From: Alphaproteobacteria bacterium
GTDB lineage: Bacteria > Pseudomonadota > Alphaproteobacteria > MPNO01 > UBA830
Reading direction: 5' to 3'
DNA: 64,000 nt
NCBI GenBank assembly: GCA_964291215.2
Contig: OZ219790.1
Location: 2,240,001 to 2,304,000 of the forward strand
In this document: positions 1 through 64,000 of the stretch, piece by piece
Layout: each line of letters begins with the position of its first letter
Position numbering within the stretch: the first letter of the stretch is position 1
Made by a program: the position numbers and the translations under genes
Notes under the pieces: model-generated
What the model was told of the DNA's origin: nothing
Database searches by the model: none
Seen by the model: only the letters and a program-made list of their open reading frames with translations

Positions 1-181
1 CGAGCGGCGCCCCGTAGTGGGGACAGACATTACGGTAGGCGAAAACTTCGCCGCCACGGCGCACGACAAACAGCGGAGCTTCGTCGGCAACATCCTCGAA
101 GCCGCGACTCCCCGGATCCTCGATCTCGTCGAGCCGGCATAGCAGGCGCTGCCCGCCCCCGGCCGCTCCGTCGTCGGCCAT
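1..181 (-). CDS. Rieske (2Fe-2S) ferredoxin-like protein, 5' part (runs off window)
   Basis: Manual translation MADDGAAGGGQRLLCRLDEIEDPGSRGF...FVVRRGGEVFAYRNVCPHYGAPL, containing the Rieske CxH motif. Confidence 0.8.
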   Translation of the reverse strand, partial: MADDGAAGGGQRLLCRLDEIEDPGSRGFEDVADEAPLFVVRRGGEVFAYRNVCPHYGAPL

Positions 182-188
182 CACGTCC

Positions 189-602
189 TCAGGGGTCGAC
201 CCCGGCCATATGGCAGATTACCATCCATTCGTCCTCGGCGACCGGAACCACCGACAGCCGGGATTGCCGCACCAGGGCAAGGTTCGACAGCGCCGGTTCG
301 GCCTTGATATCGGCCAGGGTGATCGGGGTCGCGACCGGCATGACGGCCTTGACGTCGACCATTCCGAACCGCCCCGACTCGTCGGTGGGGTCCGGATAGT
401 GCTCCCGCACCACCTCGACGATTCCGACGATGCGCTTTTCGTTGACAGAGTGGTAGAAGAACCCCCGATCCCCGTTCCGCATTGCCTTCATGTTGTTATT
501 GGCCTGATGGTTACGGACGGCGTCCCATTCCGCCGTTCCCGCCTCGACCTGATCGTCCCAGGACCATGCCCCCGGTTCCGATTTGAACAGCCAGTAGTTC
601 AT
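189..602 (-). CDS. EVE domain protein
   Basis: MNYWLFKSEP...WDAVRNHQA...FFYHS...RQSRLSVVPV is the EVE signature. Confidence 0.93.
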   Translation of the reverse strand: MNYWLFKSEPGAWSWDDQVEAGTAEWDAVRNHQANNNMKAMRNGDRGFFYHSVNEKRIVGIVEVVREHYPDPTDESGRFGMVDVKAVMPVATPITLADIKAEPALSNLALVRQSRLSVVPVAEDEWMVICHMAGVDP

Positions 603-1639
603 GACTTCGGTTTCCCGTCCTCGAGTTCAGTGATCCCGCGCACTGGTCCATCAGTCTCCGCCCTGAGGGGCCGCGACAACAGGACTCCAATGACATCCGC
701 GATGTCGGCGCCCCGATTAAGCACAGCGTCGACGGCTTCGATGATCGGAGCGTCGACGCCAAGCCCGGCCGCCAAAGCGCGGGCGGCAGCCGCAGTATAG
801 ACTCCCTCGGCCACGCTGTTGCGCCCGTTGAGGATCGCAGCAAGTTCGCGCCCAATGCCCAATTCGGTGCCGAGCGCGTAGTTGCGCGACTGCCTGCTCG
901 TGCAGGTCAGCGTCAGATCGCCGAGGCCCGAGAGCCCCATCATGGTATCGGCCCGCCCGCCCTTGGCGACGCATAGCCGGGTCAGCTCGGCAAGACCCCG
1001 CGTGATCAGCGCCGCCCGCGCGTTGTTCCCGAGACCGCGTCCTTCGGCGATTCCGCAGGCGATCGCCAGGACGTTCTTTATCGCGCCTCCGATCTGGGCG
1101 CCGATCACGTCATCGCCCGCATAGGGGCGGAACCGCTCCGATCCGAGGTCTCCTGCAAGACGCGCGGCGCCCGCAAGGTCTGGGCCCGCAAGCGTGACCG
1201 CGGTCGGCTTTCCGAGGGCAACCTCGCGGGCAAAGCTGGGCCCCGACAGCACGAAGACGGGATGCGCCGGCAGCACCGCGGCAACCACCTCGCTCATCAG
1301 GCACAGCGTTTCCTGTTCGATGCCCTTGGCGCAGACGACAAGCGCGGTCGACGGCGCCAGCCGGCCGGCCAGCGGCGCGATGGTCAGGCGAAGATGCTGG
1401 GCCGGAACCGCGAGCAGCAGCGGACCGCATTCCGCCATGGCGGAAAGGTCGGCGGTCGCGCGAATACGGGAATCGAGATCGACGCCGGACAGATAGGCCG
1501 GATTTGTCCGGGTGCTGTTGATTGCATCTGCAACCTCGGGTTCGAACGACCACAGGCGCGGCGTGTGATCGGCGCGGCACAGCGCGACGGCCAGCGCCGT
1601 ACCCCAGGCGCCGGCGCCTATGACGCCAAAGGCGACTAT
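599..1639 (-). CDS. gpsA: NAD(P)H-dependent glycerol-3-phosphate dehydrogenase (start uncertain, possibly ATA at 1639)
   Basis: VIGAGAWGTALA, LSGPSFAREV, GGAIKNVLAIACG, GLGDLTLTCTSRQSRN. Confidence 0.93.
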   Translation of the reverse strand: MVAFGVIGAGAWGTALAVALCRADHTPRLWSFEPEVADAINSTRTNPAYLSGVDLDSRIRATADLSAMAECGPLLLAVPAQHLRLTIAPLAGRLAPSTALVVCAKGIEQETLCLMSEVVAAVLPAHPVFVLSGPSFAREVALGKPTAVTLAGPDLAGAARLAGDLGSERFRPYAGDDVIGAQIGGAIKNVLAIACGIAEGRGLGNNARAALITRGLAELTRLCVAKGGRADTMMGLSGLGDLTLTCTSRQSRNYALGTELGIGRELAAILNGRNSVAEGVYTAAAARALAAGLGVDAPIIEAVDAVLNRGADIADVIGVLLSRPLRAETDGPVRGITELEDGKPKS

Positions 1640-2298
1640 CCCGGCCCCCCGGCAGGGGTGAGGTTCACGGCCACGGAAATGCGGACCCCGCTGCCCCGGT
1701 AGGGCCGCACCCCGTGGGACAACCATGACGGAAACATCAGCATCATTCCCGTACGCGGCGGGACAAGTTCGCTGGCGCCTGCGGACTGCCCGCCGGGCAT
1801 GCTGAAGCCAAGGCTCGGCGCGAGCATCGCGGGCGCGACGCCGCGCGGATCCTGGATCTCGAACTCGCCGCCGACCGCAGCGTCGGCGCCGGCACCGCCG
1901 TCGTCGACGAAATAGGTGGCGGACCAGAACGCTCCCGGATGGGTATGAAATTCGTTGCCGTGGCCGCCGCGGTTGACGTTGGCCCACGCGTTCACGAGCC
2001 ATTTTACGTCGACCGGCCGACCGGCTCGGTCGCAGGTCAGGCGGCTGGCGAGCCTCCGCGCTTCGCCGATAACCCTTGCGGCCGCCTCGCCGCCCCAGTC
2101 TGCGAGATCCCAGCTCGACTGCCAGCCACCGAGGTTGCTGTGCTGCGTGCTCTCGTGGCTGGCGCGACGGTCGAAGATGGTCTTGCGCAGATCCCAGTTC
2201 AGTGCGCGTATATCATCCAGCATCCACCGGACGATCGGGGTTGGAAAGGCTCCGACAATCGACACCTCGGTCGACTGTCGGGCAGAAGGTTTCGCCAC
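1636..2298 (-). CDS. TIGR02466-like putative 2OG-Fe(II) oxygenase
   Basis: SNLGGWQS, AWANVNRGGHGNEFHTHPG, MFPSWLSHGVRPY; GTG start with AGGA upstream. Confidence 0.8.
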   Translation of the reverse strand: MAKPSARQSTEVSIVGAFPTPIVRWMLDDIRALNWDLRKTIFDRRASHESTQHSNLGGWQSSWDLADWGGEAAARVIGEARRLASRLTCDRAGRPVDVKWLVNAWANVNRGGHGNEFHTHPGAFWSATYFVDDGGAGADAAVGGEFEIQDPRGVAPAMLAPSLGFSMPGGQSAGASELVPPRTGMMLMFPSWLSHGVRPYRGSGVRISVAVNLTPAGGPG

Positions 2299-2302
2299 GG
2301 TC

Positions 2303-3115
2303 CTACTGGCCGGATCCGCGCATGCGGTGACGGCGCAGGAAGCCTCCCACCGCTTCGTTGTACGCATCGACCAGGATATGGATCACGAAATGCCCGCCGG
2401 TCGGCAGCACCACCTTTTCCGCCCCGGGTACGGCTTCGGCGATCTCGTCGGACAGGTGGCGCGGCGTCACCATGTCGTCTTCAGCGACAATGACCAACGT
2501 CGGCGCCTTGATGTCGGCGAGCCGGTCGCGGCGGTCGAAGGCGCAGATGGCATCGATCCGGCTCCGCATGATCTCCATCGGCTGGCCCGAACCGGCGATA
2601 TGGGCCTCCTGCTCGGCCATCAGCCCTTCGTTCTCGGTGACGTACCACGGCGAATGGAGGCTGAGCAGGGAATGACGGGCGTATTCTGCTGTGCCGAGCG
2701 TGGTCAGCACCGCGCGCCGCGCCGCGAAGGCGCGCCGAAAATACGGATCCTGACCGGGCCAGGTCGCGCTCAGCACCAACGCTCCGAGGCGGTCCGGATA
2801 GTCCTGGGCAACGATCTGGCCCATCGCACCGCCGGTGGAATGGCCGACCCAGTGCGCGCGCTCTATTTTGAGACGATCCAGAAGGCGGATCGCATCTGCC
2901 GCCATCTGGTCGACCGAGTAGTCGATGAGCGATGGGGTACTTTGGCCGCATCCGCGATGGTCATGAGTAATTACCCGGAAATCGCGCGCCAACTCGGGCA
3001 CCTGACGATGCCAGACATTGCCGCCGCCGCCAAGGCCCGGCACCAGCATCAACGGTTCGCCGACGCCGGTCTCCTCGTAGTAGATCTCGGCGTCGCCGAT
3101 ATCAACCGCAGGCAT
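2303..3115 (-). CDS. Alpha/beta hydrolase, RutD-like
   Basis: PGLGG, DHRGCGQS, GHSTGG nucleophile elbow, DPYFRRAFAAR, GGH. Confidence 0.85.
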   Translation of the reverse strand: MPAVDIGDAEIYYEETGVGEPLMLVPGLGGGGNVWHRQVPELARDFRVITHDHRGCGQSTPSLIDYSVDQMAADAIRLLDRLKIERAHWVGHSTGGAMGQIVAQDYPDRLGALVLSATWPGQDPYFRRAFAARRAVLTTLGTAEYARHSLLSLHSPWYVTENEGLMAEQEAHIAGSGQPMEIMRSRIDAICAFDRRDRLADIKAPTLVIVAEDDMVTPRHLSDEIAEAVPGAEKVVLPTGGHFVIHILVDAYNEAVGGFLRRHRMRGSGQ

Positions 3116-3120
3116 GGCCG

Positions 3121-3636
3121 CTACGCATCCCCGTCCGCCGCACGCACCGTGTCGTTCATGCCGAGCGAGCGTTCTATCGCGACGACGTCAACCGGACGCT
3201 CGAACGGCTCCGGTTCCGGATCGTGCAGTTCGCGACGGCGGCCGATCGTCTCGAAGAAGTTCTCAAGGCCCGGCGGCGCGATCACCCACAGCATCACCAG
3301 CTCCTCATCTCCGTCATTGACGATCTCGTGCTTGACATCGTATCCGAGGAAACAGGCCGACCCGGGCGCCAGCTCGTGGCGAACGTCGTCGACGAGCACA
3401 TGGCCGCAGCCGCGGAAGCAGACCTGGATCTCGATCTGGTCCCCATGCGAGTGCGGACGTACACGCCCGCCCACAGCTATGGTCTGGTAGCCCATCGACA
3501 GGCCATCGAACCCGGTGTTCTCCGGCATCAGCTTCGGATCTGCGTGGCCGTTGGCCGGAACCGGTTGCCACCAACTCGGCCCCTCGTCGGGTTGAATCAC
3601 GACGGCATGCCCGCGCGATCCAGCGTCACTGCTCAT
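3121..3636 (-). CDS. Cupin domain protein
   Basis: PHSHGDQIEI...KHEIVNDGDEELVMLWVIAPPGLE cupin motifs. Confidence 0.85.
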   Translation of the reverse strand: MSSDAGSRGHAVVIQPDEGPSWWQPVPANGHADPKLMPENTGFDGLSMGYQTIAVGGRVRPHSHGDQIEIQVCFRGCGHVLVDDVRHELAPGSACFLGYDVKHEIVNDGDEELVMLWVIAPPGLENFFETIGRRRELHDPEPEPFERPVDVVAIERSLGMNDTVRAADGDA

Positions 3637-3843
3637 GATATGTCTCCCGACCGTTTTGGGTACTGCTACCTTACGCCGCTTCGCCGGCAAAACCAAGCTG
3701 CCGCCCGGTCCGAACTTTCCTTGCTCGCCACCGCCAGACTAGTCGCCGGTCGCGGGCAGTTACCGACAACTCCAACGAGTCCAATACCCCAGCACCACGG
3801 CGATCCCACGTTAGGTTTGTTGGAAGGGTCGGTTTTGCTTGTT

Positions 3844-5090
3844 CAGGATGATTCGCATTTTCGCTGGCTTTTTGTGAAGCGGCGTAGTATCCGTTGTCGT
3901 GGGGGCAGCGGATTTTTTTGAGACGACTCCGGAGGGTTTTGCGCTCCGGGATGTGGTTGTGCGCCTTGCGCGGCCTGATATCGCTGGAACCGTGTTGTTG
4001 ACCGTATCTTGGTTTCAAGCAGTTTGCCGGTCGGGGTCTGCGTGTTTACTTGGCGCGGGCGGTGGATTGGTGCTGCGGGCTGGCAGACGGGCGCCCTCAG
4101 CTGCGCACCCGTTGGCTGGCGCCGCGAGGAACAGTTCAGGCGGTTGCCGGGAACAACACGAGGTTTGTTGTTCCTGGTGGTCGCCGAGTGTTTCCGGGCC
4201 TCGTTTGCGTTGTCGCGGATGGTGCGGCGGCGGCCGGGAGGCTGGCGTTGCTTGTTGCGGAGTCGTTTGTCTCGCCGACGAAGTTCAGCAGCACCATGTA
4301 CAAGGCGGCGAACCGGGAGTGTGTTGGCAGGAGCCATGCGCGCGCCAGCGGGCGCCATAGCGACCGGGGAGGCGAAGGATCTTTACGTGTTTCCGCTGCG
4401 TCGCGACGCGGGATCGTTCGCCGCTTCCTGTGGCGTGGGAGTTGCGGGCGCCGCTGGTCGGCGCAGGAGTTGCGCTCGATTTATCAGCGGCGCTTTCTGG
4501 CGCGGGGCACCGCATCGCCTCGGTGCTGTGCGTGATTTTGCTGGCTTGCGAACCGGCACGGTTGCGGCGGCGCACTACGACGCAGAAGGAGCTGGAGCAG
4601 CATGGAAGAACAGGGACAAGCCGGTCTCCACCGTGCACCGGGTGCTGCAGAACACCGACCCGGGATGGATCGAGGATGCGGCGCGCAGCCGCAGGTCGGC
4701 AACGCGGTCGACGGCAAGCGCATCGGCGAGGATCATTACGAGACAGTTTCGCTGGCCGGTATTCGATCCTCAACTATCACGACGGGGAGATCGCTGCCGT
4801 CCACGCCGCGACGGCGCTGGCCGTCTGCTCACCCTCGACGCGCTCCACACCACCCGCGAGGCTGATCATCGAGACCCATCGCGCGGACTGATGGTCAAGG
4901 GCAACGCACCTTCGAGAGAGCATCAACTGGAAGACCGCCAGCGCTACAACGAAAAGCCCGCGCATGGCCGCCAGCGCACCATCTTCACCCCGCTGGCGAA
5001 GATGATCAACTAATCAAGCAGATCTTCCGCGTCACCCGACGCGTCGAATTCAAGAAATCCGGAAAACCGAATACGCCATGACCTTATATG
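3844..5090 (+). mobile_element. Decayed ISAs1-family element, 5' part, with N-terminal DUF4338-like domain
   Basis: Fragments STVHRVL, LLTLDALHTTRE, VKGN, HGR (ISAs1); NNTRFVV and MYKAANRECVGRS (DUF4338); leader repeated at about 59643-59845. Confidence 0.7.
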
Positions 5091-5092
5091 AC

Positions 5093-6196
5093 TAGTGTTA
5101 TGTCAGCAATGATATGTCGTACATTTGGTGCTAGACTGTCCGTCCATTCGGGATGGAAGTCGGAGTATGAAACGCTACGTGGTGACCCTGGACGAACGGG
5201 TAGAACTTTCGGAGATCAAGGGCTCGCACCTGTCGCAAAAGGTAATCAACGCCCTGCTTAACTGCGACGAGGGCGCGTTCAATGAATGCCAGATGACCGG
5301 GAAGGTCATTGCCGAGATTCTGCGCATCAGCATGCGCAAAGTAGACCGGGTGAAAAAGCGTTTCGAGGGGTTGGAGGCGGCATTGGGTGGCCGGCAAGGA
5401 CGCCGTCCTACCTACATGCGAAAAGCCGACGGCGTCTTCGAGGCGCGCTTGGTGGCCCTGAGTTGTGGTGAACCGCCTGAGGGTTACGCGCAATGGTCGT
5501 TGCGGCTGCTGGCCGACCGCGTTGTCGAGCTTGGTTACGCCGTGTCACACGAGACGGTGCGGCGTGTTCTAAAAAAAACTGCCTCAAGCCATGGCAGCGG
5601 GTGGGTGATTCCTCCTCAAGGGAACGCCGACTTCGCCGCAGCGAAGGTACTCGATCGCCGTCCCGCCGCTTTCCCCGTGGTCTGCATGGACGAAACGCCC
5701 CGACCGGCGAGACACGGCAACCGATCGCCATGGCGCCGGGACGGGCGTAACGACTACGAGTATCGACGTTGCGGCACCTGCAACGTCTTCACGGAACCCC
5801 TGGCCGGCAAGCGCATGACCAAGGTAACCGAGCGCAAGATCGACTGGGCGCAGTTCCTGGCCGACATCGCCGGGCGCTACCAGGACGCCATCACCATCAC
5901 CCTGGTGATGGACAATCTCAACACTCCCCGGCGCCTTCTATGAGGCCTACCCGCCGGACGAGGCCTTGTGGGACCGCTTCGAGTTCGTCTACACCCCCAA
6001 GCACGGCAGTTGGCTGAACGTGGTGGAACTCAACGTCATGATCCGCCTGAACCGCCGCATCGAGGTGTTACGCCGGGAAGTTGCCGCCTGGCAGGCGACC
6101 GCATCCAGGCCAAGGTGGATTGGCAGTTCACCACCGACGATGCCCGCGTGAAACTCAAACGTCTTTATCCGACATTTTATGAATGACAAAACACTA
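5093..6196 (+). mobile_element. Decayed IS630-family element
   Basis: Ends CTAGTGTTATGTCA / TGACAAAACACTAG; WSLRLLA, VVCMDE, DYEYRRCGT, VMDNLNT, TPKHGSWLN; A8 slippery run at 5571. Confidence 0.88.
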
Positions 6197-6439
6197 GGTT
6201 TTGTCCCCTTGATGATGAAATCATCCACAGCAGTTGGGGGCGGGAAAATGTGGATCTGTGGGAGAGCTATGGTTGCAGAGAGATTCCGCTCCCCTGAGCG
6301 AACACGCACAGGGGAGCGGGGATCAAACGATCTCCGCGGAGGTTGCCGTTTTGACCTTGACAGAGCCGCGACCGAGTGTGGTCGGCCAACCTCCCTTGAC
6401 GTCCCTCGCTGGATGCTTGAACCCGTATCATCGTAAGGC

Positions 6440-7130
6440 GAGGAGCAAGGGACGATGGTCAAGGTAGTAGCAGGGGTCAGCAAGGCCAGTCTGGACATCT
6501 GTGCGGCGGGCATTGTTTTGCGAACGACGCCACGAGCTGGCGGGCAGGTGGCTTCGCGGCCTCGGGGTGAGCCGGGTGGTGGGCGACAGGCCGCTATCAC
6601 CGCAAGGTTCACCAGTGTCTTCATGACCGGGGCTTCGAGGTTATTCTCGTCAACCCGTTGCGGGCTTCGCCGAGGCGATGGGCCATCTGGCGAAGACCGA
6701 CCGCGTCGACGCCAAGCAGGTGGCAGATGAGGTGGATGGCGAGACCGTCACAAGGGCCTCGGCGGCCGATCTCGATGATCGCATTGCCGGCGCGGCGATC
6801 AAAGCGGTGATCGCCGGTGATCCCGAGCAGAGGTATGCCATCCTGACCTCGATCCGGTGACCGCCGCGGCCCTTCTTTGCTGGATGCCCGAACTCGGCAG
6901 CGTCGGCAGCCTTGATCGGGGTGGCGCCGATGGCCAACGACCACGGTGCTCGGCATATCCGTGGCGGGCGCCGAAGGCCACGCGATCTCCTGTTCATGGC
7001 CGCAACCGGCACGCTTCAACGCGGACCTGGTGCGCCTCAAGACTGCCGGCAAGGCCCACAAGGTCGCGATTGTCGCCGTGATGCGCAAGCTCTGGCGAAC
7101 ACCCTGCTGCGACAGCAGCGTTGCCTGAAG
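6440..7130 (+). pseudogene. Decayed IS110-family transposase
   Basis: Fragments GVSKASLD, AKTDRVDA, IRGGRR, GKAHKVAIVAVMRKL in different frames. Confidence 0.75.
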
Positions 7131-7429
7131 CACCGGCACGGTGAGTGAGCGAAGGAGACCACCCTCATGGCCCTCACCCCTGCCGAGAGCGCGATCGGGA
7201 CTGTCTCGACAGTCTCCCTCTACGACACGACTTGGGGAGAATGTCTGCAGATCATCGTCGAGGTCGACATCAAGGAGATCGAACCGCCTTGGGACACCTG
7301 GAACCCGGACGGTCACGTGCCCGGGGACGGCAAGGTAGCCGCGTTCACGTGACCAATGGACGGCAACCCGCCGCCGGGACCACAAGCTTCATGTCGCCTC
7401 GCTCGCAGAGCAAACCCCACACCGCTTGT

Positions 7430-7760
7430 GGACAACCACAGAAAACATCACCACAGACACCCGCAAAAACCTTGCCAAGAAACATGGATGCTCGGTCGAG
7501 CGCGCCTCGCCGCAACAGCTGCTCGCATGGAATCGCGGACACTGGGTAGTCGAGAGCCACCATCATGTCCGCGATGCCACCTTCCGCGAAGACGACTCCA
7601 TGCTCCGAACGCACCCGCAAACAACGCAATCACCCTCGCCGTCATCATCCGCAACAAACGCAAGCTGCGCAAACCCTTCAACAGCTTCCCACCATGGCAA
7701 CAAGCGCAAGCAGGTCCTGCACGCAATCACAAGACCAGGCTGATCGAGCCTCTCTCCCCG
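7430..7760 (+). pseudogene. ISAs1-family transposase, 3' remnant
   Basis: LLAWNRGHWVVESHHHVRDATFREDDS is the ISAs1 C-terminal motif. Confidence 0.8.
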
Positions 7761-7944
7761 ACAGAAACTGCAAGCTTTCGAGCCCGGCAACCAAGGCCTC
7801 TCGCTCGCCCCGGATACGCCGACCAATCGCACCCCGATCGACGCCGTAACAGCGCGTCAGCAAATCTCAAAATCGCAGCCTCGAACGCGTCGACCCGCGC
7901 CACGATCAGGACTCCGATCACATCACATCAACAAGCATGGGATC

Positions 7945-9001
7945 ACCTTGGCAAACGGAGCAACGGATCTGGGGCGGATCTTTGGTCAGCTCTTCGAGCT
8001 TGCGATGCAAATCGAGCGCGAGCAGCACTTGAATGCGGGCCGCTACGAACGGACACCGGAACGACAGGGCTATGCCAACGGCTACAAGCGGATCGACACC
8101 CCCACTGTTACCGTTCAGGTACCAAAGACGGCCGGTCACGGGGACGACCCGTCCCCAGTCGCTTGAACGCAGCCAGCGATCTTCTCGCGCCGTAGCCGAG
8201 ATGTACATCAAGGGTGTTTCCACACGGCAGGATGTAATGCGCGAGTTCGGGAGCCTGTCCTCTTCTCAGGTCAGCCGGGCCACCAGGTTGCTCGATGAAG
8301 AACTCGCCGCGCAACCGGCCCCTGATGAAATACCTGGATGCGCGCTACGAAAAAGCCCGCCATGACGGCGTTGTGCGCGATGTCGCAGTGCTCTCGGCCA
8401 TCGGAATAGGGGCTGCAGGCACGTTCTGGGGCTCTCTGTGGCGCTCTCCGAGGCCGAGGTCCATTGGAGAGCCTTCCTGGAAAGCTTGCTAGCCCTGCAT
8501 GGTACGACCTTCATCGTCTCGGATGCCGGGCTGAAAGCAGCACGACGCGCGGTGCTGGGCGCGGCGATGTGGCAGCGCTGCCAGTTCCACCTGGCGCAAA
8601 ACGCCGTGCACCGAACAACGACATCAGGAAACGTATTGGAAAACAGCTCGGAGCCATGCGTCCTCACTCCAAACCGCCGAGGCTGAACTGGCCGCCCTCG
8701 TGGCCAGCTATCGCGACAAGCATCCAAGCTTCCTGGCTGGAAAACAATGCGGGGCTCGCTGTCTTCACCTTGCCCGATGCTCACCACAAGCGCATGCGAA
8801 CCTCGAATGGCATCGAGCGACCGATCCAGCAAGAGCTCAAGCGGCGCACCTCCAAAGTCAGGGTCTTTCCGAACCTCGCCTCATTGGAGCGCCTCTCAAC
8901 CGCGGTCCTCATCGACGAAAAATGGGAAACCGAAACCAAGATCAAATGGGAACAGCTCGATCAGCTTCACGACAATTTCCAGACATCGGGTTGCGTAATC
9001 C
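7945..9001 (+). mobile_element. Decayed IS256-family element, copy A (5'-truncated)
   Basis: RQGYANGYK, AEMYIKGVSTR, WQRCQFH, RTSNGIER, VFPN; near-identical to copies at 27.2 kb and 60 kb. Confidence 0.9.
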
Positions 9002-9108
9002 CATCTTGTACAGGAACTCTCGCCGCTACTGGACAGCTCCGCAACATCATGCGTCTAAAAACACATGGCCACAGCCCATCATGTGTTGCACTTCACTATG
9101 GAACGGGG
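9002..9108 (-). repeat. IS30-family left-end fragment
   Basis: Near-identical to 28449-28557, 58737-58844 and 59535-59642; contains TGTTGCACTTCACTATGGAA. Confidence 0.8.
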
Positions 9109-9257
9109 GTCAGAAAGCTCAGCGCATCCGGCACAAAAGGCGCGTCTGCCTGCTGGCCGAAAAGGTCGGTGGGCGTCAGTGACAGCGACAGACCGGCTGC
9201 CGCGCCGGCCACGCCAATCAGGAACGCGCGGCGGGTGGGCGTTTGAAACAGGGTCAT
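9109..9257 (-). pseudogene. Truncated Tat-exported molybdopterin subunit (IorB-like), N-terminus only
   Basis: MTLFQTPTRRAFLIGVAGAAAGLSL twin-arginine signal directly after the 2Fe-2S gene, cut by the IS30 end. Confidence 0.6.
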
Positions 9258-9267
9258 TTCGGCCTCC

Positions 9268-9720
9268 TCAAACCGATTCGGCGGCGTGACGGATCGCGGC
9301 CTTGATGCGTGGGTAAGTTCCGCACCGACAGATATTTGTCATGGCATCGTCGATGTCCTGATCCGTCGGCTCGGGAATTTCGGCCAGCAGGGCTGCGGCG
9401 GCCATCAGCTGCCCCGACTGGCAGTAACCGCATTGCGGCACGTCAATCTCCAGCCAGGCCTGTTGCACAGCATGTAATGCGTCGGGTGTACCCAGTCCCT
9501 CGATTGTGGTGATCTCGGCCCCCTCCGCTGTGTCCGCAGGATAGGAGCAGGACCGGACCGCCACGCCGTCCACATGCACCGTGCAGGCCCCGCATTGGGC
9601 GATACCACAGCCGAACTTTGTTCCCGTCAGCCCTGCTTCTTCCCGGATTGCCCACAAGAGCGGCGTGCCCGGATCGACATCCGCTTCAATTTCCCGACCG
9701 TTTATCTTGAGTTGGACCAT
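9268..9720 (-). CDS. (2Fe-2S)-binding subunit of xanthine dehydrogenase / isoquinoline 1-oxidoreductase family (IorA-like)
   Basis: [33 protein letters not shown]. Confidence 0.92.
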
Positions 9721-9790
9721 ATCGCCCTCCCTGATTCAGTTGTCTTGATTAGACACGTCACAAAGCCCGACCGCCTTGTAGTATCGTGCT

Positions 9791-10642
9791 TTAATTGCCC
9801 ACGATTTCGTTACGCCACTCCGAGGGCGTGGTGCCGGTCAGACGTTTGAACGTGTGCGAGAAGTGGGACTCGTCGTGATAGCCCATGGCCGCCGCGATAA
9901 TCGCACCGGTGTTGCGATGATCCCGCAGAAGGGACTTGGCCCGCTCGACCTTGAGGCGCAGGACGAATTCGTAGGGCGCATAGCCTGTCGAAGCCTTAAA
10001 GGCGCGACTGAATGCATAGTGGCTCATGCCCGCCACCTTGGCCAGATCACCAACCCTGACGGTCTGGTCGTGCTGTTCGATCAAATATTCGATCACGCCC
10101 CGCATTTGCGTTGGCGACAGGCTGTGCGTCGGCATTCCGGGAGTCCCGCTGTTGCCGAGAATGGCACCGAACAGCGTTTCTATGATCAGATCACCGTGGA
10201 AAACCGGGGTGCGTAACTCATCTAAAATCAAAGGCCCGAAACGTTGAATCCTGTCACCCGGTAACACCCAATGTCCCGGTGCAACCATCCCGGCCAAGGC
10301 ATTATCCGCTTCGACCAGGTCTTGCGGGATGGAAAGACGCAGATACTCTGCCTCGCACGCCCAGACCCGTTTCGAATAGGGTTTCTGCCGCATGATGACG
10401 GTTTTTCCCGGTGGGGCAGGGCTCATCCGGTAAGGACCGCCATCGCTCCACCAGACCACCGAACCGCTGCCAAGCTGGATGTGGACCTCGATCCCGCTCA
10501 CGAAATCCGGTTCCACATAGCCGGCCGTCGATTTCTCGACGACGGCTGTGATCCGCTGCCAGCCGAGATCGGCGCTGGTCGCGATTTCCGAGATGTTTGA
10601 TGGGCCAAGGTCAAGCAAGGTGGTATCCTGTTGAAAATTCAT
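9791..10642 (-). CDS. AraC-family transcriptional regulator
   Basis: C-terminal double HTH: LAKVAGMSHYAFSRAFK...GYHDESHFSHTFKRLTGTTP. Confidence 0.9.
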   Translation of the reverse strand: MNFQQDTTLLDLGPSNISEIATSADLGWQRITAVVEKSTAGYVEPDFVSGIEVHIQLGSGSVVWWSDGGPYRMSPAPPGKTVIMRQKPYSKRVWACEAEYLRLSIPQDLVEADNALAGMVAPGHWVLPGDRIQRFGPLILDELRTPVFHGDLIIETLFGAILGNSGTPGMPTHSLSPTQMRGVIEYLIEQHDQTVRVGDLAKVAGMSHYAFSRAFKASTGYAPYEFVLRLKVERAKSLLRDHRNTGAIIAAAMGYHDESHFSHTFKRLTGTTPSEWRNEIVGN

Positions 10643-10872
10643 GGGTGAACGCGGGGTTCCTGGGTTTCGTGGCGGTTATGGCGATCGGCTTTCATCGTCG
10701 CTCAATCAACTGTTGCACGATGCGCCGGTCCTGCGCGCGCACAGTGCCCTATGGTGTCGCGGAACGCGGGATCGAGGCCGATCCGGTCACCCTGATCCTC
10801 GGGCCACGCGTCAACCGGCACAAGCAGCCCGAGCATCAGACATATGGCAACACGGATCGTCATCGCGGCATG

Positions 10873-11259
10873 CTACCTGCCGGTCACGCGCCAACTGTCG
10901 ATCTTGCCGTCCTTGACGGCAAAGATGTAACGCGCGGGCCGCGTGGCGTTACCGCCTCTGCCCCACAGAACCTCGGCGTCGACCGTGCCGTCCGCGACCG
11001 TCGCGGCTTCGATCTCAAAGACAGACCCCGGGCCGGTGATGTCGCTTTGCAGCCAGCTGTCGAAGCTGTCGCCGCGGTTCAGATCGCCATCTACCGAGTA
11101 GGCATAGCCCGCATCCTCGGTGAAAGCTGCGGCGACGGCCTCGGTATTGCCGGCCTTTAGGGCGGCGACCAGCGCGTCGACCGCATCGCGGGCCGGATCG
11201 GCTTTCGCCGGCAGGGCCGCCGAGGCGGCGAGGATAAGAGAGAGTGCGAGATGTTTCAT
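10873..11259 (-). CDS. Secreted NTF2/SnoaL-like protein
   Basis: Signal peptide MKHLALSLILAASAALPAKA; AVAAAFTEDA and FAVKDGKI motifs. Confidence 0.75.
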   Translation of the reverse strand: MKHLALSLILAASAALPAKADPARDAVDALVAALKAGNTEAVAAAFTEDAGYAYSVDGDLNRGDSFDSWLQSDITGPGSVFEIEAATVADGTVDAEVLWGRGGNATRPARYIFAVKDGKIDSWRVTGR

Positions 11260-11283
11260 TGCATCGTCCTTTCGTTGGTCAAA

Positions 11284-11833
11284 TCAGCTGCCCGGCGTGT
11301 CGCGGACAAATTCGCTGCCGCGTTGCGCTGTCATGGTGAAAGTCATGGCGTTCACCTTCCAGCCGCCGTCGGTACGGGTGAAGCCGTGCTCATAGGTGCC
11401 CCATACTTCCCAGAGCGCCTCGCCGCCGTTTTCGGCCAGCGCACCGCGCTCCATCCGGTTCCAGGCATAGCCATGCGACAGCATCGTGGCGTTGTCTGCG
11501 TCATGGAAGGTCACGCGGTGATTGCCGCGCAGATGGAAGGATGTCTTCTCCGCGGTCAGATTGCCCGACCAGCCTGCCATCAGTCCATCTGCCGGGATCG
11601 TGGCAGGCTCGCCGCCCACCAGCGAGGTGAAATCAACGGTAATCTCGTCTGTGAAGTAGCTGCGCGTCAGCACCCAGTCCTTGGCGTCAACGCCGGCGTC
11701 AATCGCATCGGCGATGCGGATCATCTCGGCCTGATCGACGAGTGTCTCGGCAGTCAGTGGTTCCCCGCCCAGTTGCGTCTCAGCATATGCGGGGGGCGCA
11801 GCGATCGCCACGGCGGTTATGAGTGTTGTCAGT
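11284..11833 (-). pseudogene. Secreted SnoaL-like protein; first codons (15181-15193) separated by the IS66 composite
   Basis: DAKDWVLTRSYFTDEITVDFTS, GTYEHGFTRTDGGWKV; rejoined N-terminus MKLTTLITAVAIAAPPAYA. Confidence 0.8.
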
Positions 11834-11906
11834 GTAACTGCTCACCCCCCTAGTTCCAGCTTGATATCGGGGTAGAGCAACGAACGGGTTTTCGTGAAGA
11901 TTTGAC

Positions 11907-13472
11907 ATATCTACTCACCCCTAGTTGGGTTCTGATTGGTCGTAGTGCTCGTTGATGATGTCTGCGGCTTTTCCGTCGAGGGCGATCTGGGTGGCGACGT
12001 GATGATTGTAGCCGAGTGCGGCCATGGAGGTGAGGTAGCTTGAGCCCCGGCACCATGCTTTTGCGTGGAGCATGGTGCGGAAGCATCCGGACACCTTGAC
12101 CTTTGCCATCCTGATCTTCTGTTCTCCGGCATTGTTGGTGAAGCTGACGTCGGGGTTGTCTATGAAGCGCAAAACGGACTTTTCGTGTTTCACGAGACGT
12201 TCGTGCAGGTTGTGCGCGTCGGACTTGCGTCCACGTTTTCCTTTCGTCGGCGGCGGGATATCGGGCAGTTCCCTGGCGCCCTGATGGTGCGGTAGCGCTT
12301 GCGTACGGCCCGGCGTCGTTCAGGGTCTTGGATGCGCTCTTGTTGACCTTGTGGCAGGGAGCAGGCTCTTCATCAGTCGCGCCCAGCGGTAGCCTCGACG
12401 ACAAAGGTCAGTTCGCGCAGCAGGTGGCTGCCGCACAGCTGGTGGCTACATTGGTCATAGCCCATGTACGAGGCCCAGGACGCCCTTGTAGCACGGGCCG
12501 ATCTCTTGCCCGCGCTTGCGGTGCGGGAACTTGCACGTCAGGGTCCCACGACATGGAGCCACTTACTGTTGATCCGAAATCGTCGACATCGGGCGTTGCA
12601 GGAGGTGCGCCACGGCGGCCTCCTCCCATGACGCATCGTGAAAGCATAGCCGAGGCCTCGGAGAGCTTGATGCCGGAGATCGCCTGCACGAACGCGACGG
12701 CGCAGGGATAGCATCTGGGCGACCAGCAGGTTGATAACGAGGGCCTGGATGCCGATGCCGTACTGCACGGGATGTTGTCGGGGAACCGGCCCCGGGCCTT
12801 GCACTTCGGGCATTCCTTGATCTCGGCGCGGCGCTCGACGACCTCGAACACGATGTCGTAGAGGACGCGGCGCTCCCGATCGACGGGGCCGTCGATGTCG
12901 GCGCCGCAGGCGTCGCAGGCCGCGACCGTCTCCTCGACGATGATCTTGCGCAGGTTGTCGCCCATCTGCCGGTTCGGCTTCGGGCCCTTGCCGTTGCTCC
13001 CGGCACGCTCTCGTCCTTGTCCGTCTGTGACGGCGGCAGACCGGAGTTCCGGCTCGTGCGTGGTCTTCTCCAGAAGGACGACGATGATGATGTCGAGCAG
13101 GATGACGAGGACGCGGATGACGGCCTCTTCCGCCACCTTGCCGGCCGCACGCAGCGCCGCGATCCGGGTCTTGGCCGCTTCGAACTCCTCGCGCAGCGAC
13201 GCCGCGTTGACCGTCGCCATCACCCGGCCTTGCGCTTCATTAGCGCGCCGCTTCCGAGATGCGTTTCCACATACAGATCATGCGGGGGCTGGAGCCCCGG
13301 AAGCAGCTGGCACAGCCCGCTCGTCGCCTTCGATCCAAAGTAGCCCACTGGCGGTCCCCGTCGTTCTCGATTACCACCACTAAACGAATCGGCCTGCAGT
13401 GTCAAATCTTCACAAAAACCCGTTCGTTGCTCTACCCCGACATCAAGCCGGAACCAGGGGGTGAGCAGTTAC
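11907..13472 (-). mobile_element. Decayed IS66-family element (single-ORF type), copy 1
   Basis: Ends GTAACTGCTCACCC / (A)TATCTACTCACCC; 8-bp flanking repeat GATTTGAC; NSGLPPS, QLCGSHLLREL, FTNNAGEQKIRMAKVK. Confidence 0.88.
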
Positions 13473-13581
13473 GATTTGACACTGTGGACGGATTCTGCTA
13501 GATTTATCGCCAAAATAGTTTATTCATTTGGTGTGGATCTGCTATCGATGATGTCATGGATGCTATGGTCGATACGCTGCG

Positions 13582-15180
13582 GTATCTACTCACCCCTAAT
13601 TGGGTTCTGATTGGTCGTAGTGCTCGTTGATGATGTCTGCGGCTTTTCCGTCGAGGGCGATCTGGGTGGCGACGAGTGGGTTGTAGCCGAGTGCCGCCAT
13701 GGAGGTGAGGTAGCTCGAGCCCCGGCACCATGCTTTTGCGTGGAGCGGAAGCACCCGGACACCTTGACCTTTGCCATCCTGATCTTCTGTTCTCCGGCAT
13801 TGTTGGTGAAGCTGACGTTGGGGTCGTCTGTAAAGCGCAGGTTTTCGTGTTTCACGAGACGTTCGTGCAGGTTGTGCGCGTTTGCGTCCACGTTTTCCTT
13901 TCGGCGGCGGCGGCGGGATGTCGGGCAGTTCCCTGGCGCCCTGAGTGAGGATGGTGCGGTAGCGCTTGCGCACGGCCCGGAGGTCGGCCTCGTTCAGGGT
14001 TTTGGATGCGCTCTTGTTGACCTTGTGGCAGACCTCGCGGAGCAGGCTCTTCATCAGTCGCGCGGTAGCCTCGACGACAAAGGTCAGTTCGCGCAGCAGG
14101 TGGCTGCCGCACAGCTGGTGGCTACACTGGTCATAGCCCATGTACGAGGCCCAGCAGTCGTGGACCAGGACGCCCTTGTAACACGGGATGATGCCGATCT
14201 CTTGCCTCCCGGCCGCGCTTGCGGTGCGGGAACTTGCACGTCAGGGTCCCACGACATGGAGCCACTTGCCGTTGATCCGAAATCGTCGACATCGGGCGTT
14301 GCAGGAGGTGCGCCACGGCAGCCTCCTCCCATGACACGAGCGCATCGTGAAAGCATAGCCGAGGCAGGTTGCCTCGGAGAGCTTGATGCCGGAGATCGCC
14401 TGCACGAGCGCGACAGCACGGCGCAGGGACAGCATCTGGGCGACCAGCAGGTTGATGACGAGGGCTTGGATGCCGATGCCGTACTACACGGGATGTTTTC
14501 GGGGAACCGGCCCTTGGTCCGGGCCTTGCACTTCGGGCATTCCTTGATCTCGGCGCGGCGCTCGACGACCTCGAACACGATGTCGTAGAGGACGCGGCGC
14601 TCCCGATCGACGGGGCCGTCGATGTCAGCGCCGCAGGCGTCGCAGGCCGCGACCGTCTCCTCGACGATAGTCTTGCGCAGGTTGTCGCCCATCTGCCGGT
14701 TCGGCTTCGGGCCGTTGCTTCCGGCACGCTCTTGTCCGTCTGTGACGGCGGCAGACCGGAGTTCCGGCTCGTGCGTGGTCTTCTCCAAAAGGCCGACGAT
14801 GAGGATGTCGAGCAGGATGACGAAGACGCGGATCACGGCATCGACATCTTTCGGCACCTTGCCGGCAGCGCCGCGGTCCGGGTCTTGGCCGCTTCGAACT
14901 CCTCGCGCGCCGCGTTGACCGTCGCCATCACCCGGCCTTGCGCTTCATCAGCGCGCCGCTTCCGAGATGCGTTTTCACATACAGATCATGCGGGGGCCGG
15001 AGCCCCGGAAGCAGCTGGCACAGCCCGCTCGTCGCCTTCGATCCAAAGTAGCCCACTGGCGGTCCCCGTCGTTCTCGATGACCACCACTAAACGAATCGG
15101 CCTGCAGTGTCAAATCTCCACGAAAACCCGTTCGTTGCTCTACCCCGACATCAAGCCGAAACCAGGGGGTGAGCAGTTAC
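13582..15180 (-). mobile_element. Decayed IS66-family element, copy 2
   Basis: Tandem near-identical copy of 11907-13472 with a different set of deletions. Confidence 0.88.
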
Positions 15181-15225
15181 CTGTCAGTTTCATTGCGTCC
15201 TTTCCTTTCTCAGAACTTCAATACG

Positions 15226-16008
15226 TCAGGGCGCGGCGTTTCTCGCCAGCCGGAAGCCCAGATCGTTGTCGTGGGGTGAGGGCGCATGGCGCAGCTCGGC
15301 ACTTCGATTGGTGCTGCGCGCGCGGTTTGGATCATAGGTCACGCTTCCGCCCCGGGACACGCGACGGTCGCCGCTTTCGGGTCCTTTCGGATCGACCGTC
15401 GCCGCGTTGGGATAGGGTGCGTAGAAATCCCAGACCCACTCCCAGACATTGCCACTCATATCGTGCAGGCCCAGTTCATTCGGGGCCAGTTGGCCGACCG
15501 GCCGCACCGCCGTCGCATTGTCCTGATACCAGCCAACCGTGCTCAGGTTGTCACTGCCCGCGAAGATGTAGCCTTCGCTGTCCACACCGCCCCGGGCCGC
15601 AAATTCCCACTCGGCTTCAGTGGGAAGGCGATAGCCATTCGCGGACCAGTCCACGGCAACCTCGTCTGACGACAAGTCATAGACCGGTGTCAGACCTCCC
15701 TGGACGCTCAGCGCATTGGCGAAGGTCAGTGCATCGCGCCACGAGACCTCCGTTACGGGAAGATCGAGGTCTCCCTCCGATGCACCTGGGACAGAGCCCA
15801 TTACGGCCAGATACTCGCCGCGCGTGACCTCGAACTTGCCGATTTCGAAGGCGGAGAGCCGGACCTGTTGGGTATTGTGCTCGTCGCGCTCACCACCGGT
15901 CGCGCCGCGCTCGAACGTGCCGCCTGCGACAGGGACCATTTCGAGTGCCGTCGCCGAAACAGGATAAGCCGCGCTTAGGGCACTGATGAAAAGGATGTGA
16001 TTGAACAT
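15226..16008 (-). CDS. Secreted formylglycine-generating-enzyme-fold (SUMF1/FGE-sulfatase) protein
   Basis: YRLPTEAEWEFAARGG, PNELGLHDMSGNVWEW, RGGS, GFRLAR; signal peptide. Confidence 0.9.
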   Translation of the reverse strand: MFNHILFISALSAAYPVSATALEMVPVAGGTFERGATGGERDEHNTQQVRLSAFEIGKFEVTRGEYLAVMGSVPGASEGDLDLPVTEVSWRDALTFANALSVQGGLTPVYDLSSDEVAVDWSANGYRLPTEAEWEFAARGGVDSEGYIFAGSDNLSTVGWYQDNATAVRPVGQLAPNELGLHDMSGNVWEWVWDFYAPYPNAATVDPKGPESGDRRVSRGGSVTYDPNRARSTNRSAELRHAPSPHDNDLGFRLARNAAP

Positions 16009-16085
16009 GGTAAACCTATGAGATGATTGGGGGTATGCCGAGCATTTCAGGGGGCGAAGCCCGCCCACTGAATTTGGGCTGCCGC

Positions 16086-17045
16086 TCAGCTATCCGCGCC
16101 GTTTGCAGCCGCGAAATGGGCCGCCACGGTGTCAGCCGCGCGGGACACATCCTCGGGCTTGTCGTAGAAGTCGAACTGCGTGACATCTTCCAGCCATTGC
16201 AGCGTCGCCTCACCGGCAAAGCCGTTCATGAAAGTCTTCACGCCCTGCGGGATCGCTGCGGCTTCGGAATGCACAATGACCAGCGGCTGGGTCAGGCGCC
16301 CGGGGTTGTCCGCCGGGTGATAGGTCAGCCAGCCTTCCCAGCCTGCGTTGTTCCACTGGTTGTCATAGGCCGGGATTGCACCGCGATCTTGCTCGTAATA
16401 GTAGCCACCAATCGGCATCAGCACACCTTCAGCGCCTTCGGGACCCGCAGCCGGGATGATCTGACCGCCTTGTGCTTCAGCCGCTCGGGACATCTCGATC
16501 AGGCCCGCAACGCCTTCTTCACCACCATAGACCGCTTCAACAATTTCCGCATTCTGCAGCCACGGTGCGACAAGTCCGATCCGCTGGGCCAGATCGTTCC
16601 CCGCAACCGCGTCGACCATGTAGCCCGCGCTGGCGCAGATCCCCAGGCCGTTGATGCGGGTCGCGTCCACCTCCGGCAGCGTGGCGACAAAATCGAACGC
16701 TGCGCGAATGTCAGAGATTTTGGCTTCCGGGCTTTCCACAAACCGCACGTTCTGCGGCAGATCGCCCGACTTGCCCCAACCGCGGAAATCGAAAGTGAAC
16801 GCGGCAAAGCCACGCTCGACCATTTCCCCGGCATAGATGCTGGGCATCTGCTCTTCGACGGAGGTCCAGGCGCCGGTCACAACAACGGTCGGCAGGGCCG
16901 AACCATCATGGCCTTCCGGCAGGTAGAGCGTGCCCCACAGCGTTGACCCTTCATTCTCGAAAGTCACGGTGCGGGTTTCGACCTGCGCGATAGCGGCGGT
17001 CGAGGCCATTAGGGCGGCGGCAGTGGTCAGTGCGAGCGTTTTCAC
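16086..17045 (-). CDS. Secreted alpha/beta hydrolase with Cys nucleophile (GICASAG)
   Basis: Signal peptide; FDFRGWGKSG, GLGICASAGY, QFDFYD. Confidence 0.85.
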   Translation of the reverse strand: MKTLALTTAAALMASTAAIAQVETRTVTFENEGSTLWGTLYLPEGHDGSALPTVVVTGAWTSVEEQMPSIYAGEMVERGFAAFTFDFRGWGKSGDLPQNVRFVESPEAKISDIRAAFDFVATLPEVDATRINGLGICASAGYMVDAVAGNDLAQRIGLVAPWLQNAEIVEAVYGGEEGVAGLIEMSRAAEAQGGQIIPAAGPEGAEGVLMPIGGYYYEQDRGAIPAYDNQWNNAGWEGWLTYHPADNPGRLTQPLVIVHSEAAAIPQGVKTFMNGFAGEATLQWLEDVTQFDFYDKPEDVSRAADTVAAHFAAANGADS

Positions 17046-17166
17046 TTTTTTCGTATCTCCAGTGTTCGTGTGGGCGCGGTTGGCCCGATGACACGAGAGA
17101 TACGGCGGCCCGGCACGAGAAACTTGAACCGGAACGCTCAGTTTTTGGAAGATCCCGCTTTTGATC

Positions 17167-18081
17167 TCATGCAGATCGGAACTGACGTGGGGTCTGTCCT
17201 GTCACTTGCTTGAAACTGCGCGAGAAATGCGCCTGGTCGGCAAAGCCACAGGCAAACGCGATCTCGCCAAGAGGACGCTCAGGGTCCTTCATCATCGCGA
17301 TGGCCTGCTCCACACGATACGCCATGACGTATTGCATCGGCGTTTCACCGACGGTGTCCTTGAAGACCCGACCGAAATGCGAGGGGGACATCCCTGCCTC
17401 CCGCGCCAGATCGTCTACTGTGATCGTCCGATCCAGATTGGCACGAATGAAGGCGAGGACGCGCTTGTAGTGATCCGAGGTGAAGCGCGCCGACAGTGCC
17501 AGTTCTTCGGGTCTCGTCTGGCCATAACGCTGCAGGAGCTTCACCAGCAGCACCCGGCTCATCGCCTCGAACATGACCCCGGACGTGATGTCATCGTCTT
17601 CCAGCGCATCATGCAACATCACGCCCGCCGCGCAAAGGTCAGGATCCGAGAACAGCGGCAGATCGCGAAATTGCTGTGGGTCGAGGAGCATACCCAGTTC
17701 GGTTTGGGCAAAGCGTTCAACCATCTTCGGGTCCAGCGTGACCACGATCACGTCAGAGGTGGCGAACCATCGCCAACCCGACCGCATGCCTGCGGGCGTC
17801 ACCACGATGTCGTCCTTGCGGAAGGTGAAATCATGCATATCGCCGTCGCGCATGTTCTGCACACGATGCGGTTCGTCCTGCAGGTTCAGAAGAACGTGGT
17901 GCTCGGCGAACACATCTTCCGGCATCCGGTCGGGCTTAGCCTGAAAATATCGGACTGACATCAGAGATGCCGCAGACGTATGCGCGTTTGCGTCGCTGTT
18001 GAGCAGCGGCATAGAGGGGTAGATATCGGCGTAGCGGCGCGGCAAAGCGAGAACCTTTCGATCCGAAGTTACCTCAGACAC
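17167..18081 (-). CDS. AraC-family transcriptional regulator
   Basis: LAREAGMSPSHFGRVFK...GFADQAHFSRSFKQVTGQTP. Confidence 0.92.
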   Translation of the reverse strand: MSEVTSDRKVLALPRRYADIYPSMPLLNSDANAHTSAASLMSVRYFQAKPDRMPEDVFAEHHVLLNLQDEPHRVQNMRDGDMHDFTFRKDDIVVTPAGMRSGWRWFATSDVIVVTLDPKMVERFAQTELGMLLDPQQFRDLPLFSDPDLCAAGVMLHDALEDDDITSGVMFEAMSRVLLVKLLQRYGQTRPEELALSARFTSDHYKRVLAFIRANLDRTITVDDLAREAGMSPSHFGRVFKDTVGETPMQYVMAYRVEQAIAMMKDPERPLGEIAFACGFADQAHFSRSFKQVTGQTPRQFRSA

Positions 18082-18333
18082 GAACCGATAGCCATTGCCG
18101 GTACTCCAAGGTCAATCAATGGAGTTTTGGTGCGGGGTTTTTCGATAGCAGGCCTTGGCGCAAATTACAGCGTAAGTCGGTTTCGCCCTGCTTTGCGGAC
18201 AGTCGATCATCGAGTTGGAACGGCAGTTTCCGGAAGTAATGGGAGGCCCACTATCGTTACCGCTTCGACGGGCGGTTTCGGCGCGGTGATCCACCTGTGC
18301 TGAACTGGCTGAACCCCACCACAGGAGTTCAGC

Positions 18334-18567
18334 ATGCCCCATTTCGATCACACCGCCTTCGTCAACTCGCGCCGCGATGAGCGCAGCCTCGGGCACCACA
18401 CGCTTCGGGCCTACGCTCAGGACCTGCGCACCTTCGCGCGCTTCTCCAAGGCGCATCAACTCACCGATCCGCTGTCGAAAGACGACATCCTCGCCTACCA
18501 CCGCCATCTGCGCGACGTGTTAGGGGCGAAGCCCGCAACCATTGAGCGGCGTCTCGGTCTCAGGTGA
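18334..18567 (+). pseudogene. Tyrosine recombinase N-terminal (SAM-like) remnant
   Basis: ERSLGHHTLRAYAQDL...KPATIERRL, no catalytic domain follows. Confidence 0.7.
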
Positions 18568-18613
18568 TCTGACACAGAGGCAGTGCCTCGTCCAACTTGA
18601 CGCAAGTCCGCCA

Positions 18614-19651
18614 TCAACGGTTTAGCCTGTCCTCGATCTCACCGATCGACGACAGGATATCCGCGAAATCGGGGGCATCACCAAAGATCATCGCTTGCGT
18701 GTTGTCGTAGTCCCGGGCCAAGCGGTCGATCATGTCGCCGACAGGCCGAAGGGCGAACGTACCGGGCGCCGCGGCCGCGAGGTTGTAGTCCGGCCTACTG
18801 AAGAACGTTCGGGCATGCTCGATGCAATCTGCCCCGAGTGCCCGATCGGCGACAGCCGGGTAGCCAACATCTGAGTTTAGGAGCGAATGCAGATCGTAGT
18901 AGTGTCGGGAAATCCGCTGCCCGTCCTGGTGAAGCTCCCCGCGCCGTTCGAACCAGCTGCGCAAGCCATGAGCAATGACGATCTTGTCCCAGAAGGTCCG
19001 CTCGGCATGGATCGTCGTAACATCCGACACTCTGAGATCCAGCTCCTCGAGATCACCATCGATATACGGAGCAATGGTAACAGGACGGTTGGGGTCGAGG
19101 GCGGATTTCGCCCCCGACTCGATCTTGACCGCAGCCTGAACATATCCGGTTTCGGATGCATCTACCCGCGGATACCAGACGAGGAGCGTCTGAGAACTTG
19201 GATCGCTGCCATCGACTTCGACGCGACCCGTCCCACCCGTGTCGGCCTCCAATGCCTCAGAAACCGCTGCAAGGAGGTCGCTCGTGATATAGCGGCTGCA
19301 ATCGGCTGCAATCGCATCGAGAGCGGCTTTCCTCTTCTTGTTGGAAAGCGCCGCGAGTTCTGCCGTCGTATCCGGGTGACCGAGATCATCTCGGAAAACG
19401 GTGATGTCAATGTCTTCAGAGAAGCGGTTGATCAGGCCATAAGCCTTCGACAATGAAGTACCGCCTTTGAAGAGGAGGCGCGGCCCATTTTTGGGAAGTC
19501 GATGATAGAGCGCATTGAGCGTCCAGCACACCCAAAAGTCCTTCTCGATGTTGATCAACGGCGCGCCTAGACGCTGCGCAGTTGTCAAAAAGAGATCTGC
19601 TCGATCGGCCGGGTCTGCCCGGATGAGTTCTGAGAACGCCTTTGTCGTCAT
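18614..19651 (-). CDS. abiEii: AbiEii/AbiGii-family nucleotidyltransferase toxin
   Basis: IEKDFWV, FKGGTSLSK, RFSEDIDI, ERTFWDK, SRHYYDL. Confidence 0.92.
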   Translation of the reverse strand: MTTKAFSELIRADPADRADLFLTTAQRLGAPLINIEKDFWVCWTLNALYHRLPKNGPRLLFKGGTSLSKAYGLINRFSEDIDITVFRDDLGHPDTTAELAALSNKKRKAALDAIAADCSRYITSDLLAAVSEALEADTGGTGRVEVDGSDPSSQTLLVWYPRVDASETGYVQAAVKIESGAKSALDPNRPVTIAPYIDGDLEELDLRVSDVTTIHAERTFWDKIVIAHGLRSWFERRGELHQDGQRISRHYYDLHSLLNSDVGYPAVADRALGADCIEHARTFFSRPDYNLAAAAPGTFALRPVGDMIDRLARDYDNTQAMIFGDAPDFADILSSIGEIEDRLNR

Positions 19652-20313
19652 TTGGTCGATCCGGTTTCGGCGGTGGTTATCGGATTGCGCAGCATGTCTT
19701 GCATCCAAATAGGCATCGCCGAGAGGCCGTTTCGTAGATCTTCAGTGAGCCGGGAACCGTCCTTCTTGTCGGCCAATAGTTTTCGAATGGTTTGGTCCAG
19801 CTTTGAGCGCTCAACTTCACTTTGCATGGCGTCATGGATCCAATGCAGCGCCTGCACGAGATACATGCCAGGCCGTCCAGCCCAATAAAGGCGACTGGGT
19901 GCAGCCTGTTTGAAGACGATCTTCTGGTTGCCGAGCTCAATGGGCTTCAGGCGTGCGTCGACCAGGACTTCAATCTTTGCCGGAACCGCATTTGTGAGAC
20001 CCAATGTGTTGGCGGCCGTCATCCCGTCGACAACAAAGCGGGCCTTATCACGCCGCGCGACGGCCTCAATGACCGCGCGATAATCGGGCACCGAGCGTTT
20101 GCCGGTCAGCTTGTTGGTCGTCGGTTTGTCGTAGAGACCGCGTTCGATGCGCCGGAGTTCATTCGATTTGACCATGCGCTGCAAAGCCTTGTCTACTGCT
20201 TCTCGCGGACCGAGGTCGGCGAAATCTACCGGAGTCCAGACCTTGCCGGGCGCGGCAGAGATCCTGTCCTGGATGCGCATAGGCAGGGTTCGATGCGTTT
20301 CTTCTACGGTCAT
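19648..20313 (-). CDS. abiEi: AbiEi-like antitoxin (DUF6088); start uncertain
   Basis: WTPVDFADLGPREAVDKALQR...RGLYDKP wHTH, AANTLGLTNAVPA; overlaps the toxin start. Confidence 0.85.
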   Translation of the reverse strand: MTVEETHRTLPMRIQDRISAAPGKVWTPVDFADLGPREAVDKALQRMVKSNELRRIERGLYDKPTTNKLTGKRSVPDYRAVIEAVARRDKARFVVDGMTAANTLGLTNAVPAKIEVLVDARLKPIELGNQKIVFKQAAPSRLYWAGRPGMYLVQALHWIHDAMQSEVERSKLDQTIRKLLADKKDGSRLTEDLRNGLSAMPIWMQDMLRNPITTAETGSTK

Positions 20314-20377
20314 GTCCGAAATATACCACATACTTCGGACATCTGCGAGTCCGAAAAATACGGCATATTTCGGACAT
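20312..20377. promoter_or_regulatory. Two inverted-repeat operators for AbiEi autoregulation
   Basis: ATGTCCGAA-N-TTCGGACAT (20312-20342) and GTCCGAAA-N-TTTCGGAC (20349-20375). Confidence 0.7.
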
Positions 20378-20452
20378 CGAAAAGATAAGGCAGAGCTACA
20401 TTACGGAGATTGTCGGCTGGCTTCGCCGCCATCAAGAACGACGCGACGATTT

Positions 20453-21358
20453 TCATTGCACGGAAGACATGAACCGATCGAAGGTGTCTTCCTCGGCCTC
20501 ATCCGGCTGGAAAACCGTGCGATCGCTTTCCAAGTGAAGAATGGTTATCTCCTGATCATAGCGATCGGAGCGGATACACATCTCAACAACGGGTTCGGGG
20601 AACCAGACGCCGGCAGATTGCTCTATGCCGGATCGCGCCTCTTCGGAGAATTCCCGACGCACGGCAACCGCATCGCGCGGCAACTCAAAGACCGTGTTTT
20701 TGGTGCGAATGAACCGGCCTGACTTCAAAGCAGCCTGGCTCGGTTTTGACCAGTGTGCAAATCCCTCATTGGACACGACCATAAGGGCCCGTGTCTCGGT
20801 ATATTCAAGCCAGCGAAGGACAGTAGCTGTCAGCGAGACACCATAGCGGGTTGCCATATCGCCAAGTTGATCGAGGCTCGGTCGATCGCGCGCCGGGATC
20901 TTCGAGCGATAGTCATGAAGCGGCATCAAAATGCCGGCTGCAAAGGTGTCTGCCTCTTTCTCGATCCCCTCGCCCGCTCTGCGAAGCACGCTGTTCTCAT
21001 CGCAATAAATGCCGCCGTCGAAGTCGTCACTTTTTTCAACCAGCTCGCGATGAAGGATGAAATGGCCAAACTCATGAGCGATGGTGAAAGACCGCCGTCC
21101 GGGAGACTGATCAAGGTGATAAAGGATTCCCCATTGGCGCGGGATCGTTTCGCTATAGACCAGGGCGCCCATGCATCCGGGAATGTCCTTCTTCAAGACG
21201 TCATGGATCGGTCCGGAGGGCGCGATTTGCTTTGAATATTCAAGGGCCAGCTGAGCAACGTCGACTGGATGACGGTCAAATCGGTCTTCGCCGAACACGG
21301 TATCCAGCATCTTGGTGATGCGGTTGGCCTCGCGTAGCGGCTGCTTTGTATCAGTCAC
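20453..21358 (-). CDS. capP: ImmA/IrrE-family metallopeptidase (CapP-like)
   Basis: RRSFTIAHEFGH, EKEADTFAAGILMP, YGVSLTA; paired with an HTH gene divergent from CBASS. Confidence 0.85.
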   Translation of the reverse strand: MTDTKQPLREANRITKMLDTVFGEDRFDRHPVDVAQLALEYSKQIAPSGPIHDVLKKDIPGCMGALVYSETIPRQWGILYHLDQSPGRRSFTIAHEFGHFILHRELVEKSDDFDGGIYCDENSVLRRAGEGIEKEADTFAAGILMPLHDYRSKIPARDRPSLDQLGDMATRYGVSLTATVLRWLEYTETRALMVVSNEGFAHWSKPSQAALKSGRFIRTKNTVFELPRDAVAVRREFSEEARSGIEQSAGVWFPEPVVEMCIRSDRYDQEITILHLESDRTVFQPDEAEEDTFDRFMSSVQ

Positions 21359-21687
21359 TCGGTTTTCTTTGCCCCCAGGATCTTTGCCATCTCGCGTATT
21401 TGTCGGCGGGTTTCCTCAGGTAGCCCGCTGTATTCACGATAAAAGGCCTTGTCTTCGGCTTCACTCAGGGTCTGGTCGTCCCGACCAAACAGATAGTCCA
21501 CGGTGACACCGAGCGCCTTGGCGATTGCTGATAGCTTTTCCGCGGACGGTCTTGGGGGATTCTTGTTTTCAAGCTCCCAGATATAGCTCTTGGCAGAATC
21601 AGTTGCCGCGGCCAGCTGGTCTAGGGTCATCCCTTTTTGTGTGCGCAGATCTTTGATGCGGGCACCGAAGGTAGATTGATTCACCAT
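21355..21687 (-). CDS. capH: XRE-family HTH repressor (CapH-like)
   Basis: LRTQKGMTLDQLAAATDSAKSYIWELEN...PSAEKL. Confidence 0.85.
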   Translation of the reverse strand: MVNQSTFGARIKDLRTQKGMTLDQLAAATDSAKSYIWELENKNPPRPSAEKLSAIAKALGVTVDYLFGRDDQTLSEAEDKAFYREYSGLPEETRRQIREMAKILGAKKTE

Positions 21688-21709
21688 GAGTCCTCAATGG
21701 GTTGGGCGT

Positions 21710-21779
21710 TGTTCAGTGTAGCCATACAATAGCGCCCTTGACTCTGAATTTCAAGTCACTATATCCTGTTCGGAGTAGC
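21710..21779 (+). promoter_or_regulatory. Divergent capH/CBASS promoter region
   Basis: TTGACT at 21738 within an imperfect palindrome TGACT-N10-AGTCA; direct repeats TGTTCagtGTAGC / TGTTCggaGTAGC. Confidence 0.45.
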
Positions 21780-21877
21780 GATATATGGAATGTTTACACT
21801 TTGAACCTACGCAACCTAGGAGGACGCCATGACAACGCAAAGGCCATCTGATCACCAACCCATCTGGGAGAGAGACA

Positions 21878-23153
21878 TTGAAGACCCCTACGACAATTCC
21901 GGGCATCAACCCGTTTGACGATCCGCTTGACCGGATCCTTGCTGAAATCGCCTTCAGCATTCAGCTGCCGCCGTCGCTGCACAAAAAGGCGATCGAACGC
22001 TATGAAGCCGTGCAACGGTTCCTCGATTCACCGGCCACATCCTTTGAAGGCCTGATCGAGTATTTCTATCCCCAGGGATCGATGGCGATCGATGCTACGA
22101 TCGCCACACGGGGAACCGACGACGAATTCGATCTCGACATTGTCCTGCAACTCGGCGGCCGCTTTCGGTCGATGAGCCCGCTCGACATTCTCAGAGAACT
22201 TGAGACAGCGTTACAGGACTATCACGGTGTCAAAGTCGCCCAGCAGACGCGTTGTGTGACACTCTATTACAACGACGGCATGCATCTCGACATCACGCCG
22301 TCGGTTCGCGAACTGGGGACACCCGAGCGCCAAAGCCACATCATGCATGCCAAAGGCCCGTCGGTTTCCGCCCAAGATCACCTGGTGGCGATGAATGCTT
22401 ACGGTTTTGCCGGCTGGTACAATCTGCGAACGCCCCTCGAACAGCACGTCTATGACGCCTTTGCCAAACGGTGGCATGATTTTGAGGTGGCACGAAACCG
22501 GGCGGATGCCGACGTTGACGATGTACCGGAGCAGCAGGCCTTTGTCGTCAAGAATACGGCGACACTTGCATTGCAATTGCACAAGAGGTCACGCAACATC
22601 CGCTATGCGGACAATACCGGCCGGATCATTCCATCGGTGCTGTTGTCCTATATCGGTGCTGTTGTCCTATTATGCAGGCGGTTCGGCGCGTCCGAACATG
22701 CGGCTCTCCGATATGGTCGTACGGATCGCCAACCAGATCATCTCCGAGATCGAAACGGCCTCACTTTATCGATCCACGCTGCATGTCACCAATCCGGTTC
22801 ATGACGAAGATGTCTTTACCGATCGCTGGCCCGAAACGGTCTCGCAACAGAATGAACACGCAGATTTCCTGAAAGAACTGGTTCGCGGCCTTTCTTCGAT
22901 CCAGCGCGGCGAGATGGACCCCGAGGGGATGATGGACTGGATGCGGCAGCATTTCGGTCAGTTGGTCGTAACCGCCGCGGCCGACCGGATCGCCCAGCAG
23001 GTCGGCGGAGCTGTCCAGGATAGCCGCCAGCGCTATACCCGCCGCGGCGGGATTCTGCTGCCGACGCCCGGGATCATCGCTGGTGCCGGCGCCGCAGCAA
23101 GTCGGGCAGCTGCCGAACCCAAGCCGCATACGTTCTTCGGGAAGAAGATCTGA
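21878..23153 (+). pseudogene. CBASS CD-NTase (cGAS/DncV-like), frameshifted by a 19-bp duplication
   Basis: YPQGSMAIDATI, DEFDLD, MHLDITP, C-terminal PHTFFGKKI; removing one repeat unit gives a single 418-aa ORF. Confidence 0.88.
22633..22670 (+). repeat. Exact 19-bp tandem duplication ATCGGTGCTGTTGTCCTAT x2
   Basis: Read directly from the sequence. Confidence 0.97.
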
Positions 23154-23602
23154 TGAGCGCGCGGGTATTGTCGCTCGGCAACCAGATTGACGCGATGAGG
23201 GCCGCTTGGCCGAGGTTTTCGGCCCGCGGTGGGGATCGGCGACAGAATATTCGCTGGATCGGCGTACTCAGACCTCAGTTCGTCGAGTACCGCGTCGAGA
23301 TCAGATACCGATTGCTCGACTTTCCCGAGGTCCGGATCCTTTCACCGACCTTGAAGCAGCTGCCAGGGAATGACGAAGGGGCGTTGCCGCATGTTTACCC
23401 GCCGGCCGACGATCCGACCCTTTGCCTTTTCGATCCGGCAGCCGATGAATGGCATCCTTCTATGGCGATCGCTCAAACGATCGTTCCTTGGACCATCGAC
23501 TGGCTCGCCTGTTACGAGTGGTGGCTGATCACCGGCAAATGGACCGGCGGTGGCCGTCACCCAACGGAGGACGCTTCTGATCGAATGGGAGAAAGTGCAT
23601 GA
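23153..23602 (+). CDS. Stand-alone E2-like protein of short type II CBASS
   Basis: LPHVY...LCLFDP...EW...PWTIDWLACYEWWLITGKWTGGGRHP; coupled to the CD-NTase stop. Confidence 0.8.
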   Translation: MSARVLSLGNQIDAMRAAWPRFSARGGDRRQNIRWIGVLRPQFVEYRVEIRYRLLDFPEVRILSPTLKQLPGNDEGALPHVYPPADDPTLCLFDPAADEWHPSMAIAQTIVPWTIDWLACYEWWLITGKWTGGGRHPTEDASDRMGESA

Positions 23603-24633
23603 ACATTCAGGTTCCAAGACGGTCCGACGGCACAATCCAGCAGACCCGGCTCAAACAACCTTGGCCGAAAGACAAACTGTTCAGGATCCTGTCGATCGAT
23701 GGCGGCGGCATACGCGGGGTTTTTCCCGCCGCTTATCTGGCGGAAATCGAGAAGCGTTTCTTGAACGGTGTGCCGGTCTCGAGATATTTCGACATGATAG
23801 CCGGCACCTCGACCGGCGGTATCATAGCGCTCGCCCTTGCGAGTAAAATGACGGCGGCACAAGCGCTGGCAATATATTCCGAGCGAGGCGAACGGATCTT
23901 CCCCCGGAAGTCCGGCGTCGGGAAACTCACCCAGGCGGCGCGCTGGCTGACCAGGCCCAAGCACAATCCGTCGGTGTTGCAGGAGGAGCTCGAACAAGTG
24001 TTTGGCGATCGTCTTCTCGACGATGCGTCAACCCGACTTGTCATTCCCAGTTTCGAAGGTCTCCACGGCGAGCCCTTCCTCTACAAGACACCGCACCATC
24101 CGGACTATCAATTGGATCGCCACAAGAAGATGGCCGAGATCGCCCTGCACACATCCGCGGCGCCGTCATACTTTCCGGCCGTCGAAAACAATGGCCATGT
24201 CATGCTCGATGGCGGTTTGTGGGCGAACAATCCGGTCATGAATGCCCTGGTTGACGCTCTTGCGTGCTTCGACGTGCCCCGCGAGAACATTCGTATCCTG
24301 TCGATCGGCACCGGTGAATCGACATTTACGGTTGATGAGGCTGCGCGGCAGGGCGGAATTAAGCATTGGGCATTCCTGCGCGCCTTCAACGCGGCCTCAA
24401 GGGCGCAGTCAAAAAACGCCTTGGGGCAGACCTATCTGCTTACTGGCAAAAACAATGTTCTCAGGATCGACGTGCCAGAAAGCGACAAGCCGATCGGACT
24501 GGACGATGGACCAAGATCACTGAAGGAACTTCCGTTGGTCGCCAGATCACTGGTCGAAGGATCTGGCCATCTTGTCGAAAGAACATTTCTTCAACAAAGG
24601 GCAGCCCGATTTGAGAAGTACGAGGCCGTTTAG
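23599..24633 (+). CDS. capV: CBASS patatin-like phospholipase effector (CapV-like)
   Basis: LSIDGGGIRG, GTSTGG, YKTPHH, SAAPSYF, DGGLWANNP. Confidence 0.9.
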   Translation: MNIQVPRRSDGTIQQTRLKQPWPKDKLFRILSIDGGGIRGVFPAAYLAEIEKRFLNGVPVSRYFDMIAGTSTGGIIALALASKMTAAQALAIYSERGERIFPRKSGVGKLTQAARWLTRPKHNPSVLQEELEQVFGDRLLDDASTRLVIPSFEGLHGEPFLYKTPHHPDYQLDRHKKMAEIALHTSAAPSYFPAVENNGHVMLDGGLWANNPVMNALVDALACFDVPRENIRILSIGTGESTFTVDEAARQGGIKHWAFLRAFNAASRAQSKNALGQTYLLTGKNNVLRIDVPESDKPIGLDDGPRSLKELPLVARSLVEGSGHLVERTFLQQRAARFEKYEAV

Positions 24634-24731
24634 TTCTACTCTTTCCCAGTTGAAGCCAGCTCCGGGGAGCTCACAAGAAGCCCAATGATGATGGTGCCGA
24701 GAACGCTCTTCGGACCCATCACGTCGCAACG

Positions 24732-25095
24732 TTAACGAGGTATTTCGAAAGCCGTAATTATCGGATTGTGATCGGTGATGTGGCGTGTGATGTCGTCAAG
24801 GGTCAGTTCAGGCATGAGAGACTCCAAACTGACAATCTCGGTGCCGCCTTGGATCAATTGGTCCTCAAGCGTACCAAACCCTCCGACATGGCTCATAACG
24901 ATTGGTCCCCACCTCTTGCTGACAAGTGTTGAAGATCCCTCCGGCAAATCAGCTGTTCCAAATCTAACACCCCGGCTGAGCAACAAGTCCATCTCCGGCG
25001 CATCGAGACCGACCTGAGTGCGCCCTACCAGTAATATCGGCTGGTCCTCGCCACGGCGGGATATCCAGTCGCTTATGGCTTGAAGTTCTGCCGTG
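24732..25095 (-). pseudogene. 3' remnant of an unidentified gene next to the IS256 end
   Basis: Open frame ...AELQAISDW...TAFEIPR with no clear start. Confidence 0.3.
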
Positions 25096-25109
25096 CGCCG
25101 TCATCACAC

Positions 25110-28100
25110 GGTACTGTAACTTGATGTCTGGAAATTTGTCTGAGGTTTGCGCTTTGAGGCGTTTCACTGGGGGGGCTAGCCCTGCCGTGTCATGACAAAT
25201 CTGGTTGACAATGGTTTACGTGTTCACGCGTGTCTTTGTCTATCCCGGAACCCGATTTCCCGGCCGATTTGGTGACCCAGTGCGGCGCTGGTGTGTCTGG
25301 CCACATGATCTGGTGACCCGGGCGTGCTTTCGGTCGCGGTAGCCGCCGAGATGGGCGACCAGGTGCACCGCATCGGCGAGACGCTCCGGTTCCTTCAGGG
25401 CGTACTTGTGTGCGTAGTCGCGCGAGTTCGCTGTCGGTGAACATCAGCTGCGGCTCGCACCTGGCGGCCGAGCAGGGTCATGACCATGATGCGCCATGCG
25501 ATGACGGCGTTGATCGCCCGCTGCAGGCGGTGCGGAACAGCAGGTGTTCCACCCTGCATCCGGATTTGAGCACGTAATCCTCGATTCGCCAGCGCTGAAG
25601 GTAGAAGCCGACGATGTCGGCCGCCTCCTTCGCCAACCCGCACGGTGGTCAGCAGGCACCGGGATCCTCACCCTCGGGCGCTCCCTGACCCCGTGCAGGG
25701 ACACCGGCTTCGCGCTGGGGGCGGTGCCCGTCACGGGCAGCGTGACGGACCGCAACTCGCCAGGCGCTTCTGTCGCGCGGGCCTTCTTCCGGCTGGCTTG
25801 CTCCGTCAGTCCCTCGATCTCAATCAGGCCTGCACCGCCGGCCATGACGGCGAACAGCCTTCCCTCCTTCAGCACCCTGTCATGCTTGGCGCGCAGATCG
25901 ACGCGGGGCAAGCGCGTGTCGAACAGCTCGAAGATGTCGGCTTCCCGACGGAGATGACGCGCGTCTTGCCGCCGGGGTGGCAGCGGCGATATCCTTGAAC
26001 CCCTCGAGCCAGCGCTGCGGCGTGTCTCCTGCGACCGGGGCTTCACCGGACCCAGCACCCCGAGTGGCAGGTCAGTCACCGCCAGGGTCGCGTGCAGGCT
26101 TGAGGCCCCGGTCTGGTTCTCACCTGCAGGCCGTCGCAGCCGGGAGAAGTTCAGGTCCGTGCCGCAAGAACCGTCTTCTGGCCACGGATGCGCCGGATGC
26201 TGCGCTCACGGTGCGGCGCAAGAATGTTCGCCGGCGTGATCTCCGAGGGCGACCATCCGGTAAAACGCATTGATCGCGGTGTTGTCGGCGCTGGGAGACG
26301 CATTGATCTTCTGACCGGCCGCCAGAAGGCTGGCGCTCCAGGCGCGCAGAAAGTCGCTTGTCACCCCCCTCCAAACTCGTTCTGCGCCCAGTCGTTCAGA
26401 CCTTCGCCCGGCGAGGGCGCATGATCGACCTCCCCAGCTTCCTGCGCGCTCCAGTTCGGCCACGAAGACCGTCTTCACCGTCTCCCAGTGCTCCCGATCC
26501 TGCCGGCCTTCGGTCCTGCACAGGAAGTTGGCCGCGCGCAGGCAGGGTAACCTTCATCGGCAAAACTGAGCCATGGTCGAAACGGTCCTCGAAGTCACGC
26601 GGCGCAGGATGCGCACATGGCTGGCTAGATGCGGGCAGAGCACCTGATCAAGAAACGGCTCAGACAGACGATCCGCTGCAGGTGGTTCCGGCGCTGCCCG
26701 TCGTTCCATCCAGCGGTCCCGCGCCGCGCGGCGGCGGCAAACCCCGCTGCGCCACCCGTGCGCCGAGCCCACGAGATATTGGCAGCCGGCGAAGGTCGTC
26801 GCGGGTGTTCACGCGCAATCAGCGTGACCGCTCGGTCAATACGATCCCCGACCACGATGATCCCGAATGCGCGCGCCGGAACCTCTGCAGCGATACCAAC
26901 AGGCGAGGCCGGCGGTCGATTGTCGGTGACTTCGGCACCGGCAGGACGATCTCCGGGCGCCCTCAGCGCCTTCATGCAGCCGGCAAGCTGCAGACGGCCG
27001 CGCGCGTCGACAAAGGCAAACTCCTCGCAGACGACCCAGAGCCGACCGGCTGTCGAACTGCTCACAGGACAGCAGCGACGCGATCCGCGCAACTGCTGCC
27101 TCGTCCCGCAATGTGCGGCTGATCTGAGACTGTGACATGGGACACTTATGCCACGCCGAAACACCGTTGTTCAGCTAAAATTTCCGTGACATGCGAGGGC
27201 TAGCCCCCCCAGTGAAACGCGGCGCCATCGTGCTATCCCATGGAGCTGTAAACATTCATGGAGGAAGCGAATGGACCTGCGACACACTACGACGATCGGG
27301 ACTGTTTTGGAACATCTGATCGCAAACGGAGCAACGGATCTGGGGCGGGTCTTTGGCCAGCTCTTCGAGCTTGCGATGCAAATCGAGCGCGAGCAGCACT
27401 TGAAAGCGGGCCACTGGACACCGGAGCGACAGGGCTATGCCAACGGCTACAAGCGGATCGACACCCCCACTGTTGCCGTTCAGGTGCCAAACGGTCACGG
27501 GGACGACCCCCCCCCCCCCAGTCGCTTGAACGCGGCCAGCGATCTTCTCGCGCCGTAGCCGAGATGTACATCAAGGGTGTTTCCACACGGCAGGATGTAA
27601 TGCGCGAGTTCGGGAGCCTGTCCTCTTCTCAGGGGCCACCAGGTTGCTCGATGAAGAACTCGCCGCGCAACCGGCCCCTGATGAAATACCTGGATGCGCG
27701 CTACGAAAAAGCCCGCCATGACAGCGTTGTGCGCGATGTTGCAGTGCTCTCGGCCATCGGAATAGGGGCTGCAGGCACGTTCTGGGGCTTTCTGTGGCGC
27801 TCTCCGAGGCCGAGGTCCATTGGAGAGCCTTCCTGGAAAGCTTGCTAGCCCTGCATGGTACGACCTTCATCGTCTCGGATGCCGGGTTGAAAGCGGCACG
27901 ACGCGCGGTGCTGGGCGCGGCGACATGGCAGCGCTGCCAGTTCCACCTGGCGCAAAACGCCGTGCACCGAACAACGACATCAGGAAACGTATCGGAAAAC
28001 AGCTCGGAGCCACGCCTCCTCACTTCAAACCGCCGAGGCTGAACTGGGCGCCCTCGTGGCCAGCTATCGCAACAAGCATCCTGGCTTCCTGGCTGGAAAA

Positions 28101-28369
28101 CAATGCGGGGCTCGCTGTCTTCACCTTGCCCGATGCTCACCGCAAGCGCATGCGAACCTCGAACGGCATCAAGCGACCGATCCAGCAAGAGCTCAAGCGG
28201 CGCACCTCCAAAGCCAGGGTCTTTCCGAACCTCGCCTCGTTGGAGCGCCTCTCAACCGCGGTCCTCGTCGAGGTCGACGAAAAATGGGAAACCGAAACCA
28301 AGATCAAATGGGAACAGCTCGATGACTGAGAGCTTCACGACAATTTCCAGACATCAGGTTGCGTAATCC
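25110..28369 (+). mobile_element. Decayed IS256-family element, copy B, interrupted by an IS4-family element
   Basis: Left end GGTACTGTAACTTGATGTCTGGAAAT at 25110, body 27197-28369, right end ATTTCCAGACATCAGGTTGCGTAATCC. Confidence 0.88.
25183..27196 (-). mobile_element. Decayed IS4/Tn5-like element with N-terminal DUF4338-like domain
   Basis: GDKRLSARL, READIFELF, RAKHDR, AINAVIAWRIMVMTLLGR; 10-bp flanking repeat GGGCTAGCCC. Confidence 0.8.
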
Positions 28370-28557
28370 GCTTTTCTGTAACGCCTCAATCTGGCATCGC
28401 TCTTCGTAGGCCAGGTGACGGTAGCCTTTGGACATGAACAAGCTCCCTCCATCTTGTACAGGAACTTTCGCCGCTGCTGGACAGCTCCGCAACATCATGC
28501 GTCTAAAAACACATGGCCACAGCCCATCATGTGTTGCACTTCACTATGGAACGGGGG
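28370..28557 (-). mobile_element. IS30-family left end with transposase N-terminus
   Basis: MSKGYRHLAYEERCQIEALQKSG, cut by IS256. Confidence 0.8.
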
Positions 28558-28773
28558 GATCCATTTTGCCAGCGGTCTCTGTCGTTGCTCTATGGAAAGG
28601 TTGTCAGAGTTACCGTTTATCCTTTGGCTTAGCCGAGTTACTTCCACCGCCAATTTGCCATCCACAACGAAATCAGGCGGATCGTTGCACTGATTCCGAA
28701 TATCACCGTATCCTTGGGCCTTCAGCCACTTCTGGGCAATGACTTCATCGTGGTTTTCGTGCTGGCTGCTCAT
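28558..28773 (-). pseudogene. Truncated putative PD-(D/E)XK-like nuclease
   Basis: MSSQHENHDE...DPPDFVVDGKLAVEVTRL; lower GC; cut by the IS30 end. Confidence 0.45.
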
Positions 28774-28807
28774 TTCAAACTCCGTATTGCGGCCTGTTTT
28801 GCCCAAG

Positions 28808-31636
28808 TCACCTTGAGGCTGATCCGCGCACCCGATGCCTGGAGCGTCGTTTCGGTTGCCGGCGCATGACAGTATCCAGAGGCACGCGCATGCTCTCATA
28901 CAGCATGAACAGGTGCTCGACCCGTTCGCGCTCGGAGGAGAACCGCCTCTGCCGGTATAGCCGGTCCACCGCTCGGTCGAGGCGCGTGTGGGCGCGGCGG
29001 AGGGTTGGGGGCATGAGGTCAGGGTCGTAGAGGTCGGCCAGCGTCGCGCCCGGATGGCCGGCACGGGCGTCGAGGACGGCCTGAGCCAGCGGCTCCAGAT
29101 TCGACAACAGGTCCGCCTCGCCGGAAGCGAAGCCGGGCGGGGTCGGGAAGGTGTTGTAGACGAGACCGATGGAATAACGGTAATCGCTCTTGAGCCGCCC
29201 ACCGACATGGCGCAACCATGCCATGTGCATCGCCGAGGTGAGCAGTGCGAAGTCGGTCAGGGTCGCGTTTTCCAGAACGCGGACGAGGTTGCTGGGAATC
29301 GTTGGAGGCTCCAGCCAGCCGATGGGCGCGTATTCTCGCCGCTCCGAACTGACCTCGGGGATCACCAGGAACGGCGAGGTGGGGATGACGTTGACATGGT
29401 AGAGCGTCGGTGTCGTCGCGAGTTTGCGTGTCGGCGCGCTCTTGCTGGCCTCGCGGTAGGAGCGAACGGCAGCGATCCGCTTACGGACGCGCGGCAACTG
29501 CGCCAGCACCCCGGGCGATGTGTCTTGCAAGGCCAGAATCCACCGCTCGCCGCCTTGCAGATACTCGCGAGCGCCGACATAGGGGCGCAAATATGGCGCG
29601 GCGTCCGGTTCCGCTTCCAATAGTTCGGCGCGTTCCGCCGCGTCGAAGATGTAGTTGCCGCCGTCAATGGGCTTGGAGCCGATGATCAGTCGTCCCATCC
29701 CGTTGATCGGCGCGCTTTCCTCCCGCACCACCAGATGCGGGTCCGACAGCCCGCCCGCATCGAACAGATAGGGTGACAGCGCCCCGTGGCGGCTTTCCTC
29801 CGGGTCGCCGTTGATGTCGGGATAGCTGAACAGCCGCTTCTCCGGCCGCGCGGCCGCGCGCCGGTCGAGGCCGAGGATGACGACATGCACATGCGCCTTG
29901 CCGCGCGCATCCGATCCCCATGCGAAGGTCCGGTGCGCGAAGGCGATCTCCAGCTTGCAGCGCCCGAACAGCACCGGCCATAGCTGCGCGACCTGCTCGC
30001 CCTGCGTGATCGAGTTGGTCGCGACAAAGCCGACCCGGGCATCGCCGCCCTTCACATACTCTCCTGCCTTGATGAACCATGCGGCGACGTAATCGAGCGT
30101 GCCGCCGCTCTTGCCGAGGGCCGCGATCCCGCGCACCTGCGCGCGCTGGTCCGGCGTCTGGTATTTCGCGCCGACGAACGGCGGATTGCCCAGCACGAAC
30201 GAACACTCGCCCGGCGGCAGCAATTCGGACCAGTCGGTTTCCAGCGCGTCGCCGTGGACGATATGCGGCGACTTCTCGAGCGGGATCCGCGCGTAGCTCC
30301 GGCCGAACTCCAGACTCAGCCGGTTGTTCATGATGTGGTCCATCATCCACAACGCGGTCTCCGCGATCCGGGTCGGGAACTCGCCCAGCTCGATCCCGTG
30401 GAACTGATCCACATCCACCACCGACTGCCATGCGGTGTCGAGCACTGCCTGTCCGGTCGCGGCGGTCACCTCCCGAATGTCGCGGATGACCTCGATTTCC
30501 AGCAGCCGCAATTCCCGGTAGGCGATGATGAGGAAGTTGCCGCAGCCGCACGCCGGGTCGAAAAACGTCAGGCGGCCGAGCTTCGCCTGGAACTGGCGCA
30601 GCGCCGCGAGGCGGCCCCGGCGCGCTTTCACCCGCCCGAACTCCGCGCGCAGGTCGTCCATGAACAGCGGCTCCATCACCTTGAGGATGTTCTTCTCGGT
30701 CGTGTAGTGCGCCCCTTGGGCGCGGCGCTCCGCCGGGTCCATCACCGACTGGAACAGCGCACCGAAGATCGCGGGAGAGATGTTCGACCAGTCGAAGCGG
30801 CAGGCGTCCAGCAACGCCCCGCGCATCGCCGTGTCGAACGAGAAGGTCCGCAGATGCCCCTCGAACAGGTCGCCGTTGACATAGGGGAACCGCGCCAGGT
30901 CCTCGTCGAGCGTCGCCGCGCGCTCGTCCTCCGGGGTGTCGAGCACCTCGAACAGTTGCGCGAGCCATGGCCCGAGATCGGCCCCGTCCTCGCCGGTGCG
31001 CGTTTCGATGAAGTCGAGGAAGATGTCGCGCGGCTCGAACACCCCGGTGTCGTCGGCGAACATGCAAAACACGACCCGCACAAGGAAGCGTTCGAGATCG
31101 TGGCCCCCGTGTCCGGCATCGGCGAGCGCGTCGTGCAGCCGCCCGACCAGCTCGGCGGCTTCGATGTTCGCCGGGTCCTGGTCCCGGAACGTCCGGCGCT
31201 GCACGCCTAGGATGAAGCCGAACGACTCGACATGCGCGGGCAGGTCCGCCAGCGGGAAGACAACGGTCCCCCGCTCGTCGAGATCATGAAGCTCGAAGGT
31301 CCGGAAGTCGCTCACCAGGATGAAGCGCGGGCGCTCGCGGTCCGGCAGCGCTTCGAAATACTCCCCGGCCTGTTCGTACGCTCTCCGGAGATCGCGCCCG
31401 GCGCTCTTCTGCTCGACGAGCAGCACGCCCGGCCAGAACAGGTCGATGAAGCCCGAACGGTCGTCGAGCTTCGCGACATGCGCCTCGTAGCGGGCGACGT
31501 TGCGGCGCCGCACACCGAACACATCGAAGAAGGCGTTGTAGAAGCTCTGCGTCTCGCCCTTCTCATAGGCCGCATCGCGCCACTCTTCGGCGAAGGCCGC
31601 CGCCCGTGCCCGCACCTCGTTCCACGACAGACGCAC
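28808..31636 (-). CDS. MmeI/YeeA-like fused type IIG/IIL restriction-methyltransferase
   Basis: IDLFWPGVLLVEQKS, FPYVNGDLF, GAHYT, DPACGCGNFL, GNPPF, GGRLKSDYRYS, LADLYDP. Confidence 0.93.
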   Translation of the reverse strand: MRLSWNEVRARAAAFAEEWRDAAYEKGETQSFYNAFFDVFGVRRRNVARYEAHVAKLDDRSGFIDLFWPGVLLVEQKSAGRDLRRAYEQAGEYFEALPDRERPRFILVSDFRTFELHDLDERGTVVFPLADLPAHVESFGFILGVQRRTFRDQDPANIEAAELVGRLHDALADAGHGGHDLERFLVRVVFCMFADDTGVFEPRDIFLDFIETRTGEDGADLGPWLAQLFEVLDTPEDERAATLDEDLARFPYVNGDLFEGHLRTFSFDTAMRGALLDACRFDWSNISPAIFGALFQSVMDPAERRAQGAHYTTEKNILKVMEPLFMDDLRAEFGRVKARRGRLAALRQFQAKLGRLTFFDPACGCGNFLIIAYRELRLLEIEVIRDIREVTAATGQAVLDTAWQSVVDVDQFHGIELGEFPTRIAETALWMMDHIMNNRLSLEFGRSYARIPLEKSPHIVHGDALETDWSELLPPGECSFVLGNPPFVGAKYQTPDQRAQVRGIAALGKSGGTLDYVAAWFIKAGEYVKGGDARVGFVATNSITQGEQVAQLWPVLFGRCKLEIAFAHRTFAWGSDARGKAHVHVVILGLDRRAAARPEKRLFSYPDINGDPEESRHGALSPYLFDAGGLSDPHLVVREESAPINGMGRLIIGSKPIDGGNYIFDAAERAELLEAEPDAAPYLRPYVGAREYLQGGERWILALQDTSPGVLAQLPRVRKRIAAVRSYREASKSAPTRKLATTPTLYHVNVIPTSPFLVIPEVSSERREYAPIGWLEPPTIPSNLVRVLENATLTDFALLTSAMHMAWLRHVGGRLKSDYRYSIGLVYNTFPTPPGFASGEADLLSNLEPLAQAVLDARAGHPGATLADLYDPDLMPPTLRRAHTRLDRAVDRLYRQRRFSSERERVEHLFMLYESMRVPLDTVMRRQPKRRSRHRVRGSASR

Positions 31637-31639
31637 GGC

Positions 31640-32569
31640 TTACGGCACGTCCTGATCGAAATAGTCTTCATCGATCCGCTTGACCTCGTAACGAAGCCGC
31701 GTCCGCACGCCGATTCCGTGCCGGACCATAAGCCGCGCCAGTTCTTCGCCGTCGATCAGGACGATCCGCTTCGGACTCCGAGCCACATAGTCCTTGGCGG
31801 CGCGCGTGAAGCCGGAGGTGGTGACGAAAACGCCCTTCGTCGTGCCTGCGGCGTCGATCGCGCCCGCAAAGTTGCGCAGCTCGCCTTCGCCCACAGTGTT
31901 GCCTTCCGCGTATTTCTTCGCCTGCACGTAAACCTCGTCCAGACCCAGCGCATCCTCCCGGACCGTGCCGTCGATTCCGCCATCGCCCGAACGTCCCGTC
32001 ACGCGGCCCATCGCGGCATCACCGCCGCTATAGCCCATCGCGATCAGCAAATCGACAACTGCTCGTTCGAGAAACGCCGGTGCCGCATCGCGAACCCGAG
32101 CCAGTACCTCGGCTTCCAGAGCGCTGCTCAGCTGTCGCCAGGCGTGGTCCAGAACTTCCTCCGGGGTGTCGGCGAGGTCTTCGTTCTGCTCGGATGTTGC
32201 ATCTTCGCCGGTAGGCGGAGCGTTCGCGCGTTGCAACCATTTGGCGAAATTCGGGTACTCTCCAAGCAGGTTCAGGTCGATCCGCGAAGGCGCGCGAGAC
32301 AACAAGCGTTCACCTTCGTCCGTGAGCCGATAGACACCGCGACGGACCCGCTCCAGCAGCCCGGCTCGTGCCATGTAGCTCACGGCCCAACTCACACGGT
32401 TGACGAACACCGCCTGCCGACCGCTCAGGAGCATTTCCCGGACATCTTCCGCCGAGAGTCCCTCAGCGGCGGCAATACGCTCGCGGACTTCGGAAAGTGA
32501 CAGCTCCCCATCGCCGACGAACGCCTTGAGAGCGGGAAGCATCAGCGACTGGAAATCAGGAACGGGCAT
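31640..32569 (-). CDS. mrr: Mrr type IV restriction endonuclease
   Basis: MPVPDFQSLMLP, NRVSWA, DGGIDG, DALGLDEVYVQAKKY, LIDGEELA. Confidence 0.93.
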   Translation of the reverse strand: MPVPDFQSLMLPALKAFVGDGELSLSEVRERIAAAEGLSAEDVREMLLSGRQAVFVNRVSWAVSYMARAGLLERVRRGVYRLTDEGERLLSRAPSRIDLNLLGEYPNFAKWLQRANAPPTGEDATSEQNEDLADTPEEVLDHAWRQLSSALEAEVLARVRDAAPAFLERAVVDLLIAMGYSGGDAAMGRVTGRSGDGGIDGTVREDALGLDEVYVQAKKYAEGNTVGEGELRNFAGAIDAAGTTKGVFVTTSGFTRAAKDYVARSPKRIVLIDGEELARLMVRHGIGVRTRLRYEVKRIDEDYFDQDVP

Positions 32570-32888
32570 CGGCCGCCGCACCTGTTGTCGCCGCCTGCCG
32601 CGGCGTCACGCATTTTACGATCTCGTGGCCCACCGCGATCTCCGCCCGGCGAAGCTCCCAGGTTTTTTGCAGGTTCATCCAGAGTTGCGGTGTCGTCCCG
32701 AAATAGCGCGCAAGCCGCAGAGCCGTGTCCGCGCTCACACCCCGCTGACCGTTCAGGATCATCGTCACCCGGTTCACCGGCACGCCCAACGCCTTCGACA
32801 GCGCATTGGCCGACAGGTCGAGTGCTTGGATTTCGTCGCGCAGGATTTCGCCGGGATGTACCGGCCTCATGCCGTTCCTCGTGTTCAT
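32556..32888 (-). CDS. higA: HigA antitoxin
   Basis: RPVHPGEIL, SADTALRLARYFGTTPQLWMNLQ. Confidence 0.93.
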   Translation of the reverse strand: MNTRNGMRPVHPGEILRDEIQALDLSANALSKALGVPVNRVTMILNGQRGVSADTALRLARYFGTTPQLWMNLQKTWELRRAEIAVGHEIVKCVTPRQAATTGAAADARS

Positions 32889-32899
32889 TTCAGATTCCT

Positions 32900-33178
32900 T
32901 CAGTGATAGTCCACGATCTCGACATCTTCCGGCCCGTCGTTGGTCCAGCGAAAGCAGACGCGCCATTGCGCGTTGATCCGAATGCTGTACTGCCCGGCGC
33001 GGTCGCCCCGCAGCGCCTCCAGCCGGTTGCTCGGCAACGCGGCAAGGTCTCCGAGCGTCTCCGCGCTGTCCAGCAGAACCAGCCGGCGCGCGGCCTGATT
33101 GGCGAAGGCCTGGAATGCCGCGACGCGTCGCCCCTCGAAAAAGCGCCGCGTCTCCCGATCCTTGAAGCTCCGAATCAT
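32900..33178 (-). CDS. higB: HigB (RelE-like) toxin
   Basis: MIRSFKD, PSNRLEALRGDRAGQYSIRINAQWRVCF, EIVDYH. Confidence 0.93.
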   Translation of the reverse strand: MIRSFKDRETRRFFEGRRVAAFQAFANQAARRLVLLDSAETLGDLAALPSNRLEALRGDRAGQYSIRINAQWRVCFRWTNDGPEDVEIVDYH

Positions 33179-33188
33179 GCGCACCGAC

Positions 33189-33214
33189 CGTAACTCATCT
33201 TACGCTTTCCGTAA
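33189..33214. promoter_or_regulatory. Probable HigA operator palindromes
   Basis: CGTAA-N6-TTACG-N5-CGTAA just upstream of higB. Confidence 0.5.
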
Positions 33215-33519
33215 AGGATGCTGCGGACCAACTCATGCTCGCGCTCTTGCCGGTTGGCGTGGCGTCCGGCGTCCGTGCCCTCCGACGGCGCAGACCGAGC
33301 GAATGACGCTGCCGATGAACAGGACTATGCACATTGCATCGTTCCCTCGTGCTTCCTATAGTGCCGCTCGGAAGCCGCGCGGCGGTTCGCAGGACTGCCT
33401 CCGCAAGTGCGCGGCGGGCGCTGTCGCTCAAACGTCGCTCGGGCTGATTGCCGATGGCACAACGGGTTGCATCGCCCGACGGGTTGAACGGTCAGGAAGC
33501 GCGATTGGAATGCCCTTCG

Positions 33520-33626
33520 GCGCGGTGGTTCTCACACCCGAACCAATTGGATATGCTACGGTGCCAAACTGAGAATCGCGCCGGCGGGACTTTCACCCGC
33601 AAGTACAGCAGCTAGACTCGTTGCAC
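33520..33626 (-). ncRNA. Possible group II intron 5' remnant
   Basis: Minus strand begins GTGCAACGAG...GCGGGTGAAAGTCCCGC, resembling an intron domain I start; no RT ORF. Confidence 0.35.
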
Positions 33627-33631
33627 GTGTC

Positions 33632-33808
33632 TGGATGCTTCCGAACTTGGTTCTACGCCGAGGCTTGGTGCCGAAGCTATCTCACATCCATTGCCGCACT
33701 CGGCTACGGCCCACACGTCACCATCCAGATCGCTCTCGCCGGAAACACCGCCGACATGATCAAAATACACAACGCCAAACCCGCCTCAACGGAGGGTTAA
33801 GCAGATAC
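33632..33808 (+). mobile_element. IS66-family 3' end remnant (diverged)
   Basis: Similar to the 3' end of the copies at 11.9 and 13.6 kb; ends GGGTTAAGCAGATAC. Confidence 0.65.
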
Positions 33809-33908
33809 AAAATCTCGCCAGTCGTCGCTGGATTGGCAGAGTCGGATCATTGTGATCTATTTTCCCGACGCAGCTGTCACGCCGAGGCATGGATGCTATA
33901 CTGACGCC

Positions 33909-34079
33909 ATGAAGGACGCACCGCCCGAAAAGCCTTCGAAATGGCTGCGGCCCGAATACATCCTGATCGGGGCGCTGCTGCTGATCGGCGCCCTCGCGGT
34001 GCCCGCCGTCGCCAACGTCTACCTCCTGCAATCGATGGTGGTGGCGTTCTGCGCCGGGCTCGGCATTCCCGTCAACTAG
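33909..34079 (+). CDS. Small hypothetical membrane protein
   Basis: 56 aa with hydrophobic segments and host-like codon usage. Confidence 0.55.
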   Translation: MKDAPPEKPSKWLRPEYILIGALLLIGALAVPAVANVYLLQSMVVAFCAGLGIPVN

Positions 34080-34095
34080 CGCCGTCGGCGCGCCG

Positions 34096-36132
34096 TCAAC
34101 GTCCCTCGCGGCGCCACGCCCACACCAGCGCCCCGAGGCCAAGGAGCAGGACTGCGAGCGGCGGCAGGAGCGGTATTTCACGCACGCTGGCGACACGGTA
34201 GTCGCGGTTCGCGACGACGCCCATCCACTGCGATCCCGATGCCGGACGACCGGGCCGCACGCGGCGCAGGTCCGGCAGGCCGTCGCGCAACCAGGCGATG
34301 CCGCCGCCCGACAGCGCAGCTGCGTTGGCCAGCAGTTGGGAACTCGCGCGCATGTCTGCGAACTCCTTCGGGTTGGGGCTGCCGACCGCGATCACGGCGC
34401 TGCGCCGACCGTCCCCGATCCTGTAGATGCCGACCCCCTCGACCGGCAGGGCGGCCCTCGCCCGCCCGCCTGCGCCCTTATCAAGAACCAGCGTCCGCAC
34501 AGTGCCGGACGGGGCCGTCACCGTGATTTCGCCATGCTCGTCCGAAGCGCTCCTGCTGACGATCACCAGCTCGTTGCCCTCGACCCGGGCGCTGATGGCC
34601 TCCTCCTCGAGACCAGGCTCCTTCATCAGCCAGTGCGCGAGCCGTCGCAGGATCTCGGCATGCGGCCCGCCGCCCTCAAACCCGCGCGCCCAAAGCCAGA
34701 TATGGTCGCTGAGCAGTTGCGCAACCCGGCCCTCACCGATGCGGTCGAGCATCAGCAGCGGCTGGCGGTCGGCGCCGTCCATCAGCGTCTCGCCCCGCCC
34801 GGCAACCACCGCGACCTGCCTGAACCAGCGTCCCCACGGCGGCCCCTCGCCGTCGGCGCCGACCAGATCCGCGGTTACCGGATGGCGGCGGCCGTAGAGC
34901 GTGATCTGCGGCCTGAGGCCGCCCTTGATCACGCTGCCCGACGGACGGCCGGGGAGGATATCGCCGAGCGCCGTCCGATGGAGACTGAGCGGCGATGCGG
35001 CCGCCGGCCCCGCGACGTTGAGCACCGCGCCGCCATTCTGCACGTAGCGCACGATATTCTCGAAATACAAGCCGGGCAGCACGCCGCGGCGGTGATAGCG
35101 GTCGAAGATGATGAGATCGAACTCGTCGATCTTCTCCTCGAACAGCTCGCGCACCGGAAAGGCGATCAACGCAAGTTCCCGGACCGGGGTCGAATCCTGC
35201 TTGTCGGGCGGCCGCAGGATGGTGAAGTGGATCAGGTCAACGGAGGGATCGGCCTTGAGGAAATTCCGCCACACCCGCTCGCCGGCATGGGGCTCGCCGG
35301 AAACGAGAAGGACGCGAAGCCGTTCGCGGACGCCGTTCACCTGGACCACGGCGCGGTTGTTGCCGTCGAAGATCTCGCCCTCCGCGGGCGACGCCTGCAG
35401 CTGCAGGATGTTCGCACCCGCATGTTCGAGCCGGAACGGTATGCGGACACTGCGGCCCGCGGGGACGGTGATCGTGCGCACCGCCGCGCCGTCGCGCCTG
35501 AGTTCGACCTCGGCAGCGGCGCCCTCACGGTCGCGGATCGAGACCTCGATCTCGACGGTCCTGCCGACGAGGCCGAAACGCGGCGCACGCTCGACGACCA
35601 GGCGGCGGTCGCGCTCGCCGGGCGCGCCGGTCAGCAGGACATGGACCGGCCCGGGCAACGCCAGGTCCGCCGCCTCCGCGGGTGCATCGTGCACTTGGCC
35701 GTCGGTGACGAGAAAGGTCGCGCCGATGCGCCCGCGCGGCACGTTCGCAAGCGCCCGCTCGACCGCGTAGAAAAGTGCCGTGCCGTCGCTGCGGGCGCCG
35801 GCGCGGATGACACGCGGCTCGACCCCGCGCAGGCGGTCGAGCCGCGTCGTGAGCCGCTCGACCGAGGCCTGGGTCTCCGCGATGCGGTCGCCGATGCGTT
35901 GCGACGGGCTCTCGTCGACGACCACCACCGCCACGTCGTCTACAGGTATCCGCTCCTGTTCGACCAGCACCGGGTCGGCAAGTGCGCCAAGCAGCACCGC
36001 CGCGGCCGCGATCCTCCAAGCGGCGCCACGCGCGCGGCGCCACAGCGCGTACCCCCCGATCAGCAGGATCGCCGCCGCGAGCGCAGCAAGGACGGACCAA
36101 GAAAAGGACGGCGTGAAGGCGATCTGCGTCAT
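34096..36132 (-). CDS. Conserved membrane protein of the MoxR operon (GATase-like domain)
   Basis: LRVLLVSGEPHAGERVWRN, DLIHFTILRPP, ELALIAFP, WLWARGFEGGGP. Confidence 0.85.
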   Translation of the reverse strand: MTQIAFTPSFSWSVLAALAAAILLIGGYALWRRARGAAWRIAAAAVLLGALADPVLVEQERIPVDDVAVVVVDESPSQRIGDRIAETQASVERLTTRLDRLRGVEPRVIRAGARSDGTALFYAVERALANVPRGRIGATFLVTDGQVHDAPAEAADLALPGPVHVLLTGAPGERDRRLVVERAPRFGLVGRTVEIEVSIRDREGAAAEVELRRDGAAVRTITVPAGRSVRIPFRLEHAGANILQLQASPAEGEIFDGNNRAVVQVNGVRERLRVLLVSGEPHAGERVWRNFLKADPSVDLIHFTILRPPDKQDSTPVRELALIAFPVRELFEEKIDEFDLIIFDRYHRRGVLPGLYFENIVRYVQNGGAVLNVAGPAAASPLSLHRTALGDILPGRPSGSVIKGGLRPQITLYGRRHPVTADLVGADGEGPPWGRWFRQVAVVAGRGETLMDGADRQPLLMLDRIGEGRVAQLLSDHIWLWARGFEGGGPHAEILRRLAHWLMKEPGLEEEAISARVEGNELVIVSRSASDEHGEITVTAPSGTVRTLVLDKGAGGRARAALPVEGVGIYRIGDGRRSAVIAVGSPNPKEFADMRASSQLLANAAALSGGGIAWLRDGLPDLRRVRPGRPASGSQWMGVVANRDYRVASVREIPLLPPLAVLLLGLGALVWAWRREGR

Positions 36133-36133
36133 T

Positions 36134-38884
36134 TCACTGGCCCAGCCGTTCAATGATCGCGTTCACGTGCACTTGGTCGGCCTTGTAGTTGCCGGTCAGC
36201 GCATACATCACCCAGTTGACGCCGAAGCGGTACGCCATCTCGCGCTGCCGCTCGCCATCGGGCACCACCGCGGCCAGCGGCCGGCCGGACCGGTCGACCG
36301 CCCATGCAGCGGCCCAGTCGTTGGAACCGATCACAACCGACGAAACGCCGTCATTGTGGCGGCCGCCGCGGCGCTCGACCCATACCGGGCCGCCGGCCCA
36401 CCGCCCGGGGAAGTCGTCGAGCAGGTAGAACGACCTGCCGAGCACGTGATCCTCCGGCAGCCTCGTCAGCAAGGGCACGTCGAGCCCGTCGAGCAGCCGC
36501 CGGAGATTGAGCGCGGCTGCGCCGCTGCCGCCGCGGGCACGCGTATCGAACAGTATCGTGCCGCCGGTACGGAGGAAGCGGGCGAGCTGGCGCCGCGCGC
36601 GTTCCGAAGGCACCTGCTGGCGCCGAGAAACCGCCCAGTAAAGGAGCGGAAACAGCGCAAGGTCGTCGGTCTCGATGTCGACGGCAATCGTCTCGCCCGG
36701 CTCGACCGACGTGCGGGTCTTCAGCACCCTGGCGAGGCCGTGCATGCCAGCCTCCGTCATCTCGTCGAGCGCCCGATCGCCGGTGCGGACATAGGCAAGC
36801 CGGGTCACGGACGTCGCCTCAATTGCCCGGCGGTCGGCAGCATCCGCCGCACCGCCGGGCATGGTCTGGGCCGCGCCGGCGCCCGGATCCGCGGCTAACA
36901 GGGCGAGGCCGGCGACGCCGGCGGCGACAGCCCTTCCGGGCCGCGGGAGGCGCAGCAGCCCGCGGAGTGCGAGGCTAGCGGCGAAGTCGGCCAGCACGAG
37001 GAGAAGCGCCGCAAGAAGGAGCCACGGCCTGAAATCGAGCACCGAGCCGCGGACCAGCGCCTGTCGCTCGACCCCTGCAGGCAGGCCGCCGATAGCCGCG
37101 AGCCGGTCGATGCCGGCCGCCAGGTTGAGGGCACGCCGCGCCGTCTCGGTCCCGTAATAGCCGGGCGGCGTCGCCGCCGACGGCGCGAGGCCGGGCAATT
37201 CCCGCAACGACACGCTCACCGCGTCCGTCGGCGGCGGCCCCAGGCGGCCGAACCCGTCGAGGGTCCGGAACGGAGGCAGGACGGCGTCGGCGCGGGTGCC
37301 GATAACACCGACGCTTAGCGCAACGATGCGGCGCAGCATGTCCACGAACAGGCCGGAGATAGGCAGGTTCGACCAGTCGGTGTTCGCCGTCGTGTGAATC
37401 AGCACGAGCCAGCCGCGGCCGCGCCTCTCCGCGGTAACCAGCGGCGTTCCGTCGGAAAGCCGCGCCCAGGTCCTGCGGTCGAGGTCGAGCTCGGGCTCGG
37501 CGAGGACCTGACGGCGGACGCGCACGTCGGCCGGCGGCGCGAGCCCGGCGAAGGGGCTGGCTTCCTCGAACGGCAGCAGCCGCGCCGGCTCGGTCCACGA
37601 CATCGTGCCACCAAGCGAGCGGTCGCCGCCGCGCAGCCGCACCGGCAGCATCGCGTCCTCGGCGACGCCGGCAGCGGCGGCAAGTTTCGGTCCGGCAAAT
37701 CGCAGGAGGACCCCACCCCGGTCGATCCACCCGGCGAGCGCCGCCGCGTCGCCGGCAAGCAGCCGGCCGGCGTCCGGCAGCGCAATGACGGCAAGTCCGC
37801 GCTCCAGCAGTTCCACGACGCTCCCCCTGCGCACCTCGGCAAACGGAGCCAGCGCCCTCTCAAGGTAGTAGGTGGCGGACAGGAGAGGCTGTTCGGCCTC
37901 GACGGCATCGCCCGGAACGACGCCGACCGGGCGGCGGCGCCAGCGTTCGTCGATGAGGAACACGCCGCCGGCGCTGTCGGCAGCGACCAGCGCGACGCGC
38001 GCGACTTCGTTGCGGAGCTCGGCCGGCAAATCGATGCGAACCGTGGCCTGCGCGGCACCGCTCTCGAAACGGCCGGCGCGCCCCTCGGCGACGAGGCGTC
38101 CATCCTCTGCGAGCGCCTGGAGCCGGATGTCGCGAATGGCCGGCACGGCGATGCGCGAGACTGGAACCGAGAATCCGTCATCGCCCGATTCCGGCGCACC
38201 GACGAGCCATGCCCGCACCGCAGCGGGCTGCTCGATGACGGTGAGGCTTCCAAGTGACTGCAGCCGGCTGGCGAGGGCGGCCGCGGCGGGACCTCCGATG
38301 CCGTCGGCGATCCAGACGGCATGGGCGGAGCCCTCCACGCTAAGTTCGCGCAAGGCCGTCAGTGCTGCGGCGCGGTCGGGTGGCCACGGCTTGGGCGCCA
38401 GCCCGGCGAGCAGGCTCCTGGCATCGGCGGCACGCATAAGTCTGCTGACCTCAAGCGGTTCGGACGCCCGCGCAAGCGTGGTCGTCAGGAAATGCACCGG
38501 CCGGTTCTCCCGTTCCGCCCGGACCAGCAGCTCGTCGATCCTGTTCCGGCGCTCTGCCCAATCCGGCGCCGACGCCCAGCCGTCATCGACGACCAACACC
38601 AGCGGCCCAGTACCGTGGAATTTGACCCCCGGGTTGAGAAGCGGATGCGCGAGCGCGAAGATGACCAGCGCGGCGGCAAGGATACGCAGCACGATCAGCC
38701 ACCACGGCGTACGGGCAGGCGTCTCCTCACGGGGGCGCAGCGCAAGCAGCAGCCTGACGGGCGGGAAGCTGACCACGCGCGGCGACGGCGGCGTAACCCG
38801 CAGCAGCCACCACAGCGCCGGCAGGGCGGCGAGCGCGGCCAGCAGCCACGGCGACGAAAAGACGAGGCCGCCGAGTTCCGGCAT
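36134..38884 (-). CDS. BatA N-terminal / DUF4159 domain membrane protein
   Basis: LWWLLRVTPP..FP, TPARTPWWL; C-terminal RFGVNWVMYALTGNYKADQVH. Confidence 0.88.
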   Translation of the reverse strand: MPELGGLVFSSPWLLAALAALPALWWLLRVTPPSPRVVSFPPVRLLLALRPREETPARTPWWLIVLRILAAALVIFALAHPLLNPGVKFHGTGPLVLVVDDGWASAPDWAERRNRIDELLVRAERENRPVHFLTTTLARASEPLEVSRLMRAADARSLLAGLAPKPWPPDRAAALTALRELSVEGSAHAVWIADGIGGPAAAALASRLQSLGSLTVIEQPAAVRAWLVGAPESGDDGFSVPVSRIAVPAIRDIRLQALAEDGRLVAEGRAGRFESGAAQATVRIDLPAELRNEVARVALVAADSAGGVFLIDERWRRRPVGVVPGDAVEAEQPLLSATYYLERALAPFAEVRRGSVVELLERGLAVIALPDAGRLLAGDAAALAGWIDRGGVLLRFAGPKLAAAAGVAEDAMLPVRLRGGDRSLGGTMSWTEPARLLPFEEASPFAGLAPPADVRVRRQVLAEPELDLDRRTWARLSDGTPLVTAERRGRGWLVLIHTTANTDWSNLPISGLFVDMLRRIVALSVGVIGTRADAVLPPFRTLDGFGRLGPPPTDAVSVSLRELPGLAPSAATPPGYYGTETARRALNLAAGIDRLAAIGGLPAGVERQALVRGSVLDFRPWLLLAALLLVLADFAASLALRGLLRLPRPGRAVAAGVAGLALLAADPGAGAAQTMPGGAADAADRRAIEATSVTRLAYVRTGDRALDEMTEAGMHGLARVLKTRTSVEPGETIAVDIETDDLALFPLLYWAVSRRQQVPSERARRQLARFLRTGGTILFDTRARGGSGAAALNLRRLLDGLDVPLLTRLPEDHVLGRSFYLLDDFPGRWAGGPVWVERRGGRHNDGVSSVVIGSNDWAAAWAVDRSGRPLAAVVPDGERQREMAYRFGVNWVMYALTGNYKADQVHVNAIIERLGQ

Positions 38885-39799
38885 TCAGCGGTTCTCCTTC
38901 TCCGACATCAGCATGTGAAGCGCAAGTAGCGCCGGTCCGGCGGAGCGGTCGGTCCGATGCAGAGTTAGCGACCAGCCGTTGTGCCGGCAGATGTCGGCCA
39001 GAGCGTCACGGTCGGCGCGGACGGCAAGGCGGTACTCCTCGTCGACCGAGTCGGCGCGCCCAAGCAGCACCCCGCCCTCGCCTTCGAGGCCCTCGAACCG
39101 GGTTCGTCCGCGAAACGGCAGATCCTCTTCCGCCGGATCGCGGACGGCGACGAGGTGGCCCATATATCCCCGCGTCGAGAAGGCGCGGACCACCGGGGCG
39201 ATATCCGCCGGCGCGTCGAGGAAGTCACCGACAAGGACGAGGCGGCTGTGACGCCTCAGCGCCTCGAGCCGCGGCAGGCCGGATCGGCCGTAGTCGTTCT
39301 TGTCGCCGGTCAGCACCGCGGCCAGGTGCAGCAGGGCTGCGCGCCCGCCGACGGGCCGCGCGCCGGTCTCGAGGAGCGCGATCCGCTCGCCGCCGTCGGC
39401 GAGCAGCGAGGCGAGCGCAAGCGCGATCACCGCCGCCCGCTCGGCCTTGGTCGGCAGCTCGGGATGGGAATGCCAGCCCATCGACGGCGACCGATCGACC
39501 CAGAAATACACGTTCTGCGCCGCTTCCCATTCGTTCTCGCGGATATAGGCAGACTGCGCCCGCGCCGACTGGCGCCAGTCTATGTCCTGCGCCGGGTCGC
39601 CGGGCTGGTAGCGGCGGTACTGCCAGAAGCTGTCGCCGGTGCCGGTGCGGCGCCGGCCATGGACGCCCTGAGCGACCACGGTGGCGACCCGTTCCGCCTG
39701 GACCAGCAGCGGCGGTAGCGGCGCTGCCGCCTCCTCGGCGCGCAGCCAGACCCTGCTCTCGGAGAGCGACGTGTTGACGGCTGGTCGCGGCGATCTCAC
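38885..39799 (-). CDS. DUF58 protein
   Basis: GVHGRRRTGTGDSFWQYRRY, IDWRQSA, RENEWE; GTG overlaps the moxR stop. Confidence 0.9.
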   Translation of the reverse strand: MRSPRPAVNTSLSESRVWLRAEEAAAPLPPLLVQAERVATVVAQGVHGRRRTGTGDSFWQYRRYQPGDPAQDIDWRQSARAQSAYIRENEWEAAQNVYFWVDRSPSMGWHSHPELPTKAERAAVIALALASLLADGGERIALLETGARPVGGRAALLHLAAVLTGDKNDYGRSGLPRLEALRRHSRLVLVGDFLDAPADIAPVVRAFSTRGYMGHLVAVRDPAEEDLPFRGRTRFEGLEGEGGVLLGRADSVDEEYRLAVRADRDALADICRHNGWSLTLHRTDRSAGPALLALHMLMSEKENR

Positions 39800-40800
39800 G
39801 CGAGCAGCGCGCACATGCGCCCGATGATGTCGTCGACGGTGATGCCGTCCGCACGGGCCGAAAAGGTCAGCGCAATGCGGTGGCGGAGCACCGAGGGGGC
39901 AACGGCGACCACATCGTCGACCGACGGCGAGAGCCTGCCGGCGAGCAGCGCCCGTGCCTTGCTGGCGAGCACCAGCGCCTGGCTCGCCCTCGGGCCCGGC
40001 CCCCACGACAGGTTGCTGCGGATCGCCGGGTCGGCGCTCTCCTCGGGACGCGCGGCCCGCACCAGCTCGAGGATGGCGTCGACGACGGCGTCGCCAATCG
40101 GGATCGTGCGCACCAGCCGCTGCGCGGCGATGAGGTCGGCGGCGGTGAGGACCTGTTCGACGCGCGACTCCTCGATGCCGGTAGTCGCCACGAGCATGCG
40201 CTTTTCCGCTTCGGCGTCGGGATAACCGACATCGATCTGCAGCAGAAAGCGATCGAGCTGAGCCTCGGGCAGCGGGTAGGTGCCCTCGAGCTCGATGGGG
40301 TTCTGGGTGGCGAGCACGTGGAACGGGGCCGGCAGCGCGTGGTCCTGGCCAGCCACCGAAACCTTGTATTCCTGCATCGCCTGAAGAAGCGCCGACTGGG
40401 TGCGGGGGCTGGCGCGGTTGATCTCGTCGGCCATCAGCACCTGACTGAAGACCGGACCACGAATGAAGCGAAAGGACCGGCGGCCAGTCTCGCTCTCCTC
40501 GAGCACTTCAGATCCGAGGATGTCCGGGGGCATCAGGTCCGGCGTGAACTGGACGCGGCGCGCCTCGAGCCCGAGAATGGTGCCGAGCGTCTCGACGAGG
40601 AGAGTTTTGCCGAGCCCGGGATAGCCAACGAGCAGCGCGTGCCCGCCGGAAAAGATGGCGATCAGCGCCAGTTCGATGACGTCGTGTTGGCCGAATATGG
40701 CGGCACCAATGTTCCGTCTGACTGTGGCCATGCGACGGCCGCACGCCTCGATGTCCGCGATCAGGCGGTCGGAGACCGGGGTGGCTTCGATTTCGCTCAC
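39796..40800 (-). CDS. moxR: MoxR-family AAA+ ATPase
   Basis: GYPGLGKT, QFTPDLMP, ADEINRASPRTQSALL, ATQNPIELEGTYPLPEAQLDRF. Confidence 0.95.
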   Translation of the reverse strand: MSEIEATPVSDRLIADIEACGRRMATVRRNIGAAIFGQHDVIELALIAIFSGGHALLVGYPGLGKTLLVETLGTILGLEARRVQFTPDLMPPDILGSEVLEESETGRRSFRFIRGPVFSQVLMADEINRASPRTQSALLQAMQEYKVSVAGQDHALPAPFHVLATQNPIELEGTYPLPEAQLDRFLLQIDVGYPDAEAEKRMLVATTGIEESRVEQVLTAADLIAAQRLVRTIPIGDAVVDAILELVRAARPEESADPAIRSNLSWGPGPRASQALVLASKARALLAGRLSPSVDDVVAVAPSVLRHRIALTFSARADGITVDDIIGRMCALLA

Positions 40801-40918
40801 TTCAAACTCCGTGCTGCGGGGTGTAGATTCTAGCCGATGTCGAACCGTCCTGTCTCATTTTCTTCGCGCCGCCGCGCGACGGGCTTCGGCGACTGCCGTC
40901 ACGGGACGGTGGTGCGCC

Positions 40919-41479
40919 ATGGTTGACGACGCGCTGGCCAGCCTCGGCTCCGCGCTGCCGCCGCGCAGCGATACGCCGGCAGGCGCCGCGCCGCAGATGT
41001 GTGGCGACATCGACATGCGGATCGCGCGCGACGGTACCTGGCATTATCTGGGCTCGCCGATCGGGCGCAAGCCGCTGGTCCGGCTCTTCGCCTCGGTGCT
41101 GCGACGTGACGACGCTGGCGACTACTGGCTCGTCACTCCGGCCGAGATGTGCCGCATCAGGGTCGACGACGCGCCGTTCACCGCAGTCGAGGTGACGGCG
41201 ACCGGCGCCGGCGACCGTCAGGAGCTTGCGTTCCGCACCAACCTCGACGACACCGTCACGGCCGGGCCCGACCATCCCATCCGGGTGGACATCGCCGCCG
41301 GCACCGGCGAGCCGTCGCCCTATGTCCTTGTGCGCAACCGGCTCGAGGGCCTGATCACGCGGCCGGTCTTCTACGAACTGGTGGAGCTCGGCGTGGAGCG
41401 CGCGACCGCATCGGGCACCGTGCTCGGGGTATGGAGCGGCGGCGCGTTCTTCGAGATCGGAGCGCTCGGGGATGGCTGA
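40919..41479 (+). CDS. DUF1285 protein
   Basis: CGDIDMRIARDGTWHYLGSPIGR, LVTPAE, VDDAPF. Confidence 0.9.
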   Translation: MVDDALASLGSALPPRSDTPAGAAPQMCGDIDMRIARDGTWHYLGSPIGRKPLVRLFASVLRRDDAGDYWLVTPAEMCRIRVDDAPFTAVEVTATGAGDRQELAFRTNLDDTVTAGPDHPIRVDIAAGTGEPSPYVLVRNRLEGLITRPVFYELVELGVERATASGTVLGVWSGGAFFEIGALGDG

Positions 41480-42101
41480 CGCGGGCACGTGCGCGCTCCA
41501 TGAACGCCTCGCCTTGGCGCTCCGCGCCGCGGAGGGTGGCGCGGCGGCGGCCGACCATGACGGCTTCGGATGGCTGGAGCAGAAACCCGACATCCGGCCG
41601 GCGAAGCTCACGTCGGCAGCCGTGCTGATGCCTGTCGTCGCACGACCGGAAGGGGCGACCGTGCTGCTGACGCGGCGCGCGCCCGACCTCGCGAGCCATG
41701 CCGGACAGGTCTCCTTTCCGGGCGGAAAGATCGATCCGGATGACGCGTCCGCCGCGGACGCGGCGCTGCGCGAAACCGAGGAGGAGATCGGCCTCGCCCG
41801 CGACCGCATAGAGGTGCTCGGGCAGCTCGGCGACCGCGTTACCGGCAGCGGATACCGGGTCACCCCCGTGCTCGGCCTAGTGCGGCCGCCGTTTCCACTC
41901 GCGCCGGCAAACGCCGAGGTCGAGACGATCTTCGAGGTTCCGCTGTCCTTCGTTCTCGACCGCGGGAACCACCGGACCGAGACCCGCTACCAGAAGGGCC
42001 TCGAGCGGGTATTCTACGTGCTGCCGTACGGGGAGTTCTACATCTGGGGCCTGACGGCGCGGCTCCTGGTCGCGCTCTGCAACATCCTGGACCCGTCATG
42101 A
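41472..42101 (+). CDS. nudL: Nudix CoA pyrophosphatase
   Basis: HAGQVSFPGG...ALRETEEEIG, IWGLTA. Confidence 0.9.
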   Translation: MADAGTCALHERLALALRAAEGGAAAADHDGFGWLEQKPDIRPAKLTSAAVLMPVVARPEGATVLLTRRAPDLASHAGQVSFPGGKIDPDDASAADAALRETEEEIGLARDRIEVLGQLGDRVTGSGYRVTPVLGLVRPPFPLAPANAEVETIFEVPLSFVLDRGNHRTETRYQKGLERVFYVLPYGEFYIWGLTARLLVALCNILDPS

Positions 42102-42385
42102 TCAGGCTTCTCCTTCTCACGCTCGTCCCGTTCGCAGCTCCCTATGCGGGCTGGTACCTGTGGAAGATCTTCTTCGCGAGTCCGCGCATCGATCCCGCCA
42201 CCGGCGATCAGCTGCCGCCGGACTTCGGCGAGGCGCCGCGAGGCAAGCTGCTCGCCGCCGGCGTGGCCTTGATGCTCATCGTAATTGGCGGCTTCCTGCT
42301 GGTGCATGACCGCTTCAAGGAAGAGCCGTACCGGCCGATCGACGTCGAGGAGTTCGAACGGAGCGAACAGCGCGGCGGCGAGTGA
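42098..42385 (+). CDS. DUF6111-like small membrane protein
   Basis: Two hydrophobic segments; conserved position after nudL. Confidence 0.7.
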   Translation: MIRLLLLTLVPFAAPYAGWYLWKIFFASPRIDPATGDQLPPDFGEAPRGKLLAAGVALMLIVIGGFLLVHDRFKEEPYRPIDVEEFERSEQRGGE

Positions 42386-42609
42386 CGACCGGCGAAGCAG
42401 TGGCGCGAACGATCCGGACCGACCGGGGCGCGTTCTGCAACGCTATCGCTTGTGCGGCGCGGATGACGGCGGACGGACGGCAGCGGAGCACGGGCGCCTT
42501 GCGCGAACTTCTTTGGGCGGCCGGACGGCGCGGAGCCGGCTGCGCAGCAGGACGGGGGCCGGCGATACGAATGGTCGAGCCGGCCAGATCGCCGTTTCGT
42601 GCGCCCGCA

Positions 42610-43135
42610 GCAGGGATACCGTGCCTGTCAGCCGGAAACGTTCGAGCGCGGCCAGATAGTCGCCCGCCGACCGGGGCAGACGGCGCAGCGCCGCCCGGTG
42701 ACCGCGCACCGCTCCGAGCGCGGTTTTGAGGTCGCCTCGAACAGCCTGGCGATGAAGGCGTCGGGATCATGCGCCGCAACCTTGTGGGGCGGTCGGCAGG
42801 GAAGTCCCGCAGATCGCGGGGCACGATCGCGTCCGCGCCACTGCGGATCGGCCGCTGCCAGCACATAGCAATCGTCGAAATCCGGCAGGTCGAGGGCGGC
42901 AGCGAGGGTCTCGTATCCCGTCACGACGGCATCGGGAAAATGGCCGTCCATGATCGCGCGGGTCCGCTTCAGCACGCTGGCCTCGATGTCGGGGCGGTCG
43001 GCCAAGAGACCGCGCATCCATTCGACATGGATGTCGGCACTCCGGTGCGGCACATACAGGTAGCAGTCGACGAAACACACCAGCAGGTCACGAAGTCCGG
43101 CCGGACAAAGGACATTGTAGTCGAGCAGGCCTATG
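42610..43135 (-). pseudogene. PIN-domain protein remnant
   Basis: LLDYNVLCPAGLRDLL, IHVEWMR, DLPDFDDCYVLAAA then a frameshift; 5' end cut by a MITE. Confidence 0.7.
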
Positions 43136-43137
43136 AC

Positions 43138-43324
43138 CAGAACTTTCCCACGCTGTGGTTGATGTTCTAACTGACCGCTGAACGGGGCACAAATTTCCGT
43201 ATTCTTGCCAGGTTTTCCAGCTGAAGCGACCCGTGGACGGCCCCGCGGCCAGAAAACCCGGCAGGCTGTGCAGCCTCCCTCCATCAGTAGTCGGCAAGAT
43301 CGAATGCAACATGGGAAAGTCCTG
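43138..43324. mobile_element. 187-bp MITE, copy 1
   Basis: TIR CAGAACTTTCCC / GGGAAAGTCCTG; homologous to 61369-61555. Confidence 0.75.
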
Positions 43325-43404
43325 ACAGACGACGGAAAACGGTTTCACCTGAACCGGAGACCATATAGAGTTCCCGGTGGGACAACCGCAGGAGGTGGAC
43401 AGAC

Positions 43405-43980
43405 ATGACTGCAACCAGACGCGAGATCGACGCGTTCGGCCTTCACCATTCGGCCTATCGCTGCCGCGACGCCGAGGAGACCCGCGCCCTCTGGGAGGAC
43501 AGGATCGGCTTTCCCCTGGTCATGGCGCTGCAGATCGACGAACACCCGACCAGCGGCGAGGCGGTGAGCTACATGCACATCTTCTTCGACATCGGCAACA
43601 ACGGCGCCGCACCGGGGCAGTCGAACTACCTCGCCTTTTTCGATGTGCCGTTCCGCGAGGGCGACGACCCGGACGAGCTCTACAAGACCCGCTGGGGCAT
43701 GGATCTCCACTTCGCCATGCGGGTCGCCGGCCACGCTGCGCTCGGCGCATGGGCCGAGCGCCTGTCCGCCGCCGGGGTCCCCTTCGAGGGGCCGATCAGG
43801 CATGGCATCTGCAGTTCGATCTATTTTCACGACCCCAACGGATACCGGTTCGAGTTCACCGCCGAGAACGACACCGAAACCCGGGAGTTCCTGGAGCACG
43901 GGGACACGGCACACGAACACCTGCATGCGTGGAACAGCTGGAAGGCAGCGGAGGCAGAGCGGCGGGATCGCACGGGATAA
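43405..43980 (+). CDS. VOC/glyoxalase-family protein
   Basis: LHHSAYRCRDAEET, YMHIFF, HFAMRV, SIYFHDPNGYRFE; AGGAGG upstream. Confidence 0.9.
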   Translation: MTATRREIDAFGLHHSAYRCRDAEETRALWEDRIGFPLVMALQIDEHPTSGEAVSYMHIFFDIGNNGAAPGQSNYLAFFDVPFREGDDPDELYKTRWGMDLHFAMRVAGHAALGAWAERLSAAGVPFEGPIRHGICSSIYFHDPNGYRFEFTAENDTETREFLEHGDTAHEHLHAWNSWKAAEAERRDRTG

Positions 43981-44098
43981 GCCGCTGCCGCCACCGGAAC
44001 CGCACGAGCACGCCTGGCAGGCTGAGGGTGGACATTCAGCGAGACGCCCCTCCCCCTGCGCATCCTACGGCACGGCGCCAAACGTCAGAGCACGACAC

Positions 44099-44985
44099 AT
44101 GGAGTTCAGATCCATTGTCGGCGCGGAAGGCAATGCGCTGACCGTCTCGGTTATCGGGCTGGGTTGCAACAATTTCGGCCGCAGGCTGGACGAGCGCGAC
44201 TCGCGGGCGGTCATCCATGCCGCGCTCTATGCCGTAATCACCCTGTTCGACACCGCCGAGTCCCATGGCGGCGGCCGGTCGGAAAACTATATCGGGAAGG
44301 CGCCGGGCGACCGGTGCCGCGAGACTGTCATCGCCACCAAGTTCGGCTGGAGCGACGCGCGGCCCCGCACCATTGCCAGCGCGGTCGAGGGCAGCCTGAA
44401 ACGCCTTCGCACCGACGTGATCGACCTTTATCAGTTCCACCGGCCCGACCCGTCGACGCCCATCGCCGACACCCTCGAAGCGCTCGAAACGCTGGTGGCA
44501 CAGGGGGAGGTCCGCTTCGTCGGTTGTTCCAATTTCTCGGGCGACCAGATCGCGGAAACACGGGCGGTTTCGGACGCGCGCGGCTGGTGCGCCTTCGTCA
44601 CCACGCAGAACCGCCACAGCCTGCTCGACCGCGACGCCGAACTCCACATGGCGCCGGCCTGTGCGGCAGCGGGAATGGGAATCCTGCCCTACTACCCGCT
44701 GGCCAACGGGCTGCTGACCGGCAAATACGGGCGCCCTGGCCACGCGGGACGCGGCTGTCGGCCGGACAGGTCTCCGAGGCCGAGTGGCAGGCGGCCGAGC
44801 GGCTGCAGCGCTTCGCAAAGGCGGAGGGCCGCAGCCCGCTCGAACTGGCCGTCTCCTGGCTCGCCGCACAGCCCGGCGTCCTCAGCGTGGTCGCCGGCGC
44901 CACCTCGCCCGCGCAGGTCACAGGCAACGCCGCGGGCTGGCGGCTCGCTGAAGCAGAACTCGCGGCAATCGACCGTCTCACTTGA
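44099..44985 (+). pseudogene. Aldo/keto reductase, frameshifted near 44740
   Basis: GLGCNNFG, FDTAE, ATKFG, SLKRLRTDVIDLYQFH, PYYPLANGLLTGKY; C-terminus LAVSWLAAQPGV in another frame. Confidence 0.85.
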
Positions 44986-45076
44986 CCGGAACCGGCCCGC
45001 TTGTGGGACCGTCGTCGTCGGCGCCGGACGAATCCGGTGCTATAGTGGGACGGCAGCTTTCTCGGAAAGAAGATCA

Positions 45077-46144
45077 ATGACCTTTGCTACCAACACCGCA
45101 GACCGCCCCGTCGCCGTCAGCGGCCGGCCGGTCATCGACCCGGCGGACTGGACCGGCGCCGAACTGCTGTCGCGGAACGATTGGCGCTTCGAGGCGACAG
45201 ACGCGGAATCCGCCCATCTGGTCGACATGGCCCGCGCTTGTGCCGCCCGGCTGAACGGCGACCCAAACCGGCTCCTCGAGACTTCACGGTCCGACTTCAA
45301 TCTCGGCCCCTTCACCGAGCAAGTCACCGCCATGCTGGACCGGCTGCGCGACGACCCCGGCGTCGCATTCTATCGCGGCCTGCCGATGGACGATCTGTCG
45401 CTGATGGAGGCGGCGGTAGTGTACTGGGCGATCGGACTGCATATGGGCGTTGCCCAGTCGAACAACCCCGAAGGCGACATGATCGGCCATGTACTGGACG
45501 CCGGACGCGACTACAACAATCCGAAGCACCGTGGCTACCAGACCAGCGCGACGATGGACTATCACTGCGATCAGACGGACGCTGTCGGCCTCCTGTGCAT
45601 CCACACCGCGAAATCCGGGGGCCAGTCCAAGATTGCGAGTTCGGTCAGGCTCTACAACGAGGTGCAACGCCAACGTCCCGACCTTCTGGACGCGCTGATA
45701 GGCCCCTTTTGCTGGACCAAGCACGCCGAACAGGACGCGGACGAGCAGCCGTGGTACGAAAGCCCGGTCTTCAACTTCCTCGACGGCAGGCTGTGCACCG
45801 CCCTCGGGCCGCAGCACATCATGAAGGGCCATGCCCTGGCCGAAGCGCCTGACATGACGCCCCTGCAGCGTGAAGCGATCAATTTCGTTTCGGCCCTGGC
45901 CGAGGAGCATCATGCCGCGATGTCATTCCGCCGCGGCGACATTCAGTTCCTCAACAACTACACGGTCGTCCACACGAGGACGGGTTTCATCGACTGGCCC
46001 GAGCCGGAGCGCAAGCGCGTCCTGTGGCGCCTCTGGCTGAAGGTGCCGGAGTTCCGTCCGGCAACGCCCTATTCGGCGCAATGGTCGCGCGGCGTCAACC
46101 TCAGGCAGACGCAGCAGCAGATCCAGCTCGTCTACAGCGGATAG
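45077..46144 (+). CDS. TauD/TfdA-family 2OG-Fe(II) dioxygenase
   Basis: YHCD (HxD), GDIQFLNNYTVVHTR, RVLWRLW. Confidence 0.9.
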   Translation: MTFATNTADRPVAVSGRPVIDPADWTGAELLSRNDWRFEATDAESAHLVDMARACAARLNGDPNRLLETSRSDFNLGPFTEQVTAMLDRLRDDPGVAFYRGLPMDDLSLMEAAVVYWAIGLHMGVAQSNNPEGDMIGHVLDAGRDYNNPKHRGYQTSATMDYHCDQTDAVGLLCIHTAKSGGQSKIASSVRLYNEVQRQRPDLLDALIGPFCWTKHAEQDADEQPWYESPVFNFLDGRLCTALGPQHIMKGHALAEAPDMTPLQREAINFVSALAEEHHAAMSFRRGDIQFLNNYTVVHTRTGFIDWPEPERKRVLWRLWLKVPEFRPATPYSAQWSRGVNLRQTQQQIQLVYSG

Positions 46145-46605
46145 GCTGCAGGGCACGGCACCTACGGCGCAGAACTGCTCCGAACCGGACGGGCGAGGGA
46201 ACGGGTCCCGCCGCATCGCGGCGTAATGCCGTGACGCACGATGCAGCTGTTTGCGGGCTCGGAACCGGGATCGCCCGAACGCGCCTCGCCGGTTCAGGTG
46301 CGGTGAAGAGCCCTTCGGTCCGCGAACGCCGAAGGCTGCGCTGCGGCCCGGCCGCAGCATCCGGCAACGGCGCCACTGTCCGCCACGCAGGTCCCACGGG
46401 AAACGGAATCCGCCACAGCACCGGTTGGCAACCGCGTTGCGCACAGGCATCCTGCGATCGGTGCGGAAATACGGACGGAGATGACGATGTTCTCTTTGCC
46501 GGCTGCAGGATCGGCGCCGCGGACAGCGTGGCCAGAACATCGCTTGGGCTGCTGCCCGGAGCGGCATGATCGCCGGCGCGGTGCGCAGCAATACCGGACC
46601 GATCC

Positions 46606-47901
46606 GTGATCGCCGTTCGAACCGTCAACCCGTGGCCCCGAACAGCAGCAGCCGGCGATCTCGGCAGGTTGTTCGACGTTCTCGAATCCGCAGGCGCATC
46701 CGTCCGTTTTGTGGGAGGTTGCGTGCGCGACGCCCTGCTCGGCCGGCCATCGGAAGACACAGATCTCGCGACCAACGCCCCACCGCAACGCGTCATGGAG
46801 ATCCTCGACCGCGCCGGGATCGCGACGGTGCCGACCGGCCTTTCCCATGGCACAGTGACCGCGGTCACTGGCGACGGTCCAGTCCAGATCACCACGTTGA
46901 GACGAGACGTGTCGACGGACGGACGGCGGGCAGCCGTCGCCCACACCGCTGACTGGGCCGAAGATGCGGCCCGCCGGGACTTCACGATGAACGCACTGTC
47001 GGCCGATCGCGACGGAAACGTGCACGACTACGTCGGCGGGCTCGAGGACCTGGAAGCCGGCCGCGTGCGCTTCATCGGCGACGCGGCGGACCGCATCGCC
47101 GAGGATCATCTGCGTATTCTCCGGTTCTTCCGGTTCCATGCCTGGTATGCCAGAGGGGCGGCCGATGCCGGCGCGCTCGCGGCCTGTACGGCGGCTGCCG
47201 ACCGAATCGACCGGCTGTCGGGAGAACGGCTGTGGCACGAGTTGTCCCGCACGCTGACGGCGCCGGATCCCGGAACCGTGTTCGCGATCATGAACACGGC
47301 CGGCGTGCTCGAACGGCTGCTGCCGGTGGCCCGGCGCCCGGAACGGATTGCGGCGCTGCCGGCGCTTGAGCGCGGCGCCTCCGTCAAGCCGGAGGCGCTC
47401 AGGCGTCTGGCCTCGCTCATCAATGCCTCGGAAGGGGAGGTCATCAAGCTCAGCCGACGGCTCCGCATGTCGCGTACCGAGACGGCCCGCCTGAAAGCCC
47501 TGATCACGCGGCGCGGGGTTTTCCTGCCGGCGCCCGGAAAGGCCGCGGCGCGCCGGTTGCTCTACGATGCCGGCGCCGCGCTTTTCGTGGACCTGCTGCT
47601 TCTCGATCACGCCGAGGAGACAGCGCGCGATCCGGACGCTTCGGCGCGGCACGCCCGAACCCGGGAAGACCTCGTCCGAATCGCCAACGATTGGCAAGCA
47701 CCGCGTTTTCCGCTCGACGGAAGGGATGCCGCCAACGCCGGCCTCGGCGAAGGTCCCGGGGTCGGCAAGTGCCTTGGTGCGGTCGAGGAATGGTGGATCG
47801 GCAACGACTTCGCACCAGGCCGGGCCGCCTGCCTTGACCGTCTTCGAAAGGTCGCCGAAGAATGGAAGCGGAGCCAGCCGGAGGGCGATCCCCGCGGCTA
47901 A
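46606..47901 (+). CDS. cca: CCA tRNA nucleotidyltransferase
   Basis: VGGCVRDALL, DTDLAT, TTLRRD, RRDFTMNAL, EDHLRILRFFRF. Confidence 0.93.
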   Translation: MIAVRTVNPWPRTAAAGDLGRLFDVLESAGASVRFVGGCVRDALLGRPSEDTDLATNAPPQRVMEILDRAGIATVPTGLSHGTVTAVTGDGPVQITTLRRDVSTDGRRAAVAHTADWAEDAARRDFTMNALSADRDGNVHDYVGGLEDLEAGRVRFIGDAADRIAEDHLRILRFFRFHAWYARGAADAGALAACTAAADRIDRLSGERLWHELSRTLTAPDPGTVFAIMNTAGVLERLLPVARRPERIAALPALERGASVKPEALRRLASLINASEGEVIKLSRRLRMSRTETARLKALITRRGVFLPAPGKAAARRLLYDAGAALFVDLLLLDHAEETARDPDASARHARTREDLVRIANDWQAPRFPLDGRDAANAGLGEGPGVGKCLGAVEEWWIGNDFAPGRAACLDRLRKVAEEWKRSQPEGDPRG

Positions 47902-47923
47902 CGCCAGGCAGGAGAGAAACGGA

Positions 47924-49510
47924 ATGCACAGCGGTTTCGAGATTATCCGGCTCGCCGCCAACCGCACGCCCGACCATCTCGCGATGATCGACGACCGGAC
48001 AGAGCGGCGGCTGACCTACAGCCGGCTCATGGTGGAGATCGATGCGGTCGCGGCCGGCTTCGCAGCGCACGGAATTAAGCGCGGCGCCCGGGTGGCGACC
48101 ATCCTTCCGGGCTTGTGGGAACATTGCATCGCGCTGCTCGCGCTGATGCGCCTGAACGCCGTTCCGGCGCTTCTCAACTTCCGGCTCGGGCACGAAGAAC
48201 TGACCGGACTGTGCAAGGCCGGCGATATCGACGCAGCAGTCATCGGACCCGATCCGGAACTCGCCCGCCAGCTTGCTGGCGTGCTCCCGGAAGGTGCGCC
48301 GATCTGGTCGGCAGGCGGTGACGCGGGATCCGCCCTCGCCTTCGCGGACTGCCGCGGCAACGCCGGCGCACTCGCGCCCTACGAGAAGCCGGACGCGGAA
48401 GAGATCGCGTTCCTGTTCTACACCTCCGGCACCACCGGACTGCCGAAGGCCGTGGTGCTCGCCCACCGGACGACCGAGCCCCGGCTCCTGTGGCTCGCGA
48501 CCCAGGGCGGGCTGTGCCACGGCACGCATAACAGGGCGCTCGGTTGCATGCCGCTCAGCCATGCGATCGGTTTCTACGGCGTCTTTCTCGTGACCCTCGC
48601 CTTCAACGGCAGCTATTTCGTGGTGTCGGAATTCAACCCGGCAGCGATCGTCGACCTGGTAGCCCGCGAGCGGTTGACCTACGCCTTCTGCATACCTCCG
48701 ATGTTCCAGGCGATGGTGTCGGCCCCGGGCTATGCGCCCGCGAAGATGGCCTCGATCGAGCGCGTGTTCTATGGCGGGGTGACGATCGATCCTGAACTTC
48801 TGGTCCGGATGGACCGGGAATGGGGCGGCACCGTGCGCCACATCTACGGCACGACAGAGACGATGTGCTCGCTCTATCATCCCAGCCCCGTCGGCCGCCA
48901 CGCCAAATTGCGGCCCGGCTATTATTCGCATGTCCGTCTCGCACGCATCCGCGGCGCCGGGCCGCACGACACTGTCGGAGCGGGCGAGGAGGGCGAACTG
49001 ATCGTCGATGCTACCGTGGACACCATATTCTCCGAATATCTCGAACGCCCCGATGCGACTGCCGAGAAACTGCGCAATGGCTGGTACTACACCGGTGACA
49101 TCTTCGCGCAGGATTCCGACGGCGACCTGACACTGATCGGACGGGTCGACGACATGATCCGGTCCGGCGGCGAGAGCATACACCCCGAGGAAGTCGAGGC
49201 CGCGCTGGAATTCTGCGCGGCAGTCCGCGAGGCCGGCGTGGTCGGGATTCCCGACCACCGATGGGGGCAGATGACCGTGGCCTGCGTCGTTCCCGCACCT
49301 GCAGCGACTCCCGGAGAGAAACTCGCAAGCGAGCTCGACAGTTGGTGTCGGCAAACGGCGCTGGCCCGCTTCAAGCGGCCGCGGGGCTACGTGTTTCTCG
49401 ACGGCCTGCCGCGCAGCGCCGCAAACAAGGTCTTGCGGCGCCGGCTACGGGATCTTGCCGCAGCGGCGCGGGACGGCGAAGCCGCCGAGCAGTTCTTCAG
49501 CCCCGAATAG
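47924..49510 (+). CDS. Aryl-CoA ligase, 4-chlorobenzoate-CoA ligase-like
   Basis: FYTSGTTGLPKA, GLCHGTHN, MPLSHAIGF, IYGTTE, GRVDDMIRSGGESIHP. Confidence 0.85.
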   Translation: MHSGFEIIRLAANRTPDHLAMIDDRTERRLTYSRLMVEIDAVAAGFAAHGIKRGARVATILPGLWEHCIALLALMRLNAVPALLNFRLGHEELTGLCKAGDIDAAVIGPDPELARQLAGVLPEGAPIWSAGGDAGSALAFADCRGNAGALAPYEKPDAEEIAFLFYTSGTTGLPKAVVLAHRTTEPRLLWLATQGGLCHGTHNRALGCMPLSHAIGFYGVFLVTLAFNGSYFVVSEFNPAAIVDLVARERLTYAFCIPPMFQAMVSAPGYAPAKMASIERVFYGGVTIDPELLVRMDREWGGTVRHIYGTTETMCSLYHPSPVGRHAKLRPGYYSHVRLARIRGAGPHDTVGAGEEGELIVDATVDTIFSEYLERPDATAEKLRNGWYYTGDIFAQDSDGDLTLIGRVDDMIRSGGESIHPEEVEAALEFCAAVREAGVVGIPDHRWGQMTVACVVPAPAATPGEKLASELDSWCRQTALARFKRPRGYVFLDGLPRSAANKVLRRRLRDLAAAARDGEAAEQFFSPE

Positions 49511-49721
49511 TCGGACGTACCCGAACCGGACATCGAACATCACCTGCCACCGGCACACCGGACAAGCGACCGATTTCGTCATCGACCCGCTTCGCCATCG
49601 CCATGTGGACCGGGATCGCGGCCCTTCTGCGCGCCTCGTCACGCCAACAGTCCCGGACAGGTGACGGCTGGGAATTCTGCAGGGACCGAATGGCCGGGCA
49701 GCAGGGCGAGACGGCTGGCGC

Positions 49722-50573
49722 TCACGGCCATCGGACCTCGGGCGGCAGGGACATCAGGATCGCGTCGACATTGCCGCCGGTCTTCAACCCGAAAGCCGTC
49801 CCGCGGTCATGGAGCAGATTGAATTCGACATAACGGCCGCGCCGGACCAGCAGGTGCTCGCGCTGTGCGGCCGTCCATGGCCGGTTCATGTGCCGCCTTG
49901 CGATTTCCGGACAGACTTCCAGAAAGGCGCGGCCCACGTCCCGGGTGAAGGCAAAGTCGGCGTCCAGGTCGCCAGAATCGAGATTGTCGTAGAATATGCC
50001 GCCAACGCCGCGCCTCTCGTTGCGGTGCGGAAGAAAGAAGTACTCGTCGCACCATTTGCTGAATCTCGGATAGTACGACCGGTCGTGCCGGTCGCAGGCC
50101 TCCTTGAGGACATCGTGGAAGCGCCGCGTGTCAGCGTCGTCGGGATAGCAGGGCGTCATGTCGCTGCCGCCGCCGAACCACTGCCGGGTGGTGACGATAA
50201 AGCGCGTGTTCATGTGAAAGGCCGGGACCAGCGGCGACTGCATGTGGGCAACGACCGAGATCCCGGACGCCGAGAAGCGCGGGTCGTCATCGGCACCGGG
50301 AATCTGCTTCCGGAACTCCTCCGAAAACTCCCCGTGAACGGTCGAGACGTTGACTCCGACCTTCTCGAAGACCCGCCCGCGCATGATCGACATCACGCCG
50401 CCGCCACCGCCCGGACGGTCCCAGGGGGTACGGACGAAACGGCCGGGGACGCCGCTCCCCGCGGCATCGTTTGGAGGCGCAACCTCATTCTCGAGCACCT
50501 CGAAAGCCGCGCAGATGCTGTCCCGGAGCTCGCGAAACCAGGACGCGGCGCTTTCTTGCCTGTCCGTCGCCAT
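49722..50573 (-). CDS. hemF: Oxygen-dependent coproporphyrinogen III oxidase
   Basis: [43 protein letters not shown]. Confidence 0.96.
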
Positions 50574-50755
50574 GCCCGGAGCAGCTCAGGCGCCGTGCGC
50601 CGGACCGGACGGATTGCCGGAACCCGTCCGCTGGTGCGGAGGCACCGGTTCGCCAATGATCCCGAAGATCAGTGCGCCCCACGGCAGCATCATGGCTGGC
50701 CGTCGTCCTGTCCGGACAGGGTAAAAGATAAAGGGCCGCGGCGCGGCCGGCACGG

Positions 50756-51016
50756 TCAGAGGGTTTTGATGCGGCGGGAAAGCCTGGAAATCCTGCGCGC
50801 GGCCGTATTCTTCTTGACCACGCCGCGGGTTACGCCACGCATGATTTCGGGCTGCGCCTGGCGCAGGGCTTCAGCGGCAGCGTCCCTGTCGCCCGCCTCG
50901 ATGGCCGCCTCGACCTTCCTGATGAAGGTGCGGATACGTGACCTCCGGGCGCCGTTGACCGGGGTCTGGCGGGCATCGCGCCTCACCCGCTTTCTTGCAG
51001 ATGTCGTGTTTGCCAT
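50756..51016 (-). CDS. rpsT: 30S ribosomal protein S20
   Basis: [12 protein letters not shown]...[12 protein letters not shown]...[11 protein letters not shown]. Confidence 0.96.
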
Positions 51017-51150
51017 CGTCTTTCCCTTGCAGAGCATACCGCATCTAGATCAAAAGAGGCCCCGCGTCAAGCGCCGACTGATCCGACACCAGAATTTAGC
51101 GTGAGACCATGCTGACGACCAGTCCCCTTGCCATGGCAAGGATCATTGTT

Positions 51151-51329
51151 CCCCACTTCCAGTCTGAAGTGCAACATCCGGCCCTCATCTCCGTTCGGGC
51201 TACGCCCTCACTGCGATGAGGGCCGGATGTTGCACAAATTTTCCCCCTCTGCCCCTCTCGATTCCGCCCGGGAACAGCCTTAGTTCCTTCAACATCGAGC
51301 TTATGCAACGCCTTTGTCGGCTTCAAGCC
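51151..51329 (-). mobile_element. IS30-family right-end fragment
   Basis: Near-identical to 57619-57797; TTCCAGTCTGAAGTGCAACA. Confidence 0.8.
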
Positions 51330-51450
51330 CCAAGGCTCGTGATGGTGCACGGCAAGCTGCTCCAGCACCTTCCTGGCGTCCGTCTCGGCGACGCGCCTGA
51401 CGGACAGTGCGTTCCAGTTCCCTGCGGCGATCGCGAGCGAGCGAGGCCAT
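51330..51450 (-). pseudogene. Probable pglX (BREX methyltransferase) N-terminal stub
   Basis: MASLARDRRRELERTVRQAR / VAETDARKVLEQLAV resembles PglX N-termini as recalled; position downstream of brxC. Confidence 0.5.
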
Positions 51451-51454
51451 AGTC

Positions 51455-52069
51455 TCAGGCTCCCTGGATCGCCTGTCCCAATGCGCCGAACATGCGCGCG
51501 CAGCTGGGGCAACGTTGTTCCACCTTCTGTTGCTCGATCCGCTTCAGGAGGTCGCTGGCATGACGGATTTTGTGGTATGCGCCCTTCTGTGTTTGTCTGG
51601 TCGCCTGCGCCAATGCTGACGCAATGGCCGCTTTCGCGACTGTTTCGAGATTCTGGGTTTTAGGAAGGGCATTCCCATGGAAATACTGTCCATAGTACTC
51701 CGTGAGCGCATCGGGATCGGCGACGATCCACGCTTCCATCGTCTGCACCATGAGGTGCACCACATCGTCCGAAGCAAATTGGAGATCCCACCCGTCTCTC
51801 GATTGTAGGTGCGCTCGCGAAGAATTATTGACTGGGCCCTCCGCATCTACCAGCAGCGCGACAATCGCATCGTCTCCAGACTGGACCGCGTTTCGGAAAC
51901 CATCGAAAGCAGCAGTTCGGCCGCCGCAACAGACAACCTTCCAGCGCCACGACTTCGCCCTGACGTTGTCCTTCAGAGGGGTCAAAAAGGCATCCATGCC
52001 CTGACGAAGGGCAATCCTCGTATCTCTTCCGTCGCCCCCTCCCTCCATGTAGATTGCGACGCCACTCAT
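51455..52069 (-). CDS. DUF4276-family (TOPRIM-like) protein
   Basis: IYMEGGG, CCGGR, LLVDAE, MVQTMEAWIVAD, YHKIRH. Confidence 0.8.
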   Translation of the reverse strand: MSGVAIYMEGGGDGRDTRIALRQGMDAFLTPLKDNVRAKSWRWKVVCCGGRTAAFDGFRNAVQSGDDAIVALLVDAEGPVNNSSRAHLQSRDGWDLQFASDDVVHLMVQTMEAWIVADPDALTEYYGQYFHGNALPKTQNLETVAKAAIASALAQATRQTQKGAYHKIRHASDLLKRIEQQKVEQRCPSCARMFGALGQAIQGA

Positions 52070-53253
52070 GGGTTTGCCCCCAGTTCGCCCATGCGCCATA
52101 GGTCTCCCAGCCGATAGTCGTTCAACCAAGTTGCGAGCTTCTTGGGATCGAGCCGGCGGAGGATGGTACCCTCACCAGGCCGTTCGCAGGCGATGACGGC
52201 TTCCGGTTGGTTCGTGAGCGCAGACACGAGCGCGTCCGAGTGTGTCGTCACGATGAGTTGCATGCGCTCGGAGGCCTCCACCAGTAGGTCCGCTATCAAC
52301 GTGACCGCATCGGGATGAAGACCTAGTTCCGGCTCTTCGATGCAGACGAGGGGGGGCGGCGATGGAGACAGAAGCGTCGCAAGGAGCGCCACAAATCGGA
52401 TTGTTCCGTCGGACAGCCGTGTCGGCGGAACAGGCGAATCGAAGCCGGGCTCGTGCAAATAAAACTGCACGGTTCCACCCGAGACCCTGGTAGACATGCG
52501 CTCAAACCGAGGGAAGAAGCGTTTCAGAAGCTCATTGAACCGTCGCCCATCCTTGTGCTCGATTTGATTGAGAACTAGGGCGAGATTGCGGGCATCCGGC
52601 AGGAGCCTGTCTTCCGGCAGATCGGCTGGTTGAGGTTGGCGTAGTGGCGCATAACGTCCGAACGTCCACTCACGAAACGTCTGAATGGCACCAAAGCGCT
52701 GGCCGACCCAAGTGACTTCGGGGTAGAGATCCGGGTCCTTTCGCTGGGCCAGGACCGATTGGTCCGGAAGAAGTGTTTCCCGTTCAAGTCGCCGCGGCCG
52801 GTCTGTCCCAGGACCTCTCGCATTGCGTACGTTGATAGCCGGGCGCCCGCGCTGGAAGCGATAATAAAAGAAGACATCGTCCTTACCGTGGAGGGGTTCG
52901 ACCTCCTCGATCGCTTCATCGAGAACTTCGACGCGGCTCTGAACCGACGTGAACTCGAGACGATATCGCAAAGGCCGGCCGGTGGGGGTGTTTGCGTCCA
53001 ACTCGACATCGAGCGTAGCGGGCCCTTGCTCACTCACTCCCTTCCAAAGCCACTCAGCTGGCCCGCCTCCGTCACGAACGGCTTTTGCAAAATCGGTGGG
53101 CGTCGCGCGGAGTAGTTCGAAAGCTTCGATTACATTGGACTTCCCCGACCCGTTGGGTCCGATCAGCACATTGAGGCCATTCAAATCGAAAGCTTCTGAT
53201 CCGGGTGCAAAGGATAGAAAGCTATCGAGGCGGAGACGTTGGATGGTTCTCAT
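52066..53253 (-). CDS. AAA_21/ABC-type ATPase
   Basis: LIGPNGSGKSN, LSDGT, CIEEPELGLHP, VTTHS. Confidence 0.9.
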   Translation of the reverse strand: MRTIQRLRLDSFLSFAPGSEAFDLNGLNVLIGPNGSGKSNVIEAFELLRATPTDFAKAVRDGGGPAEWLWKGVSEQGPATLDVELDANTPTGRPLRYRLEFTSVQSRVEVLDEAIEEVEPLHGKDDVFFYYRFQRGRPAINVRNARGPGTDRPRRLERETLLPDQSVLAQRKDPDLYPEVTWVGQRFGAIQTFREWTFGRYAPLRQPQPADLPEDRLLPDARNLALVLNQIEHKDGRRFNELLKRFFPRFERMSTRVSGGTVQFYLHEPGFDSPVPPTRLSDGTIRFVALLATLLSPSPPPLVCIEEPELGLHPDAVTLIADLLVEASERMQLIVTTHSDALVSALTNQPEAVIACERPGEGTILRRLDPKKLATWLNDYRLGDLWRMGELGANP

Positions 53254-53267
53254 TGCTATGCCTCCCC

Positions 53268-56200
53268 TCAGTTCACCAGCACCGGGTCATTCGCGATCCC
53301 CTCGAGGAACGTCTTCTTCTGGCACCCGATCCAGGCTTCAACCTCTGCCCCATCGCGCAAGGTGGCGCGTTCGAGAGAGATCGTCTGAACCTTGGGCAGG
53401 AGAAGCTTGGCGGCACGCTCGATGGCCTGAGCAATACGACCGGGGATCGCATCGATCTCGGCCTGCGCGCTTGCCAACGGCCTTTGATCGAGATGGTTGG
53501 CCCCAGCGCTTCGTCGTTCGCAACCTCGGGTTTCGTCGGTTGCTTCAAGCCGACCGCGGCCTTGATTGCGTCCTGGTCAGCCACCGGAACCTGTTTCCAG
53601 ACATCATTCCCATTGAGGGAACGCATCGCTTTCTGGAACGCGTCCTGGTGCGCCGCGAAGCTGTCCTGCACGGCCTTCCGCAAGAGGTTGCCCAGCGCAA
53701 CGCGGATGCCGCTCGCCGGATCGGAGTTGTCGAGCAGAAGCCGCTGACTCCGCACCGCCTCGATCTGGTCGAGATGCGGCTTGGCCGCCTCCAGCGCGTC
53801 GGCATGCCTCGCCAGCCGTTCGATCAACTGCCATTTGGGCAGCCGCTCGGTGATCAGGCTCTTGGCGGCTGACCACTGCTTGATCTTATCTTCCCACCCG
53901 GGGGCCTTGTCCTTGATCGCGACCAGCTGCTCGTTGCCGATGAGCCGCTGGATATCCTCGATTTCGGTCACTGCCGGCGAGGTCGGAAGGGGAGCGTCGC
54001 CACCCGCAGACCGAGCGAACTCGATCAGCTTGCTCAGGAACTCGCCAGCGCGGGCGCCCTCTTCACCGCCCTTGCAGGGGACGCTGAGAGACTGAAACAG
54101 CTTGCGCAACACCAGGCGGTCTTGCACCGAGAGGGGCACATGCTCGACGAGGAACGCGGACTTGGAGATCTTATTCTGGTCGAGCTGACCGAGGGGGACT
54201 GCGGCGCCGTTCAGCGTTGCGGTGATATGCTGCGAGCGGTGAAGGGCAACAAGTGCGGCATCAACGGCGTCGCGCGGCCAGCCAACGGGCGCGCGCCCGA
54301 GGGCCTTGCGAATGTCCGCGCCTGTCTTGCCAGCGCCGATGGTGGTGGTCACCTGCCGATAGACCGGGTGCTTCTCGGTGGCGTCGGTGTGGCCTGTCGG
54401 TTGGAACGGGTGGTCCGCGCCGTCCCGCGCCCGCTTGATGACGGCCGCCCATGCCGCGCTGTCCGCCTCCTCGAACCGGGGAAACATGCGCACCAGCGCG
54501 TCGTCGGTCGCGGTCTTGATGCGGTCATCCAAGGAGGAGAGCAGCACTTCGCTGCCGCCGCCCTGATAGACCTTGGCATTGCTGACGATCTCGCGGACAA
54601 GTCGATCACGGTCGCCGACGGCGCGCGCACGTCGGCTGTCCATGCTCTGCCTGGCTTCCTGACCCTCCGGGGAGGTCGGATTGCCTTTCGCGTCGAGAGC
54701 CTGCTGCGCCGCGTCGGCCTCGACGATCAGGCGGCGAAGGTCGTCGGCCGATTGGCGCGGAAGGAAAACATGAAGGACCGGACTGTCGGCTCCGGCAGCA
54801 CGCGCTGCGTCGACCACTTCCTTCTCCGAGGCGCTCCAGCCATCGCGGATCCAGATCGGGATGCCGCTGCCATCGACAGTCGGCGGCGTCGCCTCGCGAT
54901 GCACGACGAACTGGCGCGGCTCCTTGGCAGCGCCCTGAACAACACGCAGGCCACGGACGAGCTTGTCGATCTCCCCATAGAGCAGTTGGTCGCGCTTGAA
55001 CTGGATCGCCGCGTCGTCGTTGTTGAGCTTCGTCTGCCGATTGCGGAATTCGCGGTCCCATTCGCTGCCCTCGCGGGTCTGCAGGCGATACTCCTCGCCG
55101 ACTGGCATAAGGACGCCCAGATCCGAGAGCTTCTTCAGCATCGCCTCGACATCGCTGCGCAGCTTGCCGTTGTCGGCCGCCAGGTCATCGATGAGAAGGT
55201 CAGCGATGTGCTCGCTGGTTGCGCGCACCCCTATGTCGGCGCCGGCTTCGCGCTTCAGCTTGCCGATAAGGAAGACGAGGCCGCAGACGCGCTGCGCGAG
55301 AGGACCTTCGGCCCGACCGACCTGAATGATGCGTTCGTTGATCTCGCGAAGCAGAACGCCGGTGTTGACCATCTCCGGCGCCAGCGCGTCGAACAGCTTA
55401 TCTCCGGGCACGACGGTGCCAAGCGAGCGATCCGACAGCTTGGCGATCGCGTCATGGATGATCCGCAGCTGGGAGCGCAGCTGGCTGTGGGTGGCGGCGG
55501 CATCGATCTGGCGGAAGCAGTCCTCCCAGAAGCGGCGGCGTACCGGCAACAGCGGATAATCCTCAACAACAACCTTCCGATCCTCAACCGTCTCGCCGAT
55601 CCGCGTGCCCTGGAGCTGACGCGACACCTCGCCGGCGTGCTTGTCCAGCAGTGAGCGCACATCGCCGACCGCGGTGGGCTTCTTCTGGAGCAGCACCTTC
55701 CGCGTGACTGTCTCCACTTCGGCGTCGGACAACGGCACGCGGATGGTGAACCGGTCCATCAACTTCTGGAGCAGAGGCACGTCGGTGAGCGCGCTCTGTC
55801 CGGCACCCACGATCATCACGTGGCTGTCGAGCTGCTTCGAGACGGCTTCGGCCACTTCGGTCACGAGCACGGAGCGATCATTGGACTCGCCAATGTACTG
55901 CTGCGTCTCGTCCAGGATGAGGAGCGTGCAGGGCAGGCGACCATCCTTGCCGACCAGTTGGAGCGCATCCTTCGCCGTTCTCAGGAACTGGTCGGTCGTA
56001 ATGTCAGACGTCTGGAGTGGAAATTGCGCTCTCAGCGCTTGCCGGGCCTCAGCTTCGTTCGTGGCGAAGGCGTGCTCGCAGGCGAGGACAGCACGGGCAA
56101 TCGGCCCACTGACGTAGAGATTGTTGAGTTCGCGATCGAAGGACCCGCCGGCGGTCTCGACCTTGATCTTGTCAAAGTGCCCGAGTGAGTGAAGCCAGAG

Positions 56201-56482
56201 ACAGAAGCACGCCTGCGGGTATTGCTCTGGGAGGCCGGCGGCGCGCAGCAGAATCCCGAGAATGGTCAGACGGACATTATCGATCGTGCCACTCGGGAGA
56301 GCGCCTGCCGCCGCGATCAGACCACCAGCGCGCTTTCCGGCGGTGTCGAGCTCCCGCAAAAGGTCGTGCAGATCCTTGTCGTAGACGACCATGACGACCC
56401 GCTGAGCACCGGTAACGGTTCGCTGCCAGGGCGTTGCGATGTGACGGCCGTACTTTTCCGCGAGATCTTCGACGCGAGCCAT
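53268..56482 (-). pseudogene. brxC: BREX brxB'-'brxC deletion fusion with a C-terminal frameshift
   Basis: BrxB-like first ~37 aa; BrxC body LDETQQYIG, LQKLMDRF, YPLLP, LRSQLR, GWPRDAVD; no Walker A; frameshift near 53502. Confidence 0.75.
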
Positions 56483-56484
56483 GG

Positions 56485-57330
56485 CTAGACCCTCGCAGCG
56501 GGAGGATCGAGGCGAGCGACATTCAACTCGACCACATCACCGGCCATTCTCAGATCGATGAGTCCGATCCGCTTCGCTTCCAGTGCCAGCTGGCGGGCCT
56601 GCCCCGGATCGCAGTCCAGCAGTTGAAGCCAGCCCGAGGAGAAAAGGTCGGCGCCACGGTAGCCCGCAGCGTAGGCAAGGTAGAGGGCGAAGGCGACAGC
56701 GGCGGGGGTTGCGCGCACCAGACGACGCTTTTTGAATGTGCGTCCTTCAAGGTGACCAGACTGGGTCCAGCTGCTGGCAGCGTTCCGGCAGACTTTTTCG
56801 AGAATGCTTTCGTTCAAGCGATCCTCGACCGAAGCCCGCAGGGCGGCTTTCATCGGCTCGCGCTGCAGCTCCGCACCGGGGGGCAAGGGGATGACGGCCG
56901 TGCACGTGGCGGCAAGCAGGGGGTCACGTGCTATCGCGGCCAGAAGTGCTAGCAGTGGTCGACTGTCGGGATCGAGAGACCAGAGCCGTCGGAGCACCCG
57001 AAACAGCGGCAGATCCCGGTCCAACCCATACAGCTCACCTAGTCGTTGATTCGAGAAGCGGCGCGTTGCCGCAGTCGCCTTGGACAGGCAATTCCCCTCA
57101 ATAATCGCTGCGGCGTAGTCGGCCCGTTTTCCGGCCTCTGGCGCTGCGTCGAGCACCGCCTCCAACTCTGCCAACATCATGGTCCGGCTGGTGTGGGTTC
57201 CTATGGCGCCGAATCGAAAACCGGCTTCCTCGGCGCGTGCTCGCGGCCCGTTGGAAGGAAAGAGGCGGAAATGATATGTCTGAGATTCGAGCATGTCCGT
57301 GCCGGCAAGTTTGCCGGCATTACCTCTCAC
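56485..57330 (-). CDS. BREX BrxA-like protein
   Basis: GFRFGAIGTHTSRTMMLAEL, NCLSKAT, RNAASSWTQSGHL; first gene of the operon. Confidence 0.65.
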   Translation of the reverse strand: MRGNAGKLAGTDMLESQTYHFRLFPSNGPRARAEEAGFRFGAIGTHTSRTMMLAELEAVLDAAPEAGKRADYAAAIIEGNCLSKATAATRRFSNQRLGELYGLDRDLPLFRVLRRLWSLDPDSRPLLALLAAIARDPLLAATCTAVIPLPPGAELQREPMKAALRASVEDRLNESILEKVCRNAASSWTQSGHLEGRTFKKRRLVRATPAAVAFALYLAYAAGYRGADLFSSGWLQLLDCDPGQARQLALEAKRIGLIDLRMAGDVVELNVARLDPPAARV

Positions 57331-57618
57331 AATCCAATATACTTGTCACCCGAGGCAACCCTCTCGCCGGCAAGTTTGCCAGCCACCATGTCGGGCTCGG
57401 CGTGATCTCCAAGGTCGGTAGGGGCTCAGGTATCCCCTCGATGGACCCAAGCGTCGAGCGAGGGCTGAGTGGAGTGCGCAACAGAGCGATCCATTTCGCA
57501 ACAAAGCGGCGACCAAGGAAAACGAATTGGCGTTGATATGCAACGATATCGACTGCAAACGCATTCAGGGCGTGGCCCTCCGTGCCCTTCTCAGGAGTTA
57601 GTATGGAGCATTTCTCGA

Positions 57619-58844
57619 CCCCACTTCCAGTCTGAAGTGCAACATCCGGTCCTCATCGCAGTGAGGGCGTAGCCCGAACAGAGATGAGGGCCGGGTGTTG
57701 CACAAGTTTTCCCCCTCTGCCCCTCTCGATTCCGCCTGGGAACAGCTTCAGTTCCTTCAACATCGAGCTTATGCAACGCCTTTGTCGGCTTCAAGCCACT
57801 ATTTCGTCGTAGCGCGGCATGGACCCTGCTGCACGTTGCGGCTTCGGAACGCAGATGGTCAGGGCGGTTTCACTTCAAGATTACCTCCGTCGGCGATCCC
57901 AGGACTTTCCGAGTGTTGAGCCGATCCTGTACCTTCTGAACATCTTCGTTGCATGTCGCGCGAAAGTCCGTGCCCTTCGGGAAGTACTCCCGCACCAGGC
58001 CGTTGGTGTGCTCATTCAAGCCGCGCTCTCAAGAATGGAAAGGCGAAGAAGAAATCTGCGTCAAGTACTTCAGCGACACGCCTGTGGTCTGCGAACTCCT
58101 TGCCGTTGTGATTGTGTGGACCAATAGCGCACCAGAGCCGAGCAGGCGGATCATGACCGAACCGACCGTGTCTGCGGTCTTTCTCTGCACCCGTCCCAGC
58201 AAGGTGTATTTCGTGGCACGAGCGACACGACAGCTCCACTGTGAGCTTTGCCGATGATGGCTCCCAGTCGCCGATCCGTTCCTTTGCCTCCGCAGGGCGC
58301 TCGGAAATGTCCACTCGGCCAGGAATGTGACCCCGATGGCATCCGCCCTTCCAGTTCGGCTTCTTGCCGCGCCGCCGAAGCTTCTTCCACAAGACGCCCC
58401 CGGCTCTCCGATCTTCGGCGATCATGGATCCGTTGCCGACCCACGGCCCTCCAGTCGAAAACGGCCGCTGCTCGGGGCCCTCCCGCAGCTTTTTCTGAGC
58501 TTCAACCCGAGGCGTCAACCGCCAGGAAACAGACGAGGCTGCCCTGCGTTTCTGCCATCCTTTGCGCCTGCTTGTGACGGTAACCCCGTCCCCCGGTGTT
58601 GCGCTTGATCTCCCGGAAAATTGTTGATCGGCCCAGCTGCCGAGCAAGCGCACCTTGTTAAAGACCGCTTTTCTGCCTCAATCTGGCATCGCTCTTCGTA
58701 GGTGACGGTAGCCTTTGGACATGAACAAGCTCCCTTCATCTTGTACAGGAACTTTCGCCGCTGCTGGACAGCTCCGCAACATCATGCGTCTAAAAACACA
58801 TGGCCACAGCCCATCATGTGTTGCACTTCACTATGGAACGGGGG
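57619..58844 (-). mobile_element. Decayed IS30-family element
   Basis: TYEERCQIE, GRVDISERP, RIGDWE, NGKEFA, NEHTNGL, RKVLG; both ends present. Confidence 0.85.
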
Positions 58845-59497
58845 ATGGATTTAACAGTGTCCAGTTGAAAGGGCTGAAGCAGTACTGGTGCATTCCACCG
58901 CACCGGAGCGCACAGTTCGTGGCGAAGGATGTGCTTGACATCTATCAGCGGGACTTCGCCGGGGACGAGGTGCTGAGACCAGCCGGCAGCAGACGAAGGA
59001 ACCCCCCCGGTCAACCGGAGGCGGTCGACTATGAATATGAGCGCAACGGTACGGCCAACCCCTTCCTGGCCTTTGCGCCCAACGAGAACTGGCGCACGGT
59101 GAAAGTCACCGACCGCCGCGGGACTGGGCGCACTTCATCCGGGAGCTTGCCGACGACCATTTCCCCGACAGGAAGATCGTGCTGGACAATCTGAACACGC
59201 ACAGTCCCGCATCACTATATGAAGCCTTCGAGCCCGAGGAGGCGGGTACGAAAGCGGTTCGAGTTTCGCTACACGCCGAAGCACGGGAGCTGGCTCAACA
59301 TGGCCGAGATTGGCGCGCTGTCGCGGCAATGCCTTCGGCGACACATTCCCGACAGAGACACCATGCGGCGGGAGGCGGCGGCGTGGGTGGAACGGCGCAA
59401 TGCGGCCGATGTCACCGTCGACTGGCGTTTCACGACGAAGGATGCCCGGACGAAACTGAAGTCACTATATCCATCAATATAATAATGCCAGAATACT
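58845..59497 (+). pseudogene. IS630-family 3' remnant (different from the 5.1 kb element)
   Basis: DYEYERNGTAN, LDNLNTH, YTPKHGSWLNMAEI, ARTKLKSLYP. Confidence 0.85.
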
Positions 59498-59642
59498 AGG
59501 TGACGGTAGCCTTTGGTCATGAACAAGCTCCCTTCATCTTGTACAGGAAATCTCGCCTCTACTTGGCCACTCCGCAAAATTATGAATCTAAAAACACATG
59601 GTCACAGCCCATCATGTTTTGCACTTCACTATGGAACAGGGG
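59498..59642 (-). repeat. IS30-family left-end fragment
   Basis: Diverged copy of 58700-58844. Confidence 0.75.
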
Positions 59643-59845
59643 AGATGATTCGCATTTTTTCTGGCTTTTTTGTGAAGCGGTGTAGTATCCGTTGCTGTGA
59701 TGGAAGGGGCAGCGAATTTTTGTGAGACGACTCCAGAGGGTTTTGCGCTCCGGGATGTGGTTGTACGCCTTGCGCGGCCTGGTATCGCTGGAACCGTGTG
59801 GTTGACCGTCATCACTATGCTTAGGTTCAAGCAGTTTGTGGGTCG
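59643..59845 (+). repeat. Copy of the ISAs1/DUF4338 element leader
   Basis: Homologous to about 3847-4030. Confidence 0.75.
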
Positions 59846-59853
59846 AGATCTGC

Positions 59854-61119
59854 GGATTACGCAACCTGATGTCTGGAAATTGTCGTGAAGCTGATCGAGC
59901 TGTTCCCATTTGATGTATGCCTTGGTTTCGGTTTCCCATTTTTCGTCGATGAGGACCGCGGTTGAGAGGCGCTCCAACGAGGCGAGGTTTGGAAAGACCC
60001 TGACTTTGGAGGTGCGCCGCTTGAGTTCTTGCTGGATCGGTCGCTCGATGCCGTTTGAGGTTCGCATACGTTTGCGGTGAGCATCGGGCAAGGTGAAGAC
60101 AGCGAGCCCCGCATTCTTTTCCAGCCAGGAAGCCTGGATGCTTGTCGCGATAGCTGGCCACGAGGACGCCCAGTTCAGCCTCGGCGGTTTGGAGTGAAGA
60201 CGCATGGCTCCGAGCTGTTTTCCAATACGTTTCCTGATGTCGTTGTTCGGTGCGTGCTGCACGGCGTTTTGTGCCAGGTGGAATTGGCAGCGCTGCCATG
60301 TCGCCGCGCCCAGCACCGCGCGTCGTGCCGCTTTCAGCCCAGCATGGTCATCCGAGACGATGAAGGTCGTACCATGCAGGGCTAGCAAGCTTTCCAGGAA
60401 GGCTCTCCAATGGACCTCGACCTTGGAGAGCGCCACAGAGAGCCCCAGAACGTGCCTGCAGCCCCTATTCCGATGGCCGAGAGCACTGCGACATCGCGCA
60501 CAACGCCGTCATGGCGGGCTTTTTCATAGCGCGCATCCAGGATCAGGTATTTCATCAGCCCAAGGGGCCGGTTGCGCCAGGCGGCGAGTTCTTCATCGAG
60601 CAACCTAGTGGCCCGGCTGACCTGAGAAGAGGACAGGCTCCCGAACTCGCGCATTACATCTTGCCGCGTGGAAACACCCTTGATGTACATCTCGGCTACG
60701 GCGCGAGAAGATCGCTGGCCTCGTTCAAGCGACTGGGGGGGTCGTCCCCGTGACCGGCCGTCTTTGGCACCTGAACGGCAACAGTGGGGGTGTCGATCCG
60801 CTTGTAGCCGTTGGCATAGCCCTGTCGCTCCGGTGTCCGGTGGCCCGCTTTCAAGTACTGCTCGCGCTCGATTTGCATCGCAAGCTCGAAGAGCTGGCCA
60901 AAGACCCGTCCCAGATCCGTTGCTCCGTTTGCGATCAGATGTTCCAAAACAGCCTCAATCGTCGTAGTGTGTCGCAGGTCCATTCGCTTCCTCCATGAAT
61001 GTTTTACAACTCCATGGGATAGCACGATGGCGCCGCGTTTCACTGGGGGGCTAGCCCCCCAGTGAAACGCCTCAAAGCGCAAACCTCAGACAAATTTCCA
61101 GACATCAAGTTACAGTACC
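59854..61119 (-). mobile_element. Decayed IS256-family element, copy C, both ends present
   Basis: TIRs at both ends; flanking repeat GATCTGC(G); 36-bp perfect palindrome at 61035-61070. Confidence 0.9.
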
Positions 61120-61203
61120 GATCTGCGCTACGTATGTAACCGGGCAAACACGGACGTGCTGAAAATCCATTGAGCGTGAGGTCATCGCCGTTTAATCTTC
61201 GCG

Positions 61204-61368
61204 CACTAATGTCCCATTAAAAGTCGAATAGATTAAATTGTTTGCTTGGCCAGCCCTGTGAGTCCTGATGTTCTGCCATCTCAAGCATTTGATTCAGTGG
61301 TATTTTCTCGAAGATCGTGAGGCGCACAGTCTTGAGGATTGTGTTGAGGCTTTCCTCGATGTTCAGGC
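61204..61368 (-). pseudogene. IS4-family transposase extreme 3' remnant
   Basis: SLNTILKTVRLTIFEKIPL...QFNLFDF then end-like TTAATGGGACATTAGTG. Confidence 0.55.
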
Positions 61369-61555
61369 CAGGACTTTCCCACGCTGTGGTTGATGTATTG
61401 AATGACCGCTGAACGGGGCACAAACTTCCGCGTTCTTTCCAGGTTTTCCGGCTGCGGCGACCCGTGGACAGCCCCGCGGCCAGAAAACTCGGCAGGCTGT
61501 GCAACCTCCCTCCATCAGCAGTCGACAAGATCGAATGCAGCGCGGGAAAGTCCTG
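61369..61555. mobile_element. 187-bp MITE, copy 2
   Basis: Perfect 12-bp TIR CAGGACTTTCCC / GGGAAAGTCCTG. Confidence 0.8.
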
Positions 61556-61800
61556 GATCCGAAGCCCCTTTTCCGCCAGGCCATGCCGTGGCCCGATCCG
61601 GCGTCGACACGGCAAATTTTCCCGACAGGCCCGGCTACGGAAAGCACCTCGTCGGCGTCCTCAACCGGAGGCAGACAAGCGGCTTGCGGACCGGAATACG
61701 AACCCGACGCGCAGGTTCCGGACACGGCTGCCGGCCGTCATGCGGTTGCATAGCCCCGTCATCTGCACTAAAGGCTTCCGGGCGAAATCGGAGTCCGGTG

Positions 61801-63033
61801 ATGAAAGCGTTCTGGCGAACACCAGTATATGTGCTCTTCGCAGCTACGCTGCTGCTGCTGATCGCCAACGGCACGCGCCAGAATTTCGGTCTCTTCCTCA
61901 TTCCGCTGAGCGCCGATCTCGGCTGGGGCCGCAGCGAGTTCGCGCTCGCGATCGCCATCCAGAACCTGGTGATGGGGGCGGCGGCGCCGTTCGTAGCCGG
62001 TCTCGGAGACCGGTTCGGATCGATACGGATCATCGCGCTCTCGAGCCTGTTATACGCTGGCGGCGTGGCCCTGATCTCGATCTCGACCACTCCGGAAACC
62101 ATGGTCCTCTCTGCCGGGCTAATCGTCGGTCTCGGCGCCTCCGGAATCGGCTTCACGCTGCCCCTGGCCTTGGTCGGCCGGATCGCGTCCGCCAGCAGGC
62201 GGAGCCTGTGGCTCGGCATCGTCACCGCCGGCGGCTCGGCCGGGCAGTTCGTCTTCGCTCCGATCAGCGCCGGGCTGATCAGCGGTTTCGGGTGGTCCGA
62301 TGGCATCATCGGCCTCTCGATCATCATCGCAATCACGGTGCCGCTGGCATCGTCCATGCGCGCCGGCAGCGCCTCCACCCTGGCCGCGCCGGATACCCAG
62401 AGCCTGTCGGCGGCGCTCCGCGAGGCAAGCGGCCACCGCGGCTACTGGTTGCTGGTGCTCGGATTCTTCGTCTGCGGATTCCAGATACAGTTCGTCGGCG
62501 TACATCTCCCGGGCTTTCTCCAGGACGCCGGCGCGAGCCCGTGGCTTGCAGCGTGGGCGCTCGGAGCGATCGGGCTATTCAACATCTTCGGCACGCTCCT
62601 CGCCGGCTGGATGGGCGCCCGATGGCGCAAGAAGAAGCTGCTGAGCCTCCTCTACCTCTCCCGCGGCATCCTGTTCCTCGTCTTTTTCATGCTGCCGGTA
62701 AACGAGTTCACGGTGCTTGGCTTCGCCTCGATCTTCGGGCTCCTCTGGCTTTCCACCGCCCCCCTCACGATGGGCATCGTCGCCCAGATCTTCGGCCCAC
62801 GCTACATGGCGACGCTGTTCGCCATCGTCTTCTTCAGCCATCAGGTCGGCGGATTCGCAGGAATTTATCTCGGCGGCTATTTCTACGATCTCTACAATTC
62901 GTACGATGTCGGCTGGTGGCTCGCCATGGCTCTCGGCGGCATCGCCGCGCTGATTCACTGGCAGCTCGACGACACCCCGGTCGAGCGCTGGCTCCGCGAG
63001 AGCGCGGCATCCGCGGGCACTTCCGGACGTTAG
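61801..63033 (+). CDS. MFS transporter
   Basis: About 12 hydrophobic helices; GLGDRFG, GFFVCGF, VFFSHQVGGFAG. Confidence 0.92.
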   Translation: MKAFWRTPVYVLFAATLLLLIANGTRQNFGLFLIPLSADLGWGRSEFALAIAIQNLVMGAAAPFVAGLGDRFGSIRIIALSSLLYAGGVALISISTTPETMVLSAGLIVGLGASGIGFTLPLALVGRIASASRRSLWLGIVTAGGSAGQFVFAPISAGLISGFGWSDGIIGLSIIIAITVPLASSMRAGSASTLAAPDTQSLSAALREASGHRGYWLLVLGFFVCGFQIQFVGVHLPGFLQDAGASPWLAAWALGAIGLFNIFGTLLAGWMGARWRKKKLLSLLYLSRGILFLVFFMLPVNEFTVLGFASIFGLLWLSTAPLTMGIVAQIFGPRYMATLFAIVFFSHQVGGFAGIYLGGYFYDLYNSYDVGWWLAMALGGIAALIHWQLDDTPVERWLRESAASAGTSGR

Positions 63034-63149
63034 GGTTTGTCACCAAATAATCGAATCCATGTTGTTTGCGTCGGCGTTTTTGTCTGTCTGATGGTTTTGG
63101 TTGAGCGCTTGCCGACGGGTCAGTCTGCTGGCTTCGGTTGGTTGGTGTT

Positions 63150-64000
63150 GGGGTCTTTCGAAGATGATTTGTCGGTCAGTTTGGTTGCCGGCTGATTCTC
63201 CGGCGCTGGTTGGGGCGTTTATATTCGGTGCATGGAACAGGCAAAGAGCATAAGGCACCGGTTTGCAGTCCTTTCTCCTCATCTTGACGAGAAGGGTCGC
63301 CGGTTGCTCGCGGCGGTTGAGGCGCAATGTCTTGGGCGCGGCGGAATAACGCAGGTCTCGGATCTCACGGAGTTGCGCGGTCGACGATTGGACGGGGTCT
63401 GAAGGAGATTGACGGAACAACATCACCGCCGGCACCGGACTTGGTCCGGCGCGCGGGCGCAAGCCGGCGACGGAGCGTCAGCCAGGTTTGCTGACGGCGC
63501 TGGTTGCGCCGGCGACGCGGGGCGACCCGGAACGGTCTCGGGTTTCGAAGAGCGCCCGGCATCTTGCGAAGTGTCTTGAGAGGCAGGGTTGTTCGGCGTC
63601 GCTTGTCGAGCGGCTTCGGGCAAGCTTGGCTATACGCCAACGCGAAGACCCGCGAAGGCGGCGCGCACCCTGCCCGGGACGGGCAGTTCGGCCATATAAA
63701 CGGGCAGGTTGCGGAGTTTCTTGCGGCCGGGGAACCGGTCATCGACACCAGGAAGAAGGAGCTGATCGGCGATTTCAAGAACGCCGGCCGCCAGTGGCGG
63801 CCGAAGGGCCGGCCCGAGGAGGTGAAGGTTCATGACTTCGCGGACAAGGAGTTCGGCAAGGCGGCCCCCTACGGGGATGTGGCCCACAACATCGGCTGGT
63901 CGGCCATGACACGGCGGCGTTTGCGGTGGAAAGCACCCGGTGCCGGTGGCGGCGCCTCGGGCGCTGCCCCGGGGCGGCTGCTGATCACCGCCGACTGCAG
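63150..64000 (+). mobile_element. Decayed ISAzo13-family transposase (runs off window)
   Basis: LDEKGRRL, ANAKTREG, RDGQF, DTRKKELIGDFKNAG, VHDF, GKAAPYG. Confidence 0.85.

What the first reader, a model, noticed from the sequence alone, without database searches (positions are those of the whole stretch)
7945..61119. Mobile DNA is eroded by dense microhomology-bounded microdeletions
Seen: every IS here keeps high nucleotide identity to its sibling copies but carries many ~5-14 bp deletions that collapse short direct repeats. IS256 copy C vs A/B: TACCTGATCCTGGAT>TACCTGGAT (CCTG), GATGACCATGC>GATGC (ATG), GTGCAGCACGCACC>GTGCACC (GCA). Copy B vs A/C: CTCGTCGAGGTCGAC>CTCATCGAC (TCGA). IS66 copies: GCCCAGCAGTCGTGGACCAGGAC>GCCCAGGAC (CCAG), GGGCCCTTGCCGTT>GGGCCGTT (GCC). 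IS30 ends: GTAGGCCAGGTG>GTAGGTG (AGG). Neighbouring host genes are intact, and the same decay style appears to affect eight IS families. Inference: either a strong genome-wide slippage or microhomology end-joining deletion bias visible only in unselected DNA, or a process targeting repeats or mobile DNA (a deletion analogue of fungal RIP). This is the best candidate for an undescribed system, but no responsible gene is identifiable in the window.
Basis: partly seen in the sequence, partly recalled or inferred. Interest (0 to 1): 0.8.

Follow-up and report, generated by a model that had tools for sequence, protein, structure and literature searches.

The report
Transposons riddled by precise six-base deletions
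In this bacterium and a distant relative, copies of jumping genes have lost about a tenth of their DNA as precise 5-7-base pieces at the same sequence-preferred spots, about 16 times more densely than ordinary non-coding DNA, likely through an unidentified DNA-cutting process that would amount to a bacterial way of destroying multi-copy transposons.

Summary
In 339 copies of ten high-copy elements of this alphaproteobacterial genome (G000), 6,442 of 8,294 deletions are 5-7 bp (12.5/kb). One third of alleles have no microhomology; the lost piece prefers R-Y-Y-S-R. Read-derived contigs of two samples carry such alleles.

The class also exists in single-copy DNA and is lineage-specific: 50 vs 3 intergenic events against a 93%-identical congener, 0.8/kb. 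Density rises with copy number; annotated non-mobile duplicates stay near background. Identical deletions sit on diverged subfamilies that keep their own flanking SNPs (11 of 12 testable sites), so they most likely arise repeatedly.

A distant congener (G002) shows a 5-6 bp, 5'-ATY-anchored version; IS samples from three other relatives do not. An earlier scan note reported the AT-anchored form on other DNA.

Most likely: paired cuts 5-7 nt apart at preferred sites, rejoined without Ku, focused on multi-copy mobile DNA (inferred). No enzyme was found: Ku, ATP-dependent ligase, NucS, TopIB and Argonaute were not detected, and the repair genes checked are intact. RIP-like in effect, not in chemistry.

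The parts
3795..5090 (.). Multi-copy element (about 45-50 genomic hits, family not assigned), heavily eroded
   Evidence: 29 deletions of 5-8 bp, 7 of 9-20 bp, 21 substitutions vs family reference; coverage; no Pfam hit in 7 frames tried
5092..6198 (+). IS630-type element, eroded
   Evidence: DDE_3 and HTH hits in ORF 5125-5943; 15 deletions of 5-8 bp, 16 substitutions
6180..7945 (.). Two further nested multi-copy repeats (44-68 hits); deletion load of these window copies not counted
   Evidence: coverage; 5-bp alternative alleles at 7054, 7134, 7837 in read contigs
7951..9001 (+). IS256 copy A (5'-truncated), eroded
   Evidence: Transposase_mut hit; 14 deletions of 5-8 bp, 20 substitutions; alignment
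11834..13472 (-). IS66-family copy 1, eroded
   Evidence: 14 deletions of 5-8 bp, 26 substitutions over 11908-13472; alignment
13583..15180 (-). IS66-family copy 2, eroded
   Evidence: DDE_Tnp_IS66 hits; 12 deletions of 5-8 bp, 32 substitutions
25200..27190 (.). Multi-copy element (13-20 hits), family not assigned, deletion load not counted
   Evidence: coverage; no Pfam hit in 7 frames tried
27197..28369 (+). IS256 copy B, eroded
   Evidence: 15 deletions of 5-8 bp, 30 substitutions
37668..37680 (.). Approximate site of a single-copy 6-bp gap in a host ORF that remains open
   Evidence: G000 lacks 6 bp relative to G001 at C1:2277674; ORF 36134-38884 open
43990..44940 (.). Three single-copy gaps (6, 7, 6 bp) in the AKR/TauD region
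   Evidence: C1:2283994, 2284735, 2284934 relative to G001
57619..58845 (.).
   Evidence: 9 deletions of 5-8 bp, 18 substitutions; self-matches; family label not confirmed by Pfam
58872..59500 (+). Partial IS630-type element of a second family (about 68 hits)
   Evidence: weak DDE_3 hits; the overlapping cluster R15 carries 8.6 deletions/kb
59854..61119 (-). IS256 copy C, eroded
   Evidence: 9 deletions of 5-8 bp, 2 of 9-20 bp, 20 substitutions
63030..63998 (.). ISAzo13-type element (6-9 hits), runs off the window
   Evidence: DDE_Tnp_ISAZ013 hit; gapped matches to siblings

Best explanation
Multi-copy transposons in this genome carry dense 5-7-bp deletions at shared, sequence-preferred sites, likely made again and again by an unidentified nuclease that would cut twice 5-7 nucleotides apart, after which the ends would be rejoined without Ku. 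Shown: size class, motif, density, presence on separate subfamily haplotypes, low-level presence in single-copy DNA, lineage specificity. Inferred: (1) the two cuts, probably staggered on opposite strands, because both ends of the lost piece show a similar 'not-C then pyrimidine' start and protection by point mutations is symmetric over about 12 bp; (2) trimming and ligation helped, but not required, by 1-4 bp of microhomology; (3) a roughly 16-fold (per kb) focus on mobile DNA through a copy-number-dependent step such as ectopic pairing intermediates or element-derived guides; (4) fine mosaicism of SNPs among copies as short non-crossover conversion acting on the same DNA. The net effect is that resident high-copy elements are inactivated within about 2% sequence divergence.
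For: Size: 6,442 of 8,294 events are 5-7 bp in 339 copies; 62 are 3 bp and 54 are 4 bp. Polarity: merging the non-deleted states restores a 420-aa IS256 frame and a 627-aa frame in cluster R16. Motif: EM log-likelihood 571 vs 115-129 for three shuffled sets; 84 held-out single-copy events score 0.15 vs -0.81 for the null; G002 pieces start AT-Y in 56% of 80 vs 3%. Recurrence: R23 subfamilies are 5.9% apart, 17 of 23 diagnostic SNPs in the main frame are synonymous, cross-conversion is 2.6%, yet 30 of 47 alleles are shared; 11 of 12 shared alleles with diagnostic SNPs within 15 bp on both sides keep own-subfamily bases in both subfamilies. The same 9-11-mer in a non-homologous context is deleted in 10 of 78 cases (reciprocal pairs counted twice) vs 1.3% background. 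Survivors at high-frequency sites have 15 rare SNPs/kb within 3 bp on each side vs 7-9 at 21-40 bp. Focus: 12.5/kb vs 0.79/kb intergenic; rho 0.60 with copy number, -0.09 with substitutions. A two-copy element has about 13 gaps of 5-13 bp against 21 substitutions in 968 bp, more than background supply. No coding-strand (154 vs 134) or replication-strand (788/1613 vs 783/1553) bias. No Ku or ATP-dependent ligase in 5 of 5 congeners.
Against: No effector was identified. Local sequence explains only part of site choice (13% re-use), and allele frequencies correlate weakly between subfamilies (rho 0.19, -0.02, 0.43), which points to history (shared ancestry or spread) as well. Common SNPs are themselves shuffled at 10-30 bp scale, so conversion is certainly active. 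In heavily eroded low-copy pairs one copy is nearly intact (12 of 12 pairs with 6 or more gaps), which a symmetric pairing trigger does not predict unless the intact copy is younger. Some families of 10-18 copies carry 1 deletion/kb or less. The intergenic baseline is partly constrained DNA, so the 16-fold figure is an upper-leaning estimate. The copy-number correlation uses 45 clusters that overlap and are not independent.
Confidence: 0.45

Rival explanations
1. Background mutator plus deletion drive: the 5-7-bp alleles arise once at the genome-wide rate (1.5-4% of substitutions) and then spread by a one-way, very short-patch transfer, in which a deleted copy pairs with an intact one and the looped-out bases are removed; loops of 5 nt or more escape MutS (recalled from E. 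coli work, not tested).
For: Deletion alleles are few and mostly at intermediate to high frequency while SNP alleles are mostly singletons (IS256: 7 of 38 vs 212 of 359). Linkage decays within 15-30 bp. Deleted copies have fewer rare SNPs within 15 bp (ratio 0.43, 0.69, 0.82, then 1.0). Load scales with copy number. Target duplications are kept in 21 of 29 full IS66-family copies, so exchange is non-crossover. mutS, mutL and recA are intact.
Against: Transfer across subfamilies would have to carry the deletion but not SNPs 1-14 bp away on both sides (11 of 12 sites); one such site has eight linked SNPs within 23 bp. Supply is too low for elements with two to four extant copies (13 gaps in 968 bp in G000; 33 in 2,380 bp in G002 locus L268), unless partners were lost. 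The protective footprint is about 12 bp, not an extended pairing region.
Confidence: 0.25
2. Single-strand cut-and-skip chemistry: an enzyme nicks one strand twice (as eukaryotic TOP1 does at ribonucleotides, or an aberrant excision at a dipyrimidine-type lesion) and seals across the gap; mobile DNA is hit more because it passes through exposed states (transposition intermediates, untranslated transcripts), not because homology is sensed.
For: Site preference with a short fixed size resembles TOP1-type deletions (abstract starts of PMC13131469 and PMC8866115). The fitted motif is partly asymmetric, with a pyrimidine four bases from one end in 87% and a strong 5'-AT anchor in G002. The heavily eroded low-copy elements that could be annotated are all mobile (IS630-like, IS91-like, Transposase_29, group II intron).
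Against: No type IB topoisomerase in 5 of 5 congeners; RNase HII intact; no transcription- or replication-strand bias; sizes differ from the 2-5 bp TOP1 range; DDE, HUH and retro-elements have different intermediates yet share the signature; two low-copy IS66 elements are uneroded.
Confidence: 0.2
3. Ordinary replication slippage or microhomology end-joining acting equally everywhere and visible only where selection is absent.
For: Microhomology of 2 bp or more is twice the null; intact genes tolerate only 6-mers; Danneels et al. found microhomology at 171 of 396 pseudogene deletions and an excess of 3n sizes (PMC6054270).
Against: Sizes 2-4 are rare, 5 and 7 abundant, unlike the power law with 3n excess of that paper; one third to one half have no microhomology; intergenic DNA with about 52 substitutions/kb per branch has 0.8/kb while IS copies with 13-40/kb have 9-20/kb; G001 has no such class.
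Confidence: 0.05
4. Assembly or polishing artefact in repeats.
For: Both genomes with the signature are near-complete assemblies rich in repeats; runs X1 and X2 belong to one study and X1 is probably the source sample; the read data are contigs, not raw reads; for the CCTGAT allele at 8332, X2 showed depth 0 in the table.
Against: Long and short alleles occur in read-derived contigs of both samples (4111, 7054, 7134, 12381); in a two-copy element both forms stand at single-copy depth (36 vs 42) and two of its deletions recur in X2; CRISPR arrays (96 and 17 repeats) and five hsdM copies show none; two G002 copies are identical and intact beside an eroded one; the motif differs between genomes.
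Confidence: 0.02

Closest known systems
Repeat-induced point mutation (RIP) of filamentous fungi (recalled, no call)
   Same: Repeated mobile DNA accumulates one dominant, context-preferring mutation far above background and is inactivated; single-copy DNA is largely spared.
   Different: Deletions of 5-7 bp, not C-to-T transitions; a bacterium with no sexual stage; many duplicates are untouched and eroded pairs are asymmetric; homology recognition is not shown.
Deletional bias and Ku-independent alternative end-joining in bacterial pseudogenes (Danneels et al. 2018, PMC6054270, parts 2-4 of 6 read; Chayot et al. 2010 known only through citations in PMC6054270 and PMC12426944)
   Same: Short deletions in unselected DNA, part of them with microhomology, in genomes without Ku/LigD.
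   Different: There: power-law sizes with 3n excess and an insertion-to-deletion ratio of 0.76. Here: a 5-7-bp peak, a sequence motif, the same sites hit in different copies and subfamilies, and strong concentration on multi-copy elements.
ID-TOP1 / ID4 deletions by topoisomerase 1 (PMC8866115, PMC13131469; search listing and abstract start only)
   Same: Enzyme-made short deletions at preferred sites through two cleavage events.
   Different: 2-5 bp and transcription-associated; here 5-7 bp, no strand bias, no type IB topoisomerase found, RNase HII intact.
EndoMS/NucS mismatch cleavage (5-nt staggered cut around a mismatch; recalled)
   Same: A symmetric stagger of about the right size that could act on heteroduplexes between repeats.
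   Different: No NucS domain in G000; none of the 30 shared R23 deletions contains a subfamily-diagnostic mismatch.
Prokaryotic Argonaute interference with multicopy DNA (recalled; search gave listings only)
   Same: Copy-number-dependent targeting of IS and other repeats.
   Different: No Piwi domain in 5 of 5 congeners; the protective footprint is about 12 bp and symmetric, not guide-length.
Earlier scan note e1-6857563 (AT-anchored 5-6-bp deletions eroding transposons, another genome)
   Same: Same size class and, for G002, the same AT anchor (62% of 80 here; 119 of 188 there).
   Different: G000 has a looser R-Y-Y motif (AT start 24% vs 10% null) and a 5-7-bp range; this report adds recurrence across subfamilies, copy-number dependence and the single-copy baseline. 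Whether that genome is G002 was not determined.

Membership tests
RIP-like repeat silencing | One mutation type strongly enriched in repeats over single-copy DNA | tested here: met
   12.5/kb vs 0.79/kb; 0 of 1,090 single-copy windows above 3 per 400 bp
RIP-like repeat silencing | C-to-T transitions made by a cytosine methyltransferase-like enzyme | tested here: not met
   The enriched class is a deletion; substitution load does not track it (rho -0.09)
RIP-like repeat silencing | Any duplication above a length and identity threshold is hit, both copies alike | tested here: not met
   100 of 112 low-copy pairs have fewer than 6 gaps; the 12 eroded pairs are one-sided; many uneroded pairs have open frames and may be selected
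RIP-like repeat silencing | Recognition by DNA-DNA homology | tested here: inconclusive
   Copy-number correlation for; short symmetric footprint and eroded two-copy elements not decisive
Alternative (microhomology) end-joining | Microhomology at most junctions | tested here: not met
   224 of 673 have none, 164 have 1 bp; 41 of 80 have none in G002
Alternative (microhomology) end-joining | Independence of Ku/LigD | tested here: met
   No Ku or ATP-dependent ligase domain in 5 of 5 genomes, controls rang
Alternative (microhomology) end-joining | Broad, resection-driven size range | tested here: not met
   78% of events are 5-7 bp
TOP1-type deletions | Type IB topoisomerase present | tested here: not met
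   PF01028: 0 of 5 genomes, control rang in 1
TOP1-type deletions | Transcription association | tested here: inconclusive
   No coding/template bias (154 vs 134); expression not measured
EndoMS/NucS | NucS domain; cut centred on a mismatch | tested here: not met
   0 of 1 genome; no diagnostic SNP inside 30 shared R23 deletions, 6 of 80 in R41 and R16 together
CRISPR or Argonaute self-targeting | Guides matching the elements; guide-length one-sided footprint | tested here: not met
   0 of 111 spacers match the genome outside the arrays; no Piwi; footprint symmetric; the pPIWI-RE search had no positive control
Transposase target-site footprints | Deleted piece matches the target-duplication length and consensus of a resident element | tested here: inconclusive
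   Duplications were readable for only 4 of about 20 clusters; none resembled the motif by eye
Any candidate nuclease | In vitro cleavage at the predicted sites | not testable with these tools
   uncultured organism, no enzyme in hand

The most novel reading that the evidence does not exclude
These bacteria carry an undescribed, patchily inherited anti-transposon system that senses multi-copy mobile DNA of any class (DDE and HUH insertion sequences, group II introns) and destroys it by excising 5-7-bp pieces at sequence-preferred sites: a bacterial deletion counterpart of fungal RIP, with a lineage-specific nuclease (R-Y-Y in G000, A-T-Y in G002).
Probability: 0.35. Interest if true: 0.95.

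Novelty: categorically new. Interest (0 to 1): 0.8.

Why it matters
Bacteria are thought to lose transposons by slow deletional bias and selection. Here a single, sharply defined mutation class removes about 10% of the bases of resident elements while they are still about 2% diverged, and its sequence preference differs between two species, as an enzyme's would. If a dedicated system does this, it is a new kind of genome defence and implies an unknown nuclease or end-joining route in cells without Ku. Even under the rival readings it is an undescribed bacterial mutational signature with a ready diagnostic (a 5-7-bp gap peak in repeat alignments) that can be screened across complete genomes to find the gene by co-occurrence. 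Ten literature searches returned no description of it; the library lacks most subscription journals, I read only listings for most hits, and no supplements were read.

Tried and rejected
Loss of a repair gene: recA, mutS (N-terminal domain), mutL, polA, rnhB, ruvC, recJ, xseA and uvrD all lie in open frames in 5 of 5 congeners; dnaQ, uvrABC, recG, recFOR and the glycosylases were not checked. Gain of an effector: NucS (G000 only), Ku, TopIB, Piwi and ATP-dependent ligase not found; pPIWI-RE search uninformative; RecT/ERF-type annealing proteins and TnpB not searched. Cas9 (II-C) is present in G000 and G002 and was not found with this query in G001 or G003, but G019 has a 76%-identical copy and no 5-7-bp gap in 6.3 kb of repeat pairs, and no spacer is self-targeting: kept only as a weak lead. 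Hairpin or palindrome model: no excess complementarity, folding energy -2.8 vs -2.6. A fixed motif at a distance (restriction-type or TAM): none stood out within 16 bp. Target-site duplications did not match. Clustering of different alleles at one spot was at most slight. Locus-specific comparison with sample X2 was underpowered: X2 covered the two-copy element only in part, at depth 4-6. No shared high-identity accessory region between G000 and the roughly 0.55 Mb of G002 held. My first reading (conversion drive) was demoted.


Full report
Setting. The window is G000:C1:2240001-2304000 of a 6.15-Mb, two-contig, 99% complete genome. Protein relatives are alphaproteobacterial; habitat was not established here. 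Four congeners are held: G001 (about 93% nucleotide identity, draft) and the complete G002, G003 and G004 (67-76% on a host-gene block). About 28% of G000 lies in repeats of five or more copies.

The observation. All quoted examples exist. I aligned near-full copies (85% of the seed length or more; at most 80 per family and 40) to a family reference made by merging non-deleted states. That construction forces gaps to be read as deletions, but it restores a 420-aa IS256 frame and a 627-aa frame in another cluster, so the polarity is right. In 339 copies of ten high-copy clusters (514 kb), events of 1-8 bp number 149, 225, 62, 54, 1348, 3270, 1824 and 244; 78% of 8,294 are 5-7 bp and about 10% of bases are lost. 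Each family has only 22-89 distinct 5-7-bp alleles, most shared by many copies in ever different combinations (64 of 64 IS256 haplotypes distinct). Microhomology is enriched but not required: of 673 distinct alleles seen in two or more copies (singletons and alleles near ends dropped), 33% have none (null 51%) and 42% have 2 bp or more (null 20%).

Not an artefact. Contigs from two runs (one study; X1 is probably the source sample, X2 differs by SNPs in unique flanks) carry alternative 5-6-bp alleles at IS-scale depth; 12 of 43 indel rows were shown, and one allele seen in X1 had depth 0 in X2. In a two-copy element both forms stand at single-copy depth, and two of its deletions recur in X2. 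CRISPR arrays and five hsdM copies are untouched.

Genome-wide but focused. Against G001 (471 of 786 kb fetched aligned at 85% identity or more, crude gene calls), G000 lacks 50 pieces of 5-7 bp in 63.5 kb of intergenic DNA against 3 in G001, while 1-4-bp gaps are balanced (146 vs 126). Intact genes show 19 vs 1, all 6-mers; a mixed 'disrupted' class shows 19 vs 8. With a relaxed filter none of 1,090 single-copy 400-bp windows holds more than three. High-copy elements carry 12.5/kb, about 16 times the intergenic value per kb and roughly 40 times per substitution (my arithmetic). Load follows copy number (rho 0.60) and not substitutions (rho -0.09) over 45 partly overlapping clusters. Of 112 low-copy duplicate pairs, 12 have six or more gaps, always almost all in one copy; 7 of these 12 have a transposase-type or maturase Pfam hit and 5 had no hit. 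Of 13 less eroded loci examined, seven were non-transposon genes, two low-copy IS66 and four unannotated. Many uneroded pairs keep open frames, so selection contributes.

Sequence preference. An orientation-free EM fit gives G-N(0-2)-Y-S/Y-R-N followed by G (log-likelihood 571 vs 115-129 for shuffles), and 84 single-copy events score above the null, so one process makes both classes. Read symmetrically, each strand of the lost piece tends to start with 'not C, then pyrimidine'. Undeleted survivors at high-frequency sites have about twice their background of rare SNPs inside the piece and within 3 bp on both sides. The same 9-11-mer elsewhere is deleted ten times more often than background but only in 13% of cases. 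Only 22 of 251 neighbouring hot sites are under 15 bp apart (no formal null). There is no coding-strand or replication-strand bias.

Recurrence or spread. Linkage among SNPs and deletions decays within 15-30 bp and deletion alleles are far commoner than SNP alleles, which first suggested biased conversion. Three results argue for repeated origin. Two R23 subfamilies diverged under selection (17 of 23 diagnostic SNPs synonymous), exchange only 2.6% of diagnostic bases, yet share 30 of 47 alleles; R16 shares 48 of 66, R41 32 of 74, R26 21 of 55, while R31 and R44 share 0 of 7 and 0 of 6. Eleven of 12 shared alleles flanked by diagnostic SNPs within 15 bp keep own-subfamily bases on both sides. 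Elements with very few extant copies can be fully eroded. Against a purely intrinsic rate, allele frequencies correlate weakly between subfamilies, and deleted copies show a small SNP-poor halo, so some spread or shared ancestry is likely.

A second species. In a 400-kb sample of G002, 49 repeat pairs give gaps of 1-7 bp numbering 37, 9, 7, 3, 68, 81 and 6. Of 80 distinct 5-7-bp gaps, 62% start with AT and 56% with AT-Y on one strand (null 6% and 3%). One element has two identical intact copies, a lightly hit copy and one with 33 events of 5-8 bp in 2,380 bp (only 40 of 172 candidates were scored, so more fragments may exist). IS samples from G003, G004 and G019 (19, 66 and 6 kb of pairs, chosen through Pfam and so biased to intact copies) give 1, 4 and 0 distinct 5-7-bp gaps. 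After these analyses I found scan note e1-6857563, which reports the AT-anchored form in another genome; it agrees with my G002 result and was not used as evidence.

Mechanism. No checked repair gene is broken and no candidate effector was found (see Tried and rejected). A fixed 5-7-bp size, a preference at both ends, a short symmetric footprint and optional microhomology fit two cuts 5-7 nt apart followed by Ku-independent joining (inferred, 0.45). The focus on multi-copy mobile DNA of three chemistries (DDE, HUH, group II intron) needs a copy-dependent step, which is also inferred. Deletion-only transfer between copies (0.25) and single-strand cut-and-skip on exposed mobile DNA (0.2) remain open; plain slippage (0.05) and artefact (0.02) are largely excluded.

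Comparison and verdict. The effect resembles RIP (recalled), the junctions partly resemble bacterial alternative end-joining (PMC6054270, parts 2-4 of 6 read; PMC12426944, five passages), and the enzyme-like size and motif recall TOP1 deletions (abstract starts), but a defining feature of each fails. Ten searches found no description; supplements were not read and may bear on this. The finding is real, replicated in a second species, and mechanistically unresolved: interest 0.8.

Noticed in passing
window 18614-24633: Defence cluster: AbiEii/DUF6088 toxin-antitoxin pair, IrrE-like peptidase, SMODS/DncV-like nucleotidyltransferase and patatin-like gene (CBASS-like).
   Followed up: no
window 28808-32581: MmeI-type restriction-modification gene (942 aa) next to Mrr; partial MmeI copies at C1:37523-41338 and C1:1003822-1005295 show no 5-8-bp gaps.
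   Followed up: partly
window 43643-46144: One 833-aa frame joins an aldo-keto reductase and a TauD domain and holds three single-copy 6-7-bp gaps relative to G001; it may be a decay-made fusion.
   Followed up: partly
window 51455-56482: DUF4276 and AAA_21 ATPase pair followed by a 1,069-aa ORF with no Pfam hit.
   Followed up: no
G000 cluster R41 (e.g. C2:3330732-3332616, C2:3402922-3404765): A group II intron-like element (about 67 hits) inserted at one fixed site inside the IS66-family element; one copy keeps a 386-aa reverse transcriptase frame and is the least eroded of 40.
   Followed up: partly
G000 C1:574246-581179 and C2:2063981-2069543: Two CRISPR arrays (96 and 17 repeats), the second with a 1,046-aa Cas9 whose closest relatives are in G019 (76%) and G002 (65%); arrays are uneroded and not self-targeting.
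   Followed up: partly
G000 IS256 family, both sides of the left internal region (window copy B 27196-27210): A G-run/C-run palindrome around CTAG varies widely in length between copies.
   Followed up: no
G000 C2:848017-849818 and G002 L265-L270: Elements whose transposase frame carries a DruA (PF14236) domain in G000; young intact and old eroded copies coexist in both genomes (the G002 element's family was not confirmed by Pfam).
   Followed up: partly
whole genome G000: About 28% of the genome lies in repeats with five or more copies and 15% in repeats with 30 or more, with a single 16S gene.
   Followed up: yes
G000 IS families: Common SNPs, partly synonymous and clustered in micro-haplotypes, are in near linkage equilibrium beyond 30 bp while target duplications are kept: unusually fine non-crossover mosaicism.
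   Followed up: partly
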